A stretch of DNA of 64,000 bases from a virus, in IMG/VR virus record IMGVR_UViG_3300033048_000096; one strand, written 5' to 3'. Each line of letters opens with the position of its first letter. Position 1 is the stretch's first letter. Positions 1-64,000 of this stretch are shown piece by piece. The position numbers and the translations under genes are program-made. The notes under the pieces were generated by a model that was given only the letters and a program-made list of their open reading frames with translations, was not told the origin of the DNA and did not search any database.

Positions 1-864
1 ATTAGTTTTAATGTGATCGTGAGCTAACATGAACGCTGAACTGCAGCTAGTGCCACCGCTAGCGCTAATGGTGAAAAATTCCTCTTCGTCAACTATAAAT
101 GCTTTTGAATCATGAGCTATAAATACTAACTCAACCTTCTTATATCGTCTCTTTAAAAATTGTACCATCCAGAAGTAAAAAGATTTTGCTATAAAAGTTT
201 TATCCTTACTCATGGATCCACTTCTGTCCATCATTAAATATACTGCAGCATTAGAATGATACTCAAACTCAGTCTCCCAAGTCTTATACCTTAGATCTTC
301 GTTTTTGAAGATTCCAATTTTCGGGTCACCTCTCGCCGCATTTCTCTTTAAATTTTGAATTAAAGAACGCTTGAGATCTATATTTGAATATATACCTTTC
401 TTGGATATAGATGACATCTCATCATTTTCAACCTCAATCTGGGTGCTATCCTTAGGATCCATCCATGGGAGATCCAATTCCTCCATCAAAATGTTAACCA
501 ATTCGTCAACCGTTATTTCGGCCTCAAATATCCTCTCACCATCCTCATTGCTCGGCCTCCCAGGCTTCCCCTTGCCCTTCCCCCTCTTTATGCGGTGTGT
601 ATCACCCGCCTTGCTGTCCAAGCCCTGTCCGGTGTCCTGAGGCTTGTTTATCTTGCCATATTTAAAACGGTATTTATCCAGAAACTTAATCGGAACCTTT
701 ATCTTTTTATCACCGTTTGAACGAATGATATTATATTCCGTTATTATATCTTTACCATTCTTTCTTATCGCCTTCTCGACAAGCTCCTTATGTCTGTCAG
801 AATCCCGCTTACCCCTTTTCTTGAGCTTCCATATATCTGATAGATTTTCGTATTTCTTTGTCAC
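1..864 (-). CDS. yhbH: YhbH/YeaH (DUF444) family vWA-domain protein, 3'-truncated by the window edge
   Basis: Not in the ORF track; translated by hand. GTG at 864 with GGAGG 8 nt upstream. N-terminus MTKKYENLSDIWKLKKRGKRDSDRHKELVEKAIRKN...KVPIKFLDKYRFKYG; later AVYLMMDRSGSM (MIDAS DxSxS), KSFYFWMVQFL, FIAHD, SGGT. Lies directly downstream of prkA as in bacterial operons. Confidence 0.9.
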   Translation of the reverse strand, partial: MTKKYENLSDIWKLKKRGKRDSDRHKELVEKAIRKNGKDIITEYNIIRSNGDKKIKVPIKFLDKYRFKYGKINKPQDTGQGLDSKAGDTHRIKRGKGKGKPGRPSNEDGERIFEAEITVDELVNILMEELDLPWMDPKDSTQIEVENDEMSSISKKGIYSNIDLKRSLIQNLKRNAARGDPKIGIFKNEDLRYKTWETEFEYHSNAAVYLMMDRSGSMSKDKTFIAKSFYFWMVQFLKRRYKKVELVFIAHDSKAFIVDEEEFFTISASGGTSCSSAFMLAHDHIKTN

Positions 865-879
865 CTGAATAACCTCCAG

Positions 880-2787
880 TTACTTTCTTGCCATTAATGA
901 GTTCACGTATCTAAGAAGCTGATTAGCACTGTCAGCATTATATCCATACTTGTCACATAGTGTGTCGATTACTACATTAATTTTTCTAAGCTCCTTCTCG
1001 TCCGGATTTCTAGCGCTAACAGTTAGTCGTATGATATCCTGTCTCTCAGAAAATAGCTGCTTCTCTAAAGCCTCCTTCAGCGCAGGATGTTCTTGGTACT
1101 TAGAACCATTTCTAAGCATTTTTCTAAGAATTTCTTGCCTGAATGATTTCTTGCCAGACTCAGATATACCTATCTTCTCTTCGAGTCCACGCATTAAGCG
1201 TTCATTTGGCTCCGAAGTCTCACCCCACTCATCCGTTAGTAACCCGCTATCTAAAAATGCTTCAACATTCTCCATGTAATTCGCTAATAGATTTCCTATC
1301 TCATCCTCGAAGTTAACGAAAAATGCCTTCTGAACATCGTTCTTCGCTAGCTTCTCGTACTCCTCTAAAACATAAAGCAATACGGTCTCTAATCTTTCGG
1401 ACTCCTTCTTGTCAATCTTAGGATTGCTCTTCATACCATCCCGAAGCGAACGAACAATATCTAGGGGAGTGATTGAATTCAAATTATCTTCCGCTAGCTT
1501 GGAGGATATACGGTTAATTACGTAACGAGGAGATACGCCACGCATACCCTCATTATCAAACTCGCTCTTAAACTTAGGCACCTCAGAAGTTGTAAAGCCA
1601 TTAACCTCTTCCCCGTTATACATTTTCATCTTCTTTAATATTGATAGGCCAGCATTATCAGACTCTTTAAGCCTAGAAAGAACCGCAAACATAGCTGCGC
1701 ACTTAAGAGTGTGGGGAGCAATATGCTTCTTTCCGAAACTAGCCTGATTTATTAACTTTTCATAAATTTTAATTTCATTATCTACTGACAAGTTATACGG
1801 AACCTTAACGACAATGGTTCTGTCATGCAGAGCTTCCATCTCGTCTTTCCCTAGGAATCGCCTAAACTCCGTTTCATTAGAATGAGCTAACACAAACTCA
1901 TCAGCCCATATCAAAGGGAACCTTGCGGTCTTTATGTTTTTCTCTTGAGCCAATGTTAATAATACATACAAAAACTTCTGATCAACCTTAAGCATCTCAA
2001 CGAATTCCATCATGCCTCTGTTGGCTACGTTAAGCTCCCCATCAAAACGATAAGCCCTCGGATCAGACTCCGCGCCATATTTTCCGATAGTGCTCAAGTC
2101 AATCGATCCCACCAATTCGGAAATATCCTGGCTCTTCTTATCAGAAGGCACGAAGGTTCCTATGCTTGTACGAGTCTTTTCAGAGAAAAATATTCTTTTC
2201 ACAGGTAAATCCATGAAATTGCCGGAGTGATTCTCTTTTAATATAACCTCCATCAATGGGCTCAAATAACCCTGAATCTTGATCCCGTACTTATCGAGAA
2301 ACTGACTCCTTAGCTCATCCGGAATTGCACACAAGGGATCTTCATGCATAGGAGACTCACTCAACGCATATACAGCGCCCTCGTCAGTCTCGGAGAATGA
2401 TTCCAACCCTCTCTTTAGCAAAATAGCTAACTGAGATTTTCCGGATGACGTGGGGCCGTACATTAGGAGAATTCTTCTGCCAACCTCACTACCCGCAGCT
2501 GCTGCCCTTAGGTAAGACATTAACTCTTCAATTGGCTCATCTACTCCGAATAGATCGTCTTTGAAGAAATTATATTTTACTATATTACCTTTCTGATCTC
2601 TTTCTACGCCGTGACTTTCAACCATCTTTAAGGCTCTTGCGTGAGCGCCCATATGTAATTCGGGGCTGCTAATAATAAGCTCAACGTAATCCCTTAATGT
2701 TCCTGACCACACATTTTTAGAACTGTTCTCCAAGTGAGAGTCCAATATATCTAATAAGTTACCAACTTTCTTTTTCTTCTCAGCCAT
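880..2787 (-). CDS. prkA: PrkA/YeaG family AAA+ ATPase (annotated serine protein kinase)
   Basis: 635 aa; RILLMYGPTSSGKS Walker A, SPMHEDPL, SDPRAYRFDGELNVANRGMMEFVEMLK, EALHDR, GVSPRY family motifs. Confidence 0.95.
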   Translation of the reverse strand: MAEKKKKVGNLLDILDSHLENSSKNVWSGTLRDYVELIISSPELHMGAHARALKMVESHGVERDQKGNIVKYNFFKDDLFGVDEPIEELMSYLRAAAAGSEVGRRILLMYGPTSSGKSQLAILLKRGLESFSETDEGAVYALSESPMHEDPLCAIPDELRSQFLDKYGIKIQGYLSPLMEVILKENHSGNFMDLPVKRIFFSEKTRTSIGTFVPSDKKSQDISELVGSIDLSTIGKYGAESDPRAYRFDGELNVANRGMMEFVEMLKVDQKFLYVLLTLAQEKNIKTARFPLIWADEFVLAHSNETEFRRFLGKDEMEALHDRTIVVKVPYNLSVDNEIKIYEKLINQASFGKKHIAPHTLKCAAMFAVLSRLKESDNAGLSILKKMKMYNGEEVNGFTTSEVPKFKSEFDNEGMRGVSPRYVINRISSKLAEDNLNSITPLDIVRSLRDGMKSNPKIDKKESERLETVLLYVLEEYEKLAKNDVQKAFFVNFEDEIGNLLANYMENVEAFLDSGLLTDEWGETSEPNERLMRGLEEKIGISESGKKSFRQEILRKMLRNGSKYQEHPALKEALEKQLFSERQDIIRLTVSARNPDEKELRKINVVIDTLCDKYGYNADSANQLLRYVNSLMARK

Positions 2788-3090
2788 TTAAATTACTCCT
2801 TTATTCTTGTATGGGTTTGGTTTGTCGCCGTAGATATCTCTTATAGCTTTTCTATCTCCGACTCTCACTTTATCGACAGTTTTTCTAACTTCCTCTTCCG
2901 ATTCAATTAATATCTGATCCTTACTCTTCTCAATGACACTATTAATGTCTACTATCTTATGATATAATACGCCATTTTGACAATTTTTACACTTTTTATT
3001 TTTAGTTTTATCTTTAATGAACTCATGGATCGACATAAACGCAATATCCATGTTATCGCATTTGTCACATTCGAAGTTATATTTCGGCAT
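2788..3090 (-). CDS. FmdB-like zinc-ribbon protein
   Basis: MPKYNFECDKC...CKNC (MPxY.Y.CxxC...CxxC pattern); start moved to the MPKY ATG, which has GAGG upstream. Confidence 0.7.
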   Translation of the reverse strand: MPKYNFECDKCDNMDIAFMSIHEFIKDKTKNKKCKNCQNGVLYHKIVDINSVIEKSKDQILIESEEEVRKTVDKVRVGDRKAIRDIYGDKPNPYKNKGVI

Positions 3091-3298
3091 TATATTCCTC
3101 ATTTTCTATGTAAATTAACTTTCCATCTTCGATTGAAATATTTCCCGACAAAGATAAGTCTCTTAACAATTTCTTCTTGAACTTAGAATCAGTTATTACT
3201 ATGGTTATTTCAAGATCTTTATTTTCCTCATCAAAGCTTATGCTTTTTATTTTACCTACATTATTTTTCATTTTCGAAAAAATATTCCAACGACTCAA
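3077..3298 (-). CDS. hypothetical protein (73 aa)
   Basis: ORF fills the gap, co-oriented, short overlaps with both neighbours. Confidence 0.6.
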   Translation of the reverse strand: MSRWNIFSKMKNNVGKIKSISFDEENKDLEITIVITDSKFKKKLLRDLSLSGNISIEDGKLIYIENEEYNAEI

Positions 3299-3545
3299 TT
3301 ATTAATGGATTAGTCTGATTCAATAAATATAATATCTCATATCTATCAATCTTCTCATATGGACCCAGAGAATCTATATCTATTGATATTTTAGGGATGA
3401 CATCTATCGGTCGTTCTCTTCCAAGTAAATTGCTTATCGGTAATAATTCTACGGATTTCCTCGTCACACGGTATACGATATATTTATACTCATTAATTAG
3501 AATTATATCTAATTTATTTAATTTATCATTATTTATTTTGACCAA
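3261..3545 (-). CDS. hypothetical protein (about 94 aa)
   Basis: Track ORF 3261..3647 overlaps dnaB by over 100 nt; TTG at 3545 preceded by GGGAG is the likelier start. Confidence 0.55.
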   Translation of the reverse strand: MVKINNDKLNKLDIILINEYKYIVYRVTRKSVELLPISNLLGRERPIDVIPKISIDIDSLGPYEKIDRYEILYLLNQTNPLIIESLEYFFENEK

Positions 3546-4902
3546 GACTATTCTCCCTTCCCGGATCGTTAGTCCAGTTATCAGGGCGGTCAGAAACTTT
3601 TGACTTCTCAAACTCCTTAAGCAATTTAAACTCACCCTTCTCTCCATCCCGATTTTTAGTTACATGAAGAATCATGTCATCAAGCAGATGCTCACCATCT
3701 CTCTGCTCAATCAGGACCACTATGTTCGCGTTATCACCTATCATCTTCGATCTTCCGATTTCTTCCGAATCTTGAACTTGAGATTTGGAATTACGAACTC
3801 TACCTTTTCTTTGGGCTGCAGTTAAAACCGCTATATTCTTACTTCTGCAAAACTCATGAAGATTCGCCGCGACATGCCCAACTTCAAGCCAATCTTGACC
3901 GAAGTCTGTGTTTGGCTTCATGATTCCTAAATAATCAACAACCACAAGATCCGGCTCAAACTCTGAGACTAAACTATCAAACCTTGCCTCTATGTCTAAA
4001 GTTCTAGAGCCTCTGGGCATATCTACTATGTAGAAATTCTTTTCATAATTTTTCTGAAATGCCAACGAATTACTCCACCGCCTTTTCTCCTCATCAGTTA
4101 GGTAGCCCCGCATTAATGCTTTTTGCCTTATGTCAGCCGCGTTTGCATCCATTCTTTGTTCTAGCTGCTTCTTAGTCATTTCTAGAGTGAAATAAACCAC
4201 ATTCTTACCATTAGTAAATCCCTGCTTGCTCTTATCCCATGGCTTATTTGAACCTAACCATGAATTAATTGCGTAATTCATCATTAATAATGATTTGCCA
4301 CTAGAGGTTGCTCCAGATATAACCATCATCTCGGATTTTTTAATTCCGAAGGTATACTCATCTAATTTTTTAAATCCTGACAGAACACCTGCTACTGCGT
4401 TTGGATTAGCTTCCGTGAACTTATAGTCGTCAAATCTGCTCACAACTGATTTGCTGAAATATCCCTCGGAAAATACTGACTTCCTCCTTAACCTCTCTAT
4501 TTTTGCCGCTATATTAATTATGTTTGAATTAAACTCATCTACGTCAACATCGGAATTCATACCCGATATTGATTCGGATAATCTTATTGCTAATTCTGAA
4601 TTAAATCGGTCTCTTATTTTATCTATATAAAATAAAATTTCAGTCTCTTCACATTTAGTATTTTCAAGCAATGATACCAACTGAAGGTTCTCCATATCTT
4701 CGGATAGATATTCTTTAAGTATTTTAAATGATGGCGGAGTCTTGTATCTTGAGAAATATTTTTCAATCGAATTAAAAGTTTCCCGATATTCATACTTGAA
4801 AGCTTCTTTTAGAATTTTAAAATCAATATCCCTAGTTACCTTATTATACTCAGATGGTCCCTTCATCGCCCAAGCTAATATTTTCTCATCCTCTATTGAC
4901 AT
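3529..4902 (-). CDS. dnaB: replicative DNA helicase, DnaB family
   Basis: SGFKKLD, GATSSGKS Walker A, FTLEM, LVVVDYLG Walker B, AAQ, KNRDG. Confidence 0.92.
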   Translation of the reverse strand: MSIEDEKILAWAMKGPSEYNKVTRDIDFKILKEAFKYEYRETFNSIEKYFSRYKTPPSFKILKEYLSEDMENLQLVSLLENTKCEETEILFYIDKIRDRFNSELAIRLSESISGMNSDVDVDEFNSNIINIAAKIERLRRKSVFSEGYFSKSVVSRFDDYKFTEANPNAVAGVLSGFKKLDEYTFGIKKSEMMVISGATSSGKSLLMMNYAINSWLGSNKPWDKSKQGFTNGKNVVYFTLEMTKKQLEQRMDANAADIRQKALMRGYLTDEEKRRWSNSLAFQKNYEKNFYIVDMPRGSRTLDIEARFDSLVSEFEPDLVVVDYLGIMKPNTDFGQDWLEVGHVAANLHEFCRSKNIAVLTAAQRKGRVRNSKSQVQDSEEIGRSKMIGDNANIVVLIEQRDGEHLLDDMILHVTKNRDGEKGEFKLLKEFEKSKVSDRPDNWTNDPGRENSLGQNK

Positions 4903-5577
4903 TCACTCTCCTTCTTTTAATTTTCTAAAATCCTTTCCCTTAACATACAATATATTCACATACCTTGAAAATAAAGAATCAACAGCCCTTGAGAAATCGC
5001 CAGCGAGAACATTCTTTAGGTCAGGGGTGTTTGAACAAATTATCGTTGGCATTTTATTTTGAAACCTATGCCTCAAAACTCTCTCCATCGTCTGACCAAA
5101 TAACTGCTCAGCCTTCTCGGATGGGTAGATCCAACGACTATCATATTCGTCAAGTATTAAAAAATCTATATTTATAATCTTATCAAAGAATTCTGTATTG
5201 TTCCTCGTTACCTCATTAATAACATCAGCCATGTTCGCGTACTTTGCGCTGTAACCGCTCACGAGAGCTATCTTGAGTATGCAGCAGGCAGCATACGTCT
5301 TTCCCGTCCCGAGGTTCCCCACGAAGGCTACAGAGCTACCATCCTCATACATAGAGTCAATGTCATGCAGCTTTTTGGTTATAAAATCTTTAAAGTTGCC
5401 ATCACCTTTGAAATCCCCAAAAGGTAACATCCAATAATCAAACGGAATATCAGCTATGGAGTAAGTCTTTAGCCTTGACGCTTGAGCTTTGCAGGTGCTA
5501 CACCCTAACCCTGAACACTCCCCACAATCAATTCTTATTTTTCTTAATATAAGATCCATCTTTTTTTGCGGAATCAT
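4903..5577 (-). CDS. DnaC/IstB-like AAA+ helicase loader with N-terminal Zn-binding Cys cluster
   Basis: CGEC..GCSTC, GNLGTGKT Walker A, FLILDE Walker B, RHRFQNKMPTIICSN, GKDFR; abuts dnaB. Confidence 0.85.
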   Translation of the reverse strand: MIPQKKMDLILRKIRIDCGECSGLGCSTCKAQASRLKTYSIADIPFDYWMLPFGDFKGDGNFKDFITKKLHDIDSMYEDGSSVAFVGNLGTGKTYAACCILKIALVSGYSAKYANMADVINEVTRNNTEFFDKIINIDFLILDEYDSRWIYPSEKAEQLFGQTMERVLRHRFQNKMPTIICSNTPDLKNVLAGDFSRAVDSLFSRYVNILYVKGKDFRKLKEGE

Positions 5578-6001
5578 ATTCTGTCTCTCCTTCTGACTTT
5601 ATATTTTTCAAACTAGACATCGTAATGGATAAATTAACCTCAGGCTCTGTCTCTTCGCCTATTAACATATCAGACGGAATCATGGAGCCGTAATAACTTT
5701 CTTGATCAATACGATTACGAAGGCTTATATCATGCAAATAGCTTTCGCTCTTCGCCTCAGGGATATTCCCGACATTATTATAGTACCGAGGATTACTGAT
5801 CTTATCTATAGAAGTTATTGATTCTTTTAAGTCCAAAATAACCGCGGCCTCAATCTTGTCACGCTGAATTACTATCGTTCCGCAGTTACCTACTAAAACC
5901 ACTCTAAGTGTGTTTTTAAACTCAACCATTCCTGAGAATGTCTTTCCGGATACTAAATGTAACTCCACAATCTTACCCACTAGGTCGTAATGATCGTTCA
6001 T
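5528..6001 (-). CDS. hypothetical protein with N-terminal Sm/LSm(Hfq)-like fold
   Basis: LVGKIVELHLVSGKTFSGMV...VVL...TIVIQRDKIEAAV resembles the Sm1/Sm2 pattern; ORF solid, fold inferred. Confidence 0.5.
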   Translation of the reverse strand: MNDHYDLVGKIVELHLVSGKTFSGMVEFKNTLRVVLVGNCGTIVIQRDKIEAAVILDLKESITSIDKISNPRYYNNVGNIPEAKSESYLHDISLRNRIDQESYYGSMIPSDMLIGEETEPEVNLSITMSSLKNIKSEGETEYDSAKKDGSYIKKNKN

Positions 6002-6630
6002 ATTAATCCTATCTCTGAGGCCTTTGATAAAACTCTCTTCTCTATGCTCTCATTATTTAAGGAATACATCTTTGCGTACTGCTCTATCATCCTTATATCA
6101 CCCTCTATGTTTAGTTGGTGAGAATCGAATATCTCGGAAGCCTCTTCTTTGCACCAGGCTATCAACTTATCTATCTTACTCTTGGATGTCTTGGTCTTTA
6201 AATATTTCTCATACATTCTCTCAAAGTCGTTTATAATGGACGCAACCAAAAATATTCTAGTCCCATTGACAGACTGAGAGCCTCTTCTGAATTTATAATC
6301 AAACATCCAGTTTATATAATTATAGATTTTTAAATTAATCTCCCGTCTTATTATATTTTTCTTTGACTTATCGAAATCCTTGTAGTCTTCGGGAGCTAAG
6401 GTCCTAAACAGCTTGGCGAAATCAGCAGCTTCCTTACCCATAGTTGGACCCTTCCTCGCTCTTATTAATCTAAATCTAACTCCGTTACTATCCTCATATT
6501 TCTGACAGAAGTGGGCCAGCATCGTTATATGCGTCCATGTACCTATATCCGCATCAAGCCATTTCTTTGAGCTATTGTAAAATTGTTCTTCGTTCATGTC
6601 TTTCACCTTAATGTTGCGGGAAAACCCCAT
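5998..6630 (-). CDS. hypothetical protein (210 aa) at the head of the dnaC-dnaB block
   Basis: Co-oriented ORF, ATGA overlap with next gene, AAGGT upstream; no recognised motif. Confidence 0.75.
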   Translation of the reverse strand: MGFSRNIKVKDMNEEQFYNSSKKWLDADIGTWTHITMLAHFCQKYEDSNGVRFRLIRARKGPTMGKEAADFAKLFRTLAPEDYKDFDKSKKNIIRREINLKIYNYINWMFDYKFRRGSQSVNGTRIFLVASIINDFERMYEKYLKTKTSKSKIDKLIAWCKEEASEIFDSHQLNIEGDIRMIEQYAKMYSLNNESIEKRVLSKASEIGLI

Positions 6631-6684
6631 ATCTACCTTTGTACCCTAACAATTAGAATAGAACAACTATTTATTCAAAAATAT

Positions 6685-8124
6685 TTACTTAACTCTTCTT
6701 AGAGAAAATTCAGATTCGCTAGCTATCGTTTTGAATCGCACCTGACTATGCTCCCTTAAATATTTGCATTGATCATAGAAATCAACCACACAAGCGAAAC
6801 TCTTTCCTGGGTGAGAGCGGATAACTCTACCTATTCTTTGCAAAACTTTTCCTGTGGATTTTCCGCCACCTAAGTTTATTAACGCAGTTAGGGAAGGAAT
6901 GTCAATGCCGATATCAAATATGGTCGAAGCTACAACAACATGTATATTTCCCTCCTTAATATCATTTATACCAGCTTCCCGCTCCCCAGAGGAAGACACT
7001 CCTGTCAGAAATAAATGATTTACTCCAGCGTCACTTAACTTTTTAGATATGATTTCTCCGTGATTTATATTTCTTATCAAGATTAACGTTTTAAGCCCTT
7101 TCTTTTCGAAATTCTTACAAGTGCTAACTGCCATGTCATTTCTTTCGTCATTATTAACTATGTAATTAGAGTAAACTTCCTGATATGTCTTGCCAACACC
7201 TCTCATCGTAGGGACATCTTTAAATATTATAGTCGGCCTAACCAAGAACCCTCGCTTAATTAAATAACTAGCGTCGATATCTATTATTTTCTTACCAGCA
7301 ACCGCCTCAAGCAAAATATCATCACCGTTTTCCCTCCATGGTGTTCCGGAGAATAAAAATCTATGCCTAGATGACTGCGCCTCTCTCGCTAATAACTGGA
7401 ATGTATCCGAGCCAGAATATTGAGCCTCATCCAATATAAGCAAATTCGAATTTCTAACCGCATCTCTTATTTGCTCCTTCTTAAGCAGCTTCTTTCTTGA
7501 GACTTTAATATCTTCAGCCGATGATTTACTTAACTTCTTGCCAAACGCAGAACCCGCACTCCAAATCGTCATTACATTGATCTTCTTTATGTCACAGTTT
7601 CCATCCCCAATTATGCCCGCGTCAATGCCGAACGATTCCCTTAGGGTATCCACCATTTGATACAACAAATCAATGCTAACTACGTAAATTATTGACGGAA
7701 CATTATAATGAGCAATCAATGAGGCGATTATAAAACTTTTCCCGCCACCTGTGCTAACTCTTATAATCCCGGACCCCTTACTTATGCACCTATTTATAAC
7801 TCTATCCTGATAATCTCTGGCAACAAACTTTGAGCCGATCGCTGGCAATATAGGTGTGCCGTACTGAATCTCAAGCCTCTGGTCAATAACTTTATATATA
7901 ACTTTATGTACCTTAAGAATATCAATAACTTCCTCTAGCATTCCTACGGGGAAGTAATTATTCTTCGTCAATAATCTATATCTGCCATCCCATTTGTTAC
8001 TCAACTTCATGAACTTAAATCCCTGAATATCATAACTTAACTTAAGATCTATAGCTTTCTTAACTAATGGGTCTATTAAATTATCTAACTTGCACTTAGT
8101 ATTTCCAATAAAAATCTTAACCAT
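6685..8124 (-). CDS. superfamily 2 DNA/RNA helicase (UvsW/XPB-like)
   Basis: RDYQ Q-motif, STGGGKS, LILDEAQ, FSGTP, GIDIPSL, QRIGRVIR; start moved to MVKIF at 8124. Confidence 0.9.
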   Translation of the reverse strand: MVKIFIGNTKCKLDNLIDPLVKKAIDLKLSYDIQGFKFMKLSNKWDGRYRLLTKNNYFPVGMLEEVIDILKVHKVIYKVIDQRLEIQYGTPILPAIGSKFVARDYQDRVINRCISKGSGIIRVSTGGGKSFIIASLIAHYNVPSIIYVVSIDLLYQMVDTLRESFGIDAGIIGDGNCDIKKINVMTIWSAGSAFGKKLSKSSAEDIKVSRKKLLKKEQIRDAVRNSNLLILDEAQYSGSDTFQLLAREAQSSRHRFLFSGTPWRENGDDILLEAVAGKKIIDIDASYLIKRGFLVRPTIIFKDVPTMRGVGKTYQEVYSNYIVNNDERNDMAVSTCKNFEKKGLKTLILIRNINHGEIISKKLSDAGVNHLFLTGVSSSGEREAGINDIKEGNIHVVVASTIFDIGIDIPSLTALINLGGGKSTGKVLQRIGRVIRSHPGKSFACVVDFYDQCKYLREHSQVRFKTIASESEFSLRRVK

Positions 8125-8163
8125 AATATATACACCAAACCCCGAGCCAATGCTGCGGGGCAC

Positions 8164-8177
8164 AGTATATTATACCA
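8164..8177 (-). promoter_or_regulatory. putative extended -10 promoter TGGTATAATATACT upstream of the helicase
   Basis: Perfect TGnTATAAT in one of the few intergenic gaps; GGTATAATATACT recurs exactly at 18414-18426. Confidence 0.55.
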
Positions 8178-8223
8178 AATAACTTAATTTAAAAAGGCTA
8201 ATTATGTCATTAATAGAAGTCGC

Positions 8224-9627
8224 TTACCTCTTTCTCCTTTTATCAATTAGTGAAGACCTTCTCGAACCACCTTGCAATCTTCCAAACCCCGACTTCTTCT
8301 TCTTAATCTTACGATCAATTTGACTCCTCACACTAGCTATCTTATCCTCTTCTAAATCAAGGGTCATGGCGGAACCTCTACTGCCCTCCTTCGCTGCCGC
8401 AATAGCTGATTGAGCCTTACTCTCTTTCTTGAGATTATCTATGCGATCCTGGGGTAATCCTAAGCCAGCAAACCAACTATAAATCTTAATCGTATCACCC
8501 ATACCTTCCTGAGAATATATTCCTTGGAAAATATTAGCCCCATTCGTCTGATCTGATATGACCGAGAAACAATAATCAATATTTAAAGATGGCATCGAGT
8601 TTAAGGCATGCTCGGAACCAAGGATTATAACCCCACCTGTCCTCGTCTGAGATAGATCAAATCCGTCAGCTAACATGTTGCCACTCAAACTGTCGATAGC
8701 CGCCTCTGCTAATGCGGTCTCCTCCATGTAATCATCAACCTCAACTACGCCGTAAACGGAACAGTCGCCACAAGAAATTATCTTGCCAAAATCACTAGGG
8801 TCCAAAGAAGTGAACCTAGAAGCCTGTGACGTTAAAGTGTTGAATAAATTAATCGGCTCAACAATTGCAGCATTAGCCTGCTTCCAAAACTCAGACTGAC
8901 TAAGCTTACTGTATATCTGCTCTATTCTCGCGTTATCAACAACAACTAAACTAGCTATCATATCATCGGCTGTCATTCGAGCTAATCTAGCTAAAGTTTC
9001 AATAGAATTCTTTTTTGATTGAGCATCCTCAGTAGCCTTGGGGAGAACGTATATAACGCCTACAGGCATCGATGTCCCGTATAGAATCGGAACCATCGTG
9101 TCCACAGATGATGAACCAGAGCCGCCACCACCAGATATAGCAAGAAATAACATGTCATTTCCGTCAGCTACGTCAGAAACAAAACTTCCTAGCTTGTCCT
9201 CGTTGTCTTCGAATATCTCACGACCTAGATCGAGGTCCTTTCCTGTACCACCTAAGCTGCCCTCAAGTAAAAGTTTCTGATGAGGTAACACATCTATAAA
9301 CTTAAGGTCCTGGACAGAAGTGTTTATTACCCCAACATCATATCCCAGTCTGTGGAACTCCTCAGCGATTCTAGATCCAGCTTGACCAACTCCTATAACT
9401 CCTATGTTTATACTAACTTCTCTTTCTGATACTAACTCAGGCATTGACACTCCTCCGCTTGACTTTGCCGCCAGCTTAGCTTTTAACTCCTCTAGCTTAT
9501 TATTATCCATTTTTTTGGTCCCTTTTTCTTCGCCAAATGCGCTCATTAATGCTTTATTTTCATCCCTAATCTTCTCATCATCTTTCTTAACTTTTTGTAT
9601 CTCGCTTTTCTTTATCTCCACGCTCAT
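8224..9627 (-). CDS. tubulin/FtsZ superfamily GTPase (TubZ/PhuZ/CetZ-like)
   Basis: GVGQAGSRI (T1), INTS, GGTGKD (T3), SGGGGSGS signature (T4), VDN, LDPSDF (T7-like). Confidence 0.9.
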   Translation of the reverse strand: MSVEIKKSEIQKVKKDDEKIRDENKALMSAFGEEKGTKKMDNNKLEELKAKLAAKSSGGVSMPELVSEREVSINIGVIGVGQAGSRIAEEFHRLGYDVGVINTSVQDLKFIDVLPHQKLLLEGSLGGTGKDLDLGREIFEDNEDKLGSFVSDVADGNDMLFLAISGGGGSGSSSVDTMVPILYGTSMPVGVIYVLPKATEDAQSKKNSIETLARLARMTADDMIASLVVVDNARIEQIYSKLSQSEFWKQANAAIVEPINLFNTLTSQASRFTSLDPSDFGKIISCGDCSVYGVVEVDDYMEETALAEAAIDSLSGNMLADGFDLSQTRTGGVIILGSEHALNSMPSLNIDYCFSVISDQTNGANIFQGIYSQEGMGDTIKIYSWFAGLGLPQDRIDNLKKESKAQSAIAAAKEGSRGSAMTLDLEEDKIASVRSQIDRKIKKKKSGFGRLQGGSRRSSLIDKRRKR

Positions 9628-11055
9628 TTAAACCTCCTTAAAATATAATCTTTGACCTGCATCGTATATCTTATGCAACTTCTCCGTGTTTATTAGTGAT
9701 TTATCGAAGGTAGACTTCAGATCAGTCCATCTCCAACTTAAAATATCTTTTTCTGCCACAAAACCATTGTTAATTAGAAAATCACCGATCTCATAACGAA
9801 GATCTATCCACGAACTAATCGTAGATATTTCATTATTTTTCTCCAAAAACGAAAGCAGCTTGGAAAAGCCTCCCGCAATTATTACTCCAAGCGCAGAACA
9901 AAATCTTTCAATTTTTAAATGTTTTTTCTTAATTTTATAAGAAATAACACTAACTAGCTCGGAATCATAATATAATCCCATAGCCTCACTTGTGCCTCCT
10001 ATACGTAAACTATTCTCATTTAAAAAAGATAAAGATTTATCCCTACTCACATTTGCGATTTTAACTTCTGATACCTCAATGATTGTGGAGTTACTCATAC
10101 CAATAATAGACTTAATTATCGACGGCTTATTATAAATCTCATCAGACCTAAACTGAAAGATTCGTGAACCAAGCCGTTCATATTTTTTTCTCATATTGAA
10201 ATGGTAATTATTCTCAAGCTTCAATTCTGAGTGCCAATATAATCCGTCAACATTTATGTATGTATTTTCATTTAACTTAAAATCTGGCCTGTATTTTAAC
10301 CCAACCAATCCCTTGTTCCACCTCTTCAGCCCAAATGTATTGCTGAAATACATCTCCAAAGAACTTATTCCATTTTTTGAATCAATATCTAATTCCCTTA
10401 ACCTGCTCTTATCAAGATCCAATAAGTTATCCCACCGATATATTGTGGTGGTAGATACACTTAGCTCTTCTGCCAGCTTTGTAATTGGAATGTTAGATAT
10501 AGTTCTTATATTATTTGATTGTAATATTTTGTCCCTGTGATTAAGCATTAAGCCAGGGTTCTTCACTCCGTATCTATTTTTTAATGTAGAATTAGCTTTC
10601 TCTCTTATTTCATTTGATAACGATGGATGATCAACCCCATACCTCTCACTTAAGGTGATCCTAGCCTTACCCTTAATCTCTTCGCTCTGAAATACATTCT
10701 CTACGCCATACCTCCTTAGGTTCGTAGCTTTCAAGCATTCCTTTATTAAGTTAGAATGCATTGGGGGACTGACTCCATATTTATAACTCAAAGTGTCTTT
10801 GATCTTTTCCTTAACATCTTCGCTCTTAAATGGATTATCAACTCCGTACTTCTCTAGACAAGTCTTCTTTCTTGTTCGTAAAGCAGCCTCATTCTTTTTA
10901 TCTATTGACTTTTTTATTCCAGCCTTATTTAATGCTCTCCTAATTCTTCTCGGAGATACTTTGAACCTCTCAGAGGTGTCCTTTAATGAATTATTTTCAT
11001 TTATGTAAAAAACTACAATACCGCTAAATAACTTATCTGGTATGCTCATTGTCAT
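9628..11055 (-). CDS. putative homing endonuclease: HTH, five 23-aa YGV repeats, second HTH, Vsr/DUF559-like nuclease, GNAT-like C-terminus (Hef-like architecture)
   Basis: SLKDTSERFKVSPRRIRRAL and LAEELSVSTTTIYRW HTHs; RPDF...NVDGLYWH...FRSDE nuclease pattern; IERFCS...GGFSKLL...DLRY...IYDAGQ C-terminal domain. Confidence 0.7.
   Translation of the reverse strand: MTMSIPDKLFSGIVVFYINENNSLKDTSERFKVSPRRIRRALNKAGIKKSIDKKNEAALRTRKKTCLEKYGVDNPFKSEDVKEKIKDTLSYKYGVSPPMHSNLIKECLKATNLRRYGVENVFQSEEIKGKARITLSERYGVDHPSLSNEIREKANSTLKNRYGVKNPGLMLNHRDKILQSNNIRTISNIPITKLAEELSVSTTTIYRWDNLLDLDKSRLRELDIDSKNGISSLEMYFSNTFGLKRWNKGLVGLKYRPDFKLNENTYINVDGLYWHSELKLENNYHFNMRKKYERLGSRIFQFRSDEIYNKPSIIKSIIGMSNSTIIEVSEVKIANVSRDKSLSFLNENSLRIGGTSEAMGLYYDSELVSVISYKIKKKHLKIERFCSALGVIIAGGFSKLLSFLEKNNEISTISSWIDLRYEIGDFLINNGFVAEKDILSWRWTDLKSTFDKSLINTEKLHKIYDAGQRLYFKEV
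10552..10869 (-). repeat. five degenerate 69-bp (23-aa) coding repeats T-x3-[KR]YGV-x-[NPH]
   Basis: KYGVDNP, KYGVSPP, RYGVENV, RYGVDHP, RYGVKNP at 23-residue spacing; boundaries approximate. Confidence 0.85.
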
Positions 11056-12055
11056 AAACTCTCTTCATCTGTTTATATATGCTATCAACCGTCATGTTTG
11101 CGTGCGGAATTAATGAGCCATCCTCACTAAAACTAGATACCTCACAAAGATATTTCGTCTCGTGAGAATTCATGGGCGGAGCATCTGTCGTTACTACAAG
11201 GCACCCAGAAGCGTTCGCCTCAAACAAACTAAGCCCCAAGCCTTCCTTTGATGACGGAGCTACTACACAATCGGTAATTTTATATAAATTAGCTATATCA
11301 TTCCTCGATAGTAGGTTACCATATGTAATAATATTAGTATGCCTATCAATGGTTTTTTTGCTATTTGCGTCATCTATATTTCCGGTAATTAAAAGCTTAA
11401 CATCACTCACTTTATTATTTAATAGCTCAAAAGCTTTAATCACGAGACTCGTGTTTTTAGTGGTGTGGGACGGATTAAGGCTAGCTTGGTGATAAAATGA
11501 AAACACCTTTGATTTAGTTGCTCGATTATCCTCAAAAAATAACTCTCTATCTACGAAATCCCATGAATTCTTATAGACAAGCAAATCATTTTTATAAAAA
11601 ATATCATAAGACTGATCCGTAATCGCCCAAATCTCATCAAATATTTTATATGAACCGTTTTTTATCTTGCTTGGTGATACCCACTCTATCATTGGTATAT
11701 CAATTATCTTTACTCCTGTCTTTATCTTGACTTCATTAATCCACCTGGAAGATTCCATCATTGTCTCCATGGATATAATCAAATCAGCATCATAATCCCT
11801 TGCAGCATCAACGATCTGTGACCCAGAACTTAAGCCGGATTTGAATTGATAAAATAGCTTTCTGTGATCCACGATTCCTTCGAGATACGTTCTGACATAT
11901 CTTCGCTCCCTCTTTATGAACTTTGACTTAGGAATAAACATCACTTGATGCCCATCTTTAATTAGCTTTTTATAAAGACTTAAGCCTAGGTACCATAATC
12001 CTGACTCATGCGCATATGTTTTAATCAGGATTTTCTTCGGTGCTCCTAAGTTCAT
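11033..12055 (-). CDS. GT-B (GT4-like) glycosyltransferase
   Basis: DCVVAPSSKEGLGLSLFEANASGCLVVTTD (E-x7-E motif). Confidence 0.85.
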   Translation of the reverse strand: MNLGAPKKILIKTYAHESGLWYLGLSLYKKLIKDGHQVMFIPKSKFIKRERRYVRTYLEGIVDHRKLFYQFKSGLSSGSQIVDAARDYDADLIISMETMMESSRWINEVKIKTGVKIIDIPMIEWVSPSKIKNGSYKIFDEIWAITDQSYDIFYKNDLLVYKNSWDFVDRELFFEDNRATKSKVFSFYHQASLNPSHTTKNTSLVIKAFELLNNKVSDVKLLITGNIDDANSKKTIDRHTNIITYGNLLSRNDIANLYKITDCVVAPSSKEGLGLSLFEANASGCLVVTTDAPPMNSHETKYLCEVSSFSEDGSLIPHANMTVDSIYKQMKRVYDNEHTR

Positions 12056-12749
12056 TTAATATCTCCCGTCCTCTTGCTTCTTGTTTGATTTCATTTAAAT
12101 TCTTAATATGATTCTTTTGTATATTGGCACGCTGCGTAAGAGAATCTCCCCCGGGAATTATTCGGTAAAAATATAAAATATCATCAATGTAAGTTATTGG
12201 AAATTTTTGAGAAATCTTAACCCACATATCATAGTCTTCGCAGATCCAATACTTCTCATTAAACCCACCTACGCTCAAGAAGGCTTCGCGGCTAATTGTT
12301 ACACTACCTGAAGCTACTAAGTTTTGCTTCATTAATGACTCATAGGTTATGGATACCGGTTTCTTGTAGAATTGACGTTTTAGTCTTCCATTAACTAAAA
12401 TTCTGTAGTTCCCGCAAGTCATTCCTATATCAGGCGTTTTTATAAATTCCCTGACAGAAAGCGCTACTTTGTTTGGTTTCATTACGTCGTCGTCATCTAA
12501 GAAACTTATTAAGTCGCCAGATGTATTATTAATCCCAAAATTCCTAGCACCTCCAGGGCCTAAATTTTTAGGAGTTTTAAGCATGTTAATATTAGGGTAC
12601 ATATCAATAAGATAATCAAGACTCTTGTCAGAACAATCATCGATAACTGTAAGGTTTACTTTGTTGTAAGTTTGAGCCAAGCAACTCTCTATCGCTTTTT
12701 CGATGTTCTTGTCAGGATTATGCGCTGGCATTATAATATCTACACTCAT
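12021..12749 (-). CDS. GT2 family glycosyltransferase
   Basis: SVDIIMPAHN, IDDCS, GPGGARNFG, FLDDDD, EDYDMW; start moved to MSVDII. Confidence 0.92.
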   Translation of the reverse strand: MSVDIIMPAHNPDKNIEKAIESCLAQTYNKVNLTVIDDCSDKSLDYLIDMYPNINMLKTPKNLGPGGARNFGINNTSGDLISFLDDDDVMKPNKVALSVREFIKTPDIGMTCGNYRILVNGRLKRQFYKKPVSITYESLMKQNLVASGSVTISREAFLSVGGFNEKYWICEDYDMWVKISQKFPITYIDDILYFYRIIPGGDSLTQRANIQKNHIKNLNEIKQEARGREILNELRSTEENPD

Positions 12750-12750
12750 T

Positions 12751-13710
12751 TTATACGCAATATTCATAAAGATAACCTCCAGTGACTCCGCTAAAATTAG
12801 CTATAAACTTTTTCCAGGAAAACTCAATAGCCCCTTTTGATAAAGATCTGTAAAGAGCGTCATCTTCCATAATTTCCCTAATGGCAGCGCAATAATCAGG
12901 AACAGTACGATTAGTTATTATTCCAGTCCTATAGTTCTCCCCATTTAAATGAATCTTGGGATGAGTGACAGATGGTATTCCTGCGCAAAATTGCTCCGCG
13001 AGGCCCAAACCCATAGTTTCACTTAGTGAGGTAGAGAAGTAAAGATGACAACTCTTTGCAGATTTAATATGTGACATGTAATCATAAGGCTTTGGGTATC
13101 CTATGAATTCAAATTCATACTCCGGCATAGCTTTTTGAACCTCTAGCGCAAATTTAATGTCCTTAACTGATTGCTTAGAATTTCCCTTCCATAAAATCTT
13201 CCCATTATCCTCTTCTATTGGTGCCCATAAATCCCTGTCCGGGCCGATCATTAATACACCCATCTTATCTAAAGGTATTTTATGCTCTCTGGCAATCTTA
13301 AATTTTAAATGCTCATTGGCTGTTAATATATGATCGTATCTAACTTTTGATAAATAACTACTCTCCAAATCGAAACTAACTGTATCAATAACATTCGGAC
13401 CAATTAGCACTTTAATGTACTCCTGCTTGTTCGCTAAATTTACCGCGTACTCAAATAATAGACCCATCCCACTCCAATGGTGTAGAACGAAAGATCTTTT
13501 AATGGCGCTTCTAAGCTCAGATAAATTAGTTAAAGGAATAGTCCCAGGAAAGTTTGAATTCATCTTTGTGAATACATTTACCTTCACTCCACATTTTTTT
13601 AAGTTTTTTACGAAATTAACTAGACACATACCAGGACCATTAACATATCGTCCGGCATTTCCATAATTAAACGCAATTACTGTAATTTCATCTTCTACAA
13701 TCTCATCCAT
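12751..13710 (-). CDS. GT-B (GT4-like) glycosyltransferase
   Basis: STSLSETMGLGLAEQFCAGIP; GGAG RBS. Confidence 0.75.
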   Translation of the reverse strand: MDEIVEDEITVIAFNYGNAGRYVNGPGMCLVNFVKNLKKCGVKVNVFTKMNSNFPGTIPLTNLSELRSAIKRSFVLHHWSGMGLLFEYAVNLANKQEYIKVLIGPNVIDTVSFDLESSYLSKVRYDHILTANEHLKFKIAREHKIPLDKMGVLMIGPDRDLWAPIEEDNGKILWKGNSKQSVKDIKFALEVQKAMPEYEFEFIGYPKPYDYMSHIKSAKSCHLYFSTSLSETMGLGLAEQFCAGIPSVTHPKIHLNGENYRTGIITNRTVPDYCAAIREIMEDDALYRSLSKGAIEFSWKKFIANFSGVTGGYLYEYCV

Positions 13711-13726
13711 TTAAGTCTCCGAAAAA

Positions 13727-14044
13727 TCAACTATGCTTAATAAATACATCTTCCAAAGATTCTTTCCCGCCAAAACCTATAACCCTATCAATCTCCTTGC
13801 CCCCTCGAAATACTATCAAACAAGGGATGCTTGATACGTTATTAGCTTTGGCAACCTCAGGACTGTCAGATACATTAATCTTCGCAACCTTAATCGTGCC
13901 TTCATATTTGCTAGATAAATCATCAAGCAATGGTGACAAAGCTTTACATGGTCCGCACCACTCTGCCCAAAAATCTACAATCGTTATATCACTCGATGAT
14001 ATAGCTTCAGCTATATTATCTGAATTTAAAATCGTTACTGACAT
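13727..14044 (-). CDS. trxA: thioredoxin
   Basis: VDFWAEWCGPCK active site, SIP cis-Pro, 105 aa. Confidence 0.96.
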   Translation of the reverse strand: MSVTILNSDNIAEAISSSDITIVDFWAEWCGPCKALSPLLDDLSSKYEGTIKVAKINVSDSPEVAKANNVSSIPCLIVFRGGKEIDRVIGFGGKESLEDVFIKHS

Positions 14045-14055
14045 ATAACACCCCC

Positions 14056-14268
14056 TCAGTTAATACTGTAAACACTCATTGACATATCTTCGAGTATCAT
14101 TGATATCACCTCAGCCCGTTCGGTAACTCCCATGGACTCAAAATTATCAAACAATTCTTTTGCGAAATCAATCGCAACTGCGTTTCTTATTTCATCGTCC
14201 GTTGATAAATCCTCATACGCTTCCATTATGTTTATTGACTCTTCAAAATCTTCTTTACTCAGAAACAT
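14056..14268 (-). CDS. small acidic hypothetical protein (about 70 aa)
   Basis: Track ORF 14056..14310; start moved to MFLSKE, which has GGAG 9 nt upstream and less overlap. Confidence 0.6.
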   Translation of the reverse strand: MFLSKEDFEESINIMEAYEDLSTDDEIRNAVAIDFAKELFDNFESMGVTERAEVISMILEDMSMSVYSIN

Positions 14269-14419
14269 CTTTGTCATCTCCGTCATCTTGCTCTGATGAA
14301 CTTTCGTCATCTCTAACTAAGTCATCCACGGTATACCTAACCTTATTATCACCAGACGCATTCTTAATGTTATCACCTGACACAAAGACTTTTATTTCAC
14401 CATTTTTCTTTAATGACAT
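14255..14419 (-). CDS. small hypothetical protein (54 aa, acidic tail), absent from the ORF track
   Basis: Hand-translated MSLKKNGEIKVFVSGDNIKNASGDNKVRYTVDDLVRDDESSSEQDDGDDKDVSE*; AGGAG upstream; fills the gap after gmd. Confidence 0.6.
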   Translation of the reverse strand: MSLKKNGEIKVFVSGDNIKNASGDNKVRYTVDDLVRDDESSSEQDDGDDKDVSE

Positions 14420-14422
14420 TAT

Positions 14423-15415
14423 TCACTGCTCCTTTTTAACTTCTAAATCTTCTAGATCATTCAAATACATTTCTTTTAATAGATCTTTCCACGTATACTT
14501 CGGAACCCAACCAAGCTGGGATTTGGCCTTCTCCGGATTACCTCTTAAATATGGCACCTCAGATGGCCGCATAAACCTAGAATCTTTTTCATACACATCT
14601 TCAAATTTTAGATCCGCTAGCTCACAAACGTACTCAAACATTTCCTTGATCGTCGCGCCCGTTCCTGTTGCTATTAAAAAATCATCAGGCTCATCTCTCT
14701 GAAGCATCAAGTGCATGGCTCTGCAATAATCCTTCGCGTGACCCTCATCCCTAAAAGAACTTAAGTCTCCCATCTTTAAAGAATCTGATATGCCTAGCTT
14801 CACGGACGCTATACCTCTGGTTATCTTTCTGGTCGCAAAATCATGACCACGAACCTTCGAAGAGTGATTATGAAGAATTCCGTTGCATGCATATAAATTA
14901 TAGGCCTCCCTGTAGTTTATAACCGCCCAGTAAGCCGCTAACTTAGCAACTCCATATGGAGACCTAGGGTGAAAGCGGGAACGCTCTGTGTAGCCTTCTG
15001 GGGGGCAAGAGACTCCGCCAAATAATTCACTCGTATTAGCTTGGTAATATCTCGTTGATGGTGATATTTTTCTTATTAACTCAAGCTGAGTTATAACTGC
15101 CTCTGCATTTACCTTAAATGTATAGGCCGGCTCAGCAAATGATTGCCCCACATGACTCATCGCTGCTAAGTTGTAAAACTCATGAGGCCTGTGCTTAAGG
15201 ATAATCCCCGATATTAATGTTGCGTCAGTTATGTCTCCATAAACTAATTTAAAGCTCTTATGTTCTAACAGGTGAACTATATTACCTATGCAGGGATCCA
15301 CGCTCTTTCTTCTGGTGATACCTATAACCATGTACCCTTTTCCCAGCAGTAGCTCAGCTAAATGACTGCCGTCTTGGCCAGCTACCCCAGTGATTACCGC
15401 TTTTTTACTGTACAT
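14423..15415 (-). CDS. gmd: GDP-mannose 4,6-dehydratase
   Basis: ITGVAGQDGSHLAELLL, YNLAAMSHV, TSELFG, PRSPYGVAKL, TRKIT, RPSEV. Confidence 0.95.
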   Translation of the reverse strand: MYSKKAVITGVAGQDGSHLAELLLGKGYMVIGITRRKSVDPCIGNIVHLLEHKSFKLVYGDITDATLISGIILKHRPHEFYNLAAMSHVGQSFAEPAYTFKVNAEAVITQLELIRKISPSTRYYQANTSELFGGVSCPPEGYTERSRFHPRSPYGVAKLAAYWAVINYREAYNLYACNGILHNHSSKVRGHDFATRKITRGIASVKLGISDSLKMGDLSSFRDEGHAKDYCRAMHLMLQRDEPDDFLIATGTGATIKEMFEYVCELADLKFEDVYEKDSRFMRPSEVPYLRGNPEKAKSQLGWVPKYTWKDLLKEMYLNDLEDLEVKKEQ

Positions 15416-15860
15416 TCTCGTCCTCCTCTAACAACTTTAAAATATCTTCCTCAGATCTGATGCTTCTAAAGTTATCATGAATGAACTGTTTGAGACCCAG
15501 CAAATTATCATACGAGCTAATCTTGTTTATATTAAATATAACAAAAGTACGCTCCCTTTCAGTAAATATACTATAATCAAAGAATAAATTTTTATCAATA
15601 ACAAAGGCATAGTCTCTGTTAAAAAACAAACTCTCAAGAATTTTTCTCCTAATTTTATTCAGAAACAAAATTCTGGTTAGCATAGATACGTCACTTAACA
15701 ATTCTGAGTTTATATCCAAAAACTCATGCAAACCTATTTTGCAAGCCTCAGTCATACTAACCTTATCTTCTGTGGCCCTTTCAAAAGACTTAAACTTTAT
15801 ATCATAAAATATTTTTCCTGACATTAATACAGATTTTCCATTTCTTTTTATATGATTCAT
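15405..15860 (-). CDS. hypothetical helical protein (shares a motif with the next two upstream genes)
   Basis: Contains SIFTERERTFVIFNINKI; ATGA overlap. Confidence 0.7.
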   Translation of the reverse strand: MNHIKRNGKSVLMSGKIFYDIKFKSFERATEDKVSMTEACKIGLHEFLDINSELLSDVSMLTRILFLNKIRRKILESLFFNRDYAFVIDKNLFFDYSIFTERERTFVIFNINKISSYDNLLGLKQFIHDNFRSIRSEEDILKLLEEDENVQ

Positions 15861-16216
15861 TCAGCACCCTCATCAAACTCAACACCAGATGATTCAAGCA
15901 GAAATTGCCCGACTTCAAGATTAAACTTCCAATAAGGCCATTTTGATATTTCCTTCAGCCTATGCATGTTGAACAATATGAAATCCTTTTCTACTTTTGC
16001 GAACAAATCAGATTCCATTATTTTACTAAATATTTCTTCCTTATTTATGTTTTCAAGATCATTGACTATAGCTATCCACTGATATCCAGCTCTAAGTAAC
16101 TTTTGACTATTCGAACCTTTATATTGGTGATATGGATCTTTCATCATTTTACTCTTAAGGCGCTCAACTTTTGATATCACATCTTCATGCTTATTCGTTG
16201 CTCTCTTGACTGCCAC
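15857..16216 (-). CDS. hypothetical helical protein
   Basis: Contains DLFAKVEKDFILFNMHRL; GTG start. Confidence 0.7.
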   Translation of the reverse strand: MAVKRATNKHEDVISKVERLKSKMMKDPYHQYKGSNSQKLLRAGYQWIAIVNDLENINKEEIFSKIMESDLFAKVEKDFILFNMHRLKEISKWPYWKFNLEVGQFLLESSGVEFDEGAE

Positions 16217-16219
16217 CTT

Positions 16220-16720
16220 CTATAAACCATCACATTCTTCGGCTAATCCCACTAAATCATCAATTGTAATTTTCTCAGACTCAAATGTGCCTTCCCGAAC
16301 TTTATTGATGGAAAACAAAACATTATTTTTTTCATCTTCCGAAAACAAATGAGAGCTCATTACTTTGCCGAATCCGTCTTCGGAGCTTATGTTCTCAATA
16401 TAGTTACTTTTTACCTCATTAACCACTTTAGCTTTTTGCTCCGGGGACAACAAATCTTCCGATAATAACTTTCTAATCGGTTCTATATTTTTGCTGAATC
16501 TTATCTTGTCAAAGTGAATGCTAACTTCATTGCCATTATATCTTGACAGCACATAATTCATCTCATCTCTACTCATATCAGAGTCAGATAATAGCTTTGC
16601 AACTAACTCTTTGTTTATTCCGGAATTTAACTTCTTTTTATGCACCACTGCAGATGCGGAAGCTCTTATGCGCCTAAGCCTCTCACTCTTCTTTGTTTCT
16701 TCTAGCAAAGTGTCTTTCAT
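16220..16720 (-). CDS. hypothetical helical-repeat protein
   Basis: Contains HLFSEDEKNNVLFSINKV plus two weaker internal copies; GAGGT RBS. Confidence 0.72.
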   Translation of the reverse strand: MKDTLLEETKKSERLRRIRASASAVVHKKKLNSGINKELVAKLLSDSDMSRDEMNYVLSRYNGNEVSIHFDKIRFSKNIEPIRKLLSEDLLSPEQKAKVVNEVKSNYIENISSEDGFGKVMSSHLFSEDEKNNVLFSINKVREGTFESEKITIDDLVGLAEECDGL

Positions 16721-16739
16721 AATAACTACCTCAATTAAT

Positions 16740-17447
16740 TTAAATCAATTCAAGAATCTTGATAAGCCGTTGGGCGGAGCTTCGCAGCCAACCCCTGACT
16801 AGCTCTATAATACCGCTAGGCTTAGAAATTTTCACTACTTCTTTCTTTAATTTTTCTAAAATAATCAAGTCAATATTGTCAAGCATCATTTGAACATAAG
16901 TCTTTCTTCCTAAGGGATGTAAGGGATTCCCTAAAGCGTATCCTTTTAAAGCTACCAATCTATCACCCAACCTATCTCTCTCCCTAATCAACTCTTCAAG
17001 TTCACGTGACTCAAGTCTGGAAATAATTGATTTAAAAATAAATAACCGAAAAGGCTCATCAATAAATTCATTATAGGGTCTGGGTTTTATTCCTAAATTA
17101 TCTGAGAATACAAATTTTGAACTATCTTCATGCTTCGGCTCACGCGGAATAACATCAGTTAATATTTTATGTTTGCCATCAGATCCTTCAATTCTTTTAA
17201 GATTAAACTTTTTATTACTAGCCTGACTATTTGACGCTTTAGATGCTTTAGATGCTTTACTTAACTCTATTAACTCCAAGCGAAGTTTTACATCATTTAC
17301 ATTTACTTTAGTATCTGATGAAAGCCTTAACCTCTCTAATCTTTCGCTAGGGTTGTTAGCGATACCAGCTATCTTTGCTTGAAACTCATTCTCTTCGTTA
17401 GTTAAATTCTCATCATTATCTTCGTTCATAATTACTTCGAAAAACAT
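16740..17447 (-). CDS. hypothetical protein (235 aa, charged, partly coiled-coil-like)
   Basis: Co-oriented ORF abutting the epimerase stop (TAAATG). Confidence 0.7.
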   Translation of the reverse strand: MFFEVIMNEDNDENLTNEENEFQAKIAGIANNPSERLERLRLSSDTKVNVNDVKLRLELIELSKASKASKASNSQASNKKFNLKRIEGSDGKHKILTDVIPREPKHEDSSKFVFSDNLGIKPRPYNEFIDEPFRLFIFKSIISRLESRELEELIRERDRLGDRLVALKGYALGNPLHPLGRKTYVQMMLDNIDLIILEKLKKEVVKISKPSGIIELVRGWLRSSAQRLIKILELI

Positions 17448-18383
17448 TTATTGTTTAAGATACCATTCGACAGTCTTTTTCAGCCCTTCATCAAATGGCG
17501 TAACAACTCTGTACCCTAAGACCTCGGCCGCCTTTGTTATGTCAGCTTGCGAACATTTAACATCACCAGCACGAGTGTTAGTGTATATAGCTTCCTTAAC
17601 CCCCATTAGCTCATGAAGCTTATTCACAGTCGTAGTCGTTCCGCAGCCAATATTAAAAGAGTCCCCTTTTAAAACTCCACTATAGTTTGCTGCTAATAAA
17701 TTGGCCGACACAACATTATCAATGTGGCAAAAGTCACGAAATTGGTTACCATCACCATGTATGGTTGGCCTCTCTCCGTTCCTTAAGGCGTTAGCAAACG
17801 AAGATATAACAGATGAATACGGTGAGTCTCCCATTTGGTTAGCCCCAAATACATTGAAATATCTTAAGTTTACTGTCTCTATATCATACAGTTTAGAGAA
17901 CATCTTACAATACTCTTCCCCAACCTTTTTCTGCAAGGCGTATGGCGACTTGGGACTTAATGGAGTTGTCTCGGGAGTTGGTAATACCGCAGAGCCCCCA
18001 TAGATGGATGATGAGGATGAAAATATAAATCTCTTAGTTTTATGCTTGACCGCTAGATCAAGCAAGTTAACCGTTCCATGTATATTTGTTTCGTCAGAAT
18101 CAGTAGGGTTTTCTACGGAGAATGGGATGCCTGACATTGCGGCCAAGTGAAATACAACCTCTGGCTTGAAAATTCTAAACACATCATACATTCCAGATGA
18201 CTGTATATCTCTTTTGTCAAAATAACATTTTGGGTTATTAAAATGATGCCGTATATTATCTCTCCTACCTCGTCTATAGTTATCTATAATAAATACTTCA
18301 TAGCCAGAAGACAAAAGATTTTCAACTAGATGACTCCCTATAAATCCTGCACCACCAGTCACTAACGCTCTTTTGAAACTCAT
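17448..18383 (-). CDS. NAD-dependent nucleotide-sugar epimerase/dehydratase (extended SDR, GalE/WbpP-like)
   Basis: VTGGAGFIGSH, HLAA, SSSSIYG, YALQK (YxxxK), RYFNVFG, GDGNQFRDF. Confidence 0.93.
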   Translation of the reverse strand: MSFKRALVTGGAGFIGSHLVENLLSSGYEVFIIDNYRRGRRDNIRHHFNNPKCYFDKRDIQSSGMYDVFRIFKPEVVFHLAAMSGIPFSVENPTDSDETNIHGTVNLLDLAVKHKTKRFIFSSSSSIYGGSAVLPTPETTPLSPKSPYALQKKVGEEYCKMFSKLYDIETVNLRYFNVFGANQMGDSPYSSVISSFANALRNGERPTIHGDGNQFRDFCHIDNVVSANLLAANYSGVLKGDSFNIGCGTTTTVNKLHELMGVKEAIYTNTRAGDVKCSQADITKAAEVLGYRVVTPFDEGLKKTVEWYLKQ

Positions 18384-18413
18384 GTAATACTCCTCGCTTA
18401 ATTAATATTCGCT

Positions 18414-18426
18414 AGTATATTATACC
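18414..18426 (-). promoter_or_regulatory. putative -10 element GGTATAATATACT upstream of the epimerase
   Basis: Identical 13-mer to 8164-8176; intergenic, followed by GAGGAG RBS. Confidence 0.5.
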
Positions 18427-18434
18427 GTATGCAT

Positions 18435-19238
18435 TTATTTTGGCGAATTATTATCTCGAATTTTTTTATTTTCTTTTATTGCTGCCTCTAAAATCTCTGA
18501 CGGAGAATTCTTTTCCTTCATATACTTAAGTAGTGCCTCGGTATCTTTTAAAAAGCAATTCCCGCCCCAACCGTACCTTCCATCCGGACCCGGGACTGAC
18601 AAGTGATTGGGAGAAATCCATTTGTTACCTACCATCATCTCCGTTACCAAATTATAATCTATTGACAATTCGCTGCATAATGATGAGAACTCATTCGCGA
18701 TGCCAACTTTTATCGCGTAAAAGTTATTGCAAAATAACTTCATAGTCTCTGACTCGACAGATGAACAAAAAGAATGCCTTGCATCAGGATAAAGCCCCTC
18801 GTATAAGTTTGCCAAAGAATCACGCATTCTTTGCGGAACATTATTAGTGAACCCCATAACTATATGAGATTGATTATTGAAGTCCTCTAAGGCGGTCCTT
18901 TCTGTTAGGAATTCTGGATTATGACATATGAACAATCCTAGCTCTGCCGACAATTTCTTACAAGTCTCAGGCTCGACAGTGCTCTTAACTACGACCAAAC
19001 CTTTATAATCATTTTTTGACAACTTAATACATGTCTCGTTTATTGACGTCAAATCATAACCATGATTTTCTACATATAAGGTTGGTAAACATAAAAATAC
19101 AATATCCGAATATAATATATCCTCAAATTTTCCTATGCTCTTATACTTATCAAAACCTGATATATCTTGACCCTTAGCGTAAAAGCTACTGTAAAGAGCC
19201 CCTCCAACAAAACCCATGCCCACAACACCTACTCTCAT
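18435..19238 (-). CDS. ugd: UDP-glucose/GDP-mannose dehydrogenase family protein, short form lacking the C-terminal domain
   Basis: GVVGMGFVG, LCLPT, VKSTV, NPEFL, MKLFCN, GWGGNCFLKD (catalytic Cys); about 267 aa; AGGAG RBS before 19238. Confidence 0.85.
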   Translation of the reverse strand: MRVGVVGMGFVGGALYSSFYAKGQDISGFDKYKSIGKFEDILYSDIVFLCLPTLYVENHGYDLTSINETCIKLSKNDYKGLVVVKSTVEPETCKKLSAELGLFICHNPEFLTERTALEDFNNQSHIVMGFTNNVPQRMRDSLANLYEGLYPDARHSFCSSVESETMKLFCNNFYAIKVGIANEFSSLCSELSIDYNLVTEMMVGNKWISPNHLSVPGPDGRYGWGGNCFLKDTEALLKYMKEKNSPSEILEAAIKENKKIRDNNSPK

Positions 19239-19248
19239 TGCAAAACTC

Positions 19249-20187
19249 CTATTTAACTGTGTAGAACCGCTCAAACTCTTTCATTATTGCTTTTACGCAT
19301 TCTTTTTTAATATGCCTATTATCCCCGGCATAAGGGTCCCGATGCAGTTCTTTAACAATCTCGTAAGATGGCCAGTAAAATAACTGCCTATTGTTACTGC
19401 CATTATTCTCTCGGTAAAACTCATCTACTGCGGCTCTCAATATCGACTTCGATACACAATTTGCCGTTATACATGATTCCGGCCTAAATGTGGCTACCAA
19501 TGGTACCGGAGATATCGTGAATATTATCTTTGACTTAGGATTATACTTTTTTATCGTATCATATATGTATTGTATATTGCTCTTGTTTTCCGCAAATGTT
19601 GACACCTTAAATGCGTGTATATTTGGGTCGAATTGTGACTCAGGAATTGCTCTCCAAAAAACACCTCCAGTCTGCTTGTTATACCAGACCTCACTCAACC
19701 CCAATGTTATTATGAATATTTTAGCTATACCAAAAGCTTTTAATGTTTCATTTCTTATCTTCTTATTTCTTGTTATTATATTTTTACTACTGTCATGCCA
19801 CGTCTCTTCCGCGAATACCTTCCCATCATAAACCCACTCAAAAAGTTGCCTGACGGCGAATGTATTATTCACTCCCGCTCTGAAGTCAATAATACCTCTT
19901 CCCTGATCAGAGGCTATCGTATATCCCTTAGCTGACAAGTATCCAGTTATGTGTTCCGCGAAGCAACTTCCGAATGCAATTACAGGCGTTTTTTTAGTTA
20001 GAAAAGGCTTTGCGGGAACCCAGCCCTTTAGAATGTATTTGCTCGCTGCATCCGCATCTTTTAAGTTTACTTTGTTTGGATTAAAATTACAATGCTTTCC
20101 TCTGTACCAACTCTTATCGGCGCTTCCTTTTATGTTATCTTTCTCGTAATAAATCTTTCCGCCTTTACGCTTTATATCATTCGGCAT
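19249..20187 (-). CDS. GSCFA-domain protein (SGNH-hydrolase-like)
   Basis: AFGSCFAEH, IITLGLSEVW, FTISPVPL, SKSILR, YWPSYEI, DNRH. Confidence 0.88.
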   Translation of the reverse strand: MPNDIKRKGGKIYYEKDNIKGSADKSWYRGKHCNFNPNKVNLKDADAASKYILKGWVPAKPFLTKKTPVIAFGSCFAEHITGYLSAKGYTIASDQGRGIIDFRAGVNNTFAVRQLFEWVYDGKVFAEETWHDSSKNIITRNKKIRNETLKAFGIAKIFIITLGLSEVWYNKQTGGVFWRAIPESQFDPNIHAFKVSTFAENKSNIQYIYDTIKKYNPKSKIIFTISPVPLVATFRPESCITANCVSKSILRAAVDEFYRENNGSNNRQLFYWPSYEIVKELHRDPYAGDNRHIKKECVKAIMKEFERFYTVK

Positions 20188-20980
20188 CTTTCAATCTCCT
20201 CTTCATCAAACCCCTGAATCTATGTTTAAGCTCTGATTCGGATACCTCATCTTTCTTAAATGCAAACCTATTTCCCCACATCATTAAACTTAATGACTCA
20301 GCTTCGCTAAATTTTTTATTCTTCTTTAATGGTTCAAAATTTTCCAATAGCCACTCAAACATTTCTTTCTTTTTCCAGTCAAAAAATCCTGCATTGGACC
20401 AAAAAAATAAATGTCCACCAGGCTTTAGTGTTCTATAAAATTCTGGAAAAAACTTATCATACTGTCCCCAGCCTGCAATCCTTGATGCTACAATTAAATC
20501 TACTGACTCATCCTTAATGTATCTTAATGGCTCAGGAAACATATATAATTCACTCTTGCCTTCTTCTGTCCTAACTCTCTTAACATCTATATTCAATAGA
20601 TAATCTGCTTCATACATTTCTGAGGCAGCAAACAGAACACCCTCAAGTGAATCAGCCCCTATATAAGTTATATCGCTCGAATGTTTTTTTACCGTATGAG
20701 ATGCGTGGGCCAGAGCGCATCCAAAATCAAGTAACACTCCATCTCTCATGTTTAATTTCTTTAACACATGATCATACTGATAAATTACACCACCCCTAGG
20801 CTCCCCTTTATTTCTATCATATTTTTTAAAATACGTAGGCCACTCAAATTTAAAAGTTTCAAGGTTAAAAGTTTCGCAAGTCTCTTTGGTTACATTAATT
20901 ATGTTATTATGAACATTAGGGCATTTATCGCATAAAATACCACTTAATGGATTATTCTTACACTCCGGGCAAATTATCAT
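20177..20980 (-). CDS. class I SAM-dependent methyltransferase with N-terminal Zn knuckle
   Basis: CPEC...CDKC, LLDFGCA, IGAD, DESVDLI, RTLKPGG. Confidence 0.8.
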   Translation of the reverse strand: MIICPECKNNPLSGILCDKCPNVHNNIINVTKETCETFNLETFKFEWPTYFKKYDRNKGEPRGGVIYQYDHVLKKLNMRDGVLLDFGCALAHASHTVKKHSSDITYIGADSLEGVLFAASEMYEADYLLNIDVKRVRTEEGKSELYMFPEPLRYIKDESVDLIVASRIAGWGQYDKFFPEFYRTLKPGGHLFFWSNAGFFDWKKKEMFEWLLENFEPLKKNKKFSEAESLSLMMWGNRFAFKKDEVSESELKHRFRGLMKRRLKDAE

Positions 20981-20984
20981 TCAA

Positions 20985-21749
20985 TCACCTTATACTTCCG
21001 AATATTTCATCTGATAGCTTATTTAGCTTAGGGTTATCTTTGAAAATCTTATTATACTTCTTGTTGTCAGAAAAAGCTTTCCACCTTTCCAGAACCCGCA
21101 TGTCTGTCGCTGCGCCTTTCTTGCTTAGCTTATCAAAGCTGCTCCCTCCGCCATATCTGGGTACCACTAACTTATTTTTATCTGTAAATTCTAGCTCGAA
21201 GTTTTCTGACAGAGAACGTCTGTATTCTTCATTCGAAAACCATTCGTTGTAATTAATCATTATCGTCCCCTCTGGTAGGATCGATGTTTTCCCCATAAAT
21301 TCATTCGCATGCTGCAGCCATAAGTTTACAGCCTTCTTACCTATCCACCTTTCACGATTACTATTTGCATTCCTAGCCATTTTAAGTCTGCTCGCAAATA
21401 AATTATGAGGATCTCTTAGTATTAATACATTTAAAGTTCTTTCGCTAATTCCCCGAGGGTAATTCGTGTGCTGACTTATTTTCTTGTCTATCGTTCTTAG
21501 ATATTCTTCCTCAAAGTTAACAAGCAAACACTCCTTCTTTATGAATTTGCCTAACCTATCAGCCTTAGCGTCACCTTCCGAAATATTTCTATATACAGCC
21601 TGCTTTTTCATATCTCTTAATCTTGAAAAATCATTAATAAAACAAACGGGACCTTCGAAGTGCCCCAGCACCCATTCCATCACAGCATGATGTCCGCTTC
21701 TCTGCATAGCAAAAACTCTTATTTCGTAATCATTAATAATATCAGACAT
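20985..21749 (-). CDS. sulfotransferase-fold protein
   Basis: AMQRSGHHA (5'-PSB-like loop), LRDPHNLFAS (3'-PB-like), INYNEW, ERWK. Confidence 0.65.
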   Translation of the reverse strand: MSDIINDYEIRVFAMQRSGHHAVMEWVLGHFEGPVCFINDFSRLRDMKKQAVYRNISEGDAKADRLGKFIKKECLLVNFEEEYLRTIDKKISQHTNYPRGISERTLNVLILRDPHNLFASRLKMARNANSNRERWIGKKAVNLWLQHANEFMGKTSILPEGTIMINYNEWFSNEEYRRSLSENFELEFTDKNKLVVPRYGGGSSFDKLSKKGAATDMRVLERWKAFSDNKKYNKIFKDNPKLNKLSDEIFGSIR

Positions 21750-22929
21750 CTTCCAAACCTTTATAAATCCTTTCGGCCGCTTTCATCCAGGAATTATTTA
21801 AAATTAACTTTTCCCTACTAGAGTTGTTTTTATAAGTAGTTAGATCTAGCTTTAGCTGATTATATATATTGATGTAATCACTGTCAAATATCGTATAATC
21901 CATGTAGGACCTCAATAAATCCTCTTTTATAAATGACCCATTAAATCTACCAACTGCCACATTTTTATACTCTCCTAATGATTCCTTACCTTTTCCTTGC
22001 GAACCCCATATTATAAATTTATCTTTTCCTCTCGGTATATAAAGCTTGCATCCCGCCATCAAAGCTTCTATTCCTGTCAAGCCGCAACTCTCGACATGGG
22101 TTACTCCAAATACATGAGAGTGACTTAAGCATTCTGCGATCTGAAATATATTACATCCCTCGCCATTCTCAATTCCTCTGTCATTATCATAATCAGATTC
22201 CCACCATCTTAATGCTAAATCGTGAGTCCATGAATCGCTATCAAAGTTGTAAAACTCAAACCCCGCCTTTAGTCTGCATAAGTTTATATTCTTATTTGGG
22301 TATTGCTCCTTAAGCTTTAATATAGCCTTTAGATATAGTCCTGTAACATCCGTTCTAAAATCTTGTATAGCTGCGTGATCGATTACTATATTAAATGACT
22401 CATTATCAACCTTAGACTTGAATAACTTGTGGTCAGCGCACCATCCCATGTATACAGGCTTTATCGCTTTATTGTTAGAGCCACTTTTGATAGCTTGAGC
22501 GTGACGTAATGATGGAATCTTCTTTGCTATAAATAAAAAATCTTCGTTGTATTTCTGAACACCATAATGGTCATGAATTGAACATAGTTTTACATCAGGG
22601 TATCTTTCTCTGATATCATTTATTTTTTCTATCTGAAGCTTGGCGAAACCTCTCTGTATGGTGGTTAAGCAATAATCAATTTCATCACCGCGTTCCTTGA
22701 GATGCTTTATTATCATCGCAAGCTTTGCTCGACGCCTCTTCTTAGTGCCAAACTCTTTCTTCTTAAGCTCCTCAACCCACTCAGGGTTGTCTAAGAGATC
22801 GGATGTTTTGTTAATATCATAATATTTTTTTAAATATTTCGCCAGAAAAAACGAACATACATTTGCGTGCGTATTTACGTTCTTGTGGCTCGATGGTGTC
22901 GGGTATATCAACATCTTTTTCTTATCCAT
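21742..22929 (-). CDS. divergent GT-B glycosyltransferase-like protein
   Basis: THVESCGLTGIEALMAG E-x7-E motif and terminal NSWMKAAERI helix. Confidence 0.6.
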   Translation of the reverse strand: MDKKKMLIYPTPSSHKNVNTHANVCSFFLAKYLKKYYDINKTSDLLDNPEWVEELKKKEFGTKKRRRAKLAMIIKHLKERGDEIDYCLTTIQRGFAKLQIEKINDIRERYPDVKLCSIHDHYGVQKYNEDFLFIAKKIPSLRHAQAIKSGSNNKAIKPVYMGWCADHKLFKSKVDNESFNIVIDHAAIQDFRTDVTGLYLKAILKLKEQYPNKNINLCRLKAGFEFYNFDSDSWTHDLALRWWESDYDNDRGIENGEGCNIFQIAECLSHSHVFGVTHVESCGLTGIEALMAGCKLYIPRGKDKFIIWGSQGKGKESLGEYKNVAVGRFNGSFIKEDLLRSYMDYTIFDSDYINIYNQLKLDLTTYKNNSSREKLILNNSWMKAAERIYKGLEDV

Positions 22930-23480
22930 TATTTTGCTCCTGTAAGGAAATCATACTCAAAATATTCTATATCATCTTTATACTTAATTCTAACTACTTC
23001 TTCTAACTTCTTATCATACAATTCAGAATAATGAATATGCTTCGATTTGTTTTTATGAGGCAATACTTTTTTTATTCCCAACTCTTTGCATATATGAATC
23101 CAATCGTTTTCGTAATTCTCAAATCTACCAACGAAGTCTATATTATATTTTGATCCACTTTTTATCCAAAGAACTTGAGACTGAGTCGGACTTTCGTTGG
23201 GCTCAAAATTTCTGACAAAGGAGTTAAACGATGGCATCTGCACTTTTAATATCTGCTTCCTGCCGTGATAGATCGAAACGAGCCGATCCCAAGGGTTCCG
23301 GCAAAACATGAATTTAAAATAATCACGAGTCTTGTCAGGATATAAACTCTCGTACTCTACTATCGTTCGATGATCAGCGCTGCCAGGAATGGGCGTGACA
23401 TCCCATAATGCACTCTCAATGCTTTTACCGCCGCATTTATTTGGGTGTAAAAATATACATTTCAATTCGTCAGATATCAT
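22929..23480 (-). CDS. sulfotransferase family 2 protein
   Basis: IFLHPNKCGGKSI, RNPWDRLVSIY, DFVGRFEN, YKDDIEYFEY. Confidence 0.88.
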   Translation of the reverse strand: MISDELKCIFLHPNKCGGKSIESALWDVTPIPGSADHRTIVEYESLYPDKTRDYFKFMFCRNPWDRLVSIYHGRKQILKVQMPSFNSFVRNFEPNESPTQSQVLWIKSGSKYNIDFVGRFENYENDWIHICKELGIKKVLPHKNKSKHIHYSELYDKKLEEVVRIKYKDDIEYFEYDFLTGAK

Positions 23481-24169
23481 TTAAAGTATCTCCTTATAGG
23501 GGCCTCAGTAAAATGATTCTTAAGCTCCAAGTAATTACTTATCGAATCCTCAACTAATCTTTTATCTAACTTCGTCTCACCTCTTCCACTCTGAAACTCT
23601 ACAGAAACTGACGGCAAGCCTAAAAAGTCAAATATTCTGCCAGTTTCATTCTGCTTATTATTACATAACTCATTATAAAAGATTTTAATACTATCTGTAC
23701 CAATTAAGGATCTTCTCACCTCTTTATGCTTCGTGGCCCACTCATCTTCAAAATTATTTAAATCGTCAATTGATATATGTATTGGCTCAGTTAAGCTTCT
23801 AGCTTCAGAAGCATTACTTAAATATATTCCGTCCGCTTTCTTTTCGTAACAACCATAACGCTTAGCCATCTTCTTTGATAATAAAATCTCAAGCTTATTT
23901 CTTCTAACCAGATATATAATCTTAAGACCACTTCTAAGTGATATAGTCTCATGAAGACCAGTTTTTATCTTCAAAAGAAATCCGTTAGCAATTATGTTTT
24001 TAGACGAATCAAATTCGAACCCAGAATCATAAGCCCACTCTTCGCCATTTTTATTTATATCATAAGTTTGAGAATCTGAATTGCAATTAACATTTGGATG
24101 CGAATTCAAAAGATTCATTAACATGTGACTTCCACTTCTCTGCTGAGATAAAATTACAAAATTAGTCAT
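23477..24169 (-). CDS. Stf0-like sulfotransferase
   Basis: FVILSQQRSGSHML..LLNSHP, IIYLVRRNKLE..LS, IFYNEL, IFDFLG, ISNY.EL. Confidence 0.8.
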   Translation of the reverse strand: MTNFVILSQQRSGSHMLMNLLNSHPNVNCNSDSQTYDINKNGEEWAYDSGFEFDSSKNIIANGFLLKIKTGLHETISLRSGLKIIYLVRRNKLEILLSKKMAKRYGCYEKKADGIYLSNASEARSLTEPIHISIDDLNNFEDEWATKHKEVRRSLIGTDSIKIFYNELCNNKQNETGRIFDFLGLPSVSVEFQSGRGETKLDKRLVEDSISNYLELKNHFTEAPIRRYFK

Positions 24170-24770
24170 CCTTAGTGCTCGTTATTACATAGAATGATCC
24201 GAATGCTTTCTTCGCTTCAAATCCAAATGATTTTATTTCCTCTATTAACCGATCTCTGTCTTCCATTTCGTCACGCCTTATTCCGAAAGTCCTTGAGTCT
24301 ATTATGACATGCTTAAATTTATGAAATGATCTTATTATATCTTCTTTGTTATCCTTGTTAAATGTGGATACAAAATTGAACGTTAGTAAAATATCTGAAT
24401 CAGGAATATCTTCTGGATACCTACCTTTTATTATTCTTACACTCTCTGACTCTTTATACTTTTTCGAAAACATCTTTTTCAGCATTTTGGCCCCACCAAC
24501 TCGATCATCTCTTATCTCAACTCCGCTGCAAGAATAACCGAAAGCCCCCAAAACCAACGGCAACTGAGCAAACCCAGTCCCAGGCTCGCATATTGTTGTG
24601 CTCTTTTCGAAGTTATTCAAAATATACTCTATTATACCCATCTCGTCTGGTGACATCATTGTTCCGCTAATTACTTTTTTTCTGTAATAATTGTCTTCGC
24701 GATTATCTTGTAATACTTTTCTTATAAATTTCAAACCAAATATATTCACTTCAATTAACTTGTCATTCAT
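24162..24770 (-). CDS. putative class I SAM-dependent methyltransferase
   Basis: ICEPGTGFAQL motif I-like, GVE motif II-like. Confidence 0.55.
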   Translation of the reverse strand: MNDKLIEVNIFGLKFIRKVLQDNREDNYYRKKVISGTMMSPDEMGIIEYILNNFEKSTTICEPGTGFAQLPLVLGAFGYSCSGVEIRDDRVGGAKMLKKMFSKKYKESESVRIIKGRYPEDIPDSDILLTFNFVSTFNKDNKEDIIRSFHKFKHVIIDSRTFGIRRDEMEDRDRLIEEIKSFGFEAKKAFGSFYVITSTKDD

Positions 24771-25885
24771 TCCGAAACCTTCCTGTTGTCAAACTTTTTT
24801 ATAATATTATATGCTTGGCTAGCTGTTATACATTTGAAATCAACCCCGGCTTTGTCAGATAATAACATTAACCTTTCAAATGCAGATATAACATTCGGGT
24901 GCGAAAATGGAAATATAATCTCATCCCGATTTATATATTCTTCTGACATTGAATGAGCATATGTCTTTATGAAAATAGCATCACCGATCTTCGGGGATTT
25001 AAATAAAAGATTTTCAATAAATCTATTCGTTTCGGAAAGTTGCTCATTAACCGCTGGTGAATAAAAATCCAAAGAACTTAATGGGTGAGTTAGATCCGAA
25101 TTCCAAATGAAAAATCTATTCTTAACTAACAGATCAGTATTTACACTGACCGGCTTAGCTTCGGATGTCGTGTAATCATAATTTCTCCATATATGTGGAG
25201 TCTTACAACTAAAGGGTTTCTTTATGAATGGATCGCATTTTTTACGCCCAGCGGGGAACGTGAAGTCACCCTTACAGCCATTTCTACGCAGTATGTCTAG
25301 CTCAGCATCAATCCTGCACACACCCCTGTCAGAAGCGTTAAGGCCCCACTTGCCGTGGACGAAAAACCACTGAGAAAAACTTTTACCCGAATGCTTTCTG
25401 AGAAACTCTAAACATAATTTTACATACAGATCAAATCTTTTCTCATCCATCCTCATTGTGCTGTTGTTAATTAAATATTTCTTGACATCCTTGGCATACT
25501 TACCCTCATCAGTTGTTGTAAAGTTTTCATGATGAATGTGAAGCTCTAAATCTAGCTCGGTCTTCGATAATATTCTTTCTATATATGATCCTACTTTGTG
25601 TAACTCTGGGGTTTTATAAAAGCCTAAATCATCACCCTCTACATGACTAAAACTATCGTGACTCTTGTCACCGTTAAATCCAACACCAAAGTTAGGCCTA
25701 AGAAATAATGTCATATTTCTAGAATGTGGATACTTCTTTGATTGAAATATGAATTGATTTATAACGTCACTACTAACGCAAGCACTACCGTCCATTGACA
25801 TGGGCTCAAAATGATCAACATGAATATAATAAATCTTTCTTATATTATTAGACCTTAAATATTTTGCCATAGTTCTTATATTCAC
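24767..25885 (-). CDS. putative metal-dependent carbohydrate deacetylase/hydrolase-like protein
   Basis: VDHFEP, ELHIHH, FFVHGKWGL, DFTFP, KTYAH: His/Asp clusters like NodB-fold enzymes; function inferred. Confidence 0.5.
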   Translation of the reverse strand: MNIRTMAKYLRSNNIRKIYYIHVDHFEPMSMDGSACVSSDVINQFIFQSKKYPHSRNMTLFLRPNFGVGFNGDKSHDSFSHVEGDDLGFYKTPELHKVGSYIERILSKTELDLELHIHHENFTTTDEGKYAKDVKKYLINNSTMRMDEKRFDLYVKLCLEFLRKHSGKSFSQWFFVHGKWGLNASDRGVCRIDAELDILRRNGCKGDFTFPAGRKKCDPFIKKPFSCKTPHIWRNYDYTTSEAKPVSVNTDLLVKNRFFIWNSDLTHPLSSLDFYSPAVNEQLSETNRFIENLLFKSPKIGDAIFIKTYAHSMSEEYINRDEIIFPFSHPNVISAFERLMLLSDKAGVDFKCITASQAYNIIKKFDNRKVSE

Positions 25886-26923
25886 TTAAAATACCTCATT
25901 CAATTGTTTTATCAACTTGTTGTTTCCGAACTTAATTGAATGCTCAATCTTTTTTACCTTCAAATGCATTAACTTCGCTATCCACTCGGATTCATTATAA
26001 ATATCACTGCACACAAACTCGGATGGGTATTGCTCATACCAACCGCAATTCTTAGAAACCAATATATTTGAACCAGACATTATTGCCTCTTTTATTACGT
26101 TAGGAGACGCGTCGTAATATGACGTACATATAACAACCTTGCTATTCTGAATTATCTTAATAACTTCATTCTGGGGAATTAATGACTTTATCGTTATATT
26201 TCTTAATCCCGAAAATGAATTTGAATTTCCACCAATAACAATCTTTCTTGAGTTATAAAAAGATTTATTTCTTAATATCTTTTTAGCTAGAGCAGAATTC
26301 TTAACAGACCGATTAAAATTAGAACATATAAACGCAACATCATACTTCCTGTCTTTAAATGGGATTACATTTTTAATCCTCCTATTAAACGCCAAAGAAG
26401 TATCTATAGGTTTATGAATCTTTCCTAAACTTCCGTAATTCTTTATTAACATGCTTCTTGCTTGGGGACTATTTGGTATAACTAAGTCGGATGCCTTTAT
26501 ACAATTATACTCAGCCTGATGAATTATTCCTCGCCTAGATGACAAATGCCTTATTGATGATATCTTATTTTTTGACAACTCTGTCATCTGAGGAGAACCC
26601 GTAACCAGATAAATTATCTTTACATTAGGAAAAATGGACTTTGAATGTATCGGGGCTGCGTAATTTTTACCCATTATAACATCCGGACGGCCTCCTAAAT
26701 GCCTCATCACTACCTTTCTGATTATATTTGGATTGCCTTCTGACGGATCAAATCGCCAAATGCCGCCAATCTTGTCAGGATCGACATTCACCCTCTGACT
26801 CTCGAAGAAAATTCCAGCAACATCATGACCATGATTCCTTAAGTACTTGATTAGGGCAAGTGCATTGGTCGCCGCACCACCGTAGTATGGCCACTGCGTA
26901 CTGGTTATTATTATTTTACTCAC
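25886..26923 (-). CDS. GT-B (GT4-like) glycosyltransferase
   Basis: PYYGGA..GHDV N-terminus, VIPNS, TSYYDASPNVIKEAIMSG. Confidence 0.8.
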   Translation of the reverse strand: MSKIIITSTQWPYYGGAATNALALIKYLRNHGHDVAGIFFESQRVNVDPDKIGGIWRFDPSEGNPNIIRKVVMRHLGGRPDVIMGKNYAAPIHSKSIFPNVKIIYLVTGSPQMTELSKNKISSIRHLSSRRGIIHQAEYNCIKASDLVIPNSPQARSMLIKNYGSLGKIHKPIDTSLAFNRRIKNVIPFKDRKYDVAFICSNFNRSVKNSALAKKILRNKSFYNSRKIVIGGNSNSFSGLRNITIKSLIPQNEVIKIIQNSKVVICTSYYDASPNVIKEAIMSGSNILVSKNCGWYEQYPSEFVCSDIYNESEWIAKLMHLKVKKIEHSIKFGNNKLIKQLNEVF

Positions 26924-26940
26924 TCTAATACTCCATTATA

Positions 26941-27822
26941 TCAAACATTAAGTAGGCCCAAAAATGGAACGAAAGCTTTGGCTCTTTTGTTCCATGACCA
27001 ACTCTTAACAATCCGTCCCCTCAAATATTTACCATCAGAGTCAATTTTTATAGGATTTTTTGAGTTATAAATTATCGCATCTCTAAGCTGAGCTTTATTG
27101 CTAACTATATGTATATCCCTATTACCACCAACTAACTCAGGGACATTACCTACCTTGGTTGATATTATAGATCTTCCGCATGATGCAGCCTCCAGTATTG
27201 GGTTTGGTGTTCCCTCCGAAGAGCTGAAGCAAATTACCGTCCCTACCGAGTTGTAAAAACTAACCATCTGCTTTCGGCTAAGACCAGAGCCCGCCTTTGC
27301 TGTTTTTAGAATATACTTCGGACCTAACTTCTTAAAGGTTGAACTAATAACATTAAATCTCTTAACATCTCTGCTATGATTCCCGACCCACCCAAATACA
27401 TTCTTGTGCCTACCGGGGGAGTTTTTACTAACAAATAGATCACTATTAACTCCAAATGATGTATTAAAAACCTTGCCCTTGTAGATCGGCCTAAACTCAT
27501 TATATAATATCTCACTGGAGGTACTTATTGCGTCATACTTATTCAGTAGGCTTGACATTGTTTTTGCGTTTCCCCTACCTATATGACTTGATATAGTTGT
27601 CACCAGTCTATACTTTCGGTTCGAGCTTATAGAACCCTTAATGTATCCGTGAATTGGCCAGTTTAATGAGTAAACTATGTCAAAGTTATTAAAGTTAATG
27701 CTAGGGGTATCATTAAAATGTTTTATAATTACCTCATGAGACTTTAATTGTTTTTTTAAATTTTTTGCACGATTGAATAACGCCCAACTGTAACTATCAA
27801 CTATGCATAATATTTTTGACAC
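26941..27822 (-). CDS. GT4 glycosyltransferase
   Basis: FGV, GWVG, SSSEGTPNPILEAASCG...STKVG, WSW. Confidence 0.88.
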   Translation of the reverse strand: MSKILCIVDSYSWALFNRAKNLKKQLKSHEVIIKHFNDTPSINFNNFDIVYSLNWPIHGYIKGSISSNRKYRLVTTISSHIGRGNAKTMSSLLNKYDAISTSSEILYNEFRPIYKGKVFNTSFGVNSDLFVSKNSPGRHKNVFGWVGNHSRDVKRFNVISSTFKKLGPKYILKTAKAGSGLSRKQMVSFYNSVGTVICFSSSEGTPNPILEAASCGRSIISTKVGNVPELVGGNRDIHIVSNKAQLRDAIIYNSKNPIKIDSDGKYLRGRIVKSWSWNKRAKAFVPFLGLLNV

Positions 27823-28745
27823 TATAAGCTACCCAATACATGTTCCCACCGACTAAGATAATCATCTATATGAAAATGCTTGATTGCAGCCTCTCTAGCT
27901 GCTTTTCCGAAATCCTCTGCTCTTTTCGGCTCCTTAAGTAACCTTCGCATAATTCTAATTAACTCTCCGGAGTCATTACTTAAAAATCCACTTTTGCCAT
28001 TAACTATGTATCTTCCTATATCAAAATTATTTGTAGACACTATTGGGCATCCGCACATCATAGCTTCAGCCCTTGTTCTTGGCATCGCAGAAGATTGAGT
28101 TGTATTAAAATATAAACTATACTTGTTGTAACTGGCTATCAAATCATCTAAGCTTTTAGCCTGCCTGTCGGTCCTGTACATATCTAGGTTTCCATGACCA
28201 ATGACATCAAGATTCTTCATCTTTCTCCTGACAGAAAGCCATAAGGGGTATCCCATTATCTTTGCCCGGCCCTTAAAGACATTAGCTACGGTTAGGACCC
28301 GGCCATTCTTCTCTAACCCTGTTGGTCTGAATTCATTCGGGTCATATCCATGAACGATGTACTTATGAGATTTGCCAGGGTACATATCTTTGCATGCATT
28401 CATTACGTCAACCGAATTCCATATAACATGTTTACATTCTTTCGGCAATCTAAATCCATTAGTAGTTTGCATTATAGCTATAGGAACTGCACCATTTTTT
28501 ATAAAACTAATATATCTTCTTGAATCAATCGGAGACCTTATTATCACCACATCAAATTTGATTTTGTTAGCTATCATATCAGTTGTTAGTGTAATATTAT
28601 CATGAAGAGGTCTGTGTAGAGCGTTCCATTTTGACTTACTCTTTCTAATGCCAGAGATATGAAAGTCGTGATCTAACTTGGAAAACTCATACTGCATTCC
28701 TTGGTGTACATACCAGTCCATTATTTTTAAACGCTTTTTACTCAT
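27822..28745 (-). CDS. GT4-like glycosyltransferase
   Basis: HGYD, YFNTTQSSAMPRTRAEAMMCGCPIVST, NGKSGF. Confidence 0.85.
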   Translation of the reverse strand: MSKKRLKIMDWYVHQGMQYEFSKLDHDFHISGIRKSKSKWNALHRPLHDNITLTTDMIANKIKFDVVIIRSPIDSRRYISFIKNGAVPIAIMQTTNGFRLPKECKHVIWNSVDVMNACKDMYPGKSHKYIVHGYDPNEFRPTGLEKNGRVLTVANVFKGRAKIMGYPLWLSVRRKMKNLDVIGHGNLDMYRTDRQAKSLDDLIASYNKYSLYFNTTQSSAMPRTRAEAMMCGCPIVSTNNFDIGRYIVNGKSGFLSNDSGELIRIMRRLLKEPKRAEDFGKAAREAAIKHFHIDDYLSRWEHVLGSL

Positions 28746-29843
28746 CTATCTGCCTCTTGAAAGTTCTTTTGTTATAATCTTTGATATCTCTTGAACGCTC
28801 ATTGATTCTGCGATTACTTTTGCTCTCTCGCCCTTCGCAGAGTATGACTTGTGATTAGCATACACATCTACGAATAATTTAATCAAGTGCCCAGAACTTG
28901 GATGCGCCCAATTTTGATAACTACCATATAACGAAGACCACTCCATTCCAGATACCGGACCCATCGTATGCTTTATTATATTCGCGGATGTATTATCTAA
29001 ATATTCTGTCACTCCGCCATACTTAGTTACTATAATTTGCTTGCCCATTCTCATAGCATCATGAATAGGCATCCCCCAACCTTCTCCATGATGAGAGCTT
29101 ACGTAACAATCCCCAGTGTTATGTAGAGCCTTAATCTGTCTTGATGGTATCACATCCTTAGCTAAAAATACTGGAGGGTAATACCTTAAGTTTAACTTTC
29201 TTTTTAAATCTAAAATATCTAACTTTATTAAATCCTTCGTGTATCCCGTTATGTTTAATGAATTTACCTTCAATATTAATATCACATTATCGCTCTCACT
29301 AAATGCCTTATAATAAGAGCTTAGTAAAGTTCGCCACCCTTTTCTGTTCTGCCATTGAAAAATTGAGTAAAACTTATAAACATTATCGCCAACAACGTAT
29401 TCGTCTGAAAAATCTGAAGGTACATCTATAAAATCTTCGGTCTCCCAATCGTTGCATGGAGTTGGAACTATTTTTATGGGACCTTTGAACCTGGCTCTAA
29501 CGCAGGCATCTTTGACGAGATTGCACGGCACCCAAAGCTCATTTACTTTATGCAAACTTCTGCTCCAATTTTTAGGCAGCCTGTCAGCTTCCCAATAGAA
29601 ATAACCAATCTTATACGCATTGCTCTTGTGGCGATTATAAGGGGGGCAATGAATGTAAAAATCAATATTCGTGCGCCCTTTGTAATTATTAAGCTGATTT
29701 AAGAATGAAAACTTATCAGCCTTATTAGAAAAGTTAAATTTCGTATTAACTGATGACAAAGAAAATGCCTTCGCGAAATTAGTTACGGCATTACCATATC
29801 CAGTATGATTACTTAGCGGACCAAAAAATCTGACTGCGGACAT
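28746..29843 (-). CDS. GT4-like glycosyltransferase
   Basis: TGYG, WE, RKGWRTLL..YYKAF, HGEGWGMPIHDAM; start moved to MSAV after AGGAG. Confidence 0.88.
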   Translation of the reverse strand: MSAVRFFGPLSNHTGYGNAVTNFAKAFSLSSVNTKFNFSNKADKFSFLNQLNNYKGRTNIDFYIHCPPYNRHKSNAYKIGYFYWEADRLPKNWSRSLHKVNELWVPCNLVKDACVRARFKGPIKIVPTPCNDWETEDFIDVPSDFSDEYVVGDNVYKFYSIFQWQNRKGWRTLLSSYYKAFSESDNVILILKVNSLNITGYTKDLIKLDILDLKRKLNLRYYPPVFLAKDVIPSRQIKALHNTGDCYVSSHHGEGWGMPIHDAMRMGKQIIVTKYGGVTEYLDNTSANIIKHTMGPVSGMEWSSLYGSYQNWAHPSSGHLIKLFVDVYANHKSYSAKGERAKVIAESMSVQEISKIITKELSRGR

Positions 29844-29853
29844 CATCCAACTC

Positions 29854-31422
29854 CTATATATATTCTCCGCGTAACAAAAATGATTTCTCGTTACTACTCT
29901 TCTTATAAAAACCATCTATTGATAAAAGACTATTCATAAATTCCAAATGAACTCTATCTATGTCGTGATTTTTCTCGACATATCTTCTGGCACTTTCTAT
30001 AACTTCTAGATTACTTATATTATCCTCTATTATCAATCTATCCAAACAAGGATCTTCTGTAATCCTAAACCCCGTAATTCCATCCTCAAGCATATCAGGT
30101 ATAGCCCCTACCATATTTGAAAAAACAGGAACCCCAGATGCCATTGACTCAATTATCGAAATAGGAGTTCCCTCTATCTTTGACGCTAATACGAAACCAT
30201 CAAAGATATTATATATACCAGATACATCTTTTTTATATCCAAGCATTTTCACGTTCGTTAACTTTAGTCTATTTATCTCTTTTGATATAGAAATCTTCTC
30301 GGGACCATCACCAACTATCACAAACTCATAATCTGGCATCTCAAATGCTAAAGATATAATATAGCCTATCCGCTTTTCTTTAGATAATCTAGCAACCACT
30401 CCTATTACGGGCTTATACAAATCTATACCTAATGATTCTTTTAATTTGTCATTGTTCCTACTACTAAACTTATCCAAATTAATGCCGACAGGAATCACAT
30501 CCCTATTAGACTCTTTGACTCCAGAAATATCTTTAGATAAACTTCTAGATACAGTAATTATCTTATCAACGAATCTCCTCTCCTTTACGGAAGATAAAGA
30601 ACCCACCCAAATGAAATCGCTATGATAAATCTCAACCAGCTTGCCAGAAATTTCATCGTTAACCTTCATCCTTAATAGTAATGAATATATATCTAAACGA
30701 TTATAATAAACTATATAATCATACTCACTTGATTTTATTATTCCCCTGAGCTGAGACGTGGATTTCACATCCCTATGGAAAACTTCTTTATTTGTTATGT
30801 TGTTTTTAAGATTATTCCGCTTCATATATAATATAGATATATCTTGGTTTGTTAACTTATTTATTATGTTCTGTATGTATATCTCCGCTCCACCATATAT
30901 ATGATAAGGAACTATGAATGCAATTTTTTTGTTACCAGAAATAATCTCCGTATCGATACTCTGAGATTTACTAACTGGCTTCGCCCTTCCGGTCTTTACC
31001 TTTAGGCTAACTCTTCTTCTACTTTTCGATGGCAATTCTTTGACAACAGAATCGCTTAATAAATCAATATAAACTCTGCCCATCTCCACACTTCCGTAGA
31101 CATTTCTGTCTCTATAGAATTTAATCTTCCCTTGTCCGAAATTTCGATTAACCTCAAAACTTAAGCTATATTCCGACCACGTGCTGTTATTGAAATTAAG
31201 CTCTTCCTTTAAGAATATTTCATTTTGATCGCTAGATATTTCAATGTTTATTTTGCCGCTACCAGTTCTTTTCTTCCCAACAATCTTTATTGTATACTTG
31301 CCAGAACGTATATTGATCGCGTGGTCAAATTTTGCAGACTTTAATATGATAATTGAACTAGGCTTAATATCTATGCCCTTACCGCTCCATTTGTTATTCT
31401 TTAAAGAATCGAATATCCTCAT
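29854..31422 (-). CDS. GT4 glycosyltransferase with N-terminal beta-rich (carbohydrate-binding-like) domain
   Basis: YGGAE, VARLSKEK, VGDGPE, EGTPISIIESMASG; about 120-aa beta-rich N-terminus plus basic linker; ATGA overlap at 31419-31422. Confidence 0.88.
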   Translation of the reverse strand: MRIFDSLKNNKWSGKGIDIKPSSIIILKSAKFDHAINIRSGKYTIKIVGKKRTGSGKINIEISSDQNEIFLKEELNFNNSTWSEYSLSFEVNRNFGQGKIKFYRDRNVYGSVEMGRVYIDLLSDSVVKELPSKSRRRVSLKVKTGRAKPVSKSQSIDTEIISGNKKIAFIVPYHIYGGAEIYIQNIINKLTNQDISILYMKRNNLKNNITNKEVFHRDVKSTSQLRGIIKSSEYDYIVYYNRLDIYSLLLRMKVNDEISGKLVEIYHSDFIWVGSLSSVKERRFVDKIITVSRSLSKDISGVKESNRDVIPVGINLDKFSSRNNDKLKESLGIDLYKPVIGVVARLSKEKRIGYIISLAFEMPDYEFVIVGDGPEKISISKEINRLKLTNVKMLGYKKDVSGIYNIFDGFVLASKIEGTPISIIESMASGVPVFSNMVGAIPDMLEDGITGFRITEDPCLDRLIIEDNISNLEVIESARRYVEKNHDIDRVHLEFMNSLLSIDGFYKKSSNEKSFLLRGEYI

Positions 31423-32522
31423 CTCAATTCCAGTATTTTCTTTGCCGCATTTTCCCAAGTAAATTCATTTATTATTCTTAGCGTCTCTTCAGAGAACTCA
31501 TCCTGAAGCTTTTCCTTACTAGAGAAAGCTTTCAGCATTAATTCTGACAAGGAATCTATGATCGGCAAATTTGTTTTCGCACCTTTCGTGGGTATCCAAT
31601 ATTGATATTTATCACCAGCATCTATCTCCCTCACGTCAGCCAGTAATGAATTCTTGTCATTTAAAAAATCTAACTGACCAGTGCATCTGGGAGCTATGAC
31701 TAGTAAATTATCCGCAGCCAAGCCTTCCAGAAGAGGCATTCCAAATCCCTCGGAGGATGACGCACTAACCAAAGCGTCGCATGAATTATATAATGGTATC
31801 ATGCTATCTAATCTATCCTGAACTATCTCTACACGTGGTAAACCGCCCACCTTCCTGTAATGCTTTTTTTGCATAGCTATTATTTGAGTCTTTACGTCAA
31901 CCTCAAATCTATATAGTTTTCTCCCAGGTGTATCAAGCTTCGTTTTTAATACTAAACATACGTCATCCTGCCCGGAAAATGCTCGGTAATATGCGTCAAG
32001 CAAAATATCTATATTCTTCCTGTAATGTGGGATGGAAACATTTAAAAATTTAAAGGAGCTTTTACTGTAAAGAAGATGCTTCGACTTGTCCTTGTAGTCA
32101 TCTAAGGTAATTCCGTGAGGTATCACTATGCATTTCTCCTCCGGCCAACCTGAGTTCACAAACACTTCTTTCGAAAAGTTGCTCGATGGTAAGGCATAAT
32201 CAATGCAATCTATCTTATCTCTCCAAACTGCTGGCAATATGCTCGTCTCGTAATTGTATATTGCCATTCTTATTTTAGAGCCTTTTCTGAATCTAGCAGA
32301 AAAATTTCTTGGGGTAGTATAACAGATATCCATGTCTATATCGCTATTAGTTCTGTCTAATCTGTACTTTAACTCTCTGGGTATCAAAGAATTTCCATTC
32401 GTTGTTTTTAGAAAAAGATTATGATTCATTTTTCTAAATTGTAACAATAAATTTCTCATAACTACTGCCCAGCTATGATGAGTGCCTAGCATGGTTTGCG
32501 ATCTTATATTTATTTCGTTCAT
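31419..32522 (-). CDS. GT4-like glycosyltransferase
   Basis: YET, PSS, IPHG, RKNIDILLDAYYRAF, SEGFGMPLLE, FTWENAA. Confidence 0.9.
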   Translation of the reverse strand: MNEINIRSQTMLGTHHSWAVVMRNLLLQFRKMNHNLFLKTTNGNSLIPRELKYRLDRTNSDIDMDICYTTPRNFSARFRKGSKIRMAIYNYETSILPAVWRDKIDCIDYALPSSNFSKEVFVNSGWPEEKCIVIPHGITLDDYKDKSKHLLYSKSSFKFLNVSIPHYRKNIDILLDAYYRAFSGQDDVCLVLKTKLDTPGRKLYRFEVDVKTQIIAMQKKHYRKVGGLPRVEIVQDRLDSMIPLYNSCDALVSASSSEGFGMPLLEGLAADNLLVIAPRCTGQLDFLNDKNSLLADVREIDAGDKYQYWIPTKGAKTNLPIIDSLSELMLKAFSSKEKLQDEFSEETLRIINEFTWENAAKKILELR

Positions 32523-32538
32523 TTTCCCGCCATATCTA

Positions 32539-32567
32539 ATAATACCCATATCGATAAAAATTATCTA
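32539..32567 (-). promoter_or_regulatory. possible sigma70-type promoter TAGATA-N17-TATTAT at the head of the glycosylation cluster
   Basis: -35-like TAGATA (32562-32567), 17-nt spacer, -10-like TATTAT (32539-32544); AT-rich context makes a chance match possible. Confidence 0.3.
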
Positions 32568-32584
32568 TTGTCATTTTGTAGCGC

Positions 32585-35500
32585 TTATGCTAGCGGAAAC
32601 TCAAAGCTACATGAGAATGGACCTTCGATAAATGTACCTACAGCAGTCGAACCAGTGATAAAGAAGCACTCCTCCTCGTCACTCAGTATCTGATCATCAA
32701 AGCATACGCCAATACCTAGCCTACTCAAATCCTCTATCGTTAGGTTCACATCCCGATTCTTGAATCCTGACTTCTTAAGATATATACCAAAATTAAGTAT
32801 AGTTCTATTCCTTTCTACCAAGGCGTCAAACATTATATTTCTAGTATTAAATGTAGCTATTCCTGTCTCGGGATCTATAGATACTCCAACCTTAAATACA
32901 ATTCCCGTGCTATCATCCTGATAAACAACAACCAAACTAATCGATGAGGATATGGTGAATGATGAATTAGCTACCAAATCCGGCTCGATTAAAAATCCTT
33001 TAATAAATCCAGGCAAATGTCCAAGCTGAGATAATAATCCCACAAAACTTGTAGTTATATCTATAGATATTGTATCTCCAACAATTATGGAGCCAGGAAC
33101 GAAACTCGTAACGAAAGAAGTATTCGTAACTAAAGGCACATTAAATATTCTACCTAAATTATCTGCATTTAATAGGTTTATTGGTATTATATTAAATGTG
33201 TCAGTTATGCTTGCAGTAGATTCAGACACGAATTCTAAGTTAGCAGATATTACCGTGGTTCTTCTTGGGAGATTAAAGGGGACAGTAATTGTCGCTCTAT
33301 CAGTAATTCCCGTTGCAAACACCTTGCCTATATCTAGACCAGTGACATTGTCATTTGAGGTATACTCTGATAACATGATAACTTCGGACAATCTAACGAA
33401 GAATGATACTCCTAATGTTGGGGAATTCTCTTGGGAAATCTCATAGCTCATCACTACGTCGCCTAATCCGGGCTGAACATCAGGGTTCGTACCTAACCTA
33501 ACATATTCACCAAATGACGACGCTGTTGACTCAGCTAATTTGTCAGGATTTAGATAGTATGCGGATACCACGTCATTAACTCTTCTCAATCTGAATGCTA
33601 TAGTGTCGCCCACTACATCTGGCGCGTCAATTTCAAAATTAAAGGTGCTTATAATAACAGATGCTGCATTTTGTATCACACCGCTATAAAACATTACAAC
33701 GTTATTGCCACCTACGGTTTTCCATCCGAATTTTAATGTCGAAACCGATGTGTCCGCGTTTGTTATCGTAAACGTAGCGAATGATGAAACAGTCCCATTA
33801 GTCAAAGACGAATCATCCCAGATAACTCTGGCTGCTTTAAAGTCTACGACAAAATCACCCGAAAAATTCTGAGAAATAACCGGAGAATCTAATCTACCAA
33901 ATCTCTCTCCAGAATTAGATGATGTTGTTAGGTCAAATATTGCCGGTTGATTTGAACCTGAAAGATTGGTTATATTAGTAATGGCCGAATCATTTAAAGC
34001 ATTTGCTGTCCAAGTATCGAATGACGTAAATGAATCATCTAAGAAGTTTTCGGAAATCGCTTCTACGTTAAACACAGTATCCTCAGAAGAACTAATCTCA
34101 GAATACCCATCAGAATATCCGTCAACCAACGCATCCACGCATATGCTGCTTACGGCGTTAGAGAACTTAACCCTACCCTTAGCTATGTCTGTGTCAAGCC
34201 CGACGTCGTCAAGGCCCACCAGAGTGCCGTCTGAGTACCTCATGGCAGCCATCCCGGATGCTGTATTGCAACTACCTGACTCGGCCTTCAAAAAGTTGTT
34301 ATATAGATCAATTGAGCAATCATCTATCGATCCCGCAGGTAGAGGCAACCTAATGTTCGTGTATTCAAAGTCACCAGGGTGAGGAATGCCAGGAGCCATA
34401 AGTATATTTCCGTTTGGCAAAAACAAATCACCAGGCAAATATGTTTGGTTCTTATATACAGGGCTGCACTCTTCGACTGGTAAACAATCTAATGACTCAC
34501 AATCCAATAATGTTCCTGAGTCTAATTCCAAGAAACTTACGCCCACATTTCTCCTCAAATCACATACGCTAACAAAATGCGGCTCAAATGGTGCCTCTAT
34601 ATAATCTATTTGATAATTCGCGGTAACGAAAGGTACATTGGTTAGGTTAGGGTTGTCAGCATATAAGTTAACTTTAGTGCCGCTAGTTATTATCGGATTG
34701 AAACCAACGTCTCCCGAGAAAATTACATCAGAACTGTCAGCATTCATTACGGTAAGTGTTAAGCTTATACCATCAGCCTCTACAATCTTAGATGTAATTA
34801 TATAATTACCGGCGTCAACCGATGGAGCAGGAATTGTAACTAAATCACCTAGCCTTACGCCCAGAGATTCATTGTTGGTTAATGTAACTAAACTTAAAGT
34901 GCTTGATCCAGCTGTCGTAACCCCGGTAAGAGCAACGTCAGTAAATATTACGGGATTATCAGATGAGGATAATATATTTTCAAGAACCAAGGTAAGTACT
35001 TTTATTTCCTCGGGAATAGAAAAGTTAATATATCCATCCACCGCGTCTTCTAGTAGTCCTATGTCAACTCCATCTATTGTCCCGTCATTATTCATATCTG
35101 ATTTAACGAAATCTAATACACTAAGTTCACCCCCTAAGATCGCCCTCTCTGTAACTTCTGAATTAATCGTATGCCCAACTATATCTAAAAGGCGAGATAA
35201 ATCTGATGCAGTTAATAATGAATCCGAGTCTAAGTCTCCAACCTTTACCGTGGAGCAATCCACTCTAGCTATTCTATATCTGGAATTACAATTGCAATCA
35301 GTATCTGGAGTTAAGATTCTATTAACTAAGTTTGAAGCTATGATGCTATTTCCGGGATCAAGAAGCATAACGCTATCTACTCCCACAAGTCCTGGCTTGT
35401 CGAATGTATCAATTATTGTCTGAGCGTCACGAACATTATTATCTTTAATTCTAGCAAGAACCAGCGGCGTCGTATCTGAACTTATTGTGTCAAGACCTGA

Positions 35501-37150
35501 CGAGCTAACTATAGATACTAATGGTGCATCAATTATTCTCGTAAACACACGGTTGTTGGTTCTGGGATGAACGTCTCCGTCAGAAAACTCTTCCTTCTGA
35601 GATAATATTACATAATTATTTGATCCCTCCGATACGGTACTCAATGTTATATTTTTTGCAAAATAAGATATCTCAGTGCTACCAACGAACTCTGTTGTTT
35701 TCTGAATAGTTACCGCAACACCCTGGTCAGTATATGCTGTCCCGTCTGTTACTTCTATTGAGTCCGAATGAATTACATGCCAAAGGGTTGATGACGAATC
35801 ATTAACATAACGCTTAGTTACTGGATCGTACTCAAGGTATTTTGATTGCTGCTTGCCGAACCTTTCAATAACCGTAAGCGGCACTCCATCATCAGATTTT
35901 TTAGCTACCTTGTTAAATCCCTTCTCTATAACTATAGTTCCTGTCCTGTTATCTCCTCTTCTGCTTACTACAAACGCATAATATTTATTTACCTCAAGTG
36001 ATGGACTTATATTTGGATCAGCGATTAGAGTTCCTGCAAAATTAATACTAACGGTCTGAGGTAGTTCGCTAAGCTCATAACCTAATGCCTCAAAGTCTTC
36101 CTGCCCAAATGAAACTTCAACTATCGGAGTTATTTCCGGATCAAAATCTATGAGATCATTAGGGACAGCATCAGTTGGGCAGTCAATCTCTGATATAAGC
36201 TCATGTATTGATACTACTAGATCACCAGAGTAGTTTAATTGGTTCTCCAAAGCTAGTGACGTATCTCTTTCTACAGATAGCAATAAATCAATTTTCTGAA
36301 TGTTATCAACTCGTGAAAGGAACTTTTGCCCATAAGATATAGATGTGGCTCCATCCTTAGGGAATGTAACTTTTTCCTTGCCAGAAAGTTCTATATACAA
36401 ATCATTTATTGTATTCAAAGAGCCCAAAGAAAGACTTATCTCATTCTCAATGCTCCTCGAAACGCTTGATGTTATAAAGTTAACCATATCAATATTTGGC
36501 GATTCTATCTCAAACGACATTCTGGTAGCTACATATACCTTGAGCGGCTCAGCTTCTCTGATTATCATGTATCCGCCAGAACCTGTTATTAAGTCTAGGC
36601 TCTCCTTAGAAGCTTCGGATTCCGTCTTTCCCGTTCCTCCAGAAAAATTATTAAAAAATACACCAATAATTGATGTGTAAAAGTTCTGCGAAATCATTTT
36701 AGTATTCTCGGCAAACTCAATAAACTCAGTTATAAGTTCACCCTGCTCGTTTATACCGTCAAAAGCTCTACCGAGAATCATGATTTTAGTCCTAACTCTC
36801 CCCTTTATGTCTGCATTCACTAAGTCAAATTCAATTCTGTTTCCACGAACAGTGTCGCTCGGACCAGAGTCTAATGATATACCCTTACCATCATAAGCTC
36901 CTGACTCAATATCTAATTGAGATGAGTTTGCACTTCCGTCAGATGTATTTGATCCTGGATTTCTGGTGTCAAGTAATATGACTTCTTCGAACGGAGAATT
37001 TTGTACAACTCCGCTGCCTTGAAAATCAACTACCAAGTTAGATACAATAGCGTTGTTATTTAACTGCTCAGTATCAAGATCCCTCTCAGTTACTCTCTGA
37101 CCATCATATATATTGACTCTTTTCGTAATCAAGCGATCTCTTTTTGCCAT
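32585..37150 (-). CDS. large virion structural protein (1521 aa; baseplate/tail-associated) with a dockerin-like Ca-binding repeat pair
   Basis: N-terminal YDGQRVTERDLDTEQ resembles baseplate-attachment N-termini; GDLDSDSLLTASDL / SDMNNDGTIDGVDIGLL; acidic, S/T-rich; follows wedge genes. Confidence 0.65.
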   Translation of the reverse strand: MAKRDRLITKRVNIYDGQRVTERDLDTEQLNNNAIVSNLVVDFQGSGVVQNSPFEEVILLDTRNPGSNTSDGSANSSQLDIESGAYDGKGISLDSGPSDTVRGNRIEFDLVNADIKGRVRTKIMILGRAFDGINEQGELITEFIEFAENTKMISQNFYTSIIGVFFNNFSGGTGKTESEASKESLDLITGSGGYMIIREAEPLKVYVATRMSFEIESPNIDMVNFITSSVSRSIENEISLSLGSLNTINDLYIELSGKEKVTFPKDGATSISYGQKFLSRVDNIQKIDLLLSVERDTSLALENQLNYSGDLVVSIHELISEIDCPTDAVPNDLIDFDPEITPIVEVSFGQEDFEALGYELSELPQTVSINFAGTLIADPNISPSLEVNKYYAFVVSRRGDNRTGTIVIEKGFNKVAKKSDDGVPLTVIERFGKQQSKYLEYDPVTKRYVNDSSSTLWHVIHSDSIEVTDGTAYTDQGVAVTIQKTTEFVGSTEISYFAKNITLSTVSEGSNNYVILSQKEEFSDGDVHPRTNNRVFTRIIDAPLVSIVSSSGLDTISSDTTPLVLARIKDNNVRDAQTIIDTFDKPGLVGVDSVMLLDPGNSIIASNLVNRILTPDTDCNCNSRYRIARVDCSTVKVGDLDSDSLLTASDLSRLLDIVGHTINSEVTERAILGGELSVLDFVKSDMNNDGTIDGVDIGLLEDAVDGYINFSIPEEIKVLTLVLENILSSSDNPVIFTDVALTGVTTAGSSTLSLVTLTNNESLGVRLGDLVTIPAPSVDAGNYIITSKIVEADGISLTLTVMNADSSDVIFSGDVGFNPIITSGTKVNLYADNPNLTNVPFVTANYQIDYIEAPFEPHFVSVCDLRRNVGVSFLELDSGTLLDCESLDCLPVEECSPVYKNQTYLPGDLFLPNGNILMAPGIPHPGDFEYTNIRLPLPAGSIDDCSIDLYNNFLKAESGSCNTASGMAAMRYSDGTLVGLDDVGLDTDIAKGRVKFSNAVSSICVDALVDGYSDGYSEISSSEDTVFNVEAISENFLDDSFTSFDTWTANALNDSAITNITNLSGSNQPAIFDLTTSSNSGERFGRLDSPVISQNFSGDFVVDFKAARVIWDDSSLTNGTVSSFATFTITNADTSVSTLKFGWKTVGGNNVVMFYSGVIQNAASVIISTFNFEIDAPDVVGDTIAFRLRRVNDVVSAYYLNPDKLAESTASSFGEYVRLGTNPDVQPGLGDVVMSYEISQENSPTLGVSFFVRLSEVIMLSEYTSNDNVTGLDIGKVFATGITDRATITVPFNLPRRTTVISANLEFVSESTASITDTFNIIPINLLNADNLGRIFNVPLVTNTSFVTSFVPGSIIVGDTISIDITTSFVGLLSQLGHLPGFIKGFLIEPDLVANSSFTISSSISLVVVYQDDSTGIVFKVGVSIDPETGIATFNTRNIMFDALVERNRTILNFGIYLKKSGFKNRDVNLTIEDLSRLGIGVCFDDQILSDEEECFFITGSTAVGTFIEGPFSCSFEFPLA

Positions 37151-37173
37151 TTAAAAGCTCCGTACTTTCCTTT

Positions 37174-37192
37174 AAAAATTAATAGAGGATTA
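37174..37192 (-). promoter_or_regulatory. conserved intergenic motif TAATCCTCTATTAATTTTT (candidate late promoter or processing site)
   Basis: 16/18 identical to 50848-50865; both precede structural genes. Confidence 0.45.
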
Positions 37193-40100
37193 ACATTTGT
37201 TCTTCGTGAATTTAACCAAAGCATTGGTATGCGCAGGCTTTAATCTATTCACTAACTCAACTATTAAATCTTCAACTTCTCCGTCATTGATTCCGACAAC
37301 TTTATCAAAATTATCAAACACCTCAATGTCAAAATTATATATTCCACTTTTTGGATCTATAATCGTTGCGAACCTATCAATCTTTTTAATTTCTGCATCA
37401 AAATTAATAATTAATGTCGTTGCGTCATCTTCAACTACCTGAGATACGGTATTAAGGTTTGATGAATAATTAAGATCAATAGCATTACCACTAGAATCCT
37501 TTATCACGCCTCTAATTACTCTGCTAAATCTCACATTATCCATTCTTGCTCTTGAGCTATTGTCTCCGAAAATATCTGAACCCACAACTACCATGCCAAA
37601 CTCATCACTCAGAGGTATCGTAAACTTTTGATTTCTAAATTGTCCATCACCCTGAGCGTATTGACCGTAGATATATCCTGTACCATATATTATACCGGTT
37701 CCGTATAAAATAAGCCCACCTTCATTACCATCTGCGAATATTCTCATCGTGTCAAAACCTGACCCGCCAGTCCTATAAGTACACATTACTCTATGCCATG
37801 TGTTTTTCTTCCAATCAATATCTACTGATACTAAATTATCAATACCATTTGCTGTTATTCCAAATACGATTTGATTATTTTCATTTTTAAATATAGAGAA
37901 TCTGTCACCCTGAGATGATAAGGGTACATATGTTACTATCACATCTACATTCTTACCAGGAAGAGATTCTGACAAGAAAACTGTCTTGCCGCTCGCTGAT
38001 AATCTACTGGCTAAGCCGAAATCTTTATCAGTTCCCGTACCTCCCTCAAGAACACCTGATATATTACTTCTAGATACCTCATCAAATAAAATCGTTGAAG
38101 ACTCAGAAGAATCGTAAAATTTAGAAAACTCTTTATTTTTGTTTAGTAACTTAACACTTATGATTTCCCCGGCAGCATTGGGCAAATCTATTACCGTAGA
38201 TGTTCTTGACGCAACTCTCTCTCTTTTTGCAGAAAATATATCTACGTAATATCTCTTCTCTGAGTCTACGAAAGTATCTATCGCTGGACTTACCCAGAAT
38301 TCTATGGTTCCCTCATCCTTTCTAAACTTGCCATCATTATTTAAGAATCTAATGCCCATTCCGCTCGTGAAATTACCTGACTTTAAAAAAGAATCATTAA
38401 CGCTATTATCACTTTTTGGAAATTCCTCAACATTTCTATAGAAATCTGCTATATTAAATATCGGGCCGCCTTCAGCCTTATGAACCTCTGTAAATGTCTT
38501 GTTCGCCTCGGCCAAGTCAAATCCTTTGTTTATCATTTTTGAAGCAAATTCTGATGAATCATTAACTACCATTAATAAATCACTTCTTTCGGATGAGCTT
38601 AGTCTATATTTTAAATTATTCACTTCGTCTAAAAACTCGGAACTCCTAAGCCTTCTTGACTGAAGATCAATTGGGTTATCAAAAGGTATCAGAGTGAGAG
38701 TTTGACTGTCTGGGCAATTAGGTATGGATTTGTTAAAATCATCGGTAACACTTCTAGAACCTGAAGTGAATGATTCAGTTATTCTAGTGTCAGTTGACAT
38801 TTCAGATATAATTCTAAACTCATCTATTACGCCTCCAAATTGATTATCGCCATTCATATCTGAACCTATGTGTAGCTGGTTACCAACTGATGGCAAATTT
38901 AAATTTAAATATGCTGGATATTCCATCGAATATAATCCGGCATGAAGCTCGAACGGAAATGTACCTGCAGAACCTGCTGTGGTTAGCACGAAATGACCAT
39001 TCTTATAATCAAATATTTCCGCGCTGCTTCCTCCGTTATTAGATATAGTTACCGAATCAGTTTCTTTTAACTCTATTAAGGCAGCTTCAAAATAATCAGG
39101 ATCTATCACTATCAAACTACCATCCATTCTGGTTACACTCGTGAAAAACTTCGAACCATCTATGTTTCCGTTCTTGTCAATAAAGAATGTTTCTTCATTA
39201 ATACCATCTGTGGTTGTTCCGTAAACTGTTATTGTATTCGTCCCTCCACCCAAGGATCCATCTTGGTAACCATCTTCGTATCCGTCAAATTCACAATAAT
39301 TTACATTATCGGAATCGAAAAATAACATAAGAGTCCTTCCTAAATTCTGCTTACTAATAGCTCCAGACTCCGAAGATAGGTTATTTACGCAATTGACATT
39401 ATCAAAGGTTATATCAAAATCAATCTGATATCCTAACTCAGGCAACTGAATGGGATCTAATATACCAATAACTGTTCTTCCGAGAATTGTTCTTGTGATT
39501 AGAACATCCTCTAATGATACTGGCTCAACATTTCTAGACTTAATTACACTTTGGCCGCTAAATACATCTATGCCTGTAGCCGCACTTGATTGCGAACTTA
39601 TGTAGGATGAAGAAGAAAGATTTAACTTACTCCTGCAGTTTTCAAGATTTAATCCATATGTTTCTATATGAAGACTTATATCCGTATAATCAATCGTCGC
39701 TATATAGTTGCATAAACTGTCCTGACCAATGAACTCTATCAACCTAGTGTCTAGGTTAACTCTGAACTTAGGTTTAGTCACATTAGAACCTTTTATTATA
39801 TTTACATTCCCTGTCGATACAGAATAAAACACTCCGGACATCTCTGAACTAACTCCGTCCGGTGTAACTCTAAATATAGATAATCTGGAATTTCTAAGAT
39901 CAGTTAGTATAGGAGATTTTATGCCCGCTATTGGAGGGAATTCAAACTCGATATCTCCGGCAGATATTTCGAACGTAATTAAATCGACAGAAGAACCTCT
40001 CCCTAAAGTAATTTGATTGTCATCTATAACACTTCTTATTATGTACTCTCCACCAATTAAAGTGGGGGCCAAAGTTGAACCTGTAATAAGTATGCTCCGC

Positions 40101-43100
40101 CCTATCATATCCTGAGAGAATGCGGATGATGATGACTGAAATACCGAATTGCCGGCAGAAACCGTCCCGTCAGTATATTTATCGCAAAAACTTACGTCAT
40201 AAACCAAGAAGTCATATAGAACCTCCTTACTCACATCCCGGAACTTATCATTTAATTTTACAGGAACATTGCCGCCGAACTTGAATATATTTGGAGCCTC
40301 TTGACCATCTATAAATATATGCATCTCATCTTTCTCGTCAACAGAATTAAGCTTCCAGCTGGCTGCGATATGATGCAATTCTCCAGGGTTAAAATGCTTC
40401 ACACTTGTTGCTAAATTAAATTTCCCAACAGGCTTGGCTCTTGATAAACTGTCGTCAAATATTCTAAAGTTCAAAAAGCCTTTGCCATCTTTAAATATAG
40501 AAAATCTCTTGTCAGAAATAGACGCACCAGTATCAAGTAAGTATCTAGTTCTGTCAGAAGTTATAAACATCTCATCCACGCCTATAAAATCTGTGTACCC
40601 ATCATAAGCGTCTGTGTAACCGTCAACAAATGATGAATATCCATCTAGGTCATCTATGTTAAAGCAAAATTCAATTTTAGAATCTGTATTTATAAGAATG
40701 TCATTTGATTCAAGATATCCATCTCCATCAACCTGTATCCCCGAAAAAAATATTAAGTCAATATCTATAACGTTTGGTATGTTTTCAGAGTGAAATATCA
40801 ATGAATCGACCAGGTTAGAATCAAATAAGTAAACTGCTATGTTTGGACTTGAAAAATCAGAGGTTGCGTCGAAAACTGGTGTCATTAATTCCCCAAGGAG
40901 TAGTTGACTAACCAATAAGTTATCCACATATACTGTTATTATACCCGACTCTTCATCCTTCTCCACCTTATATTCATGAAAGTTTTGATCATTCCATATA
41001 TATGAAATTATATCTAATATTTGACCAGTTACTGAATCAATCACTAACACCAAAGGCTGACTGGAATCGCTAAATGCTAACGCTATCTTTATATCTATTT
41101 CTCCGTCGTTAAGATGAATAGGAGTTATTCCCGTTATGTTACCTGATACTGCGCCCGAGAATGAACCAGAACTTCCAGATGATATCCCTAAATCAACTTG
41201 AGATACTCTTAGCGATACTATATATTCGAAGTTACCGCCTGAACAAGGATTTTCTGTATAAACTAAGTTACCTAAAAAATTATCCTCTTCTACACAACTC
41301 ATCAAATCTTCCGACGGACCCATTCTATATATACCTGTGGATGTTCCAGTATCAAATGTACCATGCTTTCTCCAGTTACCCCTTTGCGTTTCTCTACCAC
41401 CTACTATTGTATTTATAAAGTCTGACTCCGAATCCTCAAGCTTTGACCATCCGAAATTCTCAAGCAATTCATTGCCGCAATATCTAAATGAATTATTACA
41501 TATAACCCCGAGATCACATCCGCCCTGAGACTCTTCCCTAAACGCTCTCGATACCGAAGAAAACTCACCATCAGTCGTAATTACACCAGAGAACTTATGG
41601 GTCGGGAAGAATGTGCTAAATACATTTGTATAATCATTTCCTGACAAGATGACGTCAGTCGGGCATGCTAAGCTTCGCGAAGACCTAGCTCTAAATATCC
41701 ATTGACCTATGTCGCTCGAAACTGGAGACTTACATAACTCATCAAACCATATAAATATACCATCTCCGGAGCTAGCATTAGGAGGCTCACCTACTGCAGT
41801 TAATGGATAATCATCCCTATTTATACTAAAGGAATTTCTTGTCGGACTAAAGCCTCCTCCTCCAATCTGTATGTCGCTAAGAGTATATCTGTTCTGTAAA
41901 GTTCCATTTCCCCTTAGAATATCTATGTTAGCTAAGGTTCTGCCGCCTAACATACCTATGATTACACCCCTCAACTCTTCAGAATCAATCGTTTGCCCAA
42001 ATGATAAGTTGCACGAATAGAATGAATCAGTGTAAAACATCCTGCTTCTAGCTCCATCTATCATTATATCAACAATATTGTCACATGGTGTTCTTACTAT
42101 CCCATACTCATGATAATTATTCCAATCTATAACATTTGACTTTATTAATCCGAATGCCTGAGCCGAGTTGCTGTAATCAGACTTGGTAACTACATCTACT
42201 GACTTAAAGAGAAGTCTTATCACTCCTGTTGGTAAGGCTGAGTTTATTTCTTCCGAACCCATCGCTGCCAAGGATGGGTTATTTATACCTAATCTCTTTA
42301 TAGATAATTTTTTAGCCGAGTCAGGGATCAAATTAGATATTAAATTATCAAAATTATCGTAAAACCCAATCACCTGATAAAAAATCCCCTCTCCATCAAC
42401 AAGTATGAATACCGAAGATAAATCATCGATTATATTAACGGATGATTTCATTGACGTAAAGTCAAACGCGGAATCAAGCTCGATCGTTACTGATAGATCA
42501 TTAAATTTTTCTAGCTGTGAAATTGTATTTTCTACATAACATTTGCACCCAGCTGTATAGTGAGGTCTGTTATATTTAGGTATATCCTCCGCATCTATAC
42601 TTAGTATTCCGCCATTACCTACAGCCGGAGAAACTACAAATTTAAATCCAGAAACCTCATTTAAGTTAATCGATATACCCGATGTTCTTTCTCCGTCAGG
42701 TATTATTAGCGAACCTATATTAAAAGCTATCGGAGGTGAAGAAATATCTACAGGCCAAGGACCGCCCACGAATGATCCAGGACCATGACAACCTACTATG
42801 AAAAATGTTTCATCCGGAATCTCACCTTCGCATAAAGCTATTGACTCTATGTTAGTTATGACACCTCTTAGATCATTAAAATGACTACCTACCAATCCAA
42901 CTCTTAATGTTGCGCTAAAGTCAGAGCTAATAAGCCTATCTAGATTTTCTTGAGCTTTGTAAAGACCGTATACGCCCACTGATAGTCCGTATTTTTCTGA
43001 AGAATCTGATCTGTAATTAAATATATTTGTACCTGAACCCAAAGAGTCAGATCCACCAACTAAATTACTGGAAGGAACTAGGGTCCAATTATTATCAGAA

Positions 43101-46100
43101 TTAAACGGATCAGAACCTGAGTCTAAGAATACCTTCTCTTCACCGATATTATCAATGTTAAAGGTTAAAGTTGCGTCATTATTTATCCCGGCCCAATCTG
43201 GCCTCACCCAAGCCTCTACAGTTCCTTCGTCAAGTGATATGGCTGATATAGCGGGAACGCTAACCGTAATGTCATCATTAAATATCAACCCATCATTAAA
43301 TTTACCCTCAGCGTACTTAAGAACTCCATCATAACTTATGTTTCCTGGCGACAAATAATCTCTACCCAAAATCCAATTACCAAATATAAGCTCATCAACG
43401 TCAGGCTCTATCTTCGTGAATGATTTAACCAACTCTTTATAGGCCGGAATTGTTGGCCCTTTAGGGAATGATTGTAGGACTCCCTTTATCGCATCTCTAT
43501 ACAACTCTCTCGATGTATCAACGCCAAATGACTGAAAAAATGGTATATTTGTTAGTGAGCCAAAATTAACCCTAAGTGAATCCCTTAACGCACCAAACTT
43601 ATATGTAACAAAATATTCTTCGCCCTCTTCTATTGAGTCACTAACGCTCCAGTCTATGGCATTATCACCATACTCATACCAAACTATAACCTCATCAAAT
43701 AAATATGCATAGTCAACGAATACAAACCCGAATCTATAATCTATAGCTAATGACGTTCCTATAGCTGGAATAAGTGTCGTTAAATAAATGATTTCAATTA
43801 GATCCCCAGAGCTTATCCCAGCATCAAGAGGTATATCTATCGTCATAGTGCCAGAGGCAAAAGTCACAGTAGGCTTCACGACTATCTCCGAGAAACCTAG
43901 AGTGGGTACCGTTGCTAACGCATTATTTATCGCTGGAGTAGATATCGTTAATGTTGACAATAATGTATCGACAGCTGTTATTCCAAATCTATTACCATCT
44001 AAATCTAACAAGAAGTCTGTGCCGTCAGAATCTACCGTTGCTAAACTTACACTAGTGGAAATTGACACGGTTGCTGAACCAACACCCGAAGATACCGACA
44101 CTATAGATAAATCTTCCAACTTCGTTATGTTCAATGATTCATCAAAAATAATCGAATCACTTGAGACTAACCTAGCTTCAACGAATGTGCTAGCAGTATC
44201 ATCAATCACAGTCACAGAAACACTAGCTCCATCTGTAAGAACTCTTCTCCTCTGCTTTTTCTTAAAATCAATTATGTTATTTTCAAAATTTACTGAACTT
44301 ACATCATATAAGTTTCTACCTCCATTCTTAACTTCGGAAACTAATGAGCTTGATGAAAACTCCTCGACCCTGTTAGCCTCACTAGAAGACTTCAGATCAA
44401 CTCCGGTTAAATCATTTAGATTAAATATTCCATTTATTGAATTTATGTCATGAGGGACAACCACTGTGTAATCGTCCAGAACAGTACATATTAACTGCCT
44501 ATCTCCAGAAGAATCAATAGCTTTAGTTTCTCCATCGTAAACATTTAAAGTATTTTCCAAATCTAACGCTGTTATGCTGTCATTATCGTTAGTAACTTGG
44601 CCATAAACTATCTCCGCATCCCTTATGTCATTTGATCCGTTTCTTTTTTTAGACACCCCTGATGCTGTTATTATGTTTTTATGCCTAGTGTCTATATCTC
44701 TGTTGAAATAACTTATGCTTCCTAAATTTATATCCTTAAATCTGCTAACAGAAAGGTACACTATCCCGTTGTTGTAGTCTACGGAGTAGTCGCCAACTTT
44801 TCTAAGTCTAGATAGGTTGGCCGAAAATACGGTGCCCTTGTTATCTACCAGCCCTCTTGATATCCCTCCCGTTGTAGTCGGTATCGTTCCTGGGTTTATA
44901 AAGACAGGTTCGAAGTATTTTTCTTTCGAAAATAACCCAACGTCATCAAACTCTATTGATGTGTTCATTAATGAGCCTATGCTGTCATGATTTTTATTTA
45001 TAATGCCCTGGCTATCAAGATTTACGATAAACCCTCTAGTACCTATTATAATGTTAGATCCCGTAGCTGGAGATGACGATGTCGCGCTTATTCCTACTGA
45101 ATTTATTAAGTTGTTGGCGTCTGGGGTTCCGAAAAAATTTATATTAAGATCTAAAACTTCACTGATCGAGCCAGCTATGCTAGATTCCCTGATGAAATAA
45201 TCAACAGAGTTCTGTGACAGCAATTCCGCTGGTATACCTGGGCTAAATGTTATGTTGTTATTCGAAATGCTTGAAGTTATTATAGTGTTAAATGTTGGTA
45301 TTATAAATTCACCAATTACTATTAGACTCTCATCAACTACTCTACTAAACTTTGCCTCTTCGGAATTAACTTCTTTTATCTCAGGAGATCTGTTGCCGGA
45401 AAATGCAATCTCTGTGTCAGTATGGAATAATGAACTATAAACTTCCCCTGTAGTTTGGTTTAAAATTCTAAACACATCAGTTATTGGGGCGTTTTGAGTT
45501 CTAAGTCTAAATGACTGGCTTAAGTTATTCTTAACGAACTCTGGCATAACTTCGATATGAGACTTCGCCAAATAATCTATACCCTGAGCAAACACTTCTT
45601 CATACCTTATAAATATTTCTGCCTCGTTATTTGAAAGTTCCCTGTCAGGAGTTGGTACTAAATCCTGGCTAAATATAGAGTAATCAAGGTCCCTGATAAA
45701 TTCTCTTCTGAAATAATAAGTTGATACATAATTATTCCTGCCGGTACCCTCTCCTAATGTTTCTGCTCCAACCAGAAATACCTCGCCAGTACTATAATTA
45801 ATCGAATACTCACCTAACTTCGACGGTAACTTACTTGAGTCAAATACTAATTCATTAGAAAACTCACTTGGTATAATGCCTGAATTTTCAGTGGTCCTAA
45901 AGGCAACTCCGCCTAGGCTAATTACTTGATTATTTATATTCACTATCGGGGCGTTATCCAAAAAGAATGATGCCGAATTCGTAGGGACTGATTCGTTTAT
46001 TGACTCATCAACTCTACTTACCTCAACTTGATCTTCCAAAATGTATTTGCCGTTATTTTTATATAGATAAGTTACGATAAATGAATCCAATACTGATGGC

Positions 46101-47050
46101 CTAGGAATATTGCCAAACTCGGATAGCAATATTTGATTATCATCTAACCTTATGAACTGGAAAGAGAAATCTTGATCATAAGAATTATCTGCTATTGAAT
46201 ATTTATACTTCTCTAGGTCATAATCAATACCTATATTTCCATCGCAATCAATCTCGTCTCCATTTGCTATGTATTTAACTGACAAAATCTTGATCACATT
46301 TCTATTCTTGAGGCTTAACAAAAATCCATCAAAACTATTGGATTCTGACGCGATATCTATAGTTTCATCCTCAGCGACCACTTGCTGTAATGATATGGGG
46401 TAAACGGGTAAAGTCTTGCTTCTTGATAATGGGTTCGAACTAGTGTAATTTAATATCTCAAATATAGGGGCAGAGTCAGTCTGCGTTTTGGCTACTCTAA
46501 TTATTTCATACGCATTCTCATTCGCCATTCTATCGGTGGCTCCAGAGCTACGAGTTCTAGGCTCATCAATTATATCGACACACAAATAATTATTGCTTAA
46601 TACCTCTCCAATTGTCTTTTGAGCGGTATATAACTCGTTAGCCTGAGATGATATCACCTTTCCTAATGTCGTATTTTCAATCTCAACCAAGTCAGGGAGC
46701 TTCTCGAACATTCTATCTCTAAATGGATTCACATTGTCAATTCCAACAAAAAATATATCTCTTGATATAGAATCAAATGGGATCCCTTGCCCCTTGGTTG
46801 ATGTGAATGGAACTTCATTAGTATCAAGGAACTTAATTAGATAATAATTCCCTGACACCTGAGGCCTTGTTTTTACCGTAATTACAGAGCCATTTAAATT
46901 TACAGATAATATCTCCAAATCATTTACGGCACCATTTAAAGAACCTATCGAGAAGTTATCCGTAGATATACTTTCAGAAACATCCTCACTGAATGTGATC
47001 TTCACTTCTGTGGTTGACGGTATTGATAATGCTATTGCTCGTAAAGCCAT
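37190..47050 (-). CDS. giant baseplate wedge/tail protein (3286 aa) with LamG/ConA-like domains
   Basis: Follows baseplate J; YRDAIKGVLQSFPKGPT and terminal LVNRLKPAHT resemble gpI/gp7-type wedge subunits; EGTVEAW, HHIAASW, IDEFRI, EGTIEFW, WHRVMCTY, MDNVRFS LamG strands; Ig-like N-terminus (VKITFSEDV). Confidence 0.7.
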   Translation of the reverse strand: MALRAIALSIPSTTEVKITFSEDVSESISTDNFSIGSLNGAVNDLEILSVNLNGSVITVKTRPQVSGNYYLIKFLDTNEVPFTSTKGQGIPFDSISRDIFFVGIDNVNPFRDRMFEKLPDLVEIENTTLGKVISSQANELYTAQKTIGEVLSNNYLCVDIIDEPRTRSSGATDRMANENAYEIIRVAKTQTDSAPIFEILNYTSSNPLSRSKTLPVYPISLQQVVAEDETIDIASESNSFDGFLLSLKNRNVIKILSVKYIANGDEIDCDGNIGIDYDLEKYKYSIADNSYDQDFSFQFIRLDDNQILLSEFGNIPRPSVLDSFIVTYLYKNNGKYILEDQVEVSRVDESINESVPTNSASFFLDNAPIVNINNQVISLGGVAFRTTENSGIIPSEFSNELVFDSSKLPSKLGEYSINYSTGEVFLVGAETLGEGTGRNNYVSTYYFRREFIRDLDYSIFSQDLVPTPDRELSNNEAEIFIRYEEVFAQGIDYLAKSHIEVMPEFVKNNLSQSFRLRTQNAPITDVFRILNQTTGEVYSSLFHTDTEIAFSGNRSPEIKEVNSEEAKFSRVVDESLIVIGEFIIPTFNTIITSSISNNNITFSPGIPAELLSQNSVDYFIRESSIAGSISEVLDLNINFFGTPDANNLINSVGISATSSSPATGSNIIIGTRGFIVNLDSQGIINKNHDSIGSLMNTSIEFDDVGLFSKEKYFEPVFINPGTIPTTTGGISRGLVDNKGTVFSANLSRLRKVGDYSVDYNNGIVYLSVSRFKDINLGSISYFNRDIDTRHKNIITASGVSKKRNGSNDIRDAEIVYGQVTNDNDSITALDLENTLNVYDGETKAIDSSGDRQLICTVLDDYTVVVPHDINSINGIFNLNDLTGVDLKSSSEANRVEEFSSSSLVSEVKNGGRNLYDVSSVNFENNIIDFKKKQRRRVLTDGASVSVTVIDDTASTFVEARLVSSDSIIFDESLNITKLEDLSIVSVSSGVGSATVSISTSVSLATVDSDGTDFLLDLDGNRFGITAVDTLLSTLTISTPAINNALATVPTLGFSEIVVKPTVTFASGTMTIDIPLDAGISSGDLIEIIYLTTLIPAIGTSLAIDYRFGFVFVDYAYLFDEVIVWYEYGDNAIDWSVSDSIEEGEEYFVTYKFGALRDSLRVNFGSLTNIPFFQSFGVDTSRELYRDAIKGVLQSFPKGPTIPAYKELVKSFTKIEPDVDELIFGNWILGRDYLSPGNISYDGVLKYAEGKFNDGLIFNDDITVSVPAISAISLDEGTVEAWVRPDWAGINNDATLTFNIDNIGEEKVFLDSGSDPFNSDNNWTLVPSSNLVGGSDSLGSGTNIFNYRSDSSEKYGLSVGVYGLYKAQENLDRLISSDFSATLRVGLVGSHFNDLRGVITNIESIALCEGEIPDETFFIVGCHGPGSFVGGPWPVDISSPPIAFNIGSLIIPDGERTSGISINLNEVSGFKFVVSPAVGNGGILSIDAEDIPKYNRPHYTAGCKCYVENTISQLEKFNDLSVTIELDSAFDFTSMKSSVNIIDDLSSVFILVDGEGIFYQVIGFYDNFDNLISNLIPDSAKKLSIKRLGINNPSLAAMGSEEINSALPTGVIRLLFKSVDVVTKSDYSNSAQAFGLIKSNVIDWNNYHEYGIVRTPCDNIVDIMIDGARSRMFYTDSFYSCNLSFGQTIDSEELRGVIIGMLGGRTLANIDILRGNGTLQNRYTLSDIQIGGGGFSPTRNSFSINRDDYPLTAVGEPPNASSGDGIFIWFDELCKSPVSSDIGQWIFRARSSRSLACPTDVILSGNDYTNVFSTFFPTHKFSGVITTDGEFSSVSRAFREESQGGCDLGVICNNSFRYCGNELLENFGWSKLEDSESDFINTIVGGRETQRGNWRKHGTFDTGTSTGIYRMGPSEDLMSCVEEDNFLGNLVYTENPCSGGNFEYIVSLRVSQVDLGISSGSSGSFSGAVSGNITGITPIHLNDGEIDIKIALAFSDSSQPLVLVIDSVTGQILDIISYIWNDQNFHEYKVEKDEESGIITVYVDNLLVSQLLLGELMTPVFDATSDFSSPNIAVYLFDSNLVDSLIFHSENIPNVIDIDLIFFSGIQVDGDGYLESNDILINTDSKIEFCFNIDDLDGYSSFVDGYTDAYDGYTDFIGVDEMFITSDRTRYLLDTGASISDKRFSIFKDGKGFLNFRIFDDSLSRAKPVGKFNLATSVKHFNPGELHHIAASWKLNSVDEKDEMHIFIDGQEAPNIFKFGGNVPVKLNDKFRDVSKEVLYDFLVYDVSFCDKYTDGTVSAGNSVFQSSSSAFSQDMIGRSILITGSTLAPTLIGGEYIIRSVIDDNQITLGRGSSVDLITFEISAGDIEFEFPPIAGIKSPILTDLRNSRLSIFRVTPDGVSSEMSGVFYSVSTGNVNIIKGSNVTKPKFRVNLDTRLIEFIGQDSLCNYIATIDYTDISLHIETYGLNLENCRSKLNLSSSSYISSQSSAATGIDVFSGQSVIKSRNVEPVSLEDVLITRTILGRTVIGILDPIQLPELGYQIDFDITFDNVNCVNNLSSESGAISKQNLGRTLMLFFDSDNVNYCEFDGYEDGYQDGSLGGGTNTITVYGTTTDGINEETFFIDKNGNIDGSKFFTSVTRMDGSLIVIDPDYFEAALIELKETDSVTISNNGGSSAEIFDYKNGHFVLTTAGSAGTFPFELHAGLYSMEYPAYLNLNLPSVGNQLHIGSDMNGDNQFGGVIDEFRIISEMSTDTRITESFTSGSRSVTDDFNKSIPNCPDSQTLTLIPFDNPIDLQSRRLRSSEFLDEVNNLKYRLSSSERSDLLMVVNDSSEFASKMINKGFDLAEANKTFTEVHKAEGGPIFNIADFYRNVEEFPKSDNSVNDSFLKSGNFTSGMGIRFLNNDGKFRKDEGTIEFWVSPAIDTFVDSEKRYYVDIFSAKRERVASRTSTVIDLPNAAGEIISVKLLNKNKEFSKFYDSSESSTILFDEVSRSNISGVLEGGTGTDKDFGLASRLSASGKTVFLSESLPGKNVDVIVTYVPLSSQGDRFSIFKNENNQIVFGITANGIDNLVSVDIDWKKNTWHRVMCTYRTGGSGFDTMRIFADGNEGGLILYGTGIIYGTGYIYGQYAQGDGQFRNQKFTIPLSDEFGMVVVGSDIFGDNSSRARMDNVRFSRVIRGVIKDSSGNAIDLNYSSNLNTVSQVVEDDATTLIINFDAEIKKIDRFATIIDPKSGIYNFDIEVFDNFDKVVGINDGEVEDLIVELVNRLKPAHTNALVKFTKNKC

Positions 47051-47058
47051 ATTAAACC

Positions 47059-50000
47059 TTAGGTAATTCTAAAACTCTGCCTGGTGACAACAATAAAGTT
47101 CACTTCACCTGCAGCTATAGATTGATTGTCGAGCGCTTTTATGAATGATTTCCTACCTAATGCGCCCGACTCATTAAAGGTAGATACATTTACCGAATCC
47201 ACTCCGGTTACCGAAGTGGCTGCATTTATTATATCAGAGTAATCAATTATACTCCCTAGCGTAGAACTGTTCAATAAATTAACAACAGAATTTGATACAT
47301 TCTCTCTGATAGTATTCGTCTCACTTATCAAATTCTCATTTACTATAATTTCACCGCTAATATCAAGAAATAATGTCGAAGATTCCTTCACTAAAACATC
47401 CGCGGTTATTGATCGTACATTCTCAAGGTTAGCCGTTACGTCAGAAATTAATCTGTTTAAATTATATCTCACTGTTATACGCTCACCCTCTATTGGGGCG
47501 GTGAATTTATAATTACCGAAGTAAGATAACCCAACACCAGGCTGACTGGTTGGAGCAATAATTAAGGAGCCAACGATAGAGCTAGAAGGGCTTCTAAATC
47601 CAGATGATATTGATACCCGGTCTACCCTGGCAAATACTTTATTGGAAATTATCGTCGTGCTGCCAGAAAAGAATAAGTCCTCAAAGTCACTTACGTTATA
47701 CAGTAATAAGCTTATCCTTAACTTCTCTCCACTGGAAAAACTTAATGATGAATTATTTTCCGTAGAAGGAATCGCAAACTCAGTGTTAGCCAATGAAGAA
47801 TCTAATTCAGAAACCCCAAAACCGTATACTACTGTATTTAATCTATGCCCTATCAAATCTACACTTAAACTGCTGTTATCCAATGACACTACCGAGTCAA
47901 CCCTGGCGATACCAATACTTGACGGTATAGATGATATACCTAAATAATCTCTTATCGAAGAGTTTAAATTAAATATTAGACCACTAACAGAAACACCTGC
48001 TACTACATCTAATTCAACCCTAGTTAGAGTCTCTCCTGTGATCTTAACTTTCCCCGCCCTAGTTGCTCCAGATATTGTGACAGAAAGTCGCGTGGGACCA
48101 AACTTCTCCAAACCAGTAACGTTACCACTCGTGTCAAAATTATAAAATAACGGCTGACTGCTACCAGTAATTACAGTTAAACTAGAATCAAGTAAATCAT
48201 TAGAGGATTCAGAACCATTTATAGGTAACGATCTTAATTCAATTGATGGAACTATATTGTTAATTTCCGCAACATAGTCGACAAACAACTCCTCTCCTGT
48301 TAGGAATAGCGACTCAACCTCACTCAATACTTGACCTCCAGAAAGAATATCTTCCGATGGTAATATTATAATTTTACCGGAAAAAGACCCGTCAGAATCA
48401 TTTATCGAGTACAACTCTATTTTGTTATAAAAAACAGTCGTAACTAGCGAACTTCCGACTGGACTATCAGAAGGCAATATGATAACCTTGCCCGAGAACG
48501 AACCATCACTCTTCAATGTATTGTAAAGCTCAACACCATTTTCATTTTTTACTGACACTATATTATCTATAACACTGTCAGTTGCACCTAATGTTATGCC
48601 AGGAACCAATACACTGCCCGTCCCCTCTACGCTACCTACGGTACCAGTCGTTGTTGTTGCCGAAAATACTGATATTACTCTACTTACGTCATTGTTAACT
48701 TCAGTCTGAAACTCAAGACCATCATCGGTTCTGTCCATAATTACAACTTCAGAAGTGATTCCATTATGAACGCCCCAATCAATAGAGTCACTTACAGCGC
48801 TATCTACAAATTGTGCCCCAGTATATTCCCCGTTATAATCTATATATTTATCGTATACCAATCTCCATATGTAATCTGCACTTAATACATCCGCCGAAGA
48901 GGGGAGGGTCTTTCCTGAAATTATAATTTCTCCAGTATCATTTAATCCCGTTATGCTGTTTATATTCTGAGACTCAATTACATATACCTCACCTGTCGTT
49001 ATATTTCTAACCCTACTTGCTGTTATTACTGGAGAATGCTGAAGCTTTATTATAGTCTTGTCAGAAGAACTTACCGCAGAATTCTCACCTAATATAGATA
49101 TGTCCTGAAATACACTCAACAAACTTGTTGCACTTGAAAATCTTAATGCATCAACGCTGTTCAAGGATCGCTTAATTATGCTTTCCGCCTCAACCTCTTT
49201 TTCGTTAGATATAAATCGAAGCTTGTCGAAACCAAAAGGACTTCCTCCTGTGTCAACATTCGTATCTTTAATCAACGAATAATTCCCCGTGGTAATCCCG
49301 TTTAAAGTTATAGATTCTGACAGAATGCCTGATGAACTGCCTATCACTGATACTAATCCGCTCGCAGGCTGGAGAGGCAAAATACCGTCGTTAAATGCCT
49401 TGATTCTTCTTTCTTCCGAAGTTAATGTCGAATCTAAATTTCCTTGACCTAATATAAAATCATTTCTTTCGTCACTAGCATCTCCTGTACCTGATTTGTC
49501 AGTAAATACATACGACTCAACTATCTCCTCTAACTGTCTGCCGAGAATATATAAATCTACCTTGCCACCGGTTCCTGAACTTAAGATTCTAAAACTACCA
49601 TCATTAATTTCTATTGTTTCTGTGCCGTCTCTTAACATTAATGTGTTTCCAGGCTCAATCACTATCGCATCATTAACACCGGCTATACTTAATGCCGCAT
49701 TTCTATACCCAAATGCTGTACCTGTATTTGAGCCACTAAATATAGCAAATACTTTAGACCTAAAGGCAGAATCACTCTCCGTATTTGACCCGCCATTAAA
49801 TGACGTTAAGTTAGTTACGTTTAAAGAGTCCTCTAGGTTGTGCCCTATAACTTGAAAACTTGATATATTCCCCGTAGTTCCTGAGTTCGCAGCCCTAACA
49901 GGGACCTCGATCGCGAACGAATCCGATATTCCCGCTAAGTCCAAAGAGGATCTTAATCTATTAGCTATCGCAGAAAACTTGCTTTTTTCCGCAGTCGATA

Positions 50001-50373
50001 CTATAAAACTTCCTATAGTTCGATATTGCAATCCACTTCTAGATGTAATTACAGTTCCTGATGGTATCGGGATGTCAGTCGAAATTGTATTAGTCGTGAA
50101 TACAACTATTCCATTAGATGGCGCGCCGGAACTTCTGCTTATACCAAAGTTATTCGCCCATCTATCAAGATCCTTACCTCTCGCTATCTCCGGAGATTGC
50201 TTTTCCGAAACTAATAGCACCGAACTATGAAGCTTCTCTAACTGATCCGCCTGAATGTCTATAAATAGATCTCTAGCTACAGTCCCAGTCTTTGTATCAA
50301 GATTAGGCTGGGTTAGCCTAAGCCTCTCCTTCATCGAATTTACTATTTCACTAAAAGATCTGAAAATTGCCAC
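47059..50373 (-). CDS. baseplate J-like (gp6-type) wedge protein, enlarged (1104 aa)
   Basis: GTVARDL, GKDLDRWANNFGISR, IPSGT, GTTGNI, GGSNTESDSAFR, AGV..A, GKVDLYI, C-terminal SVTGVDSV. Confidence 0.88.
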   Translation of the reverse strand: MAIFRSFSEIVNSMKERLRLTQPNLDTKTGTVARDLFIDIQADQLEKLHSSVLLVSEKQSPEIARGKDLDRWANNFGISRSSGAPSNGIVVFTTNTISTDIPIPSGTVITSRSGLQYRTIGSFIVSTAEKSKFSAIANRLRSSLDLAGISDSFAIEVPVRAANSGTTGNISSFQVIGHNLEDSLNVTNLTSFNGGSNTESDSAFRSKVFAIFSGSNTGTAFGYRNAALSIAGVNDAIVIEPGNTLMLRDGTETIEINDGSFRILSSGTGGKVDLYILGRQLEEIVESYVFTDKSGTGDASDERNDFILGQGNLDSTLTSEERRIKAFNDGILPLQPASGLVSVIGSSSGILSESITLNGITTGNYSLIKDTNVDTGGSPFGFDKLRFISNEKEVEAESIIKRSLNSVDALRFSSATSLLSVFQDISILGENSAVSSSDKTIIKLQHSPVITASRVRNITTGEVYVIESQNINSITGLNDTGEIIISGKTLPSSADVLSADYIWRLVYDKYIDYNGEYTGAQFVDSAVSDSIDWGVHNGITSEVVIMDRTDDGLEFQTEVNNDVSRVISVFSATTTTGTVGSVEGTGSVLVPGITLGATDSVIDNIVSVKNENGVELYNTLKSDGSFSGKVIILPSDSPVGSSLVTTVFYNKIELYSINDSDGSFSGKIIILPSEDILSGGQVLSEVESLFLTGEELFVDYVAEINNIVPSIELRSLPINGSESSNDLLDSSLTVITGSSQPLFYNFDTSGNVTGLEKFGPTRLSVTISGATRAGKVKITGETLTRVELDVVAGVSVSGLIFNLNSSIRDYLGISSIPSSIGIARVDSVVSLDNSSLSVDLIGHRLNTVVYGFGVSELDSSLANTEFAIPSTENNSSLSFSSGEKLRISLLLYNVSDFEDLFFSGSTTIISNKVFARVDRVSISSGFRSPSSSIVGSLIIAPTSQPGVGLSYFGNYKFTAPIEGERITVRYNLNRLISDVTANLENVRSITADVLVKESSTLFLDISGEIIVNENLISETNTIRENVSNSVVNLLNSSTLGSIIDYSDIINAATSVTGVDSVNVSTFNESGALGRKSFIKALDNQSIAAGEVNFIVVTRQSFRIT

Positions 50374-50385
50374 GGTTACTTCCTA

Positions 50386-50817
50386 TTAAATAATTCTTAC
50401 GGTAACTGATTCTGTCAGAGATGTAAGCGCTCCTGTTTGTACAGATATAAATATATTATATAATCTGGGGTCAAGTGTATCTTTTTTTGCGGATATGTCT
50501 AGTACCGCAACGATTCTCTCTCCTGGCGTTAAAAACTGACCCCTAGATTGACCTCGCTGTAATGCCATTATCTTGTTAATTGCATCTTGAGCAGAAGACT
50601 CTAGATCAAGCTCTAATAACTCTTGATCAGGTATGTGGCCTATAGTTATCGCACCAATCTCACTGCCATAAGTAGGGTGATAACTATTCTCACCAAGCTT
50701 TGTTAGTAAAATTTTAACAATATCTTGCCTAAGCTTTTCATTGTCAAATACAGTGGCTAATGATCCGCCTAAATTAAGCTTTATATCTCCGCTCTCTATT
50801 TTTAAATCAAAAGACAT
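50386..50817 (-). CDS. gp25/GPW-like baseplate wedge subunit
   Basis: 143 aa; LRQDIVKILLTKLGE..HPTYGS pattern; directly upstream of baseplate J. Confidence 0.8.
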   Translation of the reverse strand: MSFDLKIESGDIKLNLGGSLATVFDNEKLRQDIVKILLTKLGENSYHPTYGSEIGAITIGHIPDQELLELDLESSAQDAINKIMALQRGQSRGQFLTPGERIVAVLDISAKKDTLDPRLYNIFISVQTGALTSLTESVTVRII

Positions 50818-50847
50818 CTATCTAACCCGTCCTCATACTATTTTGTT

Positions 50848-50865
50848 AAAAATAATAGAAGATTA
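50848..50865 (-). promoter_or_regulatory. conserved intergenic motif TAATCTTCTATTATTTTT
   Basis: Near-identical to 37174-37192; about 30 nt upstream of the gp25-like ATG, GAGG RBS in between. Confidence 0.45.
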
Positions 50866-52668
50866 GTTGGGAGGTGTAGTTGTTTTTAAATCAGTTATAA
50901 ATAAATTATATCCATCAATAATTAACTGACTAAGCTCATTTATGGAAATGATTGAATCTCGCTTATCTCCATCGCCAGGTAACAATGACCTGAACTCTCC
51001 GTTTTTTATTTTTTCAAACTGAGAGGTTGATAATAACCCCAATAAACTGCTCTCCGAAATCGAAAATAATGCTAAAGCAAATACAGTAACATCTAACGTT
51101 CCAATACCTATATCAGTGCCCAAAACAACACCTATCTCCTGAATTTTTCTCTCTATACAATTAGACGCACAATCATTCTTACTCTGAATTATCTTGTCAA
51201 CTTCAAACTCTATCCTCTTTCTTGGAACATCAATGATACTTATTAAACCGCTCATCATATGCGAATCGTGTATGGATGAATTTCTTTGGGTTTGGGACTG
51301 CAAATTCAAAACTTCCGAATTGTCACCAAGCAAAAATAAAATTGAATCCTCTATCAACTTCTGCTGCTGCAAAGAATTAAGGGGAATCTCGGTTATAGAA
51401 TTCGGATCCTCCTTTTCTGTAGTAACGAATTGATTGGCCGCCTCATTGGATTCGTCACCTATATCATTACCATTCTCGGGATCTTCACTTACCGGCCTTC
51501 TCTTTGACTTCTCAATCTCGTCAATAATAGTGTCTATATCAGAATATAATTTTGAAGCTAATCCTGATATAGCACTTCTCAACCTTAATATAAACAAAGA
51601 CTCCAGGACACCGTAACTATCCGCGGTAACTTCCGAACTTTCACCGTCAATGAAAGTGTCGGTTCCGCTAACCCTATCAAGCCTAATTCTTATTATACTC
51701 TCTAACAAGGTAGGTCGAGTTTTATTATTATTAATAACTCTAGCTCTCTGATTTGAAAATGGTGCAGCCACAACTTTGCTGGGCTCATTTATACATCCGG
51801 ATATCTCTACTGACTGGATCGGAGGAATTAACAAATACGAAAACTTCCATAAATCACTTTCTATATTAGCTATATTAACTTTTAACTCTTCGTTCGCAGT
51901 ATTGGTTAGTATGGAATTTACACTAGAACTACTAACAGTTCCACCAAATGGATTTAAATATCCTGTGCCAGAACTATCCTTCATTAATATGCTTGGGGTA
52001 TTTACTTGATTACCTGAGCTATCTAATATCTGATCAGTCTCAGGATCGTAATTCTGAAGCAATAAGTTCGCTATCTCTTCGTTCGATAAACCTCCTAAGG
52101 AAATAGTTTCCCCAGCTAACTCTAATGCAGTTGACTCTGATATATTATAGATGCTATTGTCAATAGATATTCTTCTTAATTTTCTAGTTATCTTTCTTTG
52201 GTTTAAAATTAATTCAGTCACCTCCTCCATTGACTTCGTGGAAACCTTCTGTGTTAATGGATCTACTACCATTAAAGTTTCTGAACTTCTTATCTCACTA
52301 TCTTGCTCGCTTAACCCAAACTCAGACAATCCAACCGAAGGCATACCCATCATTCTCATGAATGTATTCTCGTAAGATTCCATTTTAGATATATTAGACT
52401 CAACATCCGCGGTGAACACTCCAGAGTCATTATCTTTGAAAAACTCAATCGGCAAATAGCTAGACCTCATATTCCTAACTGACTTAGCTATTGATAAAAA
52501 TTGCTTAATTATAATCTGAGTTGATGCCTCCTCCTTATATGCCGTTGCTAACGCTTCTTTATTTAAGAACCTGTTGGCACCCTTACCCTCTTGACCTTCC
52601 TCTATCCCAAATGCTTTATTTAGCGAATTTTGGGCTAAAGCTATTTTTGAATTTAAATCATTAGGCAT
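50863..52668 (-). CDS. hypothetical acidic protein (601 aa), probable virion component
   Basis: Long ORF, TAATG-coupled, inside the baseplate module. Confidence 0.7.
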   Translation of the reverse strand: MPNDLNSKIALAQNSLNKAFGIEEGQEGKGANRFLNKEALATAYKEEASTQIIIKQFLSIAKSVRNMRSSYLPIEFFKDNDSGVFTADVESNISKMESYENTFMRMMGMPSVGLSEFGLSEQDSEIRSSETLMVVDPLTQKVSTKSMEEVTELILNQRKITRKLRRISIDNSIYNISESTALELAGETISLGGLSNEEIANLLLQNYDPETDQILDSSGNQVNTPSILMKDSSGTGYLNPFGGTVSSSSVNSILTNTANEELKVNIANIESDLWKFSYLLIPPIQSVEISGCINEPSKVVAAPFSNQRARVINNNKTRPTLLESIIRIRLDRVSGTDTFIDGESSEVTADSYGVLESLFILRLRSAISGLASKLYSDIDTIIDEIEKSKRRPVSEDPENGNDIGDESNEAANQFVTTEKEDPNSITEIPLNSLQQQKLIEDSILFLLGDNSEVLNLQSQTQRNSSIHDSHMMSGLISIIDVPRKRIEFEVDKIIQSKNDCASNCIERKIQEIGVVLGTDIGIGTLDVTVFALALFSISESSLLGLLSTSQFEKIKNGEFRSLLPGDGDKRDSIISINELSQLIIDGYNLFITDLKTTTPPN

Positions 52669-55600
52669 TAGTTCTCCAATCCTGAGCCGAACTCCTGAGG
52701 TTGTGTAGACGGAAGCTCATCTGCTCCATCAATGTTTGACATAATAACTCTAGAAACTTTAACGAAGAATATACTTAAAATTCTGTCAACCTTTGTTAAT
52801 GCCCCAAGTGGAGGCGAACTTGATAATGAACCATCAGTATTAATATTTGGTACGCAATTTACATCTTCCTCCAATTCCGTGAACTGTAAACCATCAAATG
52901 TTAAAGCCTGTATCGTTCTCTCACAAACCCTACCACGAACTTTAACCTCTCCTATATTAGATGAAGTTATCTTTGCGGTGTATGCTGTACCTGTTTTTGT
53001 CAAAATACTTCCATCCTGATTTTTTATAAATTCGGCATCTCCAGTTGAATCACTAATAATCTCTAATATAATTCTATTAGTTATATCTCCAATTATTTCG
53101 TCATCATAACTATCTCTCGGAATAACCTCAATCGTAGCTATTCCGCCCGCTGCGATTGATGCACTATCTCCAATGCCCGCAGCATACTCTCTGGCGCCCG
53201 TGAAAGCAGGCCCTATGGCGTCGAAGCCCTCCAAGACGTCCTCACTTATGTCTCCGTCAACAAAGCCCTCCAGCGGCGTCTCATCGTCATCTTCGAGAAT
53301 CTTGAATGATGTGTTTAATCCATTTATAACATACTTACATATATCATCTAATGTCCCGCTTAAACATTCTACCACTGTCTCGTTCAAAGACGAAAACTCA
53401 TCTACGCTTATTTCTGGCAAGGGAAGAACTCCTAGGGTCTGAGCATTTCTTATGGTAGCCACTTGACCTCTTACTCCAGCCAAATATGTATCCAGACAAT
53501 CTACGGCATCAGTAACTATGCTCTCTATATCTTCCGTATTGTTATCTTCAAAAGGAAAACTATTTATTGACGCAGTTGAACAAAACTGCTCCAGCTGATC
53601 ACCCGCCTGCCTCATGTCAAAGAAGTAAAGTTGAGGGAAGTCAAATATCTTTATCGACTTATCATCCTCATCTATATCTCCATCTTCATCCGAATCAATT
53701 TCAACTTCCTCTCTTGAGAATTTTAACTTAGATGAAGAAGGTGTGTTAACGACATCAGCTATTATAGTCTCAACAAACCCATCACTGTCAAACTCGATAC
53801 CGTCTTTCTGAATAAAATAAACATTAAATTCATCATCCATGATAACTACCTTTGGTATATTGTCAAAGGTTCTGGTAATTAGATCCGTTCCTGTCTGCAT
53901 AGGAACTCCCGTGTCGGGATCGGTTCCAAATACAGGAACCTCAAACTCTAAAATTAATGGCTTTACAGATGCAGTATCACCATTTATATTTAAAAATGCT
54001 TGACCATCTATTGGGCTATATAAGTTTCCTTTCTCTCCTAACTTTAAAATAGTTCCATCTTTACTAAGAAATGCTAATGGTGTATCAACCGTTTGGTTTG
54101 GATCTATATTTTTATCATTCACGCCAGTAGTTAATCCTCTGCCATTAAATCTAAATTTCACCTGCTTAGGTTTCCCAACATTCTTAGTGCTCTTTGTAAA
54201 TGTCGGAGCCATAGTGACATTAAAATCAATACCTCCCGAATTCGCCGATGTGCCTCTCAAAGTATCACTGTCCAAATTCATCGACTCTAAATATGTTCCA
54301 CCCGACTCCACCCCCACGGAATTGCCGAATACCGACTCTGTTATATTAGAAGACGAGGTGCTACCTAAATCATCATTGCTGTAAGTCTGCCCAACCGGTA
54401 ACATCACATTCGGATCTATAGATAAATCAGGCGCAGCTATTCCAGCTACGATTCCCGCCAACATAGTTCCGTCAACGCCGCAATCAGGCTCGCCTTCCCC
54501 AGGGGTTATGCTGCATGGAAATCTAAATATAAGCTGCAAAAGCTGAAGAAATATCGCCAATATAGAAAGTATCGGCTCTAAAAATGTCAAGTCAGCTTCA
54601 ATCTCGAATAAATATTCGGATAAAGTTTCCTCCAAAGCTTTAATCGCATCAAAATCAATAGGCTTTTGCCCCGCAAGATTCAATGCTCTCGATATCTCAT
54701 TTATAGCCGTAATGGTAAATAAAATCTTATCTATAACACATTTCAAAAGCTCAAGGAGATGCAATATTAACTGAAAAAACATAACCGGTATTGATATCTG
54801 GGGCAATAAAAGTATCAAATCATATAAACATTGGAAAAGCCTTATTATTGCTCTAGCTAATTTCACGGGATTTAATAATGAACATATAACATCTATTATG
54901 CAAAAAATAACCTGTAGAGGAACCATTAATACCTGAAAACCATTTAAAGATATCTTTAACTCTGCCACTAAGTGAAATGATAAATCACAAAAAGATTTTA
55001 TAAGATCCTTCGGTATATTCGCTTTGTCTAATAAGTTTGATACGAATTTTAATGGAGCGTCAGCTAACTTGTCAAACAAACCCTGAACGTCAGGTATTTT
55101 ATCCTTAAGGGGGCCCAATAACATTTCCTGAAATACGTCATCCAAATCTACCACGAAATCTCTTCCTAATTCAAACTTGGCTCTATTTCTAGTCGAATTT
55201 CTCGTAGAGGCACATACATCAAAACACGTTTCTGATGAAATCGATATATTTAATAATGTTATCGGAGCCTCTATCGTAGCTTTATACCTACCCGCAACGC
55301 CATCAACCGGTTCAGGTCTGCCTCTGGGCTTTATTACTATAGAATCAAACATCAGAGTGAAATCCCTGTCAGTATTGTCAACTACAATCTCATATTTATT
55401 TCCTACAATTATCGGAATCTCTTTTCCGGTCGATAAAATGATCGGGTCCTTACCCTCTTCTGCGATCGAAATTACTTCAGGAACGTTATACTTTATCGAT
55501 GCTAAACTCTGAGTAATTGCGTTAAAGAATAATAACGCAGCATCTCCATCTTTATTTAACACATAAGAACCGCTGCTAAATGAAGCTCCTGAACCAACTA

Positions 55601-58600
55601 TCAATACATCCCTAGCTAAAGAATTGACTTTAGACTCAGTAAATCCGGCTAATAATGTGCTAGTATTTCCGGAAACTAAGCTGAGCCCTAATTTTATCTT
55701 GGTTGATGGAGTTATATCTATCGGAACAAAGGGAACATTCGTGATGAACTTATCCGAATTAGCTGGGTTAAACAAAACCCCATTGGTTGGTGAATCTGGA
55801 TATAATGAATCAAGGACATTTGATGATAATGAAGAATTACCAACAATTCCGAATAAATTTGACGTGTCACTTATGAAAGACTCCACACTGGAAACTAATT
55901 CATCGCTAGTTATATCTTCATTTACGATTAGTGTTCCTGTCTTCTCATCTATACTATATATAGATCCAGGAGCCTCATTTATTATCGCTGTGGATTTCCC
56001 AGTATACCCCACACTTGAGTAATTAGAACCAAATCTCTTTTCTTTTTTATCAATAGTGAATGATAAAATACCATCATTTTTAGGCCTAATATTACTTAGC
56101 TCAAAAAGAATCTGACCTCTACCTATAACGGTCGGTTTGTTAGAGATCTTGTTAGTTATATCCTCACCGCCTAAGCTTATTCTATATCTTTTGCTTATGA
56201 ACTTCTCATTTGTACCAGATACTATCAGAGCAATTTTTGATATATTATCACTGGTGACGATCGTGCCAGGCGTTAAGCTTTGCCCTCCAAATACGTCCGA
56301 TGGTATGTCGAATTTGCTATTCTCAAATGTGGAAAAAACAGTTCCTGATATATCTGCAGCCATTCCAATAATAGAAGAAGGCTCTATGAATCCAGGGTCA
56401 GAATCAGAGCCTATCTCTAATAACCCGTGACTATCTGAATCTAAATTCACCGTAGTGTTCGATCCAGCTACCTCACCTAATCTCCTGTTAGTTATAACTA
56501 TATACGCTTTATCTACGTTAACTAGACTAGAGAAATTATATCCCGAATATGACGCTCCCGGGAACTTTAAAATTGCTTTTTTATTTGAGAAAGGAATCTT
56601 TGAGAAATCTGCGGTAATTGCTTTCTGAAAAGTATATTCAATATCTAATGGAACCAATAACTCTAATCCAGAAGCATTTAGCTGAATAGTTCTGCTGGGA
56701 AAAGAAAATTCTGACAGGACTTGGGTGTTGACTTCACCGGTTGGTAAGCCTATGTATGCATAGACATCCTTTTCTCCGTCAAATATTTTCCCTTTAGATT
56801 TTATCCCTATTGACGCACTTAATCCATTATTAAATAATGGTATACCAGTTATAGGCTCTAATCCAAAATCAGAAGACCTAAACTCATTCGTACTAAACTC
56901 AACAAAGAGGGCAGACTTTGTGGGCAAATCATCGTCAGATGCTGATGCTACGAACACTCGATCCTCAGAGGATACCGTAGCGGAACCTGCTCCATGAAGC
57001 CTTATAGAGTACTCTGAGGACGCTACGAAGCCTCTGGCTCCCAGGTCCCCTGCGTCTAGAGTTAATGTTATTGAGCTATCCGTCGGGATTGACATTACGC
57101 TAGGAGTAGAGTCTCCTGGGGATATATTTATTATCGCTCCAGATGATAAGTTAGTAAAACTTACCCTCTTAACCTCGGCTAAATCCTCTCCACTTATTTG
57201 TATTACATTAACTTCGTCAATGACTATCGGTAATCCCCCACTAAATCCATCCGGAGATATATTCTGTATTGATGGAGTTGCCTCTGACAAACTCAAATGT
57301 GGGCCGTTCACTCTCGTTACCTGACCAGAGCTATCCTCTACATAAACAGCATATTCTATGCTTCCATTGTGAACCGCACTTGATAAGTTTATTGAATCGA
57401 AATTTATAGAAGAAAAAACTGCTTTATAGTTACCGTCAGAATCTATTGTCGGCTTAGAACTAGCCCACTCTTTTGGCACTCCATTGTAAAATTTAGGCAT
57501 AACCGAGGAAAGAATATTTAATATCCCGTAAGAAGATATATTAAAATATCTACTGTTATTTTTCGATACAGAATTGCCATTATCTGTTAGTAAAATATCT
57601 GGTCGATTCTTTTCTCCGAAAAATATGTGAGGATCCCTTTGACCGAAATATGGATACCCAGAATCTGACGGGCTTATTGATGAATCTGAAAATCCCGGAT
57701 AAAAATTATCAACAAATTGAGCTAAACCAGAAACTTCATTCGATGAAGGAGAACTATCCTCATTTATGATGGCCAATCTATTTGCTGTATCTAATAAACC
57801 TCCAGAACCCTGAACGGGTCTGGTTAGCACAGGAACTGTAAATAGCTCCACCTCGCCGCTGAATGCATCTATCGATCTAGCTCCATTTACCGAGACTCCT
57901 TTGACTATAGGTGAAAGATATACCGTTACGTCATCAGCTTCTTCTAGCTCAAATATAACCTCAAGGGATGAGGATGATGGGAATTCAGTTTCCTGATCTC
58001 CTACAAATGCCGCCACTGGAGGTAGCTTGAAATTATCTATCTCTGTTCTCGTTAATGATTTTCCTGATAATACCTCAATCCATATGCTAGAGTCAGAGGT
58101 TAATGATCCACCTGGTGTTCCCGCAGAATCTCTTCCTGTTATATCCGGTAACTTAATATATAGCACATTATCTAGGACAGTATAGTATCCTCCAATTACT
58201 GGATTGCTTGAAGTGCTGGATAATGCAGAATTTGATAAGTTTACCACAGGAAAGAATTCCAAAATAAGATCATTTACATCAGCAGTGCTACCGCCTAATG
58301 ATGGGAAGCTGGGTGGATCGATATTCGGGAATTCAAAACTACTGCTCGCTTGCTCTATACTATCATTAATTTCCGAAGCGTAAGATTGAAGATCCGAATA
58401 AGTTCTCCCAGATACTCCAACTACATCTCCAAATGATGGGCTCGTTTCATCTAAAATATTATCCAAAATTTTAATAAAAGATTCCGCAGGTATATATCGA
58501 AACTCACAAACCCTTATCATATCTGGATTTGATATCCCCTCCTTAATTACTGACGGATCATCCCCCTTGAATACTGATAGATATACGAATGGTGCTTTTT

Positions 58601-58982
58601 TCTTCTTTCCCTTGTCAGGTCCAGACTCGCTTATTACCTTAATATCTCTTCTGGCTATATCAAATAGTGCATTATTTATAGCCACTCTGGATCTTGACAA
58701 ATCTTCAATCTTAGGGGTAAGTTCCAGCCCCTTGAGCGCACTTAGATTCCTGATCAAGATGTTTGCGACATTTCTTGATGGACGCATTTTTAAACCATCT
58801 GCCCTTATACTTAAAATTGCCCCTCCTGACAAAGGAACCACTGAAGTGTCTCTGGGGAATTCTACGGAATATGTAGTGTCGGTATTTTCACTAATTATTT
58901 CCTTGCCGCAATTTAGAGGCGACGTTTCCTCACAATCATCCGCCACTTGACGCGGAACTAATCCTGGTAATATGAAGGTCAT
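52668..58982 (-). CDS. large probable virion protein (2104 aa) with Ig/IPT-like segments and a hydrophobic helical region
   Basis: PSIQNISPDG...IQISGEDL (IPT-like), ATIEVIPRDSYD (Ig-like), long Leu/Ile/Cys-rich helical stretch; lies between the spike-like and gp25-like genes. Confidence 0.6.
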   Translation of the reverse strand: MTFILPGLVPRQVADDCEETSPLNCGKEIISENTDTTYSVEFPRDTSVVPLSGGAILSIRADGLKMRPSRNVANILIRNLSALKGLELTPKIEDLSRSRVAINNALFDIARRDIKVISESGPDKGKKKKAPFVYLSVFKGDDPSVIKEGISNPDMIRVCEFRYIPAESFIKILDNILDETSPSFGDVVGVSGRTYSDLQSYASEINDSIEQASSSFEFPNIDPPSFPSLGGSTADVNDLILEFFPVVNLSNSALSSTSSNPVIGGYYTVLDNVLYIKLPDITGRDSAGTPGGSLTSDSSIWIEVLSGKSLTRTEIDNFKLPPVAAFVGDQETEFPSSSSLEVIFELEEADDVTVYLSPIVKGVSVNGARSIDAFSGEVELFTVPVLTRPVQGSGGLLDTANRLAIINEDSSPSSNEVSGLAQFVDNFYPGFSDSSISPSDSGYPYFGQRDPHIFFGEKNRPDILLTDNGNSVSKNNSRYFNISSYGILNILSSVMPKFYNGVPKEWASSKPTIDSDGNYKAVFSSINFDSINLSSAVHNGSIEYAVYVEDSSGQVTRVNGPHLSLSEATPSIQNISPDGFSGGLPIVIDEVNVIQISGEDLAEVKRVSFTNLSSGAIINISPGDSTPSVMSIPTDSSITLTLDAGDLGARGFVASSEYSIRLHGAGSATVSSEDRVFVASASDDDLPTKSALFVEFSTNEFRSSDFGLEPITGIPLFNNGLSASIGIKSKGKIFDGEKDVYAYIGLPTGEVNTQVLSEFSFPSRTIQLNASGLELLVPLDIEYTFQKAITADFSKIPFSNKKAILKFPGASYSGYNFSSLVNVDKAYIVITNRRLGEVAGSNTTVNLDSDSHGLLEIGSDSDPGFIEPSSIIGMAADISGTVFSTFENSKFDIPSDVFGGQSLTPGTIVTSDNISKIALIVSGTNEKFISKRYRISLGGEDITNKISNKPTVIGRGQILFELSNIRPKNDGILSFTIDKKEKRFGSNYSSVGYTGKSTAIINEAPGSIYSIDEKTGTLIVNEDITSDELVSSVESFISDTSNLFGIVGNSSLSSNVLDSLYPDSPTNGVLFNPANSDKFITNVPFVPIDITPSTKIKLGLSLVSGNTSTLLAGFTESKVNSLARDVLIVGSGASFSSGSYVLNKDGDAALLFFNAITQSLASIKYNVPEVISIAEEGKDPIILSTGKEIPIIVGNKYEIVVDNTDRDFTLMFDSIVIKPRGRPEPVDGVAGRYKATIEAPITLLNISISSETCFDVCASTRNSTRNRAKFELGRDFVVDLDDVFQEMLLGPLKDKIPDVQGLFDKLADAPLKFVSNLLDKANIPKDLIKSFCDLSFHLVAELKISLNGFQVLMVPLQVIFCIIDVICSLLNPVKLARAIIRLFQCLYDLILLLPQISIPVMFFQLILHLLELLKCVIDKILFTITAINEISRALNLAGQKPIDFDAIKALEETLSEYLFEIEADLTFLEPILSILAIFLQLLQLIFRFPCSITPGEGEPDCGVDGTMLAGIVAGIAAPDLSIDPNVMLPVGQTYSNDDLGSTSSSNITESVFGNSVGVESGGTYLESMNLDSDTLRGTSANSGGIDFNVTMAPTFTKSTKNVGKPKQVKFRFNGRGLTTGVNDKNIDPNQTVDTPLAFLSKDGTILKLGEKGNLYSPIDGQAFLNINGDTASVKPLILEFEVPVFGTDPDTGVPMQTGTDLITRTFDNIPKVVIMDDEFNVYFIQKDGIEFDSDGFVETIIADVVNTPSSSKLKFSREEVEIDSDEDGDIDEDDKSIKIFDFPQLYFFDMRQAGDQLEQFCSTASINSFPFEDNNTEDIESIVTDAVDCLDTYLAGVRGQVATIRNAQTLGVLPLPEISVDEFSSLNETVVECLSGTLDDICKYVINGLNTSFKILEDDDETPLEGFVDGDISEDVLEGFDAIGPAFTGAREYAAGIGDSASIAAGGIATIEVIPRDSYDDEIIGDITNRIILEIISDSTGDAEFIKNQDGSILTKTGTAYTAKITSSNIGEVKVRGRVCERTIQALTFDGLQFTELEEDVNCVPNINTDGSLSSSPPLGALTKVDRILSIFFVKVSRVIMSNIDGADELPSTQPQEFGSGLEN

Positions 58983-61351
58983 TATACATTCCTAGTTGGT
59001 GGTTTAATTACATTTATAACTCCCTTAGGGTCTACAGTCCTAACTGATATACCCTTAAGAGTTACGTCACTTGATGAGCTTTCGATTAATATCGGTCCAT
59101 CATTTCTAAATATCATAGGGACAGAACGCTTCATCCCTCCTATTACCAGCCCATTCTCACTTATCGAAATTATAAAGTCAGATTCTGCCCCGGGGTTACC
59201 ACCTTTTTCTGATGTATTATCCCCCGTGAATTGGCTGGTTACAAATCCCTTATCAGTTACATTAACCCTTAGCTCAAATCTGCCCTTGGTCATCTGTTTC
59301 GTAACTTCCGTCCCGCTAGACGAAGTTGTTGTATTATATGTTCCACCCACATTAATTAACATATCACCGTCCGTCTGCATAACCATACTTCTTCCGTTTT
59401 TATCCGCGCCTAGCCAAGCTATTATAGATCCGGCTGTATCTAACACAATACTCTTCTGATCGAAATTATCCTTACCCACTGACGCCTCTACCGAACCCTC
59501 GAAGTTAAGATGAGCGCTTTTGCCGCCGACCGGTCTTGCCACCTCATCTCCGTCGGCAATTTCTACGGAAACTTCATCGCCAACTACCGAAGACCTAAAA
59601 TCATTTGAGTAAGGGGGATTTCCTGACTCATCAGTGTATAATTTGCCAGCAATTAATGTACCGACTCCATTGCCATCTTCGCCTCCGCCAGAATATATAG
59701 CTGGATTTCCAGGCTCTACTGCGATCACGCTCATATATGTCGGAAAGTCAGTGGCAAACTGAGGTAAGAGTTCTCTAAGCGAAGACAGATCTAATGTTTC
59801 CGCAGAATTTAATGAATCAGGAATAGGAATCTCAAATGGCTTAAGAATAGACATTCCCTCCGGAAATCCTGATTCGTCAGTAAATCTAGTTGGTATATTT
59901 ATTATCTTTATAGTGTTAGCTATAAGCCTTTCCGCAGTGGCATACATATTGTGATACTTAGTTGAGTTAACTCTAACCTCAGTGACTAGACCATCTCCGT
60001 CGGTGGGGAAGTAGGAAGAAGTCTCATCTACACTATACCGGATTCCAGTCTTGCGATGTGTAATTCCTTGCGCATTTTTATCCGGGTAAACCATTTCTCC
60101 GTTAGCATCCCTTAACGTAACAGGTACCGGCTCTGTTATTATATCTTTTTCAAAAGATACATTCACAGAATCTCCTTCACCTATGTAATTAGCGTTTGAT
60201 GCGAAAGGTATATTTCCCGTATCTGATGATGCTGGTATATTAACTTTTAATAACCCTTCCTTATCTATATCAAATACGAAGTTGCTAATGCTTTCACTTA
60301 AATCATTAGATCTCGTGTTTGTTGATAATTGGAAATGATAGCCTATACCCCGACGACTTATTCTTCTAGCTCTATCATAATTTACTAACAAACTCTCCGT
60401 AGGTACTTCGTTATTCTTACCAATAACTATTGGTCTATAATTTATATCTAATACATTCCCATTTATATCAACTACGTTACCGCCTATAACCTCAATAAGC
60501 TCATGCTCAGCTAGATGCAAAGAGTTTCCTTGCTCACGATTCCTTAGGAAGGTTTCTGAATCATCATACATTTTCGTATTATTGGTTGCTCTGGAAACTT
60601 CGTCATCAAACCCCGTAAACATACTTTCAGTGGTGAACTCATTAATCACCATTCTATATTCTGATATTTCAGGATTTCTTTTTCTTGATTGATAAGTTCT
60701 TCTTGATGGCCAACTATTTTTGAAAAAACCCAGGGGCGTCGTTCTGTTAGCATATTTAGGGTCAGCAAACAATGGGGTTTGATTGAGGTTTGGTTTTGGG
60801 AATAGATTTCTTATTATTCCGGGCATTCTCCTGACAGAACCGGCTATAATCTTCGTTGAGTTTGAGTATTCTACTATATCTCCCGAAGCTGTTAATAATG
60901 ATGATCTTGCGTCATTCCTGTTTAGATAGATTCCGCCACCATTGACTGTTGTTAAATTTATATCACCGGACCCTCTTAACCCTATCTCTGCACCATTATC
61001 CCCTCTTATTATAATCTCCCCATCTTTAATCTCAGGGTAAGGTATTGTTCCGTTTGGCACATCCACAGGCTTTCTTCTGTTGAAAATACTTCTATATAAA
61101 TTTGGCTTTGGAATTAATCCAGTTATTACTGTAACATCTCTGCTCCTAGCTGATGTAAACATAGCAATGACCCTAGTCCCTCTAGTTATTCCGTAGAATA
61201 TACCAGCATTTCCATTTCCGGCGAAATGAGGTAATGGAACGCCATCGATCGTAGAATCAGTATTGGCATCTATCGGGCTAATAGAGCAAGTTCCTCTACT
61301 ATAATCTATCTCAACTATAATTGCTTCGAATATTTGATCAGAAAATAACAT
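58982..61351 (-). CDS. putative baseplate central spike (gp5/gpV-like OB-fold N-terminus, beta-rich C-terminus)
   Basis: AIIVEIDYSRGTCSI...VPLPH...GIFYG...GTRVI; GEIIIRG..GAEI.L...GDI; directly after the hub-like gene. Confidence 0.6.
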   Translation of the reverse strand: MLFSDQIFEAIIVEIDYSRGTCSISPIDANTDSTIDGVPLPHFAGNGNAGIFYGITRGTRVIAMFTSARSRDVTVITGLIPKPNLYRSIFNRRKPVDVPNGTIPYPEIKDGEIIIRGDNGAEIGLRGSGDINLTTVNGGGIYLNRNDARSSLLTASGDIVEYSNSTKIIAGSVRRMPGIIRNLFPKPNLNQTPLFADPKYANRTTPLGFFKNSWPSRRTYQSRKRNPEISEYRMVINEFTTESMFTGFDDEVSRATNNTKMYDDSETFLRNREQGNSLHLAEHELIEVIGGNVVDINGNVLDINYRPIVIGKNNEVPTESLLVNYDRARRISRRGIGYHFQLSTNTRSNDLSESISNFVFDIDKEGLLKVNIPASSDTGNIPFASNANYIGEGDSVNVSFEKDIITEPVPVTLRDANGEMVYPDKNAQGITHRKTGIRYSVDETSSYFPTDGDGLVTEVRVNSTKYHNMYATAERLIANTIKIINIPTRFTDESGFPEGMSILKPFEIPIPDSLNSAETLDLSSLRELLPQFATDFPTYMSVIAVEPGNPAIYSGGGEDGNGVGTLIAGKLYTDESGNPPYSNDFRSSVVGDEVSVEIADGDEVARPVGGKSAHLNFEGSVEASVGKDNFDQKSIVLDTAGSIIAWLGADKNGRSMVMQTDGDMLINVGGTYNTTTSSSGTEVTKQMTKGRFELRVNVTDKGFVTSQFTGDNTSEKGGNPGAESDFIISISENGLVIGGMKRSVPMIFRNDGPILIESSSSDVTLKGISVRTVDPKGVINVIKPPTRNV

Positions 61352-61360
61352 TATTTACCC

Positions 61361-64000
61361 CTAATTAGTTCCGGAATTAATGCCGTCTTGCTTTTTAATT
61401 CCTGTGCCAATAACTCTCTCTATGTCTAGTATTCCGATCTCTATAACATTGCTAACTCTAAATGTTCTAGAGTTTATAGTAGCTACCGTATTGTTTTGAG
61501 ATTTTATATCAAGCCAAGTCCTCTGCTTAGGGCCGCCCTTAGGGAATATCGCTTCGTAATCACCCGAATCTATAAGTTTACTATCCAAAGTTTGCGCGCT
61601 TAAAAGTGAAGGGTTAAGACACTGAATTTCACTAGTGCTAGACTCATTGTCTAAGAATACAATCTGTTCTGCAATCATCGTGGCTGGAATTGAATTAACT
61701 GGCAATCCGTTAGGAAGAGTCATCGATGTAATCCCTTTGGTTGTGCCAGACTGCTTGCCAAGTCCTCTAGCTACTGACGATCCGAAGTCAAATATGTCAT
61801 CGGATAATGAAGTTGGATTCGTCTGAGTTAATGATACCGGATTCTGTAACATTCCTTTTATTATTTTTATATTATTTCTAACCAACTCTTCGTCAGGATC
61901 ATTTCTTCCTTTCACGAAACCTCTTATTAAGACTATTCTGTTACCTATAACTAGGGAGCTTAAATCTGCCATCATATTTGTAAATCTTAACGCATTATCT
62001 TTATGGTCTAACAGAACCGGAATGTTCTCTTCCGTTATATCCTGATTATCAGGAAAGACAATTGCGCAATCTGGCTGAAGCTCTCTGTAGCTATCATCTC
62101 CTTGTGAATTTCTATAAGTTAATATAGTTCCAGTAAGAGGGTCTTTGGTGAATTGCTGCCCTATGATATCTAATGGACTTGGTAGATAGGTCCCAGGAGG
62201 ATGACCGAACTCAAGAGTTAATGATGTTGTAAACTTACTTCCTAATCCAAAATTATGAGAAACACTTCTGACGTAATAAAGAAGTTCTTTTGTCTTTACA
62301 TAAACTGTATCTCCAGGCTCATAGTACTCGTTACCTATTATCGTTATGGAAGCTTGATTTATCTTTAATCTTTGAAGCTGTAACTCAAGTATCGCATAAG
62401 GCTTTGATTGTAACTCAGCGTCCGAAGCGAATGGTAAGTTTTTAGTTCCCCCACTCTTATAACCGTACTGTCTCCATAAATCAAAATCAGTCGCCCCAGC
62501 CCAATAGTATCTATCCTGGAATGTTTGGTTTAATGAGCTTCCTATGATCGGGGCATCTCCAACTATATCAACCCTGACGAAATCAGGAGGCTCTTCCGTG
62601 AATGTACATTCCATTATATCATAATCTTCGATGATATGTCTCTTGCCCGAACCTGGACCTAGGAAATTTCTAGTATCATCAGCTATTAAATGATCAAATA
62701 AAGACCCCTTAGTAGCGTCACCTGTGAATATATCAGTAATCGTTTTAACTGTGTTGCTAGCCTGATCTAGTTTTTCAATTAATGTGTCTAAGAAGTTAGG
62801 ATCATTATTTGCCTGCGCGTTAGTAAACTCTCCAGATAGAATCTCCTCAACCTCATCAAGCTCCTGCTCTTTTTCTGCATTTCTCATTAAAATCGTTACT
62901 AAACTATCTCTCTTTGATATCGTCTCCTCAAGCTTCTTTAAGTAATTATTCGCTTTAGCTAGATTTTCAGACTCAGCGTTAGGACTGGTAGAGTTATTAT
63001 TTAATATAAAATCTGATTTCTGAAACTTACCATTGTCACTAACCAAATCCGTAGCCGGATCTATTCCGGATAATTTAACGAAGCTTTCTCTTAGATTATT
63101 TAAATTAGACGGATTAGCTATCTTGATTGAGCTTTCACCAGACGAATTAGATGCTGTATTTAAAACGTTGTTCACTAAACCTGTAGACTCTTGAAATAAA
63201 GGATCGAATATTCCAAGAAGTGTTGTCGTGTCACCATTCAGAACATCTCCTCTCTCCCCAAGACCTGCCATTATATTTATTCCTGTTCCCAAAACCTGAT
63301 TGCCCGTATCCACGATATTACCTACTCCAAACTGGATATTACCGCTACGCAAGTCAACAGCGCTTGTACTGCCAGATTCGCTTACCCCGAAAAATCTCAA
63401 ACTTTCCTTGCCATTTCCAAATCCCTGCAGTATAATATTCCTGACAGAAGAGTTAAAGTTAGGTATTAGGGTATTATCTGGGTAACTATTGAGTAAGAGG
63501 GCTAGGAGGACTATACGGATATTGAGACTATGGATCTCCCTCCTTAGTGAATTGGATCTACTTTGGAACACTTCTGTCAGGAATGAGGGCACTATCTTCT
63601 TTCCTGATTCTTTATTGATTTCGAATAAACGTTGGAGTATAGTTAAGGGAGTCCTGTTCCATTGGGGTGGACGGAATTCTAGATGGCCCTGTGAGTTGGC
63701 GAAGAATTCTAAATTTATAAACTTTGCAGCCTCAGCGCATTTGTCATAAACACTGATGAAATCTCCCTTGAATATTTTGTAGTCAGCATCTTTCAACTTA
63801 AATATGAATGGACGAATATCTGTTTGCTCATCATATTGATCCGAAACTATAAACAAATTCTGATCTCTGTTAAGTCTAACATCCTCTATCCTTCTCTGTG
63901 CTCCCACAATCGTCATAGCTCTAGTCGTCTGATGATCAGCGGTGTAGTTTCCAGTTAAAGGAAGCGTCTTGCTTCTTCCGAATAAATTGAAATTTTGAGT
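61361..64000 (-). CDS. putative baseplate hub (gp27/GpD-like), 5'-truncated by the window edge
   Basis: Frame is open from 63916 to 64000 (TQNFNLFGRSK...). EFFANSQGHLEFRPP, RQYGYK, ASITIIGN..YEPGDTV...YYVRSVSHNF...FTTSLTL are hub-type motifs. Confidence 0.7.
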   Translation of the reverse strand, partial: TQNFNLFGRSKTLPLTGNYTADHQTTRAMTIVGAQRRIEDVRLNRDQNLFIVSDQYDEQTDIRPFIFKLKDADYKIFKGDFISVYDKCAEAAKFINLEFFANSQGHLEFRPPQWNRTPLTILQRLFEINKESGKKIVPSFLTEVFQSRSNSLRREIHSLNIRIVLLALLLNSYPDNTLIPNFNSSVRNIILQGFGNGKESLRFFGVSESGSTSAVDLRSGNIQFGVGNIVDTGNQVLGTGINIMAGLGERGDVLNGDTTTLLGIFDPLFQESTGLVNNVLNTASNSSGESSIKIANPSNLNNLRESFVKLSGIDPATDLVSDNGKFQKSDFILNNNSTSPNAESENLAKANNYLKKLEETISKRDSLVTILMRNAEKEQELDEVEEILSGEFTNAQANNDPNFLDTLIEKLDQASNTVKTITDIFTGDATKGSLFDHLIADDTRNFLGPGSGKRHIIEDYDIMECTFTEEPPDFVRVDIVGDAPIIGSSLNQTFQDRYYWAGATDFDLWRQYGYKSGGTKNLPFASDAELQSKPYAILELQLQRLKINQASITIIGNEYYEPGDTVYVKTKELLYYVRSVSHNFGLGSKFTTSLTLEFGHPPGTYLPSPLDIIGQQFTKDPLTGTILTYRNSQGDDSYRELQPDCAIVFPDNQDITEENIPVLLDHKDNALRFTNMMADLSSLVIGNRIVLIRGFVKGRNDPDEELVRNNIKIIKGMLQNPVSLTQTNPTSLSDDIFDFGSSVARGLGKQSGTTKGITSMTLPNGLPVNSIPATMIAEQIVFLDNESSTSEIQCLNPSLLSAQTLDSKLIDSGDYEAIFPKGGPKQRTWLDIKSQNNTVATINSRTFRVSNVIEIGILDIERVIGTGIKKQDGINSGTN

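Follow-up and report, generated by a model that had tools for sequence, protein, structure and literature searches.

Gene content of the locus

The window, meaning the whole 64-kb stretch of DNA that was analysed, carries 26-27 closely packed genes on the minus strand at positions 11033-32549. A sequence-only reading had described a cluster of glycan-synthesis genes here. That cluster was confirmed overall, and every gene in the window lies on the minus strand. The genes and their flanks are listed from the highest coordinates downwards.

50386-50817, minus: gp25-like protein (homology)
47059-50373, minus: baseplate J (homology)
37190-47050, minus: 3286-aa acidic tail-module protein, flank, not an enzyme (Laminin_G_3 domain)
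32585-37150, minus: 1521-aa acidic protein, flank, directly upstream of the cluster
31419-32549, minus: GT_a, GT-B, conserved core (Glyco_trans_1_4, 31.6 bits; phrog_2170, 1.5e-28)
29854-31458, minus: GT_b, GT-B, conserved core (Glycos_transf_1, 82 bits)
28746-29915, minus: GT_c, GT-B, conserved core, phage-family marker (Pfam)
27822-28745, minus: GT_d, GT-B, conserved core (Glycos_transf_1, 42.5 bits)
26941-27822, minus: GT_e, GT-B, some relatives only (Pfam)
25886-26923, minus: GT_f, GT-B, some relatives only (Pfam)
24767-25885, minus: 372-aa protein (Atlas features, 0.94 to 'polysaccharide deacetylase family' clusters)
24162-24770, minus: 202-aa probable SAM methyltransferase (motif I EPGTGF; weak match to PDB 3sm3, E 0.31)
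23477-24169, minus: sulfotransferase 1 (Pfam Sulfotransfer_3, Stf0 and Sulfotransfer_1, above cut-offs)
22929-23480, minus: sulfotransferase 2 (Pfam Sulfotransfer_2, 43.9 bits, above cut-off)
21742-22929, minus: GT_g, GT4-like GT-B (Atlas features 0.98, structure TM 0.66 to GT4 clusters)
20985-21749, minus: sulfotransferase-like protein 3 (Sulfotransfer_3, only 16.9 bits)
20177-20980, minus: class I SAM methyltransferase (Methyltransf_11, 24.8 bits, above cut-off)
19249-20187, minus: GSCFA-family protein (PF08885, 147 bits)
18435-19274, minus: truncated UDP-sugar dehydrogenase-like protein (Pfam N-terminal and central domains only)
17448-18383, minus: SDR epimerase, TviC/GalE-like (Epimerase, 202 bits; TviC and GalE are the best models)
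15405-17447, minus: four ORFs of unknown function (235, 166, 119 and 151 aa)
14423-15415, minus: Gmd, GDP-mannose 4,6-dehydratase (PF16363, 341 bits; TIGR01472, 344 bits)
14056-14310, minus: 84-aa ORF, conserved in relative G003
13727-14044, minus: thioredoxin, conserved in G003 (Pfam, 89.7 bits)
12751-13710, minus: GT_h, GT-B, conserved 3' frame (Glycos_transf_1, 24.8 bits, E 1.7e-5)
12021-12767, minus: GT2 (GT-A), conserved 3' frame (Glycos_transf_2, 95 bits)
11033-12055, minus: GT_i, GT4-type, last cluster gene (Glycos_transf_1, 67.9 bits)
9628-11055, minus: homing endonuclease between GT_i and tubulin (phrog_3339, 3.7e-41; DUF7487)
8224-9627, minus: TubZ/PhuZ-like phage tubulin, conserved downstream boundary (Tubulin and TubZ-like_C domains)

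The count of nine GT-B and one GT2 glycosyltransferases (GTs) stands. Pfam matched the GT2 protein and eight GT-B proteins, the latter as GT1/GT4-type; the GT_h score is just below the cut-off (24.8 against 26.4 bits). The ninth GT-B protein, GT_g, had no Pfam match and was recognised from Atlas features. GT_b begins with a CBM-like beta-jelly-roll, followed by a disordered basic linker and a GT4 catalytic body. The top structural matches of its AF2 model (pLDDT 81.5) are the GT4 folds BshA, HepE and PimB', and the N-terminal domain matches CBM4/16/36 with Z scores of 12-13. Also among the structural neighbours is 7qsg, a methylmannose-polysaccharide mannosyltransferase. Fold is silent on the acceptor because GT4 enzymes serve small molecules, lipids, polysaccharides and proteins alike.

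All three sulfotransferase-like proteins were retained. The first two match Pfam above cut-offs and contain motifs that we read as probable PAPS-loops. The third was recognised by its motifs and a weak Pfam match: an N-proximal RSGHH loop and an RDPxNxxxS motif, both read as putative PAPS-binding motifs. Its homologues occur in four relatives (G003, G008, G009 and G010). Two methyltransferases had been proposed; that at 20177-20980 is clear and that at 24162-24770 is probable. The 372-aa protein, previously called deacetylase-like, is possibly such an enzyme, the Atlas feature match being a lead only; Pfam, NCBIfam and PHROG searches gave no match.

Pfam also bore out Gmd, the SDR epimerase and the GSCFA protein. 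Gmd is found in all relatives with full clusters. The GSCFA protein (59-63% identical in G002 and G003) would be expected to have an SGNH-like fold and is possibly a glycan esterase or acyltransferase. The UDP-sugar dehydrogenase was assigned to the right family but is truncated. The Rossmann fold and the catalytic GGNCFxKD motif are still present, whereas the whole C-terminal UDP-binding domain is gone. The alignment with PDB 4a7p stops at about residue 302 of 446, and the protein is 262-283 aa long in all relatives. In relatives with full clusters the epimerase gene follows directly or is at most two small ORFs away, and the pair suggests production of a uronic-acid sugar nucleotide. The thioredoxin, the 84-aa ORF and the four ORFs at 15405-17447 are additions to the earlier gene list. 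These four ORFs had no family matches except one sub-threshold PHROG match, and only the 119-aa ORF has a homologue, a weak one in G003.

No ORF of the cluster reached a Kyte-Doolittle 19-mer mean of 1.6 in a hydrophobicity scan. Hence, the cluster encodes no membrane protein. The earlier remark that multi-pass membrane proteins are missing is thus correct, and transmembrane segments are absent from all of its ORFs.

A fixed frame with a hypervariable centre

The locus is the window copy of a glycan-synthesis island present throughout a family of uncultured, probably marine, jumbo phages with contigs of ~220-420 kb. The frame runs from two giant tail-module proteins through four conserved GTs, a hypervariable centre and a GT-GT2-GT group to the tubulin. 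The first part, from the 3286-aa and 1521-aa proteins to GT_a, GT_b, GT_c and GT_d, keeps its order in at least eight distinct related contigs at 43-69% identity. The junction between the 1521-aa protein and the first GT recurs in the same contigs, so the window is not a chimera joined at 32.5 kb; it comes from a real jumbo phage. The same frame occurs in G002, G003 and G007-G011, and complete relatives of 335 kb (with terminal repeats) and 395 kb carry it.

GT_a (53-66% identity) and GT_h (44-53%) are present in all relatives, and GT_d always follows GT_c. The GT2 protein, which is soluble and has no hydrophobic segment, is conserved in most. GT_c has 244 homologue clusters at E<=1e-20; the best 120 lie only on phage-sized contigs, the longest of 422 kb, and no match was found in representative bacterial genomes. 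Retention of a core gene throughout the family is easier to reconcile with an intrinsic phage function than with an accessory role in host manipulation. In a more distant phage group, a GT_c homologue lies beside DNA polymerase B (PolB) and the clamp loader. The closest cultured match to the window baseplate J is in Bacillus phage G (29%).

Conversely, the centre (~10-35 kb) is exchanged between relatives and contains sulfotransferases, methyltransferases and nonulosonic-acid or Kdo modules. Kits swapped in elsewhere include NeuB, CMP-sugar synthetases, DegT aminotransferases, KdsA/SIS, GT29 and FkbM-type methyltransferases, and G002 has a different sulfotransferase and a sulfatase-family protein. 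Orthologues of GT_e and GT_f were found in G003, G007 and L043 only, with GT_e paralogues in G002. An exchanged centre within a fixed frame fits diversifying selection on an exposed glycan.

The tail-side flank is also conserved. Homologues of the 3286-aa protein (47-65% identical) hold the same position in relatives, with the upstream neighbour kept in all, and the 1521-aa protein always precedes GT_a. In the window, 35 nt separate the 1521-aa protein from the start of the cluster. These proteins had been described as giant, acidic, Ser/Thr-rich baseplate proteins. They adjoin the cluster and are acidic (D+E 14%, K+R 7-8%), and are moderately rich in Ser/Thr (18-23%, against 10-15% in the enzymes). 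No 25-residue stretch reaches 56% Ser/Thr, and there are no mucin-like tracts. Baseplate identity by homology applies only to baseplate J and the gp25-like protein, not to the nearest two. For the 1521-aa protein, Pfam, PHROG, PDB and INPHARED gave no match; it is a candidate fibre or peripheral baseplate protein and a candidate acceptor of the glycan.

The sequence-only reading also drew on the shared strand of tail genes and cluster. This is uninformative because ~90% of large ORFs share one strand in a complete relative. Furthermore, the cluster sits as close to the tubulin and replication module as to the tail side. For both reasons, its position next to tail genes carries little weight. 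A promoter-like 13-mer, GGTATAATATACT, occurs in identical form upstream of the epimerase and helicase genes, which hints that the 3' half may be expressed with replication-type rather than late genes. No terminator or promoter signals above chance were found to mark operon limits.

Site of assembly and candidate acceptors

The description of the island as export-less holds genome-wide in relatives. Four of them, each at least 94% complete, have no match to Bac_transf, WecA/MraY-type, Wzx or Wzy_C profiles. When two complete genomes were scanned in full for hydrophobic segments, only the tape-measure protein and a small M50 peptidase came up, with no polytopic transporter, and no relative's cluster encodes a multi-pass membrane protein. 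Such a phage could still use host Und-P priming and export.

At the other end of the island lies the tubulin, which in the window has no INPHARED match. The homing endonuclease that separates it from GT_i is missing from this position in G001, G002, G003 and G007, and is a selfish insertion outside the glycan pathway. Among the 120 best homologue clusters of the tubulin, 54 are fusions with GT_i, and the tubulin tree requires at least nine fusion or fission changes. The E-x7-E motif of GT_i is invariant in all nine aligned fused and unfused forms. The fusion adds to the evidence that the enzymes act in the cytoplasm. Since the relatives also have no priming transferase, flippase, polymerase or transporter, we infer assembly in the cytoplasm on a phage-encoded protein. 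A cytoplasmic acceptor is well supported, and a virion protein is the leading candidate.

Our preferred reading, to which we give slightly less than an even chance, is that the glycan is built directly on a phage protein, most likely one at the virion surface. The soluble enzymes would draw on sugar nucleotides and PAPS from the host, supplemented by the phage with a GDP-6-deoxyhexose precursor via Gmd and, probably, a uronic-acid nucleotide via the dehydrogenase-like protein and the epimerase. A constant inner oligosaccharide would be made by GT_a-GT_d (one of them with a carbohydrate-binding-type module) from the 5' end together with GT_h, GT2 and GT_i from the 3' end. Outer sugars and decorations that differ between lineages would be added by the quickly exchanged middle enzymes. 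For the window, this may mean further hexosyl transfers, three kinds of sulfation and O- or N-methylation, and the deacetylase-like and GSCFA proteins may remove acetyl groups or edit acyl groups. Candidate acceptors are the capsid and the neighbouring giant tail-module proteins, and the glycan would leave the cell as part of the particle. The earlier interpretation is supported in part.

A different acceptor, possible but on balance rather unlikely, is the host envelope. Here, phage enzymes would extend or re-decorate a lipid-linked or surface glycan (O-antigen, capsule, teichoic acid or S-layer glycan) at the cytoplasmic face of the membrane, and host priming, flipping and ligation would put the altered glycan on the cell. 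If so, competing phages could be blocked from superinfection, or progeny kept from re-adsorbing to lysing cells. The absence of transmembrane segments does not count against this, because peripheral GT4 and GT2 enzymes acting on Und-PP-linked acceptors are soluble or monotopic. The relatives' sugars (6-deoxyhexose, uronic acid, Kdo-like and nonulosonic acids) are typical of LPS and capsule, an arms race over cell-surface glycans would yield a hypervariable centre, and part of the cluster may be expressed before the late phase, to judge from the motif that recurs in the helicase promoter region. However, a seven-GT frame kept at 35-69% identity in phages of 34-44% GC implies a constant acceptor; over that range the hosts probably differ, and a host glycan would not be constant. 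Priming, flippase, polymerase, ligase and Gtr-type membrane components are all absent from the four near-complete relatives, and the fusion partner of GT_i is a cytoplasmic filament protein. Host Wzx and Wzy, which are often substrate-selective, would also have to accept a complex new repeat unit from a lytic jumbo phage. Modification of the host envelope is the published view of GT-rich clusters in pelagimyophages and cyanophages (PMC7029224; PMC9123017).

The frequent fusion of GT_i to tubulin, made or broken repeatedly, could instead point to a cytoplasmic acceptor outside the virion, which we consider improbable. Candidates would be the tubulin filament or another intracellular phage structure such as the replication compartment, host cytoplasmic proteins, or a free, sulfated and methylated oligosaccharide or glycoconjugate. 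The solubility of all cluster enzymes is consistent with this, and the carbohydrate-binding-type module of GT_b fits elongation of a free or polymeric glycan. The cytoplasmic methylated polysaccharides of mycobacteria are a loose parallel, and 7qsg is among the GT_b neighbours. Yet the fusion involves one GT of ten, and its role may be to localise the enzyme, not to specify a substrate. Hypervariable tailoring genes are hard to explain if no outside partner sees the product, and we know of no sulfated cytoplasmic glycan in bacteria or phages.

The last alternative, that a modified base in phage DNA receives an oligosaccharide from the GTs as protection against restriction, lost ground in the search for base-modifying enzymes and is very improbable. 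No ThyA-family dCMP or dUMP hydroxymethylase is encoded by G002, a complete relative. Tet/JBP searches found no match in five relatives, although the positive control of the same search was also silent. A DNA alpha-glucosyltransferase cluster appears among the Atlas feature neighbours of GT_g, but low (rank 26), and the nonulosonic-acid/Kdo module of relatives, with its GT29 sialyltransferase, indicates glycan acceptors. Ten GTs with sulfation, methylation and a CBM-bearing GT exceed any DNA glycan known to us. The precedent, as cited in PMC12619734, is hypermodification of phage DNA with several sugars by phage GTs (Pyle et al., 2024).

Comparison with known systems

Bacterial O-antigen and capsule loci of the Wzx/Wzy- or ABC-dependent kind share with the island GT4 and GT2 enzymes, Gmd, Ugd-like and epimerase proteins, nonulosonic-acid/Kdo modules, tailoring transferases and conserved ends that flank a hypervariable centre. 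Unlike them, the phage island has no priming phosphoglycosyltransferase, flippase, polymerase, chain-length regulator or ABC transporter.

Chloroviruses and mimiviruses use virus-encoded soluble GTs, Gmd and sugar methyltransferases to glycosylate capsid or fibril proteins in the cytoplasm. As with the island, their glycans (PBCV-1 capsid N-glycans, mimivirus fibrils) are complex and clade-specific and their gene clusters vary between lineages. These viruses have eukaryotic hosts and no sequence kinship to the phages, and their glycans and acceptors were solved chemically. To our knowledge, giant-virus glycans carry no sulfate. The same applies, as far as we know, to the virion glycans of mycobacteriophages.

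In mycobacteriophages, capsid and tail-tube proteins bear glycans added by phage GTs (Freeman et al., 2023, as cited in PMC12619734). These GTs are likewise soluble, lack export machinery and are encoded near the structural module, and the cytoplasm-made glycan ends on structural proteins of the particle, as is proposed here. The mycobacteriophage system has two to four GTs and the island ten. Its acceptors are reportedly defined C-terminal regions of capsid and tail-tube subunits, identified by mass spectrometry. The capsid gene of our phage lies outside the window, and kinship between the two sets of GTs ends at the GT-B superfamily.

The host recognition cluster (HRC) of pelagimyophages and cyanomyophages and the 'LPS' clusters of jumbo cyanophages are also large hypervariable islands at the tail-fibre region (PMC7029224; PMC9123017). 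They too belong to big marine uncultured myophages, abound in GT and sugar-nucleotide genes and have a putative function. Those phages are T4-like, and their island lies between vrlC and gp14, interspersed with fibre genes; the window backbone is unrelated. GT8 is the dominant GT family reported there, and the authors favour modification of host O-chains. Conversely, the window island has a conserved seven-GT frame that ends in a tubulin-coupled GT.

Gene content of the glycan island

The minus strand carries all sensible ORFs of at least 100 aa in the window. GC skew is steadily negative and GC content is 35–40%. Several assemblies made independently carry identical copies of the genes, in contigs of up to 238,913 bp. 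The tail module, the island and the genes that follow are listed here in transcription order.

Tail module, island and downstream genes of the window
(−): two large unassigned proteins, first in the tail module
(−): 2104-aa tape-measure-like protein whose hydrophobic segments cluster in the middle
(−): 601-aa protein of the tail module, after the 2104-aa protein
50386–50817 (−): gp25-like sheath initiator
47059–50373 (−): baseplate J
(−): 3286-aa protein with a Laminin_G_3 domain
(−): 1521-aa protein with no relatives detectable outside its own family
11033–32549 (−): glycan island
9628–11055: homing endonuclease
8224–9627: TubZ/PhuZ-like tubulin
Further downstream: UvsW-like helicase and more non-structural genes

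The gap between the gene for the 1521-aa protein, which is the final tail-module gene, and the island is 35 nt. The sequence-only reading had counted nine GT-B glycosyltransferases in the island, and this number is correct. Pfam gives eight, with one marginally below the cut-off, and Atlas features together with structure give the ninth (GT_g, 21742–22929). Gmd, a TviC/GalE-like SDR epimerase and a GSCFA protein were each recovered by family searches. The proposed trio of sulfotransferases fared less evenly. Two are solid, scoring over the cut-offs of different Pfam families. The third is a weak HMM match, in which both PAPS-binding motifs (5'-PSB and 3'-PB) can be read in the sequence. Three sulfotransferase types would imply several sulfated positions. 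Similarly, one of the two methyltransferases is solid and the other probable only, while the deacetylase-like protein stands as a lead and nothing firmer. Pfam and PHROGs were uninformative for the ORFs at 16740–17447 and 15405–16720, as were NCBIfam and PDB for the former. A thioredoxin gene (13727–14044) lies within the cluster and is kept there in three relatives (G003, G007 and G008).

The product of Gmd is GDP-4-keto-6-deoxymannose. No obvious dedicated reductase for this compound is encoded by the island, unless the SDR does that job. The protein previously called a UDP-sugar dehydrogenase (18435–19274) has the expected Rossmann domain and catalytic motif but is a short form. It consists of N-terminal and central domains only, ends just past the catalytic-Cys motif GGNCFxKD and has no C-terminal UDP-binding domain. 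Because the same short form, of 262–283 aa, is conserved in every relative examined, it is not a broken gene or pseudogene; it is probably a functional mini-enzyme. Wherever a relative has a full cluster, the dehydrogenase-like and epimerase genes are neighbours or almost so. Family knowledge and the family match suggest that the pair makes a uronic-acid nucleotide, although without the UDP-binding domain the substrate may be a different one.

We also modelled GT_b, one of the conserved glycosyltransferases at the 5' end of the island, using an alignment of eight sequences. The model (pLDDT 81.5) has a GT4 body that, among solved folds, comes closest to BshA, HepE and PimB'. Foldseek returned generic GT4 enzymes of every acceptor class, so this comparison does not discriminate between acceptors. 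Modelled alone, the N-terminal domain is a beta-jelly-roll (pLDDT 90) that matches CBM4, CBM16 and CBM36 at Z 12–13. A glycan-binding module predicted at this position fits elongation of a pre-existing chain.

A conserved frame and a variable centre in related phages

Relatives were recovered by IMG/VR pattern scans that used baseplate J or aligned sequences of GT_c, another conserved glycosyltransferase of the 5' core. Scanning viral_contigs with the tubulin found one related locus; the same scans with the GSCFA protein or the 1521-aa protein found none. The resulting family of uncultured jumbo phages, abundant in marine samples of the Tara type, includes a genome of 335,169 bp with direct terminal repeats (G002). 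Further contigs are 395 kb (G008; CheckV 100%), 332 kb (G011; 99%) and 317 kb (G009; 94%) long. IMG/VR labels G011 a provirus.

Gene-by-gene BLAST against the window revealed an invariant frame. This comprises the 3286-aa and 1521-aa proteins, GT_a, GT_b, GT_c, GT_d, a variable stretch, GT_h, (GT2), GT_i, the tubulin and the helicase. The interval from GT_a to the tubulin ranges from ~18 kb (G007 and G010) to ~44 kb (G011), and the 21.5 kb of the window falls in the lower part. The short dehydrogenase, the epimerase and Gmd are present in every relative for which the whole cluster was read, and their position within the variable stretch shifts. The junction between the 1521-aa gene and GT_a is kept in at least eight distinct contigs, at 43–69% protein identity. 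The linkage to tail genes noticed in the window recurs in these relatives, and the tubulin is equally tied to the other end. Since the junction is shared so widely, the window contig is neither cellular nor chimeric at 32.5 kb; synteny with the relatives rules out both.

The GT_c family contains 244 clusters at E≤1e-20, and the longest contig among the best 120 is 422 kb. No GT_c counterpart was found in 185,579 representative bacterial and archaeal species genomes, in which the GSCFA protein has a single counterpart, on an 8-kb MAG contig that is probably phage DNA. This contig (L086, CAYVBB010000054.1; 8.3 kb) is named "uncultured bacterium" and its GSCFA gene is 59% identical; one GT_c homologue (P0230) bears the name "Candidatus Pacearchaeota archaeon". 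Family genes in bins labelled cellular are probably phage contigs mis-binned into MAGs. In INPHARED, baseplate J comes closest to Bacillus phage G (29%, across 27% of its length). GT_c matches only Streptomyces phage glycosyltransferases, at 22–24%, and nothing was found for the 1521-aa protein or the tubulin. On these comparisons the backbone is unrelated to that of T4-like phages, and INPHARED contains no cultured relative. No link by accession or feature was made to the Moraphages (PMC12619734) or to marine jumbo groups (PMC9123017).

The centre of the island differs between relatives. G003 has most tailoring genes in common with the window. In G002 the centre instead encodes another glycosyltransferase, a sulfatase-superfamily protein, a nucleotidyltransferase, a DUF711 protein, a different methyltransferase and an asparagine-synthase-like protein; the Sulfotransfer_1 protein of this phage is not an orthologue of the window sulfotransferases. 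We took a census of 83 unassigned ORFs from the variable centres of five more clusters. These include CMP-sugar-type cytidylyltransferases (four), NeuB, DegT-type aminotransferases and SIS isomerases (three each), and KdsA-type synthases, phosphomannomutases, hexapeptide acyltransferases and GT29 sialyltransferase-like proteins (two each). Several methyltransferase families, FkbM among them, were also found. Because the enzyme sets differ in this way, a common core appears to be capped with differing outer sugars: sulfated and methylated hexoses in the window, and nonulosonic-acid or Kdo-type sugars elsewhere. The variable centre is what would be expected if an exposed glycan were under diversifying selection.

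The locus and the genes beside it contain numerous selfish elements. In the window, the homing endonuclease is inserted between the GT_i and tubulin genes. The Gmd gene of G002 (L015:13723–15867) contains a LAGLIDADG-containing insertion and encodes 714 rather than 330 aa. The helicase of another relative, G001 (L001:7851–10388), has a large insertion and is 845 aa long, compared to 492 in the window.

Export, a tubulin fusion and the acceptor

The sequence-only reading regarded the cluster as export-less and its acceptor as cytoplasmic. The first premise holds at the genome level for the family, as tested in the relatives, and a hydrophobicity scan found no membrane segment in any island ORF of the window. 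The window cluster also has no priming phosphoglycosyltransferase (PF02397 or PF00953). Profile searches for Bac_transf, WecA/MraY-type, Wzx and Wzy_C proteins covered four relatives at least 94% complete and the partial G010, and the positive controls rang. Bac_transf (PF02397) had no match in G002 or G007–G011. The only match to the WecA/MraY-type profile (PF00953) in five relatives was sub-threshold and full of stop codons, and Wzx and Wzy_C (PF01943 and PF04932) were absent from five relatives. Hydrophobicity identified no multi-pass membrane protein in the clusters of five further relatives. Six-frame scans of the whole of G002 and G008 detected no ORF with six or more segments; those with at least four were the tape-measure protein and a ~210-aa ORF with 4–5. 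This ORF (L020:6182–6841 in G002; counterpart at 205950–206570 in G008) is the only small polytopic protein of the two genomes; the G002 copy is an M50 (site-2 protease-like) peptidase. APS kinase was not found in five relatives and PAPS must therefore be host-derived.

The island does have traits of a polysaccharide locus: sugar-nucleotide genes and several glycosyltransferases, with a variable centre. A host envelope glycan could be the acceptor if host machinery were used; we rank this second among the candidates, as less likely than a virion protein.

The far end of the island provides a separate line of evidence. In three relatives (G001, G009 and G010) GT_i, the last glycosyltransferase, and the tubulin form a single ORF of 801–825 aa.

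GT_i and tubulin ORFs
L001:5382–7787: fused
L060:713–3136 (−): fused
L064:465–2939 (−): fused
8224–12055, window: equivalent region, separate genes

We compared the window tubulin with a collection of 5.8 billion proteins. Among the best 120 clusters of tubulin homologues, 54 are fusions of ~800 aa with PF00534 and PF00091; their sources are JGI, ENA, Logan, NCBI and Tara. All nine forms that were aligned, fused or not, keep the GT4 E-x7-E motif unchanged, and its strict form occurs in 43 of the 54 fusions. On a FastTree tubulin-domain tree the fused or unfused state changes 11 times, some of which may be gene-calling differences, and at least nine changes are forced by well-supported branches. 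The literature, as far as searchable, describes no glycosyltransferase–tubulin or other enzyme–tubulin fusion for any phage. Such a protein is a new lead to the role of non-phiKZ phage tubulins. The fusion would put at least one island enzyme on or beside a cytoplasmic filament, which argues against a membrane-bound, lipid-linked pathway for the GT_i step. It would also lend independent support to a cytoplasmic acceptor.

Our tentative choice of acceptor is a phage virion protein. The frame of seven glycosyltransferases is kept in every member of the family across GC contents of 34–44%, hence probably in different hosts, which argues that the acceptor is constant and comes from the phage. Variation in the outer part implies that some selective agent acts on it from outside, as would fit a particle surface. 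In favour of a phage protein we also count the GT_c family itself, met on phage-sized contigs and undetected in the 185,579 genomes. Experiments on mycobacteriophages and giant viruses set a precedent for a virion protein. Soluble enzymes would also suit a different cytoplasmic target or a free glycan, a reading that we regard as rather improbable. Some weight is left for an acceptor of other or unknown kind. A fuller version of the virion reading couples it to the cytoskeleton. Here, the tubulin filament would carry, or be, a glycosyltransferase. Particle proteins or capsids travelling along this filament would gain the conserved inner glycan and then lineage-specific sulfated, methylated or nonulosonic-acid caps. 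Virions would thereby acquire a hypervariable glycocalyx, with a role in host range or in shielding. In its entirety this scheme is a long shot.

The earlier suggestion that tail proteins are the acceptor goes beyond the evidence. The tail proteins have no mucin-like tracts: S/T-rich 25-mers are absent from minus-strand window ORFs and plus-strand G002 ORFs of at least 80 aa, the capsid and tail-tube genes of the window phage lying outside the window. Strand and adjacency are uninformative, as ~90% of large ORFs in a complete relative share one strand, and the coupling of the island is as tight at its tubulin end as at its tail end. Moreover, the GT_c homologue of a phage group further removed (26–32% identity) adjoins DNA polymerase B and a clamp loader. 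At L050:3884–15681, and also in L049 and L051–L055, it directly follows PolB and a clamp-loader-like AAA protein and precedes a CmcI/rhamnosyl-O-methyltransferase-like gene. The glycan island of that group would thus be attached to the replication module, not the tail module.

Expression signals do not delimit an operon either. Promoter and terminator consensus scans gave counts no higher than shuffled sequences and defined no transcription units. The exact 13-mer GGTATAATATACT has only two copies in the window, at 18414–18426 and 8164–8176 (−). Both are intergenic and on the coding strand, one before the epimerase gene and the other before the helicase gene, with a perfect −10 hexamer inside. 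This candidate shared promoter may mark a transcription start inside the island. Because the 13-mer is common to both upstream regions, it hints that the 3' half of the island is driven like a replication-type gene rather than like late genes. In G008, a similar, non-identical motif lies in front of a 483-aa ORF; the distance of this ORF downstream from the tubulin is ~3 kb, the helicase position in other relatives. An AT-rich motif, TCTATTA(A)TTTTTAA, occurs at 37172–37186 and 50845–50859 (−), before the 1521-aa and gp25-like genes, and is a possible late-promoter-type element. It is absent in unchanged form from G002 and G008, and neither intergenic motif transfers cleanly to these genomes. 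A 12/12 sigma-70 consensus (TTGACA, 17 nt, TATAAT) lies inside GT_g at 21859–21887 (−) and precedes the third sulfotransferase-like gene by ~110 nt.

DNA hypermodification had been kept as an alternative, with the suggestion that base-modifying enzymes be sought. A ThyA-family hydroxymethylase (PF00303) was not found in the complete relative G002. Tet/JBP profiles had no match in five relatives, in a search whose positive control was silent. In both size and content the pathway differs from every DNA glycosylation system known to us. DNA is thus a scarcely credible acceptor.

Relation to known glycosylation systems

Uncultured aquatic phages often carry big glycosyltransferase islands beside their tail genes and, to our knowledge, in no case have the product and target been established. 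The usual reading is a putative change of host O-antigen. The present analysis adds a family-wide frame with a hypervariable centre, complete relatives whose genomes lack export genes, a core glycosyltransferase with a CBM, a conserved truncated dehydrogenase and a glycosyltransferase–tubulin fusion. Taken together, the seven-glycosyltransferase frame, the genomes free of export and priming genes and the fusion to a filament protein give concrete form to the hypothesis that the glycan is assembled on a phage protein in the cytoplasm. The literature, as far as searchable, reports sulfated virion glycans for no phage. If virions did carry sulfated, methylated or sialic-acid-like glycans, this would bear on host range, on the stickiness and sinking of marine particles, and on how grazers and immune systems recognise them. 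Self-glycosylation in the style of giant viruses would then extend to bacteriophages.

Like O-antigen and capsule loci, the island would make a common core with variable outer sugars; unlike them, it has no priming enzyme, flippase, polymerase or transporter. Giant viruses glycosylate themselves. Soluble phage glycosyltransferases linked to a structural module, a trait of the mycobacteriophage type, are present here (for virion glycosylation in mycobacteriophages see Freeman 2023, cited in PMC12619734). The host recognition cluster (HRC) of T4-like marine myophages is likewise a hypervariable, glycosyltransferase-rich island adjoining tail-fibre genes. However, that region lies between vrlC and gp14, whereas the present island has the tail module on one side and the tubulin and helicase on the other, on a non-T4 backbone. 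In pelagimyophages and cyanomyophages the glycosyltransferase-rich HRC was read by its authors as host O-chain modification (PMC7029224). The island works like the HRC, like mycobacteriophage virion glycosylation and like giant-virus self-glycosylation, and is a member of none.
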